Shown: one piece after another, positions 1 to 32,000 of the stretch | How the letters are laid out: each line of letters opens with the position of its first letter | How positions within the stretch are numbered: the stretch's first letter is position 1 | Source of the DNA: Paramicrosporidium saccamoebae KSL3 | Lineage: Eukaryota > Fungi > Cryptomycota | NCBI GenBank assembly: GCA_002794465.1 | Contig: MTSL01000048.1 | Location: forward strand, 1-32,000 | Reading direction: 5' to 3' | Length of the DNA: 32,000 bases | Made by a program: the position numbers and the translations under genes | The notes under the pieces: model-generated | Database searches by the model: none | The model's input: only the letters and a program-made list of their open reading frames with translations | What the model was told of the DNA's origin: nothing

Positions 1-102
1 GCAAGTCGTCTAGCACGTCCTCCAAAAGCTCCTCTTCGTAAATAACGATATAGTATGGCCCATTAGATAAATAACCGCAGCTGGCTTGATGTAAATTTTG
101 GT

Positions 103-1521
103 TTATTCAGTTTGTATAGTTCTCCGGTAAAAGACAATGTAGGCATGGCGGCAAGAATGAGCCGCAGCTTCTGATATCAGGGAGACACTAGAATCGCTGA
201 TCCGGTACCATCGATCGTCGCGATGAACAATAGCAATATAGTGACCGCTATCGGCTGTAGTTCCTTCATGGACAATCATAGCAACAAGTATAAAGCTGGA
301 TTCGCCAATAGATAGTCTAGGGGCTAGACGAATGTCTCGATGGTCTTTGCCATATCCAAACGACGATTTCCGTCTCCTCCCAGACGTCTTAGAAATGGAA
401 AACCGCTGGAGGTGAATTATGAGACACTGTGGTGTTTCATCCAGAGAATATCTACACGTTGCGGGAGAATATACAACTTTCCTGGCTTCATCAGTTCGAC
501 CCTCTACACCTTTTTTGAAGCAGCTCTCACAGGCAAATGCATTATCCTCTTCAAGCTTTTGGGGTCTCTGCCACGCTTCAATCAAGGCAGCAATGTTCTT
601 TCCATTCCCAGATACGCTGAGAGATTCCAGGGACTTTTCCAACTCGATCTCTGGATCCATTGCCAACGATAAATCGAGGCATGCCTCCTTCTTGGTGATT
701 TTGTTTTGGCATTTTCTACAGTCAACTCGAGCTGTCACGGAGCCTCCAAATACAGTTCGATGAGGTGTAGTGAGCTTGTTCTCTTGTGAAACAAGTCCGT
801 CGTGTTCATCGTCCAAAGCATTGAACAGCAGTCTTAAAAAGTCATGGCTATCTTGTTGTTCATTCCGTTCAAAAAAGTCGTATTTGTTGGAGAGATTGTC
901 GAAGAAATGGGATGGATTTACGGCATTTGCAGTGATGCCCTTTCGTTTACGCGCGGTAACAGAAGACAAGGAAGGATCCCTCATTGAAGACAAAAGGTCA
1001 AACAGGGCGTTTCCAAGAGACCCCAAGGGATCACTGCCAGAAGAACGAAATTCCGTAACAGCCGCCAAGCTCTGCAAGGCAGAATTCATAAAACATGTAT
1101 TTCCCAAATTATGAAGACCGGGAGGAACGGTCACAGAGGAACCAGTCATGATAGGAGCAGTTTCCGGAGGAAGTGGCTCCTCGCACAGTAACAAGTCCTT
1201 AGGAGAATCTTTTACGGGCGGGCCTTTTCTTGCCATGAGCCCCGTAATTGCCCTTAAACAAGCTTCCGTTGTCTCCTTTGTCTTGGCATTCAAACTATCC
1301 ACATCCACAGCATCTCCACACTGGACACAGTGGAGGTGTCCCGCCGGTACCACCCAGGCTAATGGATGGTTTTTTGTTCTTCCATGCGTCGTAAACTTGC
1401 TCTTCTCGTCCCAATCACGAAAACACGTGAGACACACCCATCCAGTGCCTGCGCCAAGAAGAGATGCACTGCTAATGCGACGCTCACTGAGACATGTGAC
1501 ATGGCGACATGATTTAGGCAT
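103..1521 (-). CDS. Ubiquitin C-terminal hydrolase (USP, peptidase C19) with N-terminal zf-UBP-like finger, USP16/45-like
   Basis: Cys box GLHNLGNTCFMNSALQ, QQDSHDF, LIIHLQRF, His box GHY and ISD. N-terminal CRHV..WVCLTC..H..HPL..HCVQC resembles zf-UBP. First ATG is at 1521 (the ORF-track start at 1530 is TTG); 472 aa. Subfamily assignment is tentative. Confidence 0.92.
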   Translation of the reverse strand: MPKSCRHVTCLSERRISSASLLGAGTGWVCLTCFRDWDEKSKFTTHGRTKNHPLAWVVPAGHLHCVQCGDAVDVDSLNAKTKETTEACLRAITGLMARKGPPVKDSPKDLLLCEEPLPPETAPIMTGSSVTVPPGLHNLGNTCFMNSALQSLAAVTEFRSSGSDPLGSLGNALFDLLSSMRDPSLSSVTARKRKGITANAVNPSHFFDNLSNKYDFFERNEQQDSHDFLRLLFNALDDEHDGLVSQENKLTTPHRTVFGGSVTARVDCRKCQNKITKKEACLDLSLAMDPEIELEKSLESLSVSGNGKNIAALIEAWQRPQKLEEDNAFACESCFKKGVEGRTDEARKVVYSPATCRYSLDETPQCLIIHLQRFSISKTSGRRRKSSFGYGKDHRDIRLAPRLSIGESSFILVAMIVHEGTTADSGHYIAIVHRDDRWYRISDSSVSLISEAAAHSCRHAYIVFYRRTIQTE

Positions 1522-2248
1522 GGGTATCAAAGTCTGAGCACGTCTAAAGTGGCAGCCGTCCTGTTATTAGAGATTCTATCCACGCTGAGGGGAGTTTCAG
1601 ACTGTCGCGGTGATCATTACATTGGCAGATAAGAAAAAGCATAGCGAGAAAAGGCCTAAATATGTTTTACCTACAATGCTATATTTACTCTAATAAACGT
1701 CGAGCAAACCCATCATACTGATTAACAATTTAGCAATCTGAATCTATGAACGTCGGAATCAAGACTATCACAGAGCGATTAAGGCTTTGGATGCCATCTT
1801 GGAGTTGTGATTTTTACATCTGACTGAAAACAATGTACAGAGTTTGGTCGGTATAAAGAGAGTTGTGCAAAAACTTGATGGATACGCATGGGAGATCTCG
1901 GAAGAAAATTGTGTGTTTATAGAGCTTAAAAGAATGCCGAGTATCTATTACGATTGCAATTGTGACGTAGAAGACTGATTAGTATGTCTTTTGGAAATAG
2001 TTCTCTAGTTTGGAGAAGGGATAATCAGAACAATCGATGAAGGATAATGAGATCTTTACCATTTGAGGATTATGTTATTTGTGAGACTATAAATGGGCTA
2101 TTGGATTAAAAATGAGCGGGTTCTCTTCCCGCTTGATAAAGTCCGTGGTATTATCCCCACTACGCGACACAATGATAAACGAACCAAAGCCCAGCTTTAT
2201 TCCACTCGACAGGTGTATTGAAGAGCTACACTTCGGCCCCCAGGGCTA

Positions 2249-2728
2249 ATGTCGGCCACACCCAACGAAACTACGCTAGCCGACCTTGAGACACTAGCCG
2301 ACAACTTTTCTAGTAGCAAGACAGTAGTAGACAGTTGGCTAAAGCTAGCAGGCAAGAAGCTTCCGGCAACCTCTAACATTCAGGCCGAATACAACGATAC
2401 CAACGCCACTCGCCCTTTACGCCTCGGCATAGGAGCGAAGCCTTCTGCGGACAAGAAGCAGGAACATGAATCAATATTTTCAAATTACAAACTAAAAATG
2501 CAACTTACTGGGAAAGAACAACTCGGTGAGGGAAAACAGGGTAAGCTTCGATCCCAGCTCGGACCTATGAACACCAGCAAGAGGCCGGCCACTAAGCCAC
2601 TGAGACCCGTGAATGAGGAAGAGAGTAGATCGCAGAGTGTAGGCAAGGGAACTAAAGCAGCAGCAACAGCATCGGCTGTCCCTTCGTACGTCGGCGGCCG
2701 TAAGGGGAAAAAGAATAAATCTGTATAG
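2249..2728 (+). CDS. Small basic, low-complexity protein of unknown function (possibly DUF3245-like)
   Basis: ATG-initiated 159-aa ORF filling the gap between flanking genes. The motifs RPLRLGIGAKP and EEESRSQSVGK recall a conserved fungal DUF (from memory, not searched). Lys-rich C-terminus. Confidence 0.6.
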   Translation: MSATPNETTLADLETLADNFSSSKTVVDSWLKLAGKKLPATSNIQAEYNDTNATRPLRLGIGAKPSADKKQEHESIFSNYKLKMQLTGKEQLGEGKQGKLRSQLGPMNTSKRPATKPLRPVNEEESRSQSVGKGTKAAATASAVPSYVGGRKGKKNKSV

Positions 2729-2954
2729 AACACCACTATTGAGTGTTGCGATTCTAGATTCGTAGATAAACGTGTCAGATGTTGGGCTCATACATGTGTA
2801 TTGAACACTTTGAGGGCCGCACTTGGGAATTGAGTGTACAGGTTTGAACAGGATCCTCCTCCCCCTCCAGTGCAACGTTTTCAAATCTACATACCCGATT
2901 TTGCACTGCGCGTTCTTAAATTACCCATTTAGCATCTCTTTATTAGCAAATCAT

Positions 2955-3842
2955 TTACAGAGCCAGAGCGAGGGGAACAAGAACTGCAGCAGCAACCATC
3001 GCAGCGGCAGCCTTGACGTTCTCGGCGCCATTCCCTTCCTTCTTGGCGGCACCTTGTACCTTTGGCTTGGGTGGCTCAACCTTGGGCATCTTCTTCTTTT
3101 CGTCCTTCTTCTTCTCATCTTCCTTCTTCTCAACGGGAGCGGGGGGAGGAGTGGGCTGGACGGCGAATGCCATGCTGTTGCCACCCATATCGTTGGCCAT
3201 GCTGGGTCCAGCCAGAGGCAAGCCTTGTCCAGAAACGCTAATGTAGACATCACCAGTCATCAGATTGGGGTCGTTGGGGACGGCCCAGGTGTAGCCCTTC
3301 AGGGTGGAGCTAACAGTGGCAATCTCGAGGAGCGGAGTTGGGTTACCAACACGGTAAACGGCAATATCGACCATGGCGGGGTAGTTGCTAGTGATGGGGA
3401 AGTCCCACTTGATCTGGCAGTTGGTGCCAATGGCACATGGGCAGTCCTTGTTGGGGGATGTAACAAGGAAGGTGTTTACGGCATTGGGGACATCATTGAG
3501 AATGGTGAATGTGCTTGATAGACCCTCAGAGGCACCGGGTTGGGGCGCTTGGGATCCCCAGACACGCAGACAGTACCCAGCGGCAGTCTTGAGCTCAGAG
3601 GGGATCTTCCAGGAGTACTTTCCAGCCTCGCCAGGAACACCGGACGCGATCATCAACGGGAATTGGAGCACGTCGGGGTACATATCGACCAAGTCAATGT
3701 TCACGAACCCAGTGTTGGAGCCATCCCACTGGATGTTCATCACATCACCAGCACTGTAGGTCATGTTTCCGGGGGAGATCACCTTGGGGTTGCCTGCAGC
3801 GACCACTGCGAGAAATAGGGAGGCGGCGAGGGAAAAGATCAT
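2955..3842 (-). CDS. Predicted GPI-anchored surface protein with two Kre9/Knh1-N-terminal-like Ig domains and a Lys/Glu/Pro-rich stalk
   Basis: ATG at 3842 gives signal peptide MIFSLAASLFLAVVAA. Two similar modules (VISPG..YSAGDVMNIQWD and VTSPN..CAIGTNCQIKWD, each followed by YxWxVP/IP), a PTPPPAP-KKEDEKKKDEKKK stalk, then NGA plus hydrophobic tail AAAAMVAAAVLVPLALAL. 295 aa. Confidence 0.8.
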   Translation of the reverse strand: MIFSLAASLFLAVVAAGNPKVISPGNMTYSAGDVMNIQWDGSNTGFVNIDLVDMYPDVLQFPLMIASGVPGEAGKYSWKIPSELKTAAGYCLRVWGSQAPQPGASEGLSSTFTILNDVPNAVNTFLVTSPNKDCPCAIGTNCQIKWDFPITSNYPAMVDIAVYRVGNPTPLLEIATVSSTLKGYTWAVPNDPNLMTGDVYISVSGQGLPLAGPSMANDMGGNSMAFAVQPTPPPAPVEKKEDEKKKDEKKKMPKVEPPKPKVQGAAKKEGNGAENVKAAAAMVAAAVLVPLALAL

Positions 3843-3978
3843 GGTTCGACTCTGTCGGTTTGTTGACGCTGGTAATGCAATGCCACAACAAAGCCCTTTT
3901 ATAGCCCGCCAATGTTTGGATAGAGCACTTGCTCTGTTGTCATGGTGCTCTTCCCGATGGTAGCCAATCAGGACGTCC
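3843..3978. promoter_or_regulatory. Probable bidirectional promoter (136 bp) between the GPI protein and dephospho-CoA kinase
   Basis: Head-to-head ATGs at 3842 (-) and 3979 (+). Inferred from geometry only. Confidence 0.5.
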
Positions 3979-4656
3979 ATGCAACTTATTGGATTAACGG
4001 GCGGCATCGCAACGGGGAAGACGACAGCCTCTGCCTATTTACAGCAACAGAATATTCCAGTAATTGATGCAGATTTGTTGTCGAGGCAGGCCTTGGAGCC
4101 CGGGACCAGTGGATATCAAAAGGCGTGTCGGCTGTTCCCTCAGGCTGTGGACAAAGGTGGCCTACTGAATAGAGGGAAGCTTGGAGACATCATATTCAAT
4201 GACGTGGCGGCACGGAAGAAATTGGAAGGAATAATTCACCCAGAAGTACAGTCTGCCATTGTCAAGACAATCATCTGGTATTGGTTTCGAGGCTATTGTC
4301 GAGTGGTCTTGGATATTCCACTCTTGTTTGAAACTCGAATGGACCGCTGGATGTCCTACACAGTCGTTATTACTGTATCCGGAGAGTTGCAGATAGGAAG
4401 ACTGATCGAGCGAAGTCATTTGACGCTGGAGCAGGCCGAGAGTCGGATTGCCGCTCAAATGCCAATCAATACAAAGTGTAAACTGGCTGATGTAGTCATC
4501 CAGAATGATGGCGACATTGGGGCTCTATACAAGCTTCTTGACGTGGCGGTTGTCCGTAGGAGGCCGAATTTTCTAATCCACACAGTCTTATTGTATGCAG
4601 CCCCGCTACTGGGATCTTTGGCATTGATTGTCGTAGGCCTACTCAAGGTCTTTTAA
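3979..4656 (+). CDS. CAB5: Dephospho-CoA kinase (CAB5/DCAKD family)
   Basis: IGLTGGIATGKTT P-loop, VIDAD, LNRGKLGDIIF, LEGIIHP, VVLDIPLLFE, RIAAQMP, ADVVIQNDG; C-terminal hydrophobic anchor as in DCAKD. 225 aa. Confidence 0.96.
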   Translation: MQLIGLTGGIATGKTTASAYLQQQNIPVIDADLLSRQALEPGTSGYQKACRLFPQAVDKGGLLNRGKLGDIIFNDVAARKKLEGIIHPEVQSAIVKTIIWYWFRGYCRVVLDIPLLFETRMDRWMSYTVVITVSGELQIGRLIERSHLTLEQAESRIAAQMPINTKCKLADVVIQNDGDIGALYKLLDVAVVRRRPNFLIHTVLLYAAPLLGSLALIVVGLLKVF

Positions 4657-5212
4657 TTTGGTGGACTAATCGACACGTTCTTTGTACAAAATGGACCAAT
4701 TGTAAAGGGGAAGGGCAAGACACGCGATGGAAATAATGCCGCCATACCCATTTATGCAGATTGACAAAACTAGTGGTAGGTCGTTGGATGGGTAATAAAC
4801 AAATCCTCTTCCTGTCTAATCCACCACGCATCACACCCCCAACCACGCAACACTGTTGTAACATTGTTCATAAATCGACATTACTAAATTATTTCTGCTT
4901 CTTCGTCTCGCTCGGTACCGTCTTCTTTCCTTTCCCTGCCTTGATCATGACCAACGCGATGAGTGTCGAAATGCCCGTCACACCCAGAACCAACAACGTC
5001 AGCGGCACTGCAACAGCATAATATCGGTCGGGGAAGTACGCCTGGAACGGATGGTCGGCATCCACAAACGGCTATCAATGAACATGGGCTCAGAAAGGTA
5101 CGAGGACAAGTGTCCAGATGGTATAATAGGAAAAGACGGCGGTAGCGACGGCTAGGAGGAGACCGCCGAGGGCTTTGTCTTCGATTGCCATTGATTGGCG
5201 GGCCGCTCACCC

Positions 5213-5942
5213 ATGGGCGAGGGGATGGATTTAGTCGATTTGAATTCGATGCTGGAGCTGGAGCCCATAAGCAATGAAGAGAACAAGACGACCGAAAACA
5301 GAAACGTGACGAGACCACAAATGAGGATAATGGACCTCGGCATGTCGGAAGCCGTTTTTTCCGGTACATATGCTAGTAGTATATATCACTCCCTAGAATG
5401 TAGCCCACTAGAGGATATCAATATGATGAGCGGACTGCTAGTATCCAGTCCACCGATGAAAAAGTCGAGCGACATCAAATTGCCATCGCCATACCAATGC
5501 CGCGACTCCCGTCCCATCAAGCACGACAATCCGATCCCGATTGACGAGACGGAAAAGACGGAGCTACCGACAGTACGGAAAAATAAAATCGATATATAAT
5601 CTTCATGTCTTGTCAACGTCTACTCAATCTCTGCCAGAGTATGCCGTTGCTGTATTTCATGGTTTAGCAAAAGGATACGAGCGACTGTTGCCGTATGCAC
5701 AGCGAATTGTCGCGGGTTCGGAAAGTGGAAAGCAGGGCCATATAGAAGCTGCAGAAATGTTCATCCGCGCTTCTGTCGAACACGATGTATTGCAATCTTT
5801 CATTGTGGTGATAGTGTAATAGCAACTGATGGAAAAATTGTTTCCGACATCGACGCTTCCTTCAAATGAGAGGCTGAAGCGAGTTGCTGCATATTGTGGA
5901 TTACAAATGCCGAAAACACTCGAGCAGGAGGCATCCAAATAA
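5213..5942 (+). CDS. Possible spliced hypothetical protein (structure unresolved)
   Basis: Overlapping + ORFs 5195-5599 and 5541-5819. A GTA..TAG 36-nt segment at 5787-5822 removes two stops and extends the frame to QLMEKLF...EQEASK* (5942). Another GTA..TAG 33-mer lies at 5364-5396. I could not find a short-intron junction between the two ORFs and recognise no motif. Confidence 0.25.
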
Positions 5943-6006
5943 ACGACGTTTTATGAGGTCAACAATACACAAAATTGGTGTTTCCATTTACTGGGGTAAG
6001 GGGCGC

Positions 6007-7953
6007 ATGACAGACTCGCCACGTCAAGCCCAAATCCCCACAACCACAATTGCCTTCCTTGTCTGGTATTTTTATCCAGTACGCTCTCACCATCTAGCCA
6101 TGTTTGCCTAGAGCGCATGCAATCACCATTCTCGACGCGGTGTGGACATAGTTTCTGCCACGATTGCATTGTCAGGCAAATTGAGTATAATCCAGTGTGC
6201 CCTACATGCAGCTTACCCGTAACCCGGGAGGATGTCTTTCCAAACTTCACCCGTACCATTTTCAGAGGTTTTGCTGAGATTTAGTGGAGGCGGCTCTTAG
6301 GTCGCAGGAGAATCCCGAGCAGGACGAAGAGTCCTCTGATCTTTCTAGTCTTCCCCGTAGAGCTCAATTTCCTGCTTTCATGCTGTAGAATTACGACGAC
6401 GCATTGATATTTTGGTTGCACGCAAGAGACGCCTGGAGAAGGAGCAGAAGACTATGGAAACAAGGTCACTGTTAGAGTTTCTTGTTATTGCCCGCTCACA
6501 GAAACAGGAGGCGCTGGAAAAGGTCTCTGGGGAGTTGACAATGCTGGACAGGGATATAATCCGTGTTAAGCAGCGCATTGAACGAGAACTATCCGAATCG
6601 CAGCCCAGCCTTTCGCTAAACAACGAGGGTGAGCCTGAGGTGCCGGTGATCCAAGAGGATATCATCAGGGCGAGCAAACGAGTATTCTTAGATGCTTCGG
6701 GCGAAAAAGGTGCCGAGGTAGCAGAGCTGTCTGCTCCATTAGGCGTTGAGATAACAGAATTGTCTGCTCCATTAGGCGCCGATTCTACTGCATCGGCAGC
6801 CAGACCAACCGAGGTTGCAGAGTCACTTGCCCCTAACTCTAAAGCAATCATCCACGAGCATTTCGCAGATCTGCAAGCCTGCTATTTCGATGAGTCAGTC
6901 GAAGATCCCCTCGAATACTTTGGTAAGAAAATTTCCAAATTGACCAAGCTTACGAGGATAAGACAAGTTTCTGCGCTAAAATTGGGCGATGTTGCCGGAT
7001 CCTCCAACATTATCTCAAGCATTGAGTTTGATCGTCATGGACAGCTGTTTGCAACTGCCGGCGTGTCTAAAAAGATTCGATTTTACGAGTTTCGGGATAC
7101 AATGAATCAGACCATGGATCTCCATTGTCCAGTTCGTGAGATTCAGTGCAAGTCTAAAGTGAGTTGCATATCTTGGAATCCGTATATTCAACATCAACTT
7201 GCTTCGGCAGACTATGAAGGTCTGATTACCGTGTACGATTCAAACACTGGACTGGCTGTTTCCCATTTGGAGGAGCACGAAAAACGCAGCTGGAGCGTCG
7301 ATTTCAGCACCACAGACCCCACGAGACTTGCCTCTGGATCTGATGATTGCTATGTAAAGCTATGGTCGCTAAAGTCCCGCAAGTCGATTCTCACCATCGA
7401 CGGCAAGGCAAACATTTGCTCGGTTCGCTTTCATCCCGACCATGGACATTTGCTGGCATTTGGTTCTGCAGATCATAATGTCCATCTGTATGATTTGAGA
7501 TTTGCCGGTAAGCCTCTGGATATTTTGCGTGGACACAAGAAGGCAGTCTCATATGTTAGATTTGCAGACAATGCGAGCATTGTTTCCGCATCAACAGATT
7601 GCACATTGAGGCTTTGGTCTTTGCCGGGACAAGATGATACCATGCTTCCTGCAGATAGCTCCAAACTGACTCGCACATTTTCCGGACACTTGAACGAAAA
7701 GAACTTTGTGGGCCTTGGAGTGCAAGGAGATTTATTCGCCTGTGGATCAGAAAACAACTCTGTATATGTGTACCATCGTGACTTGTCTAAACCCATCGCC
7801 ACCTTCCGGTTTTCGTCTACGTGTCCATTGACTGAGAGCAGCATTGAGAACGAGGTCCAACAATTTGTAAGTAGCTTGTGTTGGAAGAAGGACTCTAACC
7901 TTATGGTCGCTGCAAATAGCCAAGGCAATATTCGCATCCTGGAGATCGTATAA
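6007..7953 (+). CDS. COP1: E3 ubiquitin ligase COP1/RFWD2 (RING, coiled coil, WD40)
   Basis: join(6007-6065,6098-6252,6285-6356,6389-7953), 616 aa, three 32-nt GT-AG introns. Splicing restores the RING CHVC...TRCGHSFCHDC...CPTC...FPNF. WD40 motifs SSIEFDR..FATAGVSKKI, AFGSADH, GHKKAVSYV, SASTD, GHLNEKNFVGL, ACGSENN, AANSQGNI match plant and animal COP1. Confidence 0.95.
6715..6780 (+). repeat. 33-bp in-frame tandem duplication in the COP1 linker (EVAELSAPLGV / EITELSAPLGA)
   Basis: Identical 18-mer TGTCTGCTCCATTAGGCG at 6728 and 6761. Confidence 0.9.
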
Positions 7954-7985
7954 TAAAACCGGCGTTGCTATGATTGGTCGGCTAA

Positions 7986-9623
7986 ATGACCGTTACCAAT
8001 ACTAAGAGGAAGGCTTCTTTGGCCAAGCCTGACGATGGTAGGGCCTGCGGTGAATGTTCTAACAAGTTATTAGGTCCCGAGACTGTTGGGATACGGTACA
8101 GTTGTGACTATTGCTACAAGGATATCTCCTCGATCGTACGCCTGCAGTGCGCAGAATGTGGACTTCCTGCACCCGCAGGGACTGTTCAAGAGGGAGCCAG
8201 CGCCACTGGCACCACTAGTGCTACTGGAGCTTTCTCTGCCCACTCCAACTTGGAGGAGGTAGACCTGTGCGTGGAATGCTTTTCTGCTGGAGTCGAGTTT
8301 GGCCAGCATAAAAGGAACCACGCCTACCGGATACTCCGGCCACTTGACTTTGCCGTCTACCGGCTCGACTGGCGCGCCGATGAAGAGATTCTGTTACTGG
8401 AGGCGGTAGAGTCAAACGGCATTGGGAATTGGAATGACGTAGCAGAGCAACTTGGTACGCGGACAGCGGAAGAGTGCAAATCCCATTACATGGAGGTGTA
8501 TATGAAAGTGGAGCCGAATGCGCCTGCTTCACTTGGTAAAGATGGAATAGAAAAGTCGAGAGAGGCTTTGAAGGACGTTAAGAGGAAGCGTCCTCGTTTT
8601 ATGACCAGCGAAGAAGCTATCGCTGCGGCGCCTACTCCGCAAAGCGTCCCTGCTAACCATGAACTCGCCGGCTTTATGCCTCTCCGCGGTGAATTCGAGA
8701 CAGAATTTGAGAATGATGCGGAAGTGGCGATCAAGGACCTAATATTCATGGAAGATGATACGCCTGCAGAGCGACAACTCAAGTTTACCATGTTGGACAT
8801 TTACTCCATGGTGCTGGATAGGAGGGCAGCGAGGAGAGAGTTTTGCTTTTCACATGGACTTGTGGATTTGAAAAAACATCAGTCAGTCGACAAGTCGCGA
8901 TCAAAGGACGAACGGGAAATTTACAACATGTTAAAGCCATTTTCAAGGTTTGTGTCGTCTGAAGATTTGCAAGGACTGCTGGATGGCCTAACGAGGGAGG
9001 AGGAGCTTCGGAGACAGATTTCGCATTTGCAAGAATTGCGTCGACATGGGATCAGGTCCTTTGACGAAGTATCACCGTTTGAATCAGAAAAGAAACATCT
9101 GGAGCTCTATCTGAAAGGTGGCAGTACAATACTAGGTGGACCGCAGGCAAAGACGAATGCTCCCATTGAGGAACCCTTTCCATTGCCTACTCCTGCAAAA
9201 TTCTCAAAGTCCATGACATCCACACAAGCCACGCCAGTGCCCACAACCATCTCCATCCCTCGACCCATGACTGCCGATTCAAGCAACGTCCCCACGCCCA
9301 GTGTCACGCCAGTCAATGGGAGCATTCCGCTGGCGCCTGCCAGTAGCGGTGGCCGAAAGGCATCCACACCGCTTAATATTTCCCATGCGGAAGGGGTGGA
9401 ACTTCTCAGCGAGAAAGAGCGACACTTGTGCTCCATCCTGCGGCTTTACCCGCGACTCTACCTCAGCATCAAGGATACACTGATCAGAGAATATCTCAAG
9501 CTGGGTGGACTGAAGAGGGCACAAGCAAGGGCAGCTGTAAAGATTGATGTCAACAAGACAAGCAAACTGTATGACTTTTTTGTGGCCGCTGGATGGATCA
9601 AGCCGCCTGCTTCTGGAGAATAA
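7986..9623 (+). CDS. ADA2: Transcriptional adapter 2 (SAGA subunit; ZZ, SANT, SWIRM)
   Basis: ZZ finger CDYC..CAEC..DLCVECF..H..H; SANT WRADEEILLLEA..GIGNWNDVA; GFMPLRGEFETEFENDAE; SWIRM LSEKERHLC..KIDVNKTSKLYDFF..GWI. Probable in-frame 36-nt intron at 8038-8073. Confidence 0.96.
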   Translation: MTVTNTKRKASLAKPDDGRACGECSNKLLGPETVGIRYSCDYCYKDISSIVRLQCAECGLPAPAGTVQEGASATGTTSATGAFSAHSNLEEVDLCVECFSAGVEFGQHKRNHAYRILRPLDFAVYRLDWRADEEILLLEAVESNGIGNWNDVAEQLGTRTAEECKSHYMEVYMKVEPNAPASLGKDGIEKSREALKDVKRKRPRFMTSEEAIAAAPTPQSVPANHELAGFMPLRGEFETEFENDAEVAIKDLIFMEDDTPAERQLKFTMLDIYSMVLDRRAARREFCFSHGLVDLKKHQSVDKSRSKDEREIYNMLKPFSRFVSSEDLQGLLDGLTREEELRRQISHLQELRRHGIRSFDEVSPFESEKKHLELYLKGGSTILGGPQAKTNAPIEEPFPLPTPAKFSKSMTSTQATPVPTTISIPRPMTADSSNVPTPSVTPVNGSIPLAPASSGGRKASTPLNISHAEGVELLSEKERHLCSILRLYPRLYLSIKDTLIREYLKLGGLKRAQARAAVKIDVNKTSKLYDFFVAAGWIKPPASGE

Positions 9624-9709
9624 TCAAGTATATAAATGTAATGTTCCTGAGAAGTTGGTTTATTTGACAAGAATGTTTTGGCTATTGAATGCTAGAAATT
9701 TCAGATAAC

Positions 9710-11119
9710 TCAGCAGCCGCCACGACGACATCTACAACGGCTCTTGCCACAACCACAACGACAGCGACGAGGTCGTCTTCTTACTCTGAGATTGCGACTC
9801 TGAGATGAGGAAGACCGAGAGACACTCCAACTCTGACTGCCACTCACACTTCTTCTCTTCCTCTTCTCTATCACCCTCTTCACATCAAACGCCACTGTGC
9901 TGCTCTCCGTGCACTGATTCACTGTTATATGGCGCACATGGTGACGATGCTTTCGCGGCTTCACCTTTATGAGCTTGCGATGACGACTACGCTTCTCCTT
10001 GGAGATCTTGCGGGATTTGCAGGCACGACGACGGGAACGAGAATAAGAGTCGCTGTAGCCACGCTTGTGGTGGTGCTTACCGGTGGCATGACGAGAAGAA
10101 TAACGGGAGGGATGACGTGCTTCTTTAACCGATGGCTTGTCGCTGTCCTTAATAACAGGCTTGTGGATATCAATGCGGGTTTCCTTACAGGTCGGCTTCC
10201 GAGACTTGTGGCATGCAGACTTTTTAGACAGAGTTGGCTTTCGGGTGTCACTTCGGGTCTTTTGGCGAGTGTCATGAGTCTTGTGGCGGATGTCATGAGT
10301 CTTTTGACGAGTTCCTTGACGAGTGTCTTGGCGAGTATCTTGACGAGCGTCTCTCCTTGTTGACACGGTATTCTTGGACTTTGGATGCTGACGACCATGG
10401 CCAGAATTACTCTTGCTGCAGCTCGAACTTGAAGATTTGGAACTGCTGGATGAGCTGCTTGAACTACTTGAGCTGCTTTGAAGCTTCAATGTCTTTCGAG
10501 CATGATGGACATGAGGCTTCCCCGGATGCTGAATCTGGGCGTGCACATGTGGCTTCGTAATCTTTGGCTTTCGCATCAGCTTCTTAGGAGCCTTTGGTTT
10601 GCTCACCTTGTAAGTCGTGACAGTTGTGCTTGAGCCCGAAGTGCTACAAGTGTTCGGAGTCGAAGAATCAGAACTGGGACATTTGTTGATTTGCTCGAGT
10701 AGCTTGTCGGCTGTCTTTGTAATCTTGTTAGTATCGACAGGCACCTTTTGCTTTGACTTTTGCTGCTTGCGCTTGTCAGTCTTGGAAGTCGGTTTCCTAA
10801 CTTGGGTATGCTTGCGTCGCTTACCATGGTCACTGCTACTAGAGTCTGAAGAACTGCTGCTCTCACTCCCACTGCTGCTACTGCTGCTTCTGGAAGAGAC
10901 GTGATGAGGCTTTTTCTTGTGCTGGCGATGCGTCTCTTTTTGTTGCTGCTTGCGTACCTTTTCTTTCTTGGCACGGCGATCCCCAATGACCTTTTGCACG
11001 GCAGCTACAGTCTCCGATCCCATTTCTTCGTGTCGTCTCAAAGATTTTGGACGTATCTTGCCCTCATTTAGCGTGGCCAAGACGATGGGCACCGTCAGCA
11101 AGCACAGAACCTTGTACAT
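9710..11119 (-). CDS. Secreted Ser/Lys/Arg/His-rich low-complexity orphan protein with Cys/Arg-rich C-terminus
   Basis: 469-aa ATG ORF. Signal-peptide-like MYKVLCLLTVPIVLA, poly-Ser runs, DTRQ-type repeats, ending RRRPRRCRCGCGKSRCRCRRGGC*. No family recognised. Confidence 0.78.
   Translation of the reverse strand: MYKVLCLLTVPIVLATLNEGKIRPKSLRRHEEMGSETVAAVQKVIGDRRAKKEKVRKQQQKETHRQHKKKPHHVSSRSSSSSSGSESSSSSDSSSSDHGKRRKHTQVRKPTSKTDKRKQQKSKQKVPVDTNKITKTADKLLEQINKCPSSDSSTPNTCSTSGSSTTVTTYKVSKPKAPKKLMRKPKITKPHVHAQIQHPGKPHVHHARKTLKLQSSSSSSSSSSSSSKSSSSSCSKSNSGHGRQHPKSKNTVSTRRDARQDTRQDTRQGTRQKTHDIRHKTHDTRQKTRSDTRKPTLSKKSACHKSRKPTCKETRIDIHKPVIKDSDKPSVKEARHPSRYSSRHATGKHHHKRGYSDSYSRSRRRACKSRKISKEKRSRHRKLIKVKPRKHRHHVRHITVNQCTESSTVAFDVKRVIEKRKRRSVSGSQSWSVSRSSSSQSRNLRVRRRPRRCRCGCGKSRCRCRRGGC
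10235..10355 (-). repeat. Coding minisatellite (12-bp DTRQ-type units, then KTHDxRx units)
   Basis: Translation DARQDTRQDTRQGTRQKTHDIRHKTHDTRQKTRSDTRK; repeated CTCGTCAAG / ACTCATGACA on the minus strand. Confidence 0.85.
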
Positions 11120-11374
11120 TGTTGGTCAACAGATTCCTGCAACGCCATTTTATACTCCGCTAGTAACTATTTTCTTTCGGAAGCATCACGATCTGCTTGG
11201 ATTCTACTTATTAACAAATGAACCAACTCTATCCATGATCACCAGCACGAATAAAATTTAATATCTTAATTACATAGAACTACATGCAATTATGCATGTT
11301 TACACTGAATGGCTTCAATGCATTTCAGCGCGATTTGGATACCCTGCGACCAGAGAAACGGCTTTTATTTATTC

Positions 11375-12442
11375 TTAAACTGCGTGAAATTGTTCAATCA
11401 GCTTGGAAGCACTCCGTAGAGTCTCCTCTACATCTTCAGATGTTCCCAACGACGGATTGACCTCCACCAAATCCATCGAGACAAGTCTTTTAGTCTCTCC
11501 CAGCACTTTGATAATCTCCACTCCCTCTTCAATTTTTAATCCACCAGGCACGGGGGTGCCAGTGGACGGAGCATACTTGGGGTCCAGTGCGTCAATGTCA
11601 AAGCTGAGATGAATTGGATGCTCGCCCCTTGGGTCAATCGTCTTCAGGGCGTCTGTGATAACCTTGCAAACATTACGCCCTTCTTTGTTGAAACGCGTCA
11701 TGGGATATTCCATCATTTCCAGACGATCAATGGTCTCTTGTTCTGGCTCATCAACGTCGCGGAGTCCAATGTATACAACTCGACTGGTCTGGATAAAGCT
11801 TTCGCGACCCGTATTGACAGATTCCAGCCGCTCTTTAGCCCAGGAAAAGCATCCCAGCTCAGCCCATCCTTTCTTATCAAGCCCAGCAAGTAATGATACA
11901 GGGCATCCATGCAGATTTCCCGAAGATGTGGTAGTTGGTGTGTTAATATCCGCGTGCGCGTCCACCCAAAACACAATCAGCTCGGGTTTTTTAAACTCCA
12001 CCGGGGTCCTTTCCTCTAGTGCCTTTTCAATGATGTTAGAAATGGCGGAAACGCTTCCGATCGCAATACTGTGATCTCCACCTAATGTCAAAATCTTGGG
12101 AAGGACTCCCTTCTTCACAAGTTCCATGGTAGTTCCAAAAATGGAATCATGCAGCTTTAGGTTGGTAGCTGCAACTGCCTCTGGTCTAAGAATCGGGTTC
12201 TTGTTGGTACTAATGATTTTCTTGCCCTCACCAACAACAACACTGGTGAGCTTGGGATCGACAGCCTCCTCAGAGAATGCGCAAAATGTTAGCAATTTTT
12301 CAGGAGCCAGCTCCACACCGGCCTTGCGTTGTCCGTGGCGACTAGCCGCGAGAACAAACATTTCGGGAACATCCTGTATAGTATTAGTATTTTTAGCGGC
12401 CGCCGTTTGAGCGCCAGAGGTGGAAGTAGTAGCGGGGGTCAT
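11375..12442 (-). CDS. CAR1: Arginase
   Basis: GGDHSIAIGS, WVDAHADINTP, SGNLHGCPVS, YIGLRDVD, HLSFDIDALDP, GTPVPGG, DLVEVNP. First ATG at 12442 (ORF-track start is GTG); 355 aa. Confidence 0.96.
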   Translation of the reverse strand: MTPATTSTSGAQTAAAKNTNTIQDVPEMFVLAASRHGQRKAGVELAPEKLLTFCAFSEEAVDPKLTSVVVGEGKKIISTNKNPILRPEAVAATNLKLHDSIFGTTMELVKKGVLPKILTLGGDHSIAIGSVSAISNIIEKALEERTPVEFKKPELIVFWVDAHADINTPTTTSSGNLHGCPVSLLAGLDKKGWAELGCFSWAKERLESVNTGRESFIQTSRVVYIGLRDVDEPEQETIDRLEMMEYPMTRFNKEGRNVCKVITDALKTIDPRGEHPIHLSFDIDALDPKYAPSTGTPVPGGLKIEEGVEIIKVLGETKRLVSMDLVEVNPSLGTSEDVEETLRSASKLIEQFHAV

Positions 12443-12624
12443 CACAACACACTTTGCTTCAGTTCCCCATTTATACGCATGGCCAAAAAAGGTAATTTGA
12501 TACACACGTGCTCCAACACTTGCTCATATCCAGATGAGTCATACTAAATGGCAAGAGATTATTGTAATGTTCTAAACATATCGAGATGACCAGTGCATTC
12601 CTCTTATTGGCCAAATCGAGCCCA

Positions 12625-12633
12625 ATGACTCAT
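12625..12633. promoter_or_regulatory. Perfect Gcn4/AP-1-type site ATGACTCAT upstream of arginase
   Basis: Exact 9-mer about 185 bp 5' of the arginase ATG. Function untested. Confidence 0.35.
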
Positions 12634-12924
12634 CCATTAGGACCGACTTGGGATCGTGCCACTGTATGTATTGTAAGGTTTGCAGTCAAGAAAAATAGGA
12701 TTTCCTAGAGATCTGTAAGGTTTACAGTAGAGGCTTGCGATCTCCAATCCATAGGTAGGATATACTCTTACAGTTACTGAAGGGCTCTTTGTCTCTGGTT
12801 CCCTGATATAATTCAACTTGCTTTCATTCTATCTTACGCACTTATTCATTCCCACCTTATCTCATTCTATTTCACTCGCTGAGAATCTAATTTATCAGGA
12901 TTGTCTATGAAACTACAACCAGGC

Positions 12925-15228
12925 TTAGTCCATTGATGTATTCCTCTTATGTTGGCCATCCTTGTTAAACATTGTCGACACGTTGGGTCGGCGTCCGCCG
13001 GGAGGGGAACTCCATCCGGAGATGGCCTGTTTTGAATCCTGCATGGGTGAACGTTGCTCCTTCTGCCGATCGGCATCTGCAGCACTTTTTTGTACCATTT
13101 CCAGTTGCTGCTCGTACGACAATTCTGCGCCGTACTCTTCCTCGTCTAGATCTTCTCCCACAACGCTGCTGGCCGGACTGCCCACACCGTCAGAAGAGGG
13201 AGATGCCGGTTCTGGAGACGTTTCTCGCTGCTTCTGGATTGTCTCCACCATGTCTTGGTAGAACAGATCAGTAGCAGTGAACGGCAGCTGCACATCGGCA
13301 ATGGCGCGGAGGACATTGCAGTTGTTTACATGTTCGTATTCGACACGGAAAAAGTTCCATTGGAATCTGCGCAAGGCCTCCAGAGTCCAGAGGGTCATGC
13401 TAATAGCAATGGGAGGGATCGTGGGGAAGAGCTTGGGTTGCAAAAGCGGCAAAATCCAGAGGAATCGGGCAATAGTGTCAGAAACAATCAAATACCAATA
13501 GACCCATGGACTGAAGAGGATAGTGTTTCGCAGACGGACGTTGACAGTGCTACGCTGCCAAAGACCGAAATCCATTACAATGTCCCAGCCGAGGGAAAAC
13601 ATTGAACTGACTATCCGCGCCACAACGACAGCATACCAAAGGAAACTAAATCCTGACATTTTGAAAACGCCAATAATGAAGGGGACTGCCAGGGAGCAAA
13701 TGTATTTGGCCAAGTTGGCCAAATGGGGAAAGCTCATTTTGCTGTCATGATAACGACGGATACACTGCAATGAGCGCCACAACCCGGGGAACAATTGCAG
13801 AGTAAATATGTACCAGATTGCGGGGGAGCTAAGGGTAGTTGGCGCCGTTGCTCCATTGAACGTGTAGTAGATGAGCATCCCAAACATTTCAAAAGTGGCA
13901 CCAAGACTCATGTACTGGTCGTTGATAAAAAAGTCTTTGAATCGACAGGGATAGAATGGCGCCGTGATGATTCTTATGGTGACGCGTGCAAACCAAATAC
14001 GAGACTGTCGGTGCAGGATGTTCATGGGGAAGACAAGAGTCAGAGTGATGATGGCAAGAATTATCCACGGTTGGAAGAAGGGACGGGCAATCCAGTCCAG
14101 ACTACCCTCCAAGCTGAGAGTTGCAAATATCATGTAGATCAGGGAAAACACACCAACCAAGGCGCTATATTGACAGACATGGAGGTTGTTTCGCTGGTTA
14201 AACTCGAAAATGAACCGATAGTTCACATAAAACGTCTCCCATACGTAGCAATTCACGGCGAACAGCCAGGACATGGCAAACGGCAGTCCGAATCCAAAGT
14301 AAATCACTCCGAGCGTTTTGGTGGTCATATTGGTGGCGTCAGCAGTAACAAACCAGAAGAGACGCCATATGAGACCAAGACAAAATCCAAGGGTCATGCC
14401 GGCAATAGCGGCTTCTAGATGGAATGTTTTACTTTTGAGATCCTTTACGCGGAGCTTTCGGAGTGCTTTACTCCGGTCGCCCTCGGTAAACACCCAGCGA
14501 TAAATGTTCTCCACATCCGTCATTAAACTGTCAATCACATGACTCCGATAGAATGTATAAGATCTCAAGTTTTCCAAATACTTGGCTGACAGATGTCGAC
14601 CTGCATTCTTGTCATACTTTTTGAGAATCTTGGCACATCCCAGCACGTTTAGCGTTTTAAAGTTACGTATCAGCTCGAGCGAGCGATAGTACTCTAGCAA
14701 AGCCTTTTTAATCCTCATCTTTGCCAAGTGCGTAAATGATGCGGGACGCAGACTGGAGATTTTCAAGTGTTCAGGCATTTCCTTTGGGCTGCCTTTCACT
14801 GACAGTTGGTTCTGGGTCGACTGCACGCCTTCGTCGCCGCTGTTGCTGGAACCCTCGCCGTCGGGCCCGGGGAAAGACCGCCATGTGAGCAGATTCGATT
14901 CTGGCGAGACGTCACCACGTTTCCTCTTGGTATTCTCAGGGAGAATGTGCAGCTGCGCCATGATTTTGAACTTTTTGTCAACAGCTTCCTTTTCGCGAGC
15001 CTTGTAAAAGTCTTCGATTTTCACAAGCTCATTTTCAAAGGTCTCGAAAAAGAGCACTTCGTCAGGGGAGAGGGCACCAGTTTTTTCCACGTCGGTGGGA
15101 GTGCCGGGTCCGTGGGGGAGACGCTTCTCGGCAAAGATCTTGATGAGCTTCTTGAGTTGCTTGTATTGGAGGTATTTAGGACGCCATTCTGCTACGGCTT
15201 CCGCCTCAAGACGCTTGGCAAACTTCAT
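12925..15228 (-). CDS. SYG1: SPX-EXS protein (SYG1/XPR1 phosphate exporter family)
   Basis: SPX MKFAKRL..EWRPKYLQYKQLKK and KILKKYDK; multiple TM helices; EXS motifs FKDFFINDQYMSL, RSLQCIRRYHD, HLANLAKY, WDIVMDFGL, EALRRFQWNFFRVEYEHVNN. ATG at 15228; 767 aa. Confidence 0.96.
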   Translation of the reverse strand: MKFAKRLEAEAVAEWRPKYLQYKQLKKLIKIFAEKRLPHGPGTPTDVEKTGALSPDEVLFFETFENELVKIEDFYKAREKEAVDKKFKIMAQLHILPENTKRKRGDVSPESNLLTWRSFPGPDGEGSSNSGDEGVQSTQNQLSVKGSPKEMPEHLKISSLRPASFTHLAKMRIKKALLEYYRSLELIRNFKTLNVLGCAKILKKYDKNAGRHLSAKYLENLRSYTFYRSHVIDSLMTDVENIYRWVFTEGDRSKALRKLRVKDLKSKTFHLEAAIAGMTLGFCLGLIWRLFWFVTADATNMTTKTLGVIYFGFGLPFAMSWLFAVNCYVWETFYVNYRFIFEFNQRNNLHVCQYSALVGVFSLIYMIFATLSLEGSLDWIARPFFQPWIILAIITLTLVFPMNILHRQSRIWFARVTIRIITAPFYPCRFKDFFINDQYMSLGATFEMFGMLIYYTFNGATAPTTLSSPAIWYIFTLQLFPGLWRSLQCIRRYHDSKMSFPHLANLAKYICSLAVPFIIGVFKMSGFSFLWYAVVVARIVSSMFSLGWDIVMDFGLWQRSTVNVRLRNTILFSPWVYWYLIVSDTIARFLWILPLLQPKLFPTIPPIAISMTLWTLEALRRFQWNFFRVEYEHVNNCNVLRAIADVQLPFTATDLFYQDMVETIQKQRETSPEPASPSSDGVGSPASSVVGEDLDEEEYGAELSYEQQLEMVQKSAADADRQKEQRSPMQDSKQAISGWSSPPGGRRPNVSTMFNKDGQHKRNTSMD

Positions 15229-15856
15229 AGGCAAATATTAGCTAGTATTTTGATGTGGTTTAAAAGACTGAACAAGGATTTGCCTAGTTCTACACAACGC
15301 GTCCTGAAAAGGAAAAAGTGTCCCAACCTTGCCAGGGATGCAAAAACCGGCCAATCGCCTCTTGTTTACCTCACCTGACTGCAATATTATTTATGGAACC
15401 GTTAAATAGTCACCTATCCAACTCCTCAGCACCATTGCCACAGTGCACAAAGCCTGCATAGACTACATATGTATTACTAACAACGCTCTGTTGTGCGGTG
15501 GGAGTATTACCACGGTGTCAATATAAATGGGCGACACGGAACTGTTTATTACCAGCTGGTATAGACTTGCCGACCTAGTGTTCAAACATTGGAAAGTATA
15601 TATTTCCATATTTTCCAGCACCCTGCACTCAGCTAAACATTCCATTACTTCACACTGTTAAACAGCATCCACTTACTATTGGTGAGTCCGACTCAGATAG
15701 CGGTCTCACAGTCCAGTCTGGTTATACTAAGAATGGCCACCTATAAAGAAGCCATATACTTTAATAAAAGCAAGTCCACCCATAAACACACACTTTATAC
15801 GGATTTCACATCACAGACCCTGTAGTCATGGCATGGTAAACAACCGGTGAATTGAC

Positions 15857-18800
15857 CTATGAGAGGAGGAAGCTGCCGCTGCCTTCTTCAATAGCCATGA
15901 GTAACTTTGCTCTCAAAATATCTTTAGAACTGTATCTTGGGAGTTTTAGATAATTCGCACAGGTCATTACGGTGGGCAAACTTTGGTCGGGATGGTCACA
16001 GGTGCGACAGACAACGGTGAGCGCGGGCCTCAGTTTGGCCCAGCCCCCACTTGGCAATTGCGGCCCACCAGTTAGAAATCGAATCAGACGACCTTTGTTC
16101 CCGGGATCCATCTCTGAGAATACCTCTGCGAGCCATTGTATCTGTTGGTTTTCCTTGGTATAGCCGTGATCGGCTTTGATTTCGCGTAGAATTGTTTGGG
16201 GAACCCAGTTTTGATTACGTTCGCCGTTGATTTGACGCAAGAATTCGTCGACAGTAAATATCCTGAAGGCTTCAAAGGGAAGGATCAAATTGAACGCCTC
16301 TACAAATGCTATCCCGGCCTCCTTTATACTGGTCTCCAAGATTAGACGCAAAATACAATCCAGATATTCGTCCAAGTTAGCCTGTGACAAGATCTTGCTT
16401 TCCCCATTGGGGCACAACTCGACTTGAGAGAAGGCAGGATGGACAAAGGCAAAGTCGGATAGAGCGCTGTTAGGTAGCTCGTAAAGTTTCTTCAGCGAGT
16501 TGGCCATGTCAGGATCAACCCGAGCAAGAGTTCGCAAAGAAAGCGGAGAATTTTTCCCCAAGAGGTATCCAACAAATACTTCATTTAGAGGCAGGTCCAG
16601 GATCCTATTGTCCAAAATGGCACGCGCGACTAAGAGCCCCAATTGAGAGAAACACTCTTTCCGAGCTATCGGCGACGGATAGAGTCCACATTTCCATTGT
16701 ACCTGCTCAGAAGTAGCATCACTCAGCCACATTGATGACGTTTGCACCAGCTCTGAAATCATGGAATAAAATTCCAAGGTTGGGCCCTATATGCATTATA
16801 AACAGAGAATGATATATACCAAGCCGACCCCAATGTCTCCATGAAATTGAAACTCTAGGATATACCGCTTATCAGTCGCATACCATGCCAATGCTCGTGT
16901 GGAATGGTCCTCAAATCTATCGCGATCGACCATAATCTTTACCCTTTTAATTCGAGCCAACTTGACTATAGAGTCACTTGGGTCGATGCCTGTCTCCGCT
17001 TTATATGCCGTCTGAATTCTCTAAGGATCAAAACTATTTCAGAAGGGTACATCAAGATATCGGGGTGTTCCGAAGCTTGTAGCCACCAAATATTCAACCT
17101 TTGTGTCAAAGTCAAACAAAAATGGAAATCTCTGCATTAGTCCGTGCCAAGCGGGGGGAATATAGCCAGCAGATACTAACAAGACTTGTTTTAACTGCCT
17201 TTTCAACTTTCGCAGCAGCCTCAAGTTGTTTAAATGACTCAAAAGATTAGGTTCCTGGCAACAAGTTTGCGAGGCCAAATCCAAGCTGTCAAAGCAGGCT
17301 CTCAAATCCTCAGACATTGGAGAGTAAGCTTCTTGGCTAGCCTTTTCAGCGCGGCCATGCTGGATCCTAATTTCGATGACATTATTGAAGAGAGGTCCAA
17401 ATGCTGAGGCGAAATTTTCAATCTTTTCCATTCCATGCAGCGTGTACGATAAGATGCACTTTTCTGCATCAAGCCCACTGATAATGTTGTCATTGATTTT
17501 CATAGAGCACTTGTATTCAGTCCAGTTCACAGATGACGTAGGTTGTTTTGCTGTCGACATGTCTACGGACATGTTTAACAACGCTTCTGTGGACATTGGC
17601 TGTTCAGAAATGGCCGAGAATATGTCTGCAGGAGAAGACATAGGATCCACAGTAATCAGTCGTGAAGAGATGGACTGCCGTCCCTCTATCAGAGCAGAGA
17701 ATGAAACCTTTACAGGACGGGCGACAAACATTAGCGGCTCAAGTGGATGGCCGGATCCTTTCGGAAGCTCCAAGAGAAGCATTGGGTATTCATGGTCATG
17801 GCGGCAAATATACTGCTGAACCTCGTCCATTGTCTTGAGTAACTCGGGTATGCTATCCGGATCGTTCTCCAGAGCAAGCTCTCGGAGGGATGCTATTATA
17901 CCCTTCCACTTGGACAATTCCTTACTCCCACCTTTAAATTTCGAGAACAATGCAGTTTCGACATCAAAAGCCAACTCGCTTATTGAATTTGCGCCGTAAG
18001 GACAGTCCAAAACCCGTGCCGCCTTGGTCAGTGCTTTCTTAAATAAAATATTCAGCTGGTCAACTCTCCATCCCGAGGGCTCACTGGTAAATTTATACAT
18101 GGTGTTATGGCTCTCTGGCACACTTTCAAACAATATAATCAACGATATCAAGGCCAAAACGCATGTGCTTGAGTTACGAGTCACAACAGTAGAGCAAAAG
18201 TTTTCAATACAACCTTCTAGTAAATTCACGTCATTGCTACCCTGCAAGCATACCCCAAGAGATGCAATCATACAAAGTGTCTTTGTCTCTCTTGAGCAAG
18301 GAAGATATAAATGAATGGCGTTTAAGATTTCATAAAAATCAAAGGTCAAGTCATCAGGTATAATATGCTTTTGTTCCTGAATACATAGTGACACTTGAAT
18401 CCGCGGAGACAAGATCAAGTCAAGTTTGCCGTTCTTTGGTATCACCTCGATAGGGAGACGACTGATGACAGAGTCATCGGGATATAACAAAGGAAGTATT
18501 GCTTCCAGAACCCCAATAATAGTTGGTTCACTCTGATCGCTAATGCTGGCAACTTGTGCATTCAATTGAGCCATGGAAAGTTCCATAATGTCACGAACAT
18601 TGCCACTTGGGCTTGCTAACAACAATTTTGCATAAAGCTTAAAGGAAACTAGCCAAATAGCAAGGTCTTTTAGTTCATGGCACAAGAGTAAGAAAATGCG
18701 GGCCATTTCACGATTTCCAGCAAGCAGATCAAAAATGGCCGGAGAATTTGCAATGCTTTGGTATATTTTCAAGATTTCTAGCAATTTGCCCGAGTCACCC

Positions 18801-19562
18801 GAGCTGGATTTTAAGAGAATTTCCAGATCTGGCAACACTGGAACAATGAAACCTTTATAGTCCTCAGGCTTGGCGGACTTTGCCAAAGATGTAGCGGCTT
18901 TGAGGACCGAAAGTTGTGTGGCCCTTGAGAAAAAGTCAAGATGAGACAGCAACGCAGGCAAAGAGCCTGACCTTAGGGACTTTCGTGGAAATCCTTGGGT
19001 GAAGCTTGCCAGACAATCAATTGCTGCTTCAGCTAGGTCGATAAACTCTATGTTCGTGAGGAACCCAACCAGGACATTTAAAATGCCATGCTCAATCATG
19101 TCTTTAGTTGCCAATCTGGAATGATCGGTAATAATCTTGATGCAACGACACGCAGCTATCAGGACCTCAGGGTTCAAACATCCGCTATCAAGGAATTTTG
19201 CAAGGATACTGCCCAGACCGCCAAAATCATTGTCCTGGTTAGGAGCCACCTCGGCAAACGTCTCTGTAAATGTCAGGAGAAAGTCGTTCGTATGATGAAG
19301 TTGCATTATCAGCTGCGTATCGTCGCCCAAGGCAATGCAGGCCTTGATGTTCTCAACTTGTGGTAGCAGGGTTCTTTGCTGCACTAAGATGAGATAAGCT
19401 CGGGGGCAGTACGGGTTTGAAGCATCGACAGACCGGCCGGGTTAAATCCTCCGGTACTAGAATTCTGCCACTCTTCCTCATCGGAATTCCCAGTACTCTG
19501 ATATCCAGAAGAGTGTCCGTCTACATGCTATAAATAATCATACGGAGCCTGATACCCTCCAT
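15857..19562 (-). CDS. UFD4: HECT E3 ubiquitin ligase, UFD4/TRIP12 family (ARM repeats plus HECT)
   Basis: Firm introns 17021-17050 (30 nt) and 16787-16819 (33 nt) join ARM region IEFIDLAEAAIDCL..LSHLDFFS to GVGL|GPTLEFY and HECT C-terminus LPTVMTCANYLKLPRYS..EGSGSFLLS*. The 5' extension to ATG 19562 via introns 19384-19412 (29 nt) and 19521-19555 (35 nt) is inferred and less certain. About 1190 aa. Confidence 0.9.
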
Positions 19563-19928
19563 TTCAAGTAAAAAGGTATTTGATTAATTTTTTACGAGAT
19601 TGTAAATAAGACTGACTCCTTACTGGGCCGTCTATATATGTAGTAGTGAAATGATTTTCAAGGACTTTATCAGGCGGAAGGGAACTTCTTCACAACTATG
19701 GCTTTATATGCCCTTTTACAAGAAATCAGTCGCGTAGTGGGAAAGACGCTAAAACGTAGGCATTTCCATGTTTGATCCGCCACGCATTAACCAGTTAATC
19801 GCTCCACTACTTTATTACATTGCACAAATATCATACTCCAAACTAGGCAATCCACACACAAACAGATGTACTCTCGGAGTTTTAAAAAAATAATGTAAGC
19901 AATTTCAACTTTTCTGGGTTGGAATTAC

Positions 19929-21085
19929 ATGCCGACTCATATGCATCATTCATTAGAGAAGATTAAAAAAATTGACCTCCACACGCACATTATACCCGAA
20001 AGTTGGCCAGACTGGAACAAAGAATTTGGCCGTGGACGCTGGCTCACCATTCGACACGATGCCGATGGTGCAAAACTTATCAATGCCGATGGGACGCTCT
20101 TTCGGGCAGTGGAGAAGAATTGCTATTGTCCAGCAAAGAGATTAGAAGAATGTGACACTACTGACGTGTCTGTCCAGGTTCGATCGACTGTACTGGATTA
20201 ATAGCAATTAGGTCTTGTCTACTGTCCCTGGAATTGGATTCAACTACGGTGCACCGTCACAGGACGCACTCCGCGTTGCCCAATTCCTAAATGATCACAT
20301 TGGCCAAGTGATAAAGAGCGAACCTAAGCGCTTTGTCGGATTGGGTACTATCCCTCTCCAGGATTCTGACTTGGCAATTATCGAACTCAAGAGGTGTGTG
20401 ACCGAACTCGGCATGGCGGGTGTTCAAATAGGGAGCCATGTAGACGGTCGCAGCCTTGATGATTCCAGTCTGGAAAAGTTCTGGACCACCGTGGAGGAAT
20501 TGGACTGTGCTGTTTTTGTCCATCCTTGGGACATGTCCGACGCTGAAAGGGTCCAAAAGTACTGGTTTCCCTGGTACAAAATGTCCGATTTTTAATTTTA
20601 TAGGCTGCTTGGAATGCCACACGAAACCTCAATCGCACTGGGTAGTTTGCTTCTAGGCGGAGTGCTAGAACGACATCCCAAGTTGAGAATCTGCTTCGCC
20701 CACGGAGGAGGGTGTTTTCCTGCACTAATTGGGAGAATTAGCCACGGGTTCCACGCTAGACCCGATCTGTGCCAGACTGTAACTACCACTGACCCCAAGT
20801 AGCCCACATACAACTCTCACGTAATGCTGTAGAAATCTTTTAAAGCAAGTTTATGTGGATAGCCTGGTGCACGACCCAGAAATCTTGGAATTGCTAGTGA
20901 AAAAGTTTGGCGAGGATCGCATTATCCTTGGTAGCGACTATCCGTTTCCGCTTGGCGAAATTGATCGACCAGGCCAGCTCATAGAGACCACTCAGCTTGC
21001 CAAGGAGCCAGGCGACACTGAACGAATCCGCCAAAAGTTACTTTGGAAGAATGCCGTCACATTCTTAAAGCTGCCAGATTTTTAG
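19929..21085 (+). CDS. ACMSD: 2-amino-3-carboxymuconate-6-semialdehyde decarboxylase (amidohydrolase 2 family)
   Basis: join(19929-20177,20212-20573,20604-20798,20833-21085); introns of 34, 30 and 34 nt. Restores KIDLHTHI, VQ|VLSTVP, LGTIPLQ, GVQIGSHV, FVHPWDM, PW|LLGMPHET, FAHGGG, YVDSLVHD, GSDYPFPLGE. Confidence 0.95.
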
Positions 21086-21110
21086 TAATCAATTTTGATC
21101 TATCATAATT

Positions 21111-21200
21111 TGCATCGTTACATGCTGGGTTGTGCGCATAGTTGCATTGTTAAATGCTGGGTTGGGCGCATATTTACATCATTACATGCTAGTTGGATGC
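21111..21200. repeat. 32-bp tandem repeat, about 2.8 copies, between the convergent ACMSD and Whi3-like stop codons
   Basis: 21111 TGCATCGTTACATGCTGGGTTGTGCGCATAGT; 21143 TGCATTGTTAAATGCTGGGTTGGGCGCATATT; 21175 TACATCATTACATGCTAGTTGGATGC. Confidence 0.9.
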
Positions 21201-22301
21201 TTACTGACCCGGAGTCACCGAACTCTCCATAGCTCGGTTAAATCCACCCATATCTGAGGGAAGAAAATCGCGCATGTTCAGTTCCGGGAGGGGAGAAAAG
21301 AGGTCGGCATAAAGACTGCTGCCGAGATAAGAGCTGACGGGTGGGCCGGATCGGACGCCCAAGGGGTTCTTGGAGTAGCTGAGACGAATTCCACCTTTGG
21401 TAGAGTTGCTCAGCATTGTTCCGTACAATTGCTCCATCGACATGGTTGCGGTTCGGATTTCGTCAAATTCCACAAAACACATTGGACTTCCACCAAACTT
21501 TGGCTTAAAACTCAGTCTTCTGAATCCCGGACAGGTGGCAAAAATAGACCGCAGTTCCATCTCATTGGCATTTGGTGGCAAATTTCCCACGTAAAGTGTG
21601 TTACAGGGCGGGTTCTCGGCAAACACAGAGTCCCCACAAACCGACGGCGCTGGTGTGCCTGCACTGCTGCTAGGTGTACTGCTGGACTTGAAGACATTTT
21701 GTAACAGGCTGGGCCCAGGACGTGCGGTCTCTGTCAATGTATAGGGCTGGTTGGGGGCAGCAACTGGGATTGGGTTCAACTGTCCCGGGATACTTAGACT
21801 CAGCGAACGTCCGCCGTGAGAATCGCAGTTTGTACAATTGCTACATTTTGTTGTCTGATAAACAGTAGTAGTGGGAATGCTGGCACGACGAGCAAGGCTT
21901 GGTCCAAACATTGCGTCCCTATTTTCGTACTGCAGGACGGAGCGCGAACGAAGCGGCCCTAACACTAGATTTTTCTTTGCCAACTCACACCGCAATGTGG
22001 AGCCGCGCTCGGCGTCCACAACTCGACCATTGAGTACGCGACAAGCATCCATGGCGTCCTGGCAGGATTTGAATTTCGCAAAACCCAAGATCTGTCCACG
22101 CGGAACCTGGCTGAAGCAGCGTAGCAACGGACTGCCTGATGGCTCTGGCTCTACAGAGGGAATTCTTAAGCTGCAGCCCTCGTAGCCTTTGGCAAAGGCA
22201 AACAAGTTTTGGAACTCGCGCTCTTTAAAGTCCTCTGGAAAGCCATTAACGTAGATTGTGCTCACAATTTCCTCAACACCATAGGATTCAGTATAGGACA
22301 T
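21201..22301 (-). CDS. WHI3: Two-RRM RNA-binding protein: N-terminal RBPMS/Cpo-type RRM and C-terminal Whi3/Scw1-type RRM
   Basis: RRM1 [42 protein letters not shown]2 [43 protein letters not shown], the Whi3/Scw1 signature. 366 aa. Confidence 0.88.
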
Positions 22302-22435
22302 TGCTCAGTGTTCGTTTGTGATGACACAACTGTCGTCACTGGTTGGGGGGACGTCACCTGGTTACCGACAAATTTGTGTTTATACGTGTCAGAGTCTTTG
22401 TGCCATTTTTGGAAGAAGTGGCGCAGCAATCTGAA

Positions 22436-22486
22436 GCTTTTCGGTATCATGCTACTTGGTCATATCAGAGCTTTCGGTATCATGCT
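22436..22486. repeat. Direct repeat TTTCGGTATCATGCT x2 upstream of the Whi3-like gene
   Basis: 15-bp identical core at 22439-22453 and 22472-22486 (33-bp period). Confidence 0.85.
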
Positions 22487-22783
22487 GTTGGCGAGTGGAA
22501 AGGACGCCATTATTAAAGTATGTGGCACCTTTACAGTCCGTCATTCTCAAAATGGTGGACTTGGATCATGAGGTAGCTGGTATAAGTAGAGATGTGATGT
22601 GGTGAGTCAATCCGCTATGTTTAAGGAATAGTAGCCCCTATTGGGCGCTACGATAAGGTGAAAGAATCGGCCGCGAAAAGACGGATGATATGTACTAAGA
22701 GCAGCATGAGGTCCTGTACGCGGGAGGATGTACCACCACACACCATTGTTTAACAGAAGCTCTTATGAACAAGTTACAAACAC

Positions 22784-23753
22784 TCAATATACCCGGTCAA
22801 ACCCTCGTTCTGGGGGCTGCAGCCAATTTTGATTGTCATACTGACAATTTCCCTCAATGACATGGAATGTGTATGCATTTCGGGGATCCTCAGAGAGATT
22901 AGGGCCGCTTTGATGCACAACGGATCCATGAATCAGGACTAGCGTTCCCTTTGGAATCTCCAACTGAACGAATCGCTTATCTTCAAAGGTGTGTTGGGAT
23001 CCTTGAAAGCAAGTCTCAGTCCCAGCATCGTTCCTTACTAATCGGCTCGTTATTGGATACTCTGACATCAATGAACCAACCCGAGAATCTACCTTTGTGT
23101 GATCCGGGAATAAAGGATAGGGTCCCATTTTTAGCAGTGCAATCGTCCAAGGCAAACCAGAATCCTATCGCACTATTTGGCTCCGTGTACAGAAATGTAG
23201 AATCTTGATGGGGCACCACCTCGCCACCGATTCGGGGATTCTACACATGAATTTGCACCATCCAACTTGCCTTGAAAATGATCATGCTTTGCAGTATCAC
23301 TGGATGCTCAAATCCAAGCTGTCGAAATATCTCAATCAGGGAACTCGAGTGAGTAAAGTTGCGAAAAACTGAATCCTTTAAGTGCAATCCTACAAATTCC
23401 CATCATTATAGCCGACTCGTACCATGGCCAATCTTGTTGAGAGCTCGCTCTTTGGGAACCACAAGTTCACCTTTGTCATTCAATGCACCGGCTTCATAAA
23501 AGAACGAAATGTTGTCGCCACTGGCCAGAAAATATTGACTGTGCCGCTGTTGGCTGTTCTTTGTTACAAATCGAGTTACAGGATGGGACTCGGGCTTTAA
23601 TTGCTCGGCGAGCATCTGGGCACGATTTCTTAATTGTTGAATCTGCTCTTCCGAAAGAAAGTTTTTGATCAAAAGATAACCATCATTATTGAACTAGGTA
23701 TTTTAGTCAATTCCCGAAATTACTGCTTCCAAGTCCAAACCAGCAACGGGCAT
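22784..23753 (-). CDS. PHYHD1: Phytanoyl-CoA dioxygenase family Fe(II)/2OG enzyme (PHYHD1-like)
   Basis: complement join(22784-23061,23093-23240,23271-23389,23423-23693,23724-23753), 281 aa; introns 31, 30 (GC-AG), 33 and 30 nt. Motifs [27 protein letters not shown]|[42 protein letters not shown]. Confidence 0.94.
23241..23270 (-). other. 30-nt GC-AG spliceosomal intron (AAG|GCAAGT...GTGTAG|AAT)
   Basis: Removal deletes an in-frame TAG and restores the conserved IFK-xPxIGGEV motif; the donor matches the strong consensus typical of GC donors. Confidence 0.8.
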
Positions 23754-23805
23754 TATGTTGATGATGCTATGGATTTTTAATGCATTTGTTATTTGCGGAT
23801 TATCT

Positions 23806-24753
23806 TTATGGCTTGAGGCCGATGTGGAATGGGCATTTGGACGGGTCGCCTTTAACGTGGTCTTTGTCGGGAATTTTGTATCCCATCTTTTTAATTCGAT
23901 CTACATCGAAACCGCGCGACTTGAAAAATTGCTCCTGATCCCGCTTCTTTGAGTTACGAGATTTAGTAGGCTTTTTGCTCTGGGAACGAGGCTGTTTCTT
24001 GCGGCCGTGGTTGTTGTGGCGGCGGGGGTTTTTTACGTCCTGAGGCGTGCTCCAATAAACTCTGCCTTTTGGCTGGGATTTTCGAGCAGTTCGAGCAATT
24101 CGAGTAGGCCGTGCAGTTCGAGTGGTTCGAGTAGACTGAGTGGACTGAGTAGACAAAGTCCTCGGGCCTCTACTCTTGTGCTTATTCTTACGATCACGGC
24201 CACGCACATGTCTACGCCCATGTCCATGTCTACGTCCATGCCTATGTCCACGCCTATGTCCATGCTTGCGCTTACTCTTACGGCCACAGGAATCTGAAGA
24301 GGAGGCTGAAGAGGAGGAATAACTATAGCTCTGCATCTCTCGTAATAGATCAGCATTCTCTTTCTTTGCCAAAAATGGACATTGTTTCGCATCGCCACCA
24401 AATCCATGATGATTTATAGCGTGGGCGGCTGCCCGAGATGCTATTTTCACTGTACCTTGAGGTTTCTTGACACTTGCGCCGCTGCCAATTTCGTCATCAT
24501 TTGCAGATGAAACTTTCTTATCGTACCCAAATGGACATTTTCCCCCCGCTGGTTTGGGCTCCTTTACATCGCTATCACCATACCCAAACGGACATTTGGG
24601 CTTTTCGGGAGTTTTGGCTGGCTCCTTTGAACCTACAGCCGGAGTCGACTGTTCACGGGAATTTCGGTATGCGTGAATGGTACCTGCGAGCACCAGCAGG
24701 AATGCAAGACCGCTGATTGCAACAGTCCAGAAGCGACGACCAAGAGATTTCAT
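23806..24753 (-). CDS. Secreted or signal-anchored orphan protein with four K/Q-C-P-F motifs and a His/Arg-rich segment
   Basis: ATG at 24753; hydrophobic N-terminus FWTVAISGLAFLLVLAGTIHA. KCPFG x2, QCPFL, KCPFH; SSSSASSSDSC followed by KHGHRRGHRHGRRHGHGRRH. 315 aa. Confidence 0.8.
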   Translation of the reverse strand: MKSLGRRFWTVAISGLAFLLVLAGTIHAYRNSREQSTPAVGSKEPAKTPEKPKCPFGYGDSDVKEPKPAGGKCPFGYDKKVSSANDDEIGSGASVKKPQGTVKIASRAAAHAINHHGFGGDAKQCPFLAKKENADLLREMQSYSYSSSSASSSDSCGRKSKRKHGHRRGHRHGRRHGHGRRHVRGRDRKNKHKSRGPRTLSTQSTQSTRTTRTARPTRIARTARKSQPKGRVYWSTPQDVKNPRRHNNHGRKKQPRSQSKKPTKSRNSKKRDQEQFFKSRGFDVDRIKKMGYKIPDKDHVKGDPSKCPFHIGLKP

Positions 24754-24876
24754 TCTGTGTGGCGTAATTCTCGCCTCGTTACCTACTTTCAATTTCCGCC
24801 GTCTGGGCCAATCAAAACTTGCAAAAAGAATCGAGTTGTAGTGGAAAATGCGCCGGGGCTAGCGCACATCTTCCTG
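24754..24876. promoter_or_regulatory. Probable bidirectional promoter (123 bp) between the CPF-motif gene and BRL1/BRR6
   Basis: Head-to-head ATGs at 24753 (-) and 24877 (+). Inferred from geometry. Confidence 0.45.
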
Positions 24877-25930
24877 ATGTTAGCGTCAGAGCGAGGGAAA
24901 GAATCTCCAATGGATCTTGACTCGCCACCGTCAGTGTGGTGCAATTCGCCCGTTCCAACAACCTCTCCGGACAAGCCGGTTACTCCAAGTACATGATAAT
25001 CATGTTTTCCAATCAGTAGGGGCTGTTTTTGGAGCGCCTACCTCCTCGCCCGGGAGCAGCGGTGGGCCGCATTCCCCCACAAAGTCAATGCCCAGAGTTA
25101 GACGGCTTGGATTGTTTGGAGGCTCGCCTTCCAGGATTAGGAGCAGTCCACTGGCACGACGAAGCAGAGTAGAAGGCGACTCGCCTCTCTCAGAGACAAA
25201 CTCGACGGTAATTCGCTGCAGTGTTATAGCTTTTAGAAGAAGAAACGGGCATTAGTCGAAAGAGAAGACAACAACCGACACTTGTATCTGCCACTCGTCA
25301 TTATGGGGTATCAAGTCGTAGTGTCACGCTGACTATTCGTAGATACCTGCAAGTTGCCTTCAATGTGATTTTGATATCTGGAGTGCTCTATTTTTTGATG
25401 CAATTCTTCCTAACTGTACGACGTGACGTCCAAATTAAGGTGGATGAGCAGCTTTCGACCATCCTCGCCGAAATATCCCAGTGTTCGAAACAATATGTGG
25501 AGAACCGGTGTAGTCCAGACTTGAGGGTTCCAGCCATGGAAAAGGCCTGCATCGTGTGGGAAAGTTGCATGAAACGAGATCCATCTGTTATCGGACGGGC
25601 GAAGCTATCGGCTGAGACCTTTGCAGAAATAATCAACGGCTTCATCGAACCCATCTCCTACAAAACAATGGTACCAGCCCAGTGGATCAGTGGTTGCTGA
25701 CATTGTAGATATTCATCTTGGCGGCACTGTTTGGGACAATATTCCTATCAAACTATGCCTTTTCAATGGCGAGGAATAGGGTGAGCTCGGGATACGCTCC
25801 AATGTTGCGGGATCAACAAACCGTTTTTGCGTCTGGACTTTACACCCCAGTACATACAGTATCCTTATCTGCGTTGTCTCTAATATAATAGACTCCAGGG
25901 AAACAAAAGGCCCTAATGTCTCTTCAATAA
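24877..25930 (+). CDS. BRL1: Nuclear envelope / NPC biogenesis protein, Brl1/Brr6 family
   Basis: Introns 24989-25016 (or -25019), 25208-25236, 25308-25342, 25671-25708 and probably 25859-25891. Gives ESPMD N-terminus, G|YLQVAFNV TM, four-Cys loop QCSKQYVENRC..VPAMEKAC..WESCMKRDP, AETFAEIINGFIEPISYKTM|IFIL..SNYAF. The last exon is less certain. Confidence 0.88.
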
Positions 25931-26212
25931 ACTGTAACATATCATTGACGTAGATAATTATCTGTACAGCCGAGCGTGTTGATGTATTCCCTAATGAGCA
26001 ATCGCTACGGATCAAGTCACTATTATTTGCACTGTGAGAGGGAGTCCTTAGTACCAACTTGTGATTGGGTTAATAAGACGCTTTCACTACAACTTTATTT
26101 ACTATTCAGTAAAGAATTTACTAATCCCCTAGTCCCAATTCACTAATCCCAACCCACTCACTAGTCTCAAACCACCAGGCCCATCCACTGGGCCACCAGG
26201 GCAATAGGTTGC

Positions 26213-27982
26213 ATGAGTGAACAAGGTAGAGTCTCTTAATGATTATAGTCTCATTTACCAGGCTTCATCAGCAAGATTAAAAATTCCAAGCGCTTCAGTC
26301 TAAAACGGCTCGTTGGCGGCAACAAGGATGAAATAGAAGGCCCTGCTTCACTGCCCGCCAGCAGCAAAGAGTCACTCGCAGCACGGGCCCTACATAGCAA
26401 TAGCGGAAGTGAGCGCGAGCGTAGTCCAGGGAGAATTGAAGACTATCCCGAGGCGCCAACTTGTGACGAGGACGACGAGGACTACCATGACACTGACGAC
26501 AGCGACCAAGAGGACGACGAAGATTACAAAAAGGGAGGATACCATCCGGTGACTGTGGGAGATGTGTTCCACGAACGCTACACAATTATCCGAAAAATGG
26601 GATGGGGACACTTTTCCACAGTGTGGCTGTCGTATGACTCTACTAACAATCAGTACGTTGCCTTGAAGATTGTCAAAAGTGCAGAGCACTACACCGAGGC
26701 TGCTGAAGATGAAATTCTGCTTCTGGAAAAGGTGAGCGGTTGCATTAGCAAACTCCATCTTGTGCCTGGTGAAGAGTCGGTGGTTCGGCTCCTGGACCAT
26801 TTCCGCCATAGAGGCCCCCACGGAGCTCATGTCTGCATGGTATTTGAGGTGTTGGGAGAGAATCTGCTTAGAGTAATCAGGAGATTTGAACACCGTGGCC
26901 TACCTCTGCATGTTGTCAAAGTGCTTGCAAAGCAAATGCTGCAAGGATTGGATTTGTTGCACCGAGAATGTGGTATTATCCATACCGATTTGAAGCCTGA
27001 GAATATCCTAGTCTGTCTCGAACAGGATGAGATTCGACGAATGGCCACTATTGCCCTGGAGCGGGCATTAAGGGAGGGGGAGACTACTAGTATTGGGAGT
27101 GTCGATGTTGATAGTGAGCCACGTTCCCGCAGAGCCCGTGGTTCCTTCTCGGAGCATTTGCAGAGGATAGCAGCATCCAGTGAGGATTGCACCAAGTCAG
27201 TTGAGAGGATGCGTCAACTCTACCAAATGGTGACCTACTCGCAGCAATTCGATCTGGCAGAAAGTATGGGAGGCATTAACATTTCGCAGAGGTCAGCGGT
27301 GCAAATGACAGAGGGTGCAAGTCTATTCATGAAGGGGACTGAGCGCGGAACATCGCGCGACTGGCAACAAGATCGAAATGGATCTAGAAGCACATCAAGG
27401 ATGAGACAACTTGCTCCGGATAATATCCGAGTCAAGATTGCAGATCTCGGGAATGCCTGTTGGGTTGATAAACACTTTACAAATGACATTCAAACACGCC
27501 AATATCGGGCGCCTGAAGTGATCCTTGGAATGAATTATGACACCTCCTGTGACATTTGGAGCACCGCTTGTGTGGTGTTTGAGCTGGCTACTGGCGATTT
27601 TTTGTTTGCTCCCCATTCTGGCAAAAGATATAACAAGAATGAAGATCACGTGGCCCAAATGATTGAGCTACTTGGTAAGATGCCGCGATCCTTTGCACTC
27701 GGTGGCAAGTACTCTTATGAAATATTCAACCGACGTGGCGAGCTTCGTCACATTAGAGATCTCGAGTATTGGAAACTCGAGGATGTGCTTACTGAAAAAT
27801 ACCGGATGCACCCCAATGACGCTATGGAGTTGGCGTCTTTCCTCTCTCCCATGCTCGAGTTTATACCACGGCGGAGGGCGTCTGCGCAGGATTGTCTTAC
27901 CCATCCGTGGCTCAAGCCAGAGCAGTCCATGGACAACGACTATACCATAAGACGGCCGAGCGATGCCACAATCGGAGCATAA
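26213..27982 (+). CDS. SKY1: SR-protein kinase (SRPK/Sky1/Dsk1)
   Basis: join(26213-26225,26262-27982), 577 aa, one 36-nt intron. EDYKKGGYHPV, KMGWGHFSTVWL, VALKIVKS, HTDLKPEN, spacer insert, KIADLGNACW, IQTRQYRAPEV. Confidence 0.96.
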
Positions 27983-28012
27983 GGAAAATAAAGCAATTTC
28001 TTTGTTTATGTG

Positions 28013-29588
28013 ATGAGTGTCCTAGAGAATCTTGGCAAGAAGATTAGCAGCACACTGGAGAGTGCACAGAAGGACCTCCGCCAGTCAGTGGCAAAGTCTC
28101 TGTCTGTAGCCGCCACGAGTATTGCCACTCCGCCGCCCGTTACGAGTGGCAGCAAATCCAAATTATTTAGCACCATCCTGGACCGCTCCAAACGCATCCG
28201 TGACCATATTGTCGATCGCCGCAATCCTACCAGTACCCGAAATTTCCAGTGCTGACTGTAGTGGGGGCTGAAGGACCGGGAATAACAACGACCGGCGTGT
28301 CGAGAGACGATGTGCAGGAGAAACTGGCGACATTTGCCAGATTGGAAAAGGAGTTTTGCGACCTGATTGAGGCGTATGAGATTCTGTTGGTGGAAAGGAT
28401 TCATTTGGAGGAAATTGTGGCGGGAAGTAGTCAGCTCGAGTCCCTCGATGACTTGGAACTTGTTGGACAATACTACAAGGCCATCCAGGACACGACGCAG
28501 GTAGAACCATAGACACGACGTTTATTGAGTAGATGTCGAAGCAGGAAATTGCACGTCTAACTCAAAAGGTCGAAGAGTTGGAAAGTCTCCCAGCGACAAA
28601 GGCCGATTCAATCGCTATTGAATATGCGCGACGGAACGGCGACGATGAGCAATTAGAGACATCATCTAATGTCAGCACCCAATCGGTTGCCGAGAAATTA
28701 AGTGAGGCTCGGGACAGCATTGCCGCATTGACACAGCAGCTCCGTGACAAGGACAGTCGGATTCTGGAACTCGAGTCAGCGCAAAAGACTTTGATCAAAG
28801 ACAAATCTTCCCTTACGAGCCGAGATTTGGAACGAGAGAGCGTGGTGACGTCATTAGAATCGCAAAAGATGGCCTTGGAGACACGGGTAAATTATATGCA
28901 AAAACAACTGCAGGATTTTGAAGGGAAGCGGGCCAAATTTAAGGAAATTTCAAGCACCAGTCAGGGAGAGGTACAACAGGCCAAAGAAGAGCTGTCCAAA
29001 TGCAAGCAGCGACTGGCTCTGACGGAATCGGATCTTTGTGCGACAAGAAAGGTGTTGGAGGCGTGTCAGACAGAACTAGACTTGGTCCGAGAGGAAGCTG
29101 ACAACTCTCTACGAAATCTCAATAGCGAGCAATTCCGGCTAGATTCGGCATTAACGTTAGCAGAAACGTTATTAGATGAGGAGCGTCTCAAATGCAAGGA
29201 TTTGCTCAAACAACTGGGGACAGCCAATGAACAGCTTGCTCAGCTTCAAAAAATGCTTTCGTTGAAGGAATCGGAAATTGTCCGCCAATCAAGAGCCATG
29301 TCCATTGATTCTGTACGGAGTCCCAGTATATTCAGCACGGAGGACACGGGTGAGACGGTCCGAAGGAGACCATCCACTACTGCGGAGCAATCAATCAAAG
29401 CCCTCAAGGCAGAATGTGAACGATTAGCCATTGAGAATACGAGGATCAAGGCCTCTTCACAGATTGAATACATTCGGAACATTATGCTGCGGTTCCTCCA
29501 GCTGCCCGATCAACGGAAAACTCTGCTCCCAGTGCTCAGCAATCTCTTTCGCTTCACCGACACGGAATTGGCATCAATAAAGAAGTAA
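28013..29588 (+). CDS. GRIP-domain coiled-coil golgin (Imh1/golgin-97/245-like)
   Basis: join(28013-28232,28262-28500,28533-29588), 504 aa; introns of 29 nt (CTGAC branch motif) and 32 nt. Long heptad coiled coil ending in the GRIP motif EYIRNIMLRFL..RKTLLPVLSNLFRFTDTE. Confidence 0.88.
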
Positions 29589-29658
29589 ATTGACCAATCA
29601 CCATGGTTGTTTACCTAATTGCCCAATTAAGCCCAGACGCACCACTGTCGTGTCAGTC

Positions 29659-32000
29659 ATGTTCAAGAGTCTTTTGGGGGAGTCGTCAAATGTGCGAGTG
29701 GAAGAATACTCGGCAGGAGAAGAAGTCTACTCAAACGCCTCGAGCGCAGATGTTACAGAAACTGAAGAACATGTCACAATACATGCCAAGCGGGAGCCGC
29801 TCCCGTGGTCACTAAGAGGTCCATCATACAACAAGCCACTACCCGGCATACAGGGCTCTCCTATGCCAGGCGAAATGTCCCCATCTCCAATGCCCGCAAG
29901 TCCGTCCCGCAGTCCGCGCATTACAGCACGTGCAGGGTCGCCCTTTGACCAGGGTGAAGGGCAGGCTATCTTTGGATCGCCCAGGCCAGAGGTTCCAATA
30001 GATTCGGCATCGTCGGTCTCTGCACACGATGCTTCATCTGAAAAAACGTCGTCGCCGGTACTGGATCGTCCATTGAGTGGATTTAACAAAGAGACAATTG
30101 TAGAGACGGCACCGTTTATAGCCGTACCGATCCCCACTACGTTTACACCGCTGGTAATTGTCCCATCAAGTCCAATGGGGTACGACTACGCAGTTAGTCC
30201 GGGACAGAGTCACTCAATTAGTTCCTTGAGACAGGATTCTGTCGCCAGTCCTATGGCTAGTCCCATGGCTATGCCTATGATTGCCGTTCAAAGTCCGTTG
30301 AGTGCTGCACATGAGCGGAGTCCATATGTTAGCCCGGTACACGTGCACACCCCCGAAATTGTGCCAAATGCGTCACAGAGCGGTGTTTCGCCGTTAGATT
30401 TGAATGCAGGTCTGGATTCTAACAATGGGACGACTAGTCCTGCGCCGTCTTTAACGCTGGGAGAATTGCCAAGGGCTAGTCCGGCCCCATCGCTAAAGGC
30501 GCTGGAAGAGGGACGGTCTCCAGAAGCATTGAAACAGACAACTGCATTGCTTGGAGATAAACGGAGCCATTCACCATTTGACTCGCCCTCACAGCATGCA
30601 AAAAAGCAGCCTAAATTGGCTTTGATCGATCGAGAAAGATCTGAGAAGCTTTACAGGCACTACTGCAACGACTGGAGAGTTGAGCGGAAATATCGATCAG
30701 AGAGGTTCTATTTCCCGCAACTATTTAATGCTGCAAGACTACAATATGCACACATTGTTCGGAAACGAAAGGGAATTCCCCGTGAGTACCGCACAGTTGC
30801 CGAAGATGTGGATCCGGGCGCCATGTATCGACGCGACTGGCAAGTTCAGCGGCAATACTCTGTCCATCGCTACTTTGACCCGCAACTGTTCGATGAGGGC
30901 CACTTGAAACGGGTAAGGATGCCAATGACGAGGAATCAGAAAAAGAGGCACTTTAAGCAGCGAATGGCAGCTGTTGGGATCACTGACTACACCTCTCCAG
31001 GCGCAAAGTTGCGACTCGATTGGACAGTGTCGAGGAGGTACCCTGTGGAGCACTACTTTGAAGCACAGCTCTTTGACTCGATTATTTCCGCGGGCGATCG
31101 GTTACGCCAGGACTGGTATACTCTCCGGAAAAACAACTTGACCGCCTACCAGAATGGAGGTCTGCTCGACTTTGTCTATGCGACCCGGAGACTAAAGAAG
31201 GATCAGTCCATGTTGAGGCGTCTAGGCTCCCACACTCCGGCCAAGTATCCTAAGAGAATTAAGCCCCATTATGACGATCCGGGACAAAAATATCGCAACG
31301 ATTGGAAAGTGGAGCGCGAAAACAATGTCCATCTCTACTTTGATCCATCTCTGTTTGACGAGGAAAAGGCCCAAGCCGGAGTCACCTGTTGGAACAAGCG
31401 CATCTCCGAGCTACTTCACCGTGATATCCCCAATGACGAGCTGGAAGAAGAGAGAAGGATGGCGGAAAAGCAGGAGATGGAACGATTCCTGCTAGCCAAG
31501 TCAGAAGCCGAGCGCATTATGGCCGAAGAAAACACCAGCAACCATCGTCCCCAGGCCATGAGAGAGGCTGAAGTACAAAGGCTACACAAAGAAGAACAAA
31601 AACGAAGAACGGCCACAGAAGTGACACAAGCCAGAGATTCGTCAACCTCAATATTTGCACTGATAGATTCTCTTCAAAAAAGCAAAGGCGATGTAGACGA
31701 GAATGGTATGCAGTATGATTGGCAATTTTGGACAGATTTGTTTGGCGACCAGAGCATTGACGGCGAAACACGAAGCGAGGTATTGCGTCACATTCGTGAT
31801 CCGCAATATGCAGGCGTGCCGACGGAATTGAGACCGGCTCTGTGGATGTTAGCTTCGGGAGCGGCAGCATCGACAAACATGGATGGCAAGTATGAACTGT
31901 TCAAAGGAATCCCTTGTCCTCATGAAGACTCTATCTCGGCAGATGTCTGGAAAGAGATGGGCTCTCGCGGTTTGAGCGATGAACAGGCGTCATCGTTGCA
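29659..32000 (+). CDS. TBC (Rab-GAP-like) domain protein, Gyp5/EVI5-like, with Ser/Pro-rich N-terminus and a novel internal repeat; 3' truncated by the window
   Basis: My translation: open frame from ATG 29659 to the window end (at least 780 aa; absent from the ORF track because no stop falls in the window). DWQFW and GVPTELRPALWMLASG..PHEDSISAD mark the start of a TBC domain, preceded by a coiled coil. Confidence 0.82.
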   Translation, partial: MFKSLLGESSNVRVEEYSAGEEVYSNASSADVTETEEHVTIHAKREPLPWSLRGPSYNKPLPGIQGSPMPGEMSPSPMPASPSRSPRITARAGSPFDQGEGQAIFGSPRPEVPIDSASSVSAHDASSEKTSSPVLDRPLSGFNKETIVETAPFIAVPIPTTFTPLVIVPSSPMGYDYAVSPGQSHSISSLRQDSVASPMASPMAMPMIAVQSPLSAAHERSPYVSPVHVHTPEIVPNASQSGVSPLDLNAGLDSNNGTTSPAPSLTLGELPRASPAPSLKALEEGRSPEALKQTTALLGDKRSHSPFDSPSQHAKKQPKLALIDRERSEKLYRHYCNDWRVERKYRSERFYFPQLFNAARLQYAHIVRKRKGIPREYRTVAEDVDPGAMYRRDWQVQRQYSVHRYFDPQLFDEGHLKRVRMPMTRNQKKRHFKQRMAAVGITDYTSPGAKLRLDWTVSRRYPVEHYFEAQLFDSIISAGDRLRQDWYTLRKNNLTAYQNGGLLDFVYATRRLKKDQSMLRRLGSHTPAKYPKRIKPHYDDPGQKYRNDWKVERENNVHLYFDPSLFDEEKAQAGVTCWNKRISELLHRDIPNDELEEERRMAEKQEMERFLLAKSEAERIMAEENTSNHRPQAMREAEVQRLHKEEQKRRTATEVTQARDSSTSIFALIDSLQKSKGDVDENGMQYDWQFWTDLFGDQSIDGETRSEVLRHIRDPQYAGVPTELRPALWMLASGAAASTNMDGKYELFKGIPCPHEDSISADVWKEMGSRGLSDEQASSL
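30646..31359 (+). repeat. Five dispersed copies of a 28-aa protein repeat, consensus DPGxxYRxDWxVxRxYxVxxYFDPQLFD
   Basis: Copies at about 30646, 30811, 30994, 31087 and 31276; each has exactly 13 residues between W and the PQLFD-equivalent. Confidence 0.88.

What the first reader, a model, noticed from the sequence alone, without database searches (positions are those of the whole stretch)
6066..28532. Micro-intron regime: about 23 introns, all 28-38 nt
Seen: COP1 32/32/32; ADA2 36; UFD4 35/29/30/33; ACMSD 34/30/34; PHYHD1 30/33/30/31; BRL1 28 or 31/29/35/38/33; SRPK 36; GRIP 29/32. Most are pinned by restoring conserved motifs; the ADA2, two 5' UFD4 and last BRL1 introns are inferred. About 20 end in TAG, and branch motifs are weak or variable (CTAAC, CTGAC, CTCAC, TTAAT). 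Established: very short introns occur in ciliates, nucleomorphs and some microsporidia. Inference: intron-rich but length-defined splicing in a fungal-type genome; ab initio annotation would truncate these genes (e.g. lose the COP1 RING).
Basis: partly seen in the sequence, partly recalled or inferred. Interest (0 to 1): 0.7.

Follow-up and report, generated by a model that had tools for sequence, protein, structure and literature searches.

The report
Real 29–38-base introns in Paramicrosporidium
This stretch of the genome of Paramicrosporidium saccamoebae, an amoeba parasite related to fungi and microsporidia, has at least 25 genuine introns of only 29–38 bases, which the published gene annotation mostly misses, so many of its protein models here are truncated or fused.

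Summary
The window is bases 1–32000 of contig MTSL01000048.1 of Paramicrosporidium saccamoebae (Rozellomycota).

Each has GT–AG ends (one has GC–AG), and removing it restores an open reading frame.
- Twenty-one have independent support. Unbiased spliced alignments of unrelated homologues, with introns of 18–300 nt allowed, pick exactly these coordinates. Or related species have an intron at the same codon and phase. Or the relative's reading frame runs unbroken across the junction.
- This includes the "inferred" ADA2 and last BRL1 introns.
- Only the two 5' UFD4 introns remain untested.

Across the 25 introns the length is 29–38 nt (mean 32.4). The 5' site is reduced to GTA, the 3' site is TAG in 23 of 25, and a degenerate TNAY motif sits about 9 nt before the 3' end. 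At all 14 positions shared with relatives, the P. saccamoebae intron is the shortest.

The deposited annotation truncates COP1 (no RING) and ACMSD, fuses PHYHD1 with its neighbour, fuses BRL1, SRPK, GRIP and RabGAP, and omits DPM2.

No paper I could search describes this. It is a new member of a known kind (micro-intron genomes). No RNA evidence was available.

The parts
5072..5101 (-). DPM2 intron, 30 nt, phase 0 (GTACCT...GATAG).
   Evidence: Removing it gives a 90-aa DPM2-like reading frame. Relative R1 has an 81-nt intron at the same codon and phase.
5787..5822 (+). Intron of a small unnamed gene, 36 nt, phase 0 (GTATTG...TAATAG).
   Evidence: The continuous 108-aa reading frame of relative R1, aligned to the window, picks this intron. 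The intron carries in-frame stops.
6066..6097 (+). COP1 intron 1, 32 nt, phase 2. Splicing creates the first cysteine of the RING.
   Evidence: The Pfam RING match (positions 2-40 of 40) starts at the junction codon. The same codon and phase carry an intron in R1 (50 nt) and in R4 (38 nt).
6253..6284 (+). COP1 intron 2, 32 nt, phase 1.
   Evidence: The same position carries an intron in R1 (49 nt) and in R4 (45 nt). The Nematostella homologue picks the same coordinates.
6357..6388 (+). COP1 intron 3, 32 nt, phase 1.
   Evidence: The same position carries an intron in R4 (37 nt). The R1 reading frame is continuous there. Two distant homologues pick 6357-6388.
8038..8073 (+). ADA2 intron, 36 nt, phase 1 (GTAGGG..CTAAC..TTAG). 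It is in frame and has no stop codon.
   Evidence: Relative R4 has an obligatory 40-nt phase-1 intron at the same codon. The R4 spliced protein, aligned to the window, picks exactly 8038-8073.
19521..19555 (-). UFD4 intron a, 35 nt, phase 1. Inferred only.
   Evidence: Support is reading-frame continuity from the ATG at 19562, which is also the 5' limit of the deposited model. No comparative test was possible.
19384..19412 (-). UFD4 intron b, 29 nt, phase 1. Inferred only.
   Evidence: It joins an upstream exon that holds an ATG to the main reading frame, which has no early ATG. No comparative test was possible.
17021..17050 (-). UFD4 intron c, 30 nt, phase 0, with in-frame TGA and TAG.
   Evidence: The R1 orthologue reads continuously across this junction.
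16787..16819 (-). UFD4 intron d, 33 nt, phase 0.
   Evidence: R1 has a 45-nt intron at the same codon and phase.
20178..20211 (+). ACMSD intron 1, 34 nt, phase 0 (GTT donor).
   Evidence: Five of five independent homologues pick it. The alignment across the junction has no gap.
20574..20603 (+). ACMSD intron 2, 30 nt, phase 2.
   Evidence: Five of five homologues pick it. It restores the near-invariant WLxGMPxET block.
20799..20832 (+). ACMSD intron 3, 34 nt, phase 2.
   Evidence: Five of five homologues pick it. R2 has a 63-nt intron at the same codon and phase.
23694..23723 (-). PHYHD1 intron 1, 30 nt, phase 0.
   Evidence: It carries an in-frame TAA. One of five homologues reaches it and picks it. 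The Pfam PhyH match (positions 1-213 of 213) starts just after it.
23390..23422 (-). PHYHD1 intron 2, 33 nt, phase 1.
   Evidence: Five of five homologues pick it.
23241..23270 (-). PHYHD1 intron 3, 30 nt, phase 0, with a GC-AG donor (aag|GCAAGT).
   Evidence: Five of five homologues pick it despite a penalty on GC donors.
23062..23092 (-). PHYHD1 intron 4, 31 nt, phase 1, ending in CAG.
   Evidence: Four of five homologues pick it.
24989..25019 (+). BRL1 intron 1, 31 nt, phase 1. The TAG acceptor is used, not the 28-nt CAG variant.
   Evidence: R2 has a 57-nt phase-1 intron in the same Arg codon, followed by VVFGAP.
25208..25236 (+). BRL1 intron 2, 29 nt, phase 0.
   Evidence: R2 has a 53-nt intron at the matching position.
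25308..25342 (+). BRL1 intron 3, 35 nt, phase 2.
   Evidence: R2 reads RHLMLPLVIMGYLQVAF continuously. This matches the two-intron model and rejects a single 22-nt alternative.
25671..25708 (+). BRL1 intron 4, 38 nt, phase 0.
   Evidence: It lies inside the Pfam Brr6_like_C_C match, which is uninterrupted after splicing. R2 has a 48-nt intron at the same position.
25859..25891 (+). BRL1 intron 5, 33 nt, phase 0, in front of the 12-codon last exon TPGKQKALMSLQ.
   Evidence: The same position carries an intron in R2 (107 nt), R3 (51 nt) and R5 (50 nt), and the last micro-exon is conserved.
26226..26261 (+). SRPK intron, 36 nt, phase 1, after a 13-nt first exon (ATG at 26213). It ends in CAG.
   Evidence: The main reading frame has no ATG before the kinase glycine loop. 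R3 has a 54-nt intron at the same codon, reading MSDK|G FINKIKN.
28233..28261 (+). GRIP-domain protein intron 1, 29 nt, phase 1.
   Evidence: R3 has a 37-nt intron at the same codon and phase.
28501..28532 (+). GRIP-domain protein intron 2, 32 nt, phase 0.
   Evidence: The same position carries an intron in R3 (41 nt), R2 (77 nt) and R5 (52 nt).

Best explanation
These are ordinary spliceosomal (U2-type GT-AG) introns of Paramicrosporidium saccamoebae that have shrunk to a near-minimal, almost uniform length of 29-38 nt (mean 32.4, sd 2.5).

**Shown**
- The segments interrupt conserved genes.
- They start with GT (one with GC) and end with AG, and removing them restores reading frames and homology.
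- The P. saccamoebae copy is the shortest at every shared position.

**Inferred**
- The introns are recognised across the intron (intron definition), from GUA at the 5' end, a degenerate U-N-A-Y branch region whose A lies about 9 nt (6-12) upstream of the 3' end, a U-rich and G-poor interior, and UAG at the 3' end.
- The short, fixed spacing itself acts as part of the signal, because positions +4 to +6 carry no consensus.
- Retained introns would mostly be caught by premature stop codons. Of the 25 introns, 21 carry an in-frame stop and 3 shift the frame. Only the ADA2 intron would be read through.

**Consequence**
Gene finders trained on normal fungal introns skip or overshoot these introns, which explains the truncated and fused deposited models.
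For: **Identity of the window.**

**Reading frames and domains.**
- All spliced coding sequences are open.
- After splicing, Pfam matches run uninterrupted across junctions: Amidohydro_2 positions 1-289 of 289, PhyH 1-213 of 213, Brr6_like_C_C 2-132 of 133, RING 2-40 of 40.

**Unbiased spliced alignment of independent homologues** reproduces the exact coordinates.

**Protein alignment.** Twelve ACMSD sequences align without gaps at all three junctions, whereas the deposited model lacks conserved blocks.

**Shared intron positions in relatives R1-R5.**. P. saccamoebae is shorter at 14 of 14 positions (sign test p = 1.2e-4).

**Signal statistics**.
- GTA in 23 of 25 introns and TAG in 23 of 25.
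- A at position -9 in 15 of 25 (p = 2.6e-4).
- TNAY in 21 of 25 introns against 2 of 13 exonic look-alikes (p = 6.6e-5).
- More T than G inside real introns compared with look-alikes (p = 1.5e-4).
Against: - No RNA evidence was available. No transcript-derived protein identical to any spliced model exists in the 15-billion-protein collection.
- The two 5' UFD4 introns are untested.
- The branch motif was defined after looking at the data.
- Enrichment of in-frame stops over shuffled introns is not significant: 21 of 24, p = 0.055; for lengths that are multiples of three, 10 of 10, p = 0.16.
- Introns whose length is a multiple of three are not depleted (11 of 25).
- Avoidance of GTA...TAG look-alikes in exons is not significant: 14 observed against 21 ± 4 expected, p = 0.058.
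- So the quality-control and length-measuring parts of the explanation are not demonstrated.
- The sample is one 32-kb window, and a 120-bp intron is reported elsewhere in this genome.
Confidence: 0.9

Rival explanations
1. The short segments are not removed from RNA. They would be assembly or sequencing insertions, or the genes would be decaying pseudogenes of a reduced parasite.
For: The genome is a metagenome-derived draft from an amoeba co-culture.
Against: - Every segment has GT/GC-AG ends, and 23 of 25 end in TAG.
- Removing a segment restores the frame and conserved residues exactly.
- Fourteen segments sit at the same codon and phase as introns of different length and sequence in independently assembled relatives.
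- Random insertions or decay would not do any of this.
Confidence: 0.02
2. The introns are real, but this window is not typical. The genome as a whole would have a normal fungal-like intron length distribution, and the micro-introns would be one short class among several.
For: A 120-bp intron is reported in the P. saccamoebae S23 gene (PMC6349667). Only 32 kb and about 19 genes were examined.
Against: - All 25 introns found in ten unrelated genes fall in 29-38 nt, although the aligner allowed 18-300 nt.
- No longer intron was needed for any gene in the window.
- The closest relative, R4, also has only 37-45 nt introns in the two genes examined.
Confidence: 0.12
3. Some of the in-frame introns whose length is a multiple of three, above all the stop-free ADA2 segment, are not spliced or are only optionally spliced. 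They would then encode short peptide insertions, so the true intron count is a little lower.
For: - The ADA2 segment keeps the frame and encodes 12 residues, including a C-x-x-C.
- R1 has coding sequence of similar length there.
- Its T-minus-G composition resembles the exonic look-alikes.
Against: - R4 has an obligatory intron, 40 nt and frame-breaking, at exactly this codon.
- The flanking residues KPDD..G|PE.VGIRY are conserved, while the 12 residues have no counterpart in R4.
- The segment has GTA, CTAAC and TAG.
Confidence: 0.2

Closest known systems
Ciliate micro-introns (Paramecium about 25 nt; the 33-35 nt class of Oxytricha and Stylonychia)
   Same: Both have a narrow, near-minimal length distribution. 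Both have many introns per genome, a likely intron-definition mode of recognition, and frequent in-frame stops in introns, so that retention would trigger premature termination (PMC5014332). From memory only, Paramecium introns are also described as GTA...TAG.
   Different: The lineage is different (Holomycota, not Alveolata). In ciliates, introns whose length is a multiple of three are depleted and enriched for stops. Here 11 of 25 have such a length, and stop enrichment is not significant in this small sample.
Short introns of Microsporidia (for example Encephalitozoon cuniculi) and the roughly 30-nt putative introns noted in Rozella allomycis S23
   Same: This is the closest phylogenetic neighbourhood, and the size class is similar. 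Whelan et al. 2018 describe two roughly 30-nt introns in Rozella S23 that lack conserved 5' splice-site and branch-point motifs (PMC6349667). That matches what is seen here.
   Different: Microsporidia have very few introns or none (0.01 per kb against 2.5 per kb in Rozella; PMC8476143). The same paper implies that the short E. cuniculi introns keep conserved 5' and branch motifs. Here introns are frequent (about 1.1 per kb of coding sequence, in 10 of about 19 genes), lie in ordinary housekeeping genes, and have only GTA as a 5' signal.
Typical fungal introns (about 50-100 nt, GTRAGT ... CTRAY ... YAG)
   Same: The same GT-AG chemistry is implied. The single GC donor has the full AAG|GCAAGT consensus, as GC-AG introns usually do. 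The related genomes R1 and R2 still show GTAAG donors and CTAAC-like motifs in 45-107 nt introns at the same positions.
   Different: The introns here are half to a third as long. There is no G at +5 (4 of 25) and no consensus at +4 to +6, and the branch motif is reduced to TNAY.

Membership tests
Spliceosomal U2-type GT-AG introns | GT (rarely GC) at the 5' end and AG at the 3' end. | tested here: met
   24 of 25 start with GT, 1 of 25 with GC, and 25 of 25 end with AG.
Spliceosomal U2-type GT-AG introns | Removal restores the reading frame and collinearity with homologous proteins. | tested here: met
Spliceosomal U2-type GT-AG introns | Position and phase are conserved in related species while the intron sequence and length diverge. 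| tested here: met
   Fourteen positions are shared with R1-R5, where the introns are 37-107 nt.
Spliceosomal U2-type GT-AG introns | A branch-point adenosine in a recognisable motif upstream of the 3' splice site. | tested here: inconclusive
   There is a degenerate TNAY motif with its A at -6 to -12 in 21 of 25 introns, and A at -9 in 15 of 25. The motif was chosen after seeing the data, and no branch site was mapped.
Spliceosomal U2-type GT-AG introns | Absence from mature mRNA. | not testable with these tools
   No reads or transcripts of this species were reachable. The exact spliced proteins are not in the protein collection.
Micro-intron genomes (ciliate or nucleomorph type of regime) | A single narrow intron length peak below about 40 nt. 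| tested here: met
   All 25 introns are 29-38 nt (sd 2.5) within this window, although 18-300 nt was allowed. A genome-wide test was not possible.
Micro-intron genomes (ciliate or nucleomorph type of regime) | Depletion of introns whose length is a multiple of three, and enrichment of in-frame stops in those that remain. | tested here: not met
   Eleven of 25 have such a length. Ten of those 11 carry in-frame stops, but this does not exceed shuffled controls (p = 0.16, computed on the 10 known before the stop-free ADA2 intron was added). The sample is small, and detection favours introns that contain stops.
Microsporidian-type intron set | Very few introns, with strongly conserved 5' splice-site and branch motifs. 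| tested here: not met
   About 1.1 introns per kb of coding sequence, spread over 10 genes, with a 5' consensus of only GTA. For comparison.

The most novel reading that the evidence does not exclude
Paramicrosporidium saccamoebae would be an intron-rich genome whose spliceosome works genome-wide on introns of about 32 nt, with a 5' signal collapsed to GUA. It would be the extreme end of a shrinking series visible in its uncultured relatives (107 down to 37 nt, then 32). Introns also turn over actively: five introns seen only in P. saccamoebae, and four seen only in relatives, within a handful of genes. That would make it a living intermediate between normal fungal splicing and the near loss of introns in microsporidia. 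It would also mean that the published proteome of about 3750 genes, used in many studies of microsporidian origins, is systematically truncated and fused, so some reported gene losses could be annotation artefacts.
Probability: 0.6. Interest if true: 0.7.

Novelty: new member of a known kind. Interest (0 to 1): 0.62.

Why it matters
**Annotation.** P. saccamoebae is a key reference genome for the origin of Microsporidia.
- In this 32-kb sample, several of roughly 19 genes are wrongly modelled in the deposited annotation. COP1 has no RING, ACMSD lacks 64 residues, and UFD4 is shortened.
- PHYHD1 is fused with its neighbour, one 3146-aa chimera covers at least four genes, and DPM2 is missing.
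- None of the six corrected proteins I looked up exists in a 15-billion-protein collection.
- If this is typical, gene-content comparisons and phylogenomic matrices built on this proteome need a re-annotation with a gene finder that accepts introns of about 30 nt.

**Biology.** The genome offers a fungal-lineage system, with a graded series of relatives, for two questions. How does a spliceosome recognise introns with almost no sequence signal at a near-minimal length? How did introns shrink before being lost in microsporidia?

Tried and rejected
1. **Six-frame scans for GT...AG pairs that join open frames**. They gave no length signal above control dinucleotide pairs. Many exons are too short for such windows, so the test was underpowered and I dropped it.
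2. **A home-made codon-usage gene finder with a free intron length**. It chained all genes into one mega-gene, much as the deposited annotation did in part. Dropped.
3. **A single 22-nt intron in BRL1 instead of the 29-nt and 35-nt pair.** Rejected, because R2 reads RHLMLPLVIMGYLQVAF continuously.
4. **The 28-nt (CAG) variant of BRL1 intron 1.** Rejected in favour of 31 nt, because R2 has Arg followed by VVFGAP.
5. **ADA2.** I first judged this intron unsupported, from the R1 alignment. I reversed that after the closer relative R4 showed an obligatory intron at the same codon.
6. **Horizontal transfer of ACMSD.** This was suggested by a high-scoring bacterial hit. Rejected: that protein has a duplicated domain and is only 51-53% identical, like the fungal homologues.
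7. **Enrichment of in-frame stops, and avoidance of GTA...TAG look-alikes in exons.** Neither was significant.
8. **Rfam scan of the window.** No RNA genes.
9. **Distant COP1 homologues.** They could not place intron 1 and gave variable ends for intron 2. Close relatives were needed.
Full report
**Where the window comes from.** The COP1 reading frame of the window is carried by NCBI assembly GCA_002794465.1, contig MTSL01000048.1, and the window is positions 1-32000 of that contig. Accession MTSL00000000 is the genome of Paramicrosporidium saccamoebae (Quandt et al. 2017, eLife, PMC5701793). The deposited ACMSD protein is named as from that species. NCBI taxonomy places it in Fungi, phylum Rozellomycota. 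It is an intranuclear parasite of amoebae. The main text of the genome paper never uses the words intron or splicing. Its annotation was made with MAKER, using Augustus trained on Rhizopus oryzae.

**Checking the observation.** I read every junction in three frames and built spliced models. All spliced coding sequences are open from ATG to stop.
- After splicing, Pfam matches run uninterrupted across junctions: Amidohydro_2 positions 1-289 of 289, PhyH 1-213 of 213, Brr6_like_C_C 2-132 of 133.
- The COP1 RING match (positions 2-40 of 40) begins at the cysteine codon that intron 1 splits.

**An unbiased test.** I wrote a protein-to-DNA spliced aligner that allows any GT/GC-AG intron of 18-300 nt.
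- ACMSD homologues from Basidiobolus, Gonapodya, Dictyostelium and a mammal, plus one from an unidentified Logan contig, each pick exactly 20178-20211, 20574-20603 and 20799-20832.
- Five PHYHD1 homologues from the representative library pick 23390-23422 and 23241-23270 in 5 of 5, 23062-23092 in 4 of 5 and 23694-23723 in 1 of 5.
- The 23241-23270 intron has a GC donor in the context aag|GCAAGT and was picked despite a penalty on GC donors.
- In a 12-sequence ACMSD alignment my model has no gap at any junction. The deposited 288-aa model lacks VSVQ, a 47-residue block that holds near-invariant residues, and KNLLKQVYVDS.

- R1 = L001 (SRR24693327)
- R2 = L006 and L007 (SRR27341044 and SRR35124147)
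- R3 = L008 (SRR28640813)
- R4 = L009 (DRR438482), the closest, 72% identical over the COP1 N-terminus
- R5 = L010 (SRR28640813)

L001, L006/L007 and L008 keep the gene order of the window. The shorter contigs L009 and L010 show the same local neighbours (COP1-ADA2; SRPK-GRIP). Fourteen P. saccamoebae introns have a counterpart at the same codon and phase in at least one relative:

| Intron | P. saccamoebae (nt) | Relatives (nt) |
|---|---|---|
| COP1 1 | 32 | R1 50, R4 38 |
| COP1 2 | 32 | R1 49, R4 45 |
| COP1 3 | 32 | R4 37 |
| ADA2 | 36 | R4 40 |
| UFD4 d | 33 | R1 45 |
| DPM2 | 30 | R1 81 |
| ACMSD 3 | 34 | R2 63 |
| BRL1 1 | 31 | R2 57 |
| BRL1 2 | 29 | R2 53 |
| BRL1 4 | 38 | R2 48 |
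| BRL1 5 | 33 | R2 107, R3 51, R5 50 |
| GRIP 1 | 29 | R3 37 |
| GRIP 2 | 32 | R3 41, R2 77, R5 52 |
| SRPK | 36 | R3 54 |

The P. saccamoebae copy is the shortest at all 14 positions (sign test p = 1.2e-4).

For five further introns the relative's reading frame runs continuously through the junction and matches the spliced P. saccamoebae protein. These are UFD4 c, ACMSD 1 and 2, BRL1 3, and the intron at 5787-5822. Relatives in turn have introns that P. saccamoebae lacks: R2 ACMSD at aa 47 and aa 175, R3 and R5 SRPK at aa 96, and R4 COP1 at aa 136. Intron positions therefore turn over within this group. The direction (gain or loss) cannot be told from pairwise comparisons.

**Points where the comparison changed the picture.**
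- *BRL1 introns 2 and 3.* A single 22-nt intron would also keep the frame open.
- *BRL1 intron 1.* It is 31 nt, not 28.
- *Last BRL1 intron.* It is not needed to keep a frame open, but it precedes a 12-codon exon (TPGKQKALMSLQ) that is conserved behind an intron in R2, R3 and R5.
- *ADA2.* This segment is in frame and has no stop, and R1 has coding sequence of similar length there, so I first judged it unsupported. The closer relative R4, however, has an obligatory 40-nt phase-1 intron at exactly this codon. Its spliced protein, aligned to the window, selects 8038-8073.
- *Still untested.* The two 5' UFD4 introns rest only on reading-frame logic and on the ATG at 19562, which is also the 5' limit of the deposited model.

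DPM2, on the minus strand, has a 30-nt intron at 5072-5101. A small unnamed gene has a 36-nt intron at 5787-5822. I found no gene in the window that needs a longer intron. A 120-bp intron is, however, reported in the S23 gene of this genome (PMC6349667).

**Anatomy of the 25 introns**.
- Length is 29-38 nt, mean 32.4, sd 2.5.
- Phases 0, 1 and 2 number 11, 10 and 4.
- The 5' end is GTA in 23 (one GTT, one GCA), with no consensus at +4 to +6. G at +5 occurs in only 4 of 25.
- The 3' end is TAG in 23 and CAG in 2.
- Base composition is T 35% and G 22%, with G+C 40% against 48% for the window.
- A at position -9 occurs in 15 of 25 (p = 2.6e-4).
- A TNAY motif with its A at -6 to -12 occurs in 21 of 25 introns, against 2 of 13 GTA...TAG look-alikes of 28-38 nt inside mature coding sequence (p = 6.6e-5). 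I chose this motif after seeing the data.
- Those 13 look-alikes show that GTA, TAG and length alone do not fully specify an intron.

**Tests that did not reach significance.**
- In-frame stops occur in 21 of the 24 introns tested, against 18 expected from shuffling (p = 0.055). All 10 introns with a length divisible by three known at that point carry one (p = 0.16).
- The ADA2 intron is a stop-free exception with a length divisible by three.
- Such lengths are not depleted (11 of 25).
- Exonic look-alikes number 14 against 21 ± 4 after synonymous shuffling (p = 0.058). A control length class was even lower.

**Consequences for the deposited annotation**.
- COP1 is modelled as 499 aa from 6454, without the RING.
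- ACMSD is 288 aa instead of 352.
- UFD4 is 1107 aa instead of 1192.
- PHYHD1 is fused with the upstream basic protein into a 545-aa model.
- BRL1, SRPK, GRIP, RabGAP and further genes are fused into one 3146-aa model.
- DPM2 is not annotated, and a CoaE model runs over it on the other strand.
- None of the six corrected proteins I looked up is present as an exact sequence among about 15 billion public proteins.

**How it most likely works.** These are canonical spliceosomal introns recognised across the intron. Three cues are visible: a minimal GUA donor, a degenerate branch region about 9 nt upstream of a UAG acceptor, and a U-rich, G-poor interior. The tight length range suggests that spacing is constrained close to the physical minimum of this spliceosome and may itself help pair the two ends. 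Retention would give a premature stop or a frameshift in 24 of 25 cases. The shared positions and the shrinkage relative to relatives are shown. Recognition by length and surveillance by premature stops are inferences, and my tests of the latter were not significant.

**What is known.**
- Ultra-short introns are established in ciliates (PMC5014332), and, from my own knowledge, in nucleomorphs and microsporidia.
- Whelan et al. 2018 noted two roughly 30-nt putative introns without conserved motifs in the S23 gene of Rozella.
- A 2026 study states that GTPase genes of rozellids and short-branch microsporidia typically contain introns.
- Six literature searches and six papers checked gave no description of intron length or splice signals in P. 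saccamoebae.

I therefore rate this as a new member of a known kind. It is real, apparently unreported in the library I could search, and of practical weight for a much-used reference proteome. It is not a new category.

Noticed in passing
DPM2 (ATG at 5191, minus strand) is absent from the deposited annotation, where a CoaE model (3979-5021, plus strand) runs across it.
   Followed up: yes
window 23241-23270 (-): This is the only non-GT donor. It is a GC-AG intron with the full aag|GCAAGT consensus, whereas the GT introns have no consensus beyond GTA.
   Followed up: partly
window 25088-32000+ (+), 22784-24753 (-), 19941-21085 (+): The deposited gene models are chimeric or truncated. One 3146-aa model fuses Brr6-like, Pkinase, GRIP, RabGAP-TBC, ABC2 and DEAD domains. 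A 545-aa model fuses PHYHD1 with its upstream neighbour. The ACMSD model is 288 aa.
   Followed up: yes
window 9710-11119 (-) and 23806-24792 (-): There are two long reading frames (469 and 328 aa) of very low complexity. They are rich in Ser, Lys, Arg and His, with repeats such as TRQDTRQ and HGHRRGHRHGRRHG, and neither showed a convincing counterpart in the relatives' loci. The second is swallowed into the deposited PHYHD1 model. Whether they are real genes is unknown.
   Followed up: no
L006 2063-2124 and 2512-2575; L008 738-780; L010 859-902; L009 637-677: Relatives carry introns at positions where P. saccamoebae has none (ACMSD aa 47 and aa 175, SRPK aa 96, COP1 aa 136). P. saccamoebae in turn has five introns at positions where a relative reads through. 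Intron positions therefore turn over quickly in this group.
   Followed up: partly
L001 versus window 11375-12505: Gene order is conserved between P. saccamoebae and R1 from UCH to UFD4. There are three differences: the arginase gene is inverted, R1 has a Ku gene that the window lacks, and the low-complexity frame at 9710-11119 has no R1 counterpart. In R2, UFD4 is absent between SPX-EXS and ACMSD, and an ABC2 gene replaces PHYHD1.
   Followed up: no
L005 (ENA ERZ10645735 scaffold_7864): The second-best ACMSD hit is a 493-aa bacterial protein in a bacterial gene neighbourhood. Its high score comes from a duplicated domain at 51-53% identity, so it is not a sign of gene transfer.
   Followed up: yes

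Follow-up and report, generated by a model that had tools for sequence, protein, structure and literature searches.

A Paramicrosporidium gene for a protein with an N-terminal hydrophobic helix and conserved Cys-Pro motifs that may bind heme

Introduction

Heme regulatory motif (HRM, or CP-motif) proteins are a motif class and not a homologous family. The motifs of heme oxygenase-2 (HO-2) read K-C-P-F. Cytochrome c heme lyase (CCHL/HCCS), a membrane-associated mitochondrial protein of fungi and animals, has a disordered N-terminus with one to four CP[V/M]xH-type motifs; this protein is reviewed in PMC7140478. In HRMs, heme is bound via the Cys of the Cys-Pro dipeptide, often with a distal His (PMC8808069), and the motif is given as 'CPF/L' in ALAS (PMC6344999). 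CP motifs that bind heme transiently are located mostly in loops between secondary-structure elements and give a 5-coordinate complex near 370 nm (PMC10377097). For Bach1/Bach2 and Hap1-type factors, each CP motif is an independent heme site according to studies cited in PMC10377097. The HO-2 motifs bind Fe(III)-heme through the Cys thiolate (PMC2742820; PMC8808069) and, near the membrane anchor, provide a thiol/disulfide switch at -200 mV (PMC2742820).

Here we describe a gene from Paramicrosporidium saccamoebae that encodes several motifs of this type. The gene lies in a window of 32,000 nucleotides (GenBank contig MTSL01000048.1, positions 1 to 32,000), which is the whole stretch of DNA analyzed. 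P. saccamoebae is a parasite of the amoeba nucleus, and its lineage stands at the base of the Microsporidia, with a host interface that is barely known. According to the genome paper, the electron transport chain is complete (PMC5701793), and a complete respiratory chain implies that the parasite needs heme. A literature search on heme metabolism in Paramicrosporidium, Rozella and the Microsporidia returned nothing relevant.

Results

The ORF at 23806..24753 on the minus strand is a single-exon, complete CDS of 315 aa with a TAA stop codon at 23806-23808. Its ATG is the start common to all full-length orthologs, which also share the position of the stop codon. Comparison with the closest relative, L007, gave a dN/dS of 0.17 at a dS of ~0.97. 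Opposite-strand ORFs in 24007-24407 were considered and rejected: they are mirror images of low-complexity repeats, and dN/dS and the ortholog alignments favor the minus-strand frame. A profile search of 1.84 billion representative proteins returned only five true relatives; P0007, a repeat protein matching the hydrophobic helix only, was discarded as spurious. Scanning metagenome contigs with alignment A1 gave 348 pattern matches, none of which was a relative. The same flanking genes are found beside the CP-motif gene in four of the five relatives, on contigs of uncultured organisms. The same divergent Brr6-like gene adjoins three full-length orthologs (L002, L003/L004 and L006), and PhyH or RRM lies downstream in L001, L003/L004 and L006; L007 has none of the shared neighbor genes. 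As judged from these sequence comparisons, 23806-24753 on the minus strand is a real, separate gene of P. saccamoebae that is restricted to the Paramicrosporidium lineage.

In GenBank, the ORF is part of a longer gene model, P0001 (PSACC_00511), to which it is 99% identical and of which it forms the N-terminal 299 aa. Under the public annotation, the ORF would form the N-terminal extension in a 545-aa dioxygenase of the PhyH family, with a 160-nt intron removing its last 16 codons and stop. P0001 joins ...KIPDKDH to the PhyH part, and the proposed junctions do carry GT and AG. However, the removed segment, VKGDPSKCPFHIGLKP, is conserved together with its stop codon in L001, L002, L007 and P0005, and the PhyH gene has an ATG of its own, with a short first exon and intron that are conserved in L001. 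This true start lies outside the CP-motif protein, at 23694..23753 (minus strand): an ATG at 23751-23753, 52 nt from the stop of the CP-motif gene, opens an exon of 10 residues, which is followed by a 30-nt GT..AG intron at 23694-23723. The layout is repeated in L001 as MGPTNILDLES, GTAAG..ATAG and then FHRDGYLVVENF. In L006 and L007 the CP gene is present and PhyH is absent downstream, while independent gene callers kept the two genes apart in L001, L003 and L004. A Pfam scan found no PhyH (PF05721) match in the ORF. We consider the public annotation extremely improbable. By this evidence PSACC_00511 wrongly joins the CP-motif ORF to the PhyH dioxygenase downstream of it, and two gene models should replace it; the fusion drops the last 16 aa of the ORF, CP motif 4 included.

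The protein begins with a positively charged segment, MKSLGRR (aa 1-7), and a hydrophobic helix, FWTVAISGLAFLLVLAGTIH (aa 8-27), which together span 24673..24753 (minus strand). The best 19-residue Kyte-Doolittle mean in the helix is 2.09, and AlphaFold2 places a helix at 4-35 with pLDDT values of 92-96. These values confirm the hydrophobic N-terminal helix that an earlier, sequence-only reading of the locus had claimed as a signal or anchor helix. The pattern GRRxWT..I[ST] is kept in all five full-length orthologs, as is the succession of a small residue and Tyr behind the helix. The segment could be a signal anchor or a long signal peptide, and a possible cleavage site lies after the helix, between IHA and Y. 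The charges flanking the helix are +3 on the N-terminal and +1 on the C-terminal side, and the N-terminal side is more positive in most orthologs too. Because the N-terminal flank is the more positive one, an N-in/C-out orientation is predicted, in which the C-terminal part is probably exported.

Four CP motifs are present in the P. saccamoebae protein, all encoded on the minus strand. CP motif 1, KCPFGYG (aa 53-59, 24577..24597; KCPFG at aa 53-57, nt 24583-24597), reads KCPFAQG in L001 and KCPFRMG in L002. CP motif 2, KCPFGYD (aa 72-78, 24520..24540; KCPFG at aa 72-76, nt 24526-24540), is the most widely conserved copy, with the consensus GKCPFG[YFH]DK, and was found in the window sequence, L001, L002, P0005 and P0006. 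CP motif 3 is encoded with a conserved lead-in as HGFGGDAKQCPFLAKK (aa 116-131, 24361..24408; QCPFL at aa 124-128, nt 24370-24384), and its counterparts are KQCPFLARK in P0004, SKCPYAKG in L001 and SKCPFFQS in L002. CP motif 4, KCPFH (aa 306-310, 23824-23838), stands at the end of a C-terminal module. An extra CP motif, TKCPYLMS, has been gained in L001. Checked against the ORF translation, the coordinates first assigned to the motifs are correct to within one codon. The claim made with them, that four of the five Cys sit in CPF, is true: the Cys are at 54, 73, 125, 156 and 307, and the one outside, Cys156, is not conserved among orthologs.

The number of CP motifs varies, from four in the P. 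saccamoebae protein to 5, 4, 3 and 1 in full-length orthologs. The six sequences hold 19 CP motifs. The residue before Cys is K in 16 of the 19, Q in two and G in one, and the residue after Pro is F in 14, H in two, Y in two and L in one. Five of the six sequences have a CP motif 5-18 residues before their C-terminus; at this distance from the end, CaaX prenylation of a terminal Cys is ruled out. Identity among the orthologs, spacers included, falls to 25%. The expectation that homologs would keep CPF while their spacers diverge is thus borne out across the 19 motifs of the six orthologous sequences. In the background provided by the 18 other window ORFs of at least 150 aa (7327 aa, 151 Cys), there are 13 CP, two CP[FYH] and no [KR]CP[hydrophobic]. 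At least four CP arose in only 10 of 200,000 shuffles of the protein, and the chance of four CPF from composition is, as a rough estimate, ~1e-10. This pattern suggests that the K-C-P-[F/Y/H] motif is the selected feature.

Only Cys156 and the two CC pairs of P0005 break the rule that Cys outside the N-terminal helix belong to CP motifs. The number of Cys beyond the helix (5, 5, 4, 7 and 1 per ortholog) is variable and often odd, which disfavors fixed structural intramolecular disulfides. A varying copy number would be expected of independent ligand-binding motifs and not of a single fixed metal center or fixed disulfide pairs.

Three further regions are conserved. A non-Cys block, IGSGASVKKPQGTVKIASRAAAHA (aa 89-112, 24418..24489, minus strand), has invariant I89, G90, G92-K96 and V102-I104 in alignment A1; AlphaFold2 gives a weak helix at 106-114, and P0005 has two KSCC pairs in place of the block. 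A Ser-rich patch, SYSYSSSSASSSDS (aa 142-155, 24289..24330, minus strand), is shared by the window sequence, P0004, L001 and L002. The C-terminal module, SRGFDVDRIKKMGYKIPDKDHVKGDPSKCPFHIGLKP (aa 279-315, 23809..23919, minus strand), ends in CP motif 4 and is conserved in P0004, L002 and P0005, with the core GFDVDxIKKMGYKIP; the KCPFH end is also found in L001. This module is the sole part other than the helix with AlphaFold2 pLDDT values of 70-84. Values are below 50 around CP motifs 1-3 and 57-73 around CP motif 4, and beyond the helix and this modest module the protein is predicted to be largely disordered. It is extremely basic, with a pI of ~11; the net charge is ~+48 for the chain and +40 for aa 161-300.

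Two tracts are lineage-specific. The His/Arg tract KHGHRRGHRHGRRHGHGRRH (aa 163-182, nt 24208-24267, minus strand) coincides with an 18-nt tandem repeat of 3.2 copies at 24200..24267 (TRF rows 24200-24262 and 24207-24264), and the Thr/Arg tract TQSTQSTRTTRTARPTRIARTAR (aa 202-224, 24081..24154, minus strand) with a 9-nt tandem repeat (TRF). The His/Arg tract is missing from every other ortholog. P0004/L007, which is 74% identical to the P. saccamoebae protein, has neither tract. The His-rich tract singled out by the sequence-only reading is therefore present, but it does not stand as a functional element: a tandem-repeat expansion unique to this genome cannot carry the conserved function of the family. 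The protein therefore does not qualify as a His-rich metal- or heme-binding protein of the HRG or HRP2 kind. Conspicuous as it is, the tract reflects repeat slippage rather than a conserved feature.

Domain and structure searches returned no family, in agreement with the initial impression that none could be recognized. A Pfam-A scan of the ORF at E up to 10 gave only a chance match to FAM110_C (E = 1), with no match to CFEM or other curated heme-binding domains. A PDB sequence search with the family profile gave only chance antibody matches to the GASVK block (E > 0.1), and a PDB search with two motif-bearing peptides gave nothing.

Discussion

The four [K/Q]CPF motifs consist of Cys-Pro followed by a hydrophobic or aromatic residue, they are conserved among orthologs amid divergence, and they lie in segments that AlphaFold2 pLDDT marks as flexible or disordered. 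These are features of the HRM class, although assignment to that class by sequence alone carries a substantial false-positive rate. Heme binding by the protein is plausible, and the best reading, which we hold tentatively, is a disordered protein, anchored or exported, that carries modular thiolate motifs of the heme-regulatory type. Heme ligation, the membrane involved and the side of it that the chain faces, and a role in taking up heme from the host nucleus are points that we infer. In the proposed mechanism, the N-terminal helix would hold the protein in the membrane, or lead to its export, and the basic disordered chain would bear the K-C-P-[F/Y/H] sequences as short linear motifs. These would work independently, one to five per protein, with one usually behind the small C-terminal module. 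At each motif the Cys thiolate would ligate Fe(III)-heme and the Pro would direct the backbone off the porphyrin; the Lys before the Cys and the aromatic residue after the Pro would pack on the ring and propionates. The sixth ligand may come from a nearby His or Tyr (KCPFH, KCPFGY, KCPHY). Labile heme could then be reversibly captured, buffered or sensed at the membrane, and thiol oxidation would switch heme binding off, as in HO-2. A multivalent 'sponge' is not universal in the family, since P0006 has a single motif.

There are points against heme binding. Were the chain to be exported through the ER, as the flanking charges suggest, its thiols would tend to oxidize; the ER lumen is non-reducing, and to our knowledge the well-studied HRMs all function in reducing compartments. 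Heme binding therefore stays tenable only for a chain exposed to the cytosol or to the host nucleoplasm, which would be reducing. It accounts for neither the extreme basicity nor the Ser-rich patch nor the C-terminal module. An extended version, which we regard as a long shot, has the wall-less intranuclear stage display the protein on its surface, the chain extending into a reducing host nucleoplasm and the CP array drawing labile host heme as a hemophore-like receptor; the polybasic chain might also serve as a tether to host chromatin. We know of no description, in any eukaryotic parasite, of a heme receptor made solely of heme-regulatory motifs. Heme binding by HRMs also need not mean scavenging, because mutation of the HRM Cys left heme buffering by HO-2 unchanged (PMC8808069).

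Several other functions could be considered for a protein of this composition. It could be a structural protein of the spore wall or polar filament, with a cleaved signal peptide, a basic Ser-rich chain (possibly O-mannosylated) outside the cell and lone Cys in intermolecular disulfides, a linkage reported in polar tube proteins of Microsporidia. Among these, PTP2 is a basic protein that is rich in Lys and contains Cys; polar tubes can be dissolved by reducing agents. The hydrophobic N-terminal segment with a conserved small residue and Tyr offers a potential signal-peptidase site, odd and variable Cys numbers suit intermolecular over intramolecular disulfides, and the protein is fast-evolving, low-complexity and lineage-restricted. 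In addition, the spores of P. saccamoebae possess a polar filament, yet homology pointed to no protein of this filament, the authors' HMM searches of the proteome having found no PTP/SWP (PMC5701793). However, cross-linking leaves the invariable Pro and aromatic residue after Cys, and the near-constant Lys before it, unexplained. The ORF has no Pfam match to a polar-tube or spore-wall family at E up to 10, the GRRxWT..I[ST] helix sequence kept in distant orthologs is more typical of a retained anchor, and P0006 has one Cys outside the helix. We consider a spore or filament function unlikely.

An unlikely alternative in our judgment is that the exported or surface chain, at ~+48 and with NLS- or nucleolar-like Lys/Arg clusters, binds host nucleic acids or chromatin in the amoeba nucleus; the associated proposal, that KCPF serves as a docking or redox-sensitive site for a host or parasite partner and not for heme, is unlikely to the same degree. 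The high pI and the charge of aa 161-300 agree with nucleic-acid binding, and basic tracts rich in Arg, Lys and His occur in every ortholog. Inside its host's nucleus the parasite grows as a naked protoplast (PMC5701793), and in a second window ORF, 9710-11119, a signal-like segment is likewise joined to a body that is polybasic and Ser-rich. Secretion and nucleic-acid binding are candidate properties only, however. It is the CP motifs and the helix that are conserved, whereas the sequence of the basic tracts is not, and the helix, if a conserved anchor, speaks against a freely diffusing effector. Binding or buffering of a metal (Zn, Cu, Ni or Fe-S) by Cys thiolates and His appears quite improbable. 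Cys and His are close in several motifs (KCPFH, KCPHY, KCPFGH), this genome has the His/Arg tract and P0005 has its two CC pairs, but the tract is a non-conserved tandem repeat, a Cys count ranging from 1 to 7 leaves no constant coordination set, and the usual motifs CxxC, CxC and MxCxxC are all absent. Furthermore, an invariant Pro after Cys is, as far as we know, no feature of thiolate metal sites save the heme-type CP motif. A RiPP precursor, with signal peptide, repeated cores and a neighboring dioxygenase, was considered and rejected: no repeated unit with a processing site surrounds the motifs, and L006 and L007 lack an adjacent PhyH.

Some consequences stand whatever the function. PSACC_00511 should be handled as two genes, and the family, being conserved and syntenic, can mark uncultured Paramicrosporidium-like organisms in metagenomes. 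If the motifs do bind heme, the protein would consist of little beyond a membrane helix and heme-regulatory motifs; in the cases known to us, enzymes or transcription factors carry HRMs as add-ons. The protein would then also be a concrete candidate for heme handling by an intranuclear parasite whose respiratory chain is complete.

Among described systems, PTP2 and the spore wall proteins of the Microsporidia, the sister lineage, are signal-bearing, and they resemble the P. saccamoebae protein in being basic, low-complexity and fast-evolving, with a few conserved Cys. They differ in that there is no detectable homology and PTP cysteines lie outside K-C-P-aromatic motifs. CCHL/HCCS has a Cyto_heme_lyase domain, which is absent here, and its motifs are CPV or CPM as compared to KCPF. 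The presequence HRMs of ALAS1/ALAS2 and the motif of IRP2 are nearly identical in local sequence: ALAS1 has ...KCPFLA..., comparable to KQCPFLAKK here, and IRP2 has CPFH, comparable to the C-terminal KCPFH. Those motifs control whether a folded enzyme or RNA-binding protein is imported or degraded, whereas nothing is attached here to regulate. Bach1/Bach2 and Hap1-type factors likewise spread several CP motifs across an intrinsically disordered region. However, those factors are soluble proteins that bind DNA in the nucleus and contain bZip or Zn-cluster domains; the P. saccamoebae protein has no such domain by Pfam and has an N-terminal membrane helix. HO-2 (Cys265-Pro, Cys282-Pro) is C-terminally tail-anchored, with cytosolic motifs and a folded catalytic heme-oxygenase domain, while the protein described here has its helix at the N-terminus, lacks a catalytic domain and sequence homology to HO-2, and is probably exported. 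What the two proteins have in common is the placement of Cys-Pro-aromatic motifs in a flexible segment beside a single membrane-spanning helix.

Layout and composition of the CP-motif protein

The CP-motif gene is an uninterrupted ORF of 315 codons, counted from its ATG, on the minus strand (window 23806-24753). Its product begins with a short, positively charged N-terminus (MKSLGRR), followed by a 20-residue hydrophobic segment (aa 8-27; best 19-residue Kyte-Doolittle mean, 2.09) and by the motifs KCPFGYG (aa 53-59), KCPFGYD (aa 72-78) and QCPFL (aa 124-128). Beyond these lie a Ser-rich patch (aa 142-155), a basic body (aa 161-300, net charge +40) with the His/Arg tract KHGHRRGHRHGRRHGHGRRH at aa 163-182, and a fourth motif, KCPFH (aa 306-310), 8 residues from the C-terminus. 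The pI of the whole protein is ~10.9. As a sequence-only reading had stated, four of the five cysteines lie in CPF. For comparison, among the 18 other window ORFs with 150 aa or more there are 151 Cys, 13 CP and two CP[FYH], and [KR]CP followed by a hydrophobic residue is absent from all 18. At least four CP were obtained in 10 of 200,000 shuffles of the CP-motif protein, and its motif density is far above chance.

Two further ORFs, both on the minus strand, were noted in the window. An orphan-looking 469-aa ORF (9710-11119) combines a signal-like hydrophobic segment at the N-terminus, long runs of Ser, a low-complexity body rich in Lys, Arg and His and, at the C-terminus, a Cys/Arg cluster (CRCGCGKSRCRCRRGGC); its sole Pfam match, SR-25, is weak and below threshold. 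There may be several exported proteins in this genome that are polybasic and disordered. A 350-aa ORF (2955-4007) joins a Kre9/KNH-like domain (E = 2e-13) to a stretch rich in Lys and Glu and has a hydrophobic C-terminus; it looks like a GPI-anchored surface or cell-wall protein.

The CP-motif gene is separate from its PhyH neighbour

The ORF is 99% identical to residues 1-299 of 'hypothetical protein PSACC_00511' of Paramicrosporidium saccamoebae, a parasite that lives inside the Saccamoeba nucleus and branches beside Microsporidia (PMC5701793). The PSACC_00511 model (545 aa) joins ...KIPDKDH to the downstream PhyH dioxygenase, dropping VKGDPSKCPFHIGLKP and a stop codon. Were this fusion correct, orthologs would not be expected to contradict it as they do, and we consider it very improbable. 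The dropped segment and the stop are both kept in three contigs of relatives (L001, L002 and L007). PhyH has its own ATG (23751-23753, minus strand), a ten-codon first exon and a 30-nt GT..AG first intron (23694-23723, minus strand), a layout that recurs in L001, and the gap between the two genes is 52 nt. In the window, L001, L003 and L004, the next gene after the CP-motif gene is PhyH. Two relatives have the CP-motif gene without it: in L006 (2491-3284) the RRM gene comes directly afterwards, and in L007 (540-1583) an unrelated minus-strand ORF does. On these grounds the fusion (23694-24753, minus strand) is an annotation error, with the CP-motif ORF and PhyH run together although they are two genes.

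Relatives, gene order and selection

When 5.8 billion proteins were searched by word index, two relatives emerged beyond the species' own entry. Three more, along with one spurious match, came from an exhaustive profile search against 1.84 billion cluster representatives. The distribution of the gene is very narrow. JGI metagenomes and Logan assemblies supplied the contigs that carry relatives. The window order of Brr6-like gene (divergent), CP-motif gene, PhyH, RRM protein and amidohydrolase recurs in L003, L004 and L006, the last without PhyH and with HECT, SPX-EXS and arginase genes following as well. L002 retains the upstream Brr6-like gene and L001 the downstream PhyH. Because flanking genes are kept, the genes of L001, L002, L003/L004 and L006 are positional orthologs from uncultured relatives. 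The sequence-closest relative, L007, is a short contig with none of those neighbours. Compared with L007 (74% identity, 170 aligned codons), dS was ~0.97 and dN/dS 0.17, falling to 0.12 within conserved blocks. The reading frame is under clear purifying selection and represents a real gene.

The window and the Logan contigs L003 (1-8227), L004 (1-7802) and L006 (1-13102), which come from uncultured organisms, share their gene order over more than 10 kb, through Brr6-like, PhyH, RRM, amidohydrolase, HECT, SPX-EXS and arginase genes; on the other side lie genes for an SRPK-like kinase and a GRIP protein. This conserved order shows that Paramicrosporidium-like genomes are present in the public read sets SRR12926096, SRR11844784, SRR11844739, SRR24693327 and DRR438482, as well as JGI samples 3300063079 and 3300042204. 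The divergent upstream neighbour (24754-25700, plus strand) encodes a Brr6-like protein of the nuclear envelope (PF10104, E = 5e-41) and contains at least one intron; no in-frame ATG was found near its conserved N-terminal coding region (24917-25255). The promoter region common to both genes is less than ~200 nt.

Conserved and variable elements

Overall identity to the CP-motif protein falls to 41% in L001 and L002 and to 25% in P0005 (an ORF on L003) and P0006 (another ortholog). The N-terminal helix and its flanks are conserved (GRRxWT..I[ST], with a small residue and then Tyr after the helix). The six sequences together contain 19 CP motifs; K occupies position -1 in 16 of them, Q in two and G in one, and Pro is followed by F in 14, H in two, Y in two and L in one. 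The homolog comparison proposed in the sequence-only reading thus came out in its favor, the motifs persisting while their surroundings diverge. Copy number varies: four in the window, five in L001 (with an additional TKCPYLMS), four in L002, three in P0005 and one, GKCPFGFDK, in P0006. A C-terminal module, GFDV[DE]xIKxxG[YF]xIP...G[DE]xxKCP[FH], is found in five of the six sequences, and a block IGxGASVK..VKI..RA and the Ser-rich patch are conserved in closer orthologs. Cysteines outside the helix number 5, 5, 4, 7 and 1 in the window protein, L001, L002, P0005 and P0006, and conservation does not extend to Cys156 of the window protein. Lys-Cys-Pro-aromatic is the only strictly selected chemistry.

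The His/Arg tract is encoded by an 18-nt tandem repeat of 3.2 copies (24207-24264) and a TQST/TRTAR tract by a 9-nt repeat (24081-24154). Both are absent from the 74%-identical relative and all others, and both are recent slippage products. The His-rich tract of the earlier reading is therefore present at its place but is no family feature. Basic composition is kept across orthologs; the particular tract sequences are not.

In P0005 (L003 5848-6666), two KSCC pairs (KSCCGAGKS and KSCCKNGS) replace the conserved VKIxxRAA block and the hydrophobic helix bears three Cys; metal binding or acylation is possible for these extra residues. Separately, a metagenome contig scan found 348 stretches encoding GKCP[FH]G[YGH]D-like or xxPKCPFxx-like peptides, with no relatives of the family among them, so the short motif is also present in other proteins.

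Predicted structure and topology

Pfam yielded no family for the ORF and the PDB no sequence relative, in keeping with the earlier failure to recognize one. An AlphaFold2 model built with the six-sequence alignment has a confident helix at aa 4-35 (pLDDT 92-96), two short helices around aa 270-310 (pLDDT 70-84) and 176 residues at pLDDT <50, including the surroundings of motifs 1-3. The best description of the protein is an intrinsically disordered chain, anchored or exported, with short linear motifs. Flank charges are +3 N-terminal to the helix versus +1 after it, and the N-terminal flank is also the more positive in most orthologs, for which the classical charge-difference rule predicts a cytoplasmic N-terminus and an exported remainder. 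Cleavage after IHA, ahead of the conserved Tyr, is possible; the helix looks more like a retained anchor than a cleaved signal, given its long h-region and its conserved sequence. An anchor in the mitochondrial outer membrane or the ER, with a cytosolic chain, is still conceivable.

Candidate functions of the CP motifs

By analogy, a modular, variable-copy Lys-Cys-Pro-aromatic element in a flexible chain bears the signature of a heme regulatory motif (HRM). The ALAS HRM is given as 'CPF/L' (PMC6344999), and HRMs bind heme via the Cys of Cys-Pro, often with a distal His (PMC8808069). CP motifs lie mostly in loops, form 5-coordinate complexes near 370 nm and can transfer heme to a nearby His (PMC10377097). 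In heme oxygenase-2 (HO-2), CP motifs adjoining the membrane anchor constitute a thiol/disulfide switch (-200 mV; PMC2742820). The selected motif and these precedents allow the tentative proposal, which we hold with some reserve, that the CP motifs would ligate heme reversibly, under redox gating. The Cys numbers, variable and odd, speak against a single metal centre or fixed intramolecular disulfides. Free thiols fit poorly with an exported location, and heme ligation would be workable only with the chain facing either the host nucleoplasm, in which this parasite grows as a naked protoplast (PMC5701793), or the cytosol of the parasite itself.

A disulfide cross-linked protein of the spore wall or polar filament is a rather unlikely alternative. 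It would suit the signal-like helix, the odd Cys numbers and the fast evolution, and polar filament proteins are not known in this species (PMC5701793), but it leaves the invariant Pro and aromatic residues unexplained. Somewhat less probable is a polybasic protein directed at the host, a reading in line with the charge and with life inside the nucleus. Metal binding seems improbable; a His tract that is not conserved and a Cys count that varies both weaken it.

Comparison with known systems

The conservation of the CP motif is striking and easily tested; the family is tiny and its heme function putative. If heme ligation is right, the protein would be a stand-alone anchored HRM array; if wrong, a lineage-specific disordered surface or spore protein. 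Homology to described families was not apparent in the Pfam and PDB sequence searches. The nearest functional analogues are HO-2, with its anchor-proximal HRMs, Bach1, Bach2 and Hap1, with CP-motif arrays in disordered regions, the CP motifs of mitochondrial heme lyases, and ALAS and IRP2, with CPF/L and CPFH motifs. Unlike all of these, the CP-motif protein has nothing else attached, neither an enzyme nor a DNA-binding domain.

Follow-up and report, generated by a model that had tools for sequence, protein, structure and literature searches.

A lineage-restricted DW...LFD-type repeat array upstream of the TBC domain in a putative RabGAP1/Gyp5-like pseudo-GAP of Paramicrosporidium saccamoebae

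The systems closest to the locus described here are the TBC proteins of the RabGAP1, EVI5 and Gyp5/Gyl1 type and, by analogy, arrays of short binding motifs. RabGAP1 has a PTB domain, in place of which the TBC family of rozellids described below has a repeat array. Among short-motif arrays, the DPF repeats of Eps15 bind the AP-2 appendage and the GW repeats of GW182 bind Argonaute. Catalytically active TBC RabGAPs use a dual-finger mechanism, which was reportedly established by Pan et al. in 2006. In Gyp5 and Gyl1, a Pro-rich N-terminus binds the SH3 domain of Rvs167 and a C-terminal coiled coil dimerises (PMC6997364).

The window, that is, the whole stretch of DNA that was analysed, comprises 32,000 nucleotides of contig MTSL01000048.1 (assembly GCA_002794465.1) of P. 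saccamoebae, and all features given here lie on its forward (+) strand. P. saccamoebae is an intranuclear parasite of amoeba and a member of the Rozellomycota, a group that branches basal to the microsporidian radiation and whose cell biology is almost unstudied. In an arginase tree, the sequence encoded in the window lay apart from those of named fungi and beside an Arcella transcriptome sequence, which could derive from a related parasite of that amoeba. At the end of the window (29659..32000) lies a RabGAP1/Gyp5-like TBC gene, of which the 5' 2.3 kb (780 codons) is present and whose frame is open from the ATG at 29659; the ORF exits the window at amino acid 780, and C-terminal features were read from full-length orthologues. 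The orthologue P0001 (1166 aa) carries PF00566/PF23436 and is 47% identical to the window ORF, aligned over 100% of the length of the latter. From the lengths of the orthologues we estimate a gene of about 1150 codons, and, being conserved and of such a size in so reduced a genome (7.3 Mb, 3750 genes), it is probably functional. The gene order Pkinase-GRIP-TBC is common to the window and the related loci L001 and L004, and GRIP-TBC is also found in L003. In the full-length orthologues, a conserved N-terminal Pro motif is followed by an S/P-rich stretch, the repeat array, the TBC domain and a long C-terminal helix. The N-terminal motif, DVTETEEHV...EPLPWSLRGPSYNKPLPG (29749..29847), includes a PxPWxxRxPxY[DN]KPLP pattern that is kept in both clades of the family, and residues 1-70 have an identity of 0.59 to the orthologues; by analogy with Gyp5/Gyl1, the motif is a candidate SH3-type proline ligand.

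An earlier note on this DNA had proposed five copies of a 28-aa repeat in the 29659 ORF, and its positions and quoted sequences proved exact, with all copies in frame and starting at amino acids 330, 385, 446, 477 and 540. We scored each copy with an HMM built from the other four, masking those four in the protein, and used 1000 shuffles of the protein as the control, whose maxima ranged from 5.1 to 8.8 bits. Repeat 1 (KLYRHYCNDWRVERKYRSERFYFPQLFN, 30646..30729) reached 14.3 bits and has repeat 1 of P0001 as its best match; repeat 2 (DPGAMYRRDWQVQRQYSVHRYFDPQLFD, 30811..30894), the best-conserved copy, reached 44.4 bits, with an identity of 0.71 to the orthologues and 79% to repeat 2 of P0001; repeat 3 (SPGAKLRLDWTVSRRYPVEHYFEAQLFD, 30994..31077) reached 32.0 bits; and repeat 5 (DPGQKYRNDWKVERENNVHLYFDPSLFD, 31276..31359), the copy type expanded to four in P0003, reached 44.2 bits. 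Repeat 4 (SAGDRLRQDWYTLRKNNLTAYQNGGLLD, 31087..31170), a degenerate copy placed 3 residues past repeat 3, reached 4.2 bits. The claim of a five-copy alignment thus stood far above shuffled sequence for copies 1, 2, 3 and 5, but copy 4 taken alone fell within the shuffle range. Against an HMM of 28 family units, in which copy 4 is itself included, it scores 31.5-35.5 bits, and the units at the corresponding position in P0002, P0003 and P0004 show the motif more clearly (e.g., TLRADWYVRRPHDVTEYYNPMLFD); the counterpart in P0001 is as degenerate as that of the window. Copy 4 is confirmed as a repeat by its orthologous positions.

The pattern of residues that had been noted also holds, with D9-W10 and R14, four residues after the W, present in 5/5 copies and aromatic residues at positions 21-22 of every copy (copy 4 having YQ). 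Across the family, the unit has a core of about 20-28 aa, [RK]-x-D-W-x-[VT]-x-R-x3-[VILP]-x2-[FY]-[FYW]-x-P-x-L-F-[DE], and in 50 units from 10 proteins D9 is found in 46/50, W10 in 47/50, R14 in 48/50, P24 in 44/50, L26 in 46/50 and F27 in 44/50. The codons have diverged, as had been remarked: the copies are 33-69% identical in DNA, different codons encode about half of the residues that are identical, and no DNA repeat exceeds 17 nt. Given this divergence, the copies are, as judged from their sequences, old protein-level repeats and not the product of recent duplication, and the suggestion of selection on the protein is supported.

The five positions of the array are retained in four orthologues (P0001-P0004) of only 37-47% overall identity. 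Identity to the orthologues is 0.56 in the repeats and 0.50 in the linkers, compared with 0.20-0.26 in the flanking segments and 0.39 at the start of the TBC domain, so that repeats and linkers are the best-conserved part of the 780 residues, the N-terminal motif excepted. Basic linker 1 (AARLQYAHIVRKRKGIPREYRTVAEDV, 30730..30810) matches a conserved NAARLQYxHxPRKxxPIPR in the orthologues. Basic linker 2 (30895..30993) has the conserved columns G97 H98 L99 ... K112 R113 F115 G123 I124 and includes a conserved helix (NQKKRHFKQRMAAVGI, 30934-30981), the sole part of the array with pLDDT >60 in both AlphaFold models (~66-71). Basic linker 3 (FVYATRRLKKDQSMLRRLGSHTPAKYPKRIKPHYD, 31171..31275) conserves M201, R204, L205 and P210. 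Repeat 5 is followed by a helix with a conserved Trp (EEKAQAGVTCWNKRISELL, 31360..31416) that aligns with EERALREATDWSLMI and related sequences, is predicted by AlphaFold to be helical in P0001 (residues 607-629), and was duplicated along with the repeat in P0003. The whole repeat region has a pI of 10.1 and a net charge of +22, the units being near neutral (net +3 over 140 residues). Most linkers had been described as basic, which is the case in the window (net +19 over 98 residues); in the distant clade, the sequences between units look, by reading, mostly acidic or neutral.

Copy number in the close clade is 5, 5, 5, 5 and 8, and in the distant members 7, at least 4, 8, 4, 3 and 2. The spacing of units from start to start ranges from 31 to 81 residues across the family and is fixed in the close clade at 54-56, 61, 31 and 62-63 residues; the linkers of the distant clade differ in length and sequence. 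Within the close clade, every unit is most similar to the unit at the same position in another species. Units 5-8 of P0003 are most alike one another, and the same applies to the units within P0005, P0007 and P0008; because these units are closest to each other, their sequences indicate recent amplification in the four proteins.

When 1.84 billion representative proteins were searched exhaustively with an HMMER profile, 10 matches were returned. Nine of them belong to the same TBC family, and all of these nine come from metagenome or SRA assemblies. The tenth, P0009, is a Tudor-repeat protein and was rejected as a false positive. This agrees with the remark that no such repeat was known in Gyp5/EVI5-type TBC proteins, and extends it, as the unit was not found outside this family among the 1.84 billion proteins. 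When 92 kb of DNA, made up of the window and five related loci, was scanned in six frames, unit matches fell solely inside TBC genes; within the DNA sampled, the repeat is limited to this TBC gene. Scanning metagenome contigs yielded one extra locus, L005, with the distant-clade profile and no match with the close-clade profile. The repeat region has no Pfam match (24,736 models) in any of 10 proteins, and among PDB sequences the unit profile gave 0 matches at E<=10 and the array profile only ovalbumin, at E 1.9. A match to Biotin_carb_C (20 bits, cut-off 32.4), in which no stretch passed alone, was taken as chance. We also compared the unit, by eye, with the LIR, NPF, DP[FW], FxDxF, clathrin box and FFAT motifs and with the W-acidic, NPxY, YPxL, RVxF and minor-site NLS motifs, and none fits the conserved positions. 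By sequence comparison, then, the repeat matches no described family in Pfam or the PDB, and both findings that the earlier note had named as support for novelty, the lack of a Pfam match and the restriction of homologues to a handful of relatives of this parasite, were obtained. When the part of P0001 that holds the TBC domain and coiled coil was used in a word-indexed search, recall was poor: P0001 itself was missed and one match was returned, a Mucorales TBC protein; this protein (P0132 of Chlamydoabsidia padenii), the single named TBC protein retrieved, is without the repeat.

The TBC domain starts at 31714 and is cut by the window end (31714..32000), as placed by alignment to P0001 and RabGAP1 4nc6. 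That the repeat lies upstream of a TBC domain stands through the full-length orthologues, which carry PF00566/PF23436, but the fragment in the window (~90 TBC residues) is, taken alone, not recognised by Pfam as a TBC domain. In P0001-P0004, P0006, P0008 and P0010, the cut-offs of both models are exceeded; in P0005, PF00566 reaches 35.6 bits (cut-off 25.2) and PF23436 26.1 bits (cut-off 27). The TBC domains in the PDB closest to P0001 are RabGAP1 4nc6 (E 1.5e-22) and RABGAP1L 3hzj, followed by TBC1D4 and TBC1D1, and the predicted C-terminal helix of P0001 (1034-1143) has a pLDDT mostly of 80-91, with 72 in the last block, the TBC domain being also confident. The sequence match and the modelled helix of P0001 fit the RabGAP1/EVI5/Gyp5-Gyl1 subgroup, in line with the proposed label 'Gyp5/EVI5-type'.

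Motif A (LRPALW, 31828-31845) lies within the window, as does the arginine-finger position, ISADVWK (31933-31953), in which Lys stands in place of the catalytic Arg of IxxDxxR. This Arg is kept in 3/9 members (P0001, P0008 and P0010) and is absent in the window and in P0002-P0006. The glutamine finger YxQ is changed to Pro or Ser in 8/8 family members that cover the position, and in the alignment to RabGAP1, GYCPAL of P0001 stands opposite GYCQGQ. The TBC protein is probably a pseudo-GAP, a reading that for P. saccamoebae, whose own YxQ position is beyond the window end, draws on the YxQ of the orthologues and on its own Lys. Gyl1 is likewise thought to be without the GAP catalytic residues. 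The description of the protein as 'Rab-effector-like' is in keeping with a glutamine finger lost in all relatives covering it and an arginine finger that is not conserved.

Our preferred reading, to which we give somewhat less than even credence, is that the repeats form an ancient array, specific to this lineage, whose short modules are independent of one another and would target or scaffold a RabGAP that is dimeric and catalytically dead. This array occupies the N-terminal arm of a TBC protein apparently of RabGAP1/EVI5/Gyp5 type, which probably dimerises via its long C-terminal helix, like Gyp5/Gyl1, and probably engages a Rab without turning it off. As the targeting or scaffolding part of such a protein, the array would provide a number of docking units equivalent to one another, ten of them in each dimer in P. 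saccamoebae, that could hold the protein on a partner protein or surface by avidity, and duplication of units could alter their number. The range of copy number (2-8), the variable spacing across the family and the recent amplification of units in P0003, P0005, P0007 and P0008 support independent modules. A bolder proposal, which we consider rather unlikely, is that the unit of about 24 residues, D-W...R...[FY][FYW]-x-P-x-L-F, is a new recognition module that retargets a dead RabGAP, as a binder of Rab-GTP, to a parasite-specific membrane or structure. Such a module might fold on its own as an aromatic mini-domain, or it might serve as ligand for a receptor that only Paramicrosporidium-like Rozellomycota have, and its copy number would be tuned through unit duplication.

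Against these readings we weighed three others. It could be held that the similarity of the repeats is chance, a compositional low-complexity artefact or a recent and functionless DNA duplication, as copy 4 alone lies within the shuffle range and low-complexity S/P-rich stretches surround the repeats in the protein. We give this almost no credence: scores of 14-44 bits in four copies compare with a maximum of 8.8 bits in 1000 shuffles, the conserved positions are common to 50 units in 10 proteins, the low DNA identity between copies comes without DNA repeats, and the array is kept in diverged orthologues, which together refute it. The 240-residue region might instead be a single domain built of internally duplicated elements and acting as one unit, for example in binding a Rab or cargo, an alternative we regard as rather improbable. 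Conservation of the linkers comes close to that of the repeats, and the spacing does not vary across the five close-clade species, which are 35-47% identical, so that in this clade the 240-aa region as a whole, and not five beads apart, may be the functional unit; these two observations count against free beads and better fit a single domain or a composite interface. Every copy position has its own conserved signature, aromatic residues make up 14.7% of the region and 19% of the units, the latter being unusual for an array of disordered ligands, and AlphaFold predicts short helices in every unit besides the linker helix at pLDDT ~66-71. Such a domain is harder to reconcile with copies that range from 2 to 8, with distant-clade linkers that vary in length and sequence, and with P0003, which tandem-duplicated whole units and the trailing helix with the reading frame intact. 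A charge-hydropathy measure also places the region on the disordered side, and AlphaFold gave no confident fold for the array, either alone (pLDDT 45, pTM 0.21) or in full-length P0001 (~40-66 pLDDT), in both cases from only 5-9 aligned sequences.

The basic character of the region in P. saccamoebae might point to another mechanism, in which a polybasic aromatic arm would attract acidic phospholipids or RNA/DNA through its linkers (RKRKG, KKRHFKQR, RRLKK) while Trp, Phe and Tyr insert or stack. The high pI and net charge and the aromatics invariant in every unit agree with this, and a peripheral-membrane role would suit a Rab regulator. We nevertheless think it a distinctly poor candidate, since conservation is positional, with charged as well as aromatic invariants (D9, W10, R14, P24, L26, F27), and is not just compositional. 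The near-neutral units and the largely acidic or neutral look of the distant-clade linkers tell against it as well, as does the hydrophobic moment of the consensus, which, taken as helix or strand, is not above that of shuffles (46-91% of shuffles reach it).

The significance of the array lies in its retention, as a parasite with 3750 genes keeps a TBC protein of about 1150 residues of which the array is the best-conserved non-catalytic part, the short N-terminal motif aside. If the array targets a Rab-binding pseudo-GAP, membrane traffic in this intranuclear parasite would have been rewired in a way particular to its lineage, and, if the targeting reading is true, a new short module would be added to the catalogue of protein repeats. 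The biological claim is a modest one, because lineage-restricted repeats are common in the accessory regions of trafficking proteins. With nine true matches in 1.84 billion proteins, the unit profile can serve as a highly specific marker for Paramicrosporidium-like genomes in metagenomes.

Set beside the known TBC proteins, the rozellid family has RabGAP1 and RABGAP1L as its closest solved TBC domains, and it resembles Gyp5/Gyl1 and RabGAP1/RABGAP1L/EVI5 in its long C-terminal helix, which in the known proteins is a coiled coil. The proline-rich N-terminus recalls Gyp5/Gyl1, with a conserved KPLP motif in the rozellid proteins. The family differs from the RabGAP1 group in that the glutamine finger is lost throughout, and from Gyp5/Gyl1, RabGAP1 and EVI5 in the DW...LFD-type repeat, which was present solely in the rozellid family among the 1.84 billion proteins searched. 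The likeness to the Eps15 and GW182 arrays is one of analogy: a short motif occurs several times, its aromatic and acidic residues are invariant, its copy number varies, the spacers vary in some members of the family, and no fold is predicted with confidence. In contrast to those arrays, the rozellid unit is far longer and far more aromatic, with about 20 constrained positions versus 2-4, its spacers are conserved too in the close clade, and it has no sequence match to the DPF or GW motifs. In length, the unit of about 28 residues falls within the usual range of the short repeat families of Pfam.

The open reading frame (ORF) that starts at the ATG at 29659 stays open for 780 codons until the window ends, and the five 28-residue segments described in the earlier note are present in its frame with the sequences quoted there, beginning at residues 330, 385, 446, 477 and 540. 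The aspartate and tryptophan said to be invariant (D9-W10) are unchanged across the five copies, as is R14. In a leave-one-out test, an HMM was built from four copies and those four were masked in the protein, with 1000 protein shuffles as the control. The left-out copies 1 to 5 score 14.3, 44.4, 32.0, 4.2 and 44.2 bits, compared with shuffle maxima of 5.1-8.8 bits; four copies lie far beyond chance, but copy 4 (31087) alone is not significant. Chance as an explanation of the repeat similarity is refuted. The copies share 33-69% nucleotide identity, different codons are used at about half of the residues that are identical between copies, in agreement with the codon divergence noted earlier, and repeats in the DNA itself do not exceed 17 nt, which indicates from the sequence that the repeats are old and exist at the protein level.

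An HMM of the window copies finds five copies at matching positions in each of the relatives P0001, P0002 and P0004, and eight in P0003, where the extra ones are of an expanded repeat-5 type. These four full-length relatives (1115-1181 aa, 37-47% identical) come from SRA (Logan) assemblies and were obtained in a word-indexed protein search. When a 270-column profile of the region was run exhaustively with HMMER against 1.84 billion representative proteins, only 10 proteins matched at E<=1e-3: P0001-P0004, P0005, P0006, P0007, P0008, P0010 and P0009, the last a Tudor-repeat protein that was rejected as a false positive. The claim of rarity rests on this exhaustive search and not on the word-indexed one, which overlooked the window's own protein and, in one run, P0001, the parent of the query; low counts from the word-indexed search are therefore not to be taken as absence. 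All of the relatives' clusters come from Logan, JGI/IMG or ENA, and annotated genomes contribute none. The view that the repeat belongs to no described family is upheld, as Pfam has no model for it and PDB sequences yield nothing, even at E<=10 with the unit profile. When the window and five related loci, together 92 kb, were translated in all six frames, the unit HMM matched only within the TBC genes.

The five more distant proteins (P0005, P0006, P0007, P0008 and P0010) are TBC proteins of the same kind, with the unit sequence RRGNKDDWQVQRxYPVDxFFEPSLFDE, and they share the N-terminal motif and the C-terminal helix and have likewise lost the glutamine finger. P0007 is a fragment of a split TBC gene with 8 units over the whole gene, and a further member, 872 aa long and with 2 units, is encoded at the additional locus L005. 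At 9061-12874 of L002, a 136-kb ENA contig, a distant-clade TBC gene is cut into four called genes with units in more than one frame, reflecting either introns or frameshifts, or assembly errors.

In a set of 50 units, constraint is seen at R/K7 (45/50), D9 (46/50), W10 (47/50), V/T12 (43/50), R14 (48/50), F/Y21 (48/50), F/Y/W22 (47/50), P24 (44/50), L26 (46/50) and F27 (44/50). Within the close clade (the window protein and P0001-P0004), the nearest match of every unit is the same-position unit of another species and the unit spacing is constant (54-56, 61, 31 and 62-63 residues), indicating that the five-unit array is older than the species of this clade. Similarity within single proteins implies that units have been duplicated repeatedly: units 5-8 of P0003 are closest to one another and to unit 5 of P0002, and in P0005, P0007 and P0008 the units are nearest to others in their own protein (0.71-0.82 identity). 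Each of the P0003 duplicates carries the trailing helix too, and such duplication, helix included, argues for the unit as a self-contained module.

The reading we favor, tentatively, is that the array consists of lineage-specific short docking modules with a presumed role in targeting or scaffolding a RabGAP1/Gyp5-like protein, itself probably dimeric and catalytically dead; binding, partner and dimerisation are each something we infer. Close-clade conservation is 0.56 in the repeats, 0.50 in the linkers, 0.20-0.26 in the flanks and 0.39 at the start of the TBC domain, and linkers that are nearly as conserved as the repeats count against simple beads-on-a-string. Together with the constant spacing, this linker conservation would favor an array that is one folded domain made by internal duplications, which we consider unlikely. 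AlphaFold2, given only five sequences of the array, returns pLDDT 45 and pTM 0.21, with short helices in the first half of each unit. In the full-length P0001 model, where the alignment is shallow (only nine sequences), the TBC domain and C-terminal helix are confident (pLDDT mostly 80-95) and the array has pLDDT of about 40-66. By charge-hydropathy the array region falls on the disordered side of the boundary, yet the aromatic content of the units is 19%. The linkers are basic, as had been described (net +19 across 98 linker residues; region pI 10.1), and this charge would suit a polybasic, aromatic arm that binds membrane or nucleic acid. However, the conservation is positional, distant-clade linkers appear non-basic when the sequences are read by eye, and the consensus has no amphipathicity as helix or strand above shuffles; we regard such an arm as decidedly improbable.

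The dual-finger mechanism of TBC RabGAPs is established. In an alignment to RabGAP1 either Pro or Ser takes the place of the glutamine finger of YxQ in each of the eight family members spanning the site, the arginine of IxxDxxR is retained in only three members, and the window has Lys in place of Arg at the arginine-finger position (31933-31953); in the orthologue P0001 the Gln of YxQ is lost from the catalytic finger region (residues 834-875). Given that mechanism, these losses suggest that the repeat-bearing TBC family is probably a pseudo-GAP, a reading that for P. saccamoebae rests on the relatives and the window Lys because the YxQ site lies beyond the window end. The nearest solved TBC domains are those of RabGAP1 (4nc6) and RABGAP1L (3hzj).

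All four of P0001-P0004 share the same order from the N-terminus: a conserved N-terminal motif (ETEEHV...PLPWSxRxPxY[DN]KPLP), a stretch rich in S and P, the repeats, a spacer that is acidic or helical, the TBC domain (PF00566/PF23436) and a long C-terminal helix. In the window the motif, DVTETEEHV...EPLPWSLRGPSYNKPLPG, lies at 29749-29847, and PxPWxxRxPxY[DN]KPLP is kept in both clades. A conserved tail, G-x-[KR]-I-[FY]-[KR]-[IV]-COOH, which may serve as a docking motif at the C-terminus, follows the coiled coil in P0001-P0003 (L001, L004) and is absent from P0004; this region is outside the window sequence. The window and the related loci L001 and L004 have the gene order Pkinase-GRIP-TBC in common, with GRIP-TBC also in L003; an ABC2-type membrane protein comes next in all three loci, and then a DEAD-box helicase in L003 and L004. 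The genomes carrying these three loci are Paramicrosporidium relatives.

P. saccamoebae (MTSL00000000), an intranuclear parasite of Saccamoeba belonging to Rozellomycota, has a 7.3-Mb genome that contains 3750 genes, with a GC content of 47% and 76% of its length as gene space (PMC5701793). Gene density in the window is high on both strands, and the Pfam families of its ORFs include UCH, WD40, ADA2, arginase, SPX-EXS, HECT, RRM, protein kinase, dephospho-CoA kinase and proteins with GRIP and Kre9/KNH domains; neither a tRNA nor any Rfam family was found in the window. The HECT domain ORF (15857-16777) and a TRIP12-like TPR ORF (17039-19384), both on the minus strand and 262 nt apart, are probably a single UFD4/TRIP12-type E3 ligase gene broken by an intron or frameshift. 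Short ORFs at 20215-20595 (+) and 22784-23155 (-) match the Amidohydro_2 and PhyH profiles only partially; they could belong to genes with introns, as single exons, or be remnants of genes in a reduced genome. The ORF with the Kre9/KNH domain, which is of fungal cell-wall type, lies at 2955-4007 (-) and overlaps an ORF at 2823-3518 (+), with a local GC of 55% over ~1 kb; the ORF at 2249-2728 has a DUF3245 match below threshold, and both matches hint at an affinity with fungi. The arginase P0036, from an Arcella intermedia transcriptome (EukProt), clusters with a Paramicrosporidium-like clade and not with named fungi, and a related rozellid parasite could have been present in the Arcella culture.

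The RabGAP1/Gyp5-like TBC protein family is already known; the repeat is undescribed and its distribution is very narrow. We consider the repeat to be real, conserved and new; the trafficking protein that carries it, in an accessory region, comes from a little-studied lineage. In Gyp5 and Gyl1, the Pro-rich N-terminus binds the SH3 domain of Rvs167 and the C-terminal coiled coil dimerises (PMC6997364). The repeat-bearing TBC family is laid out alike, with a Pro-rich N-terminus, a TBC domain and a C-terminal helix, and by analogy its N-terminal motif may correspond to the Pro-rich region with which Gyp5/Gyl1 bind SH3.
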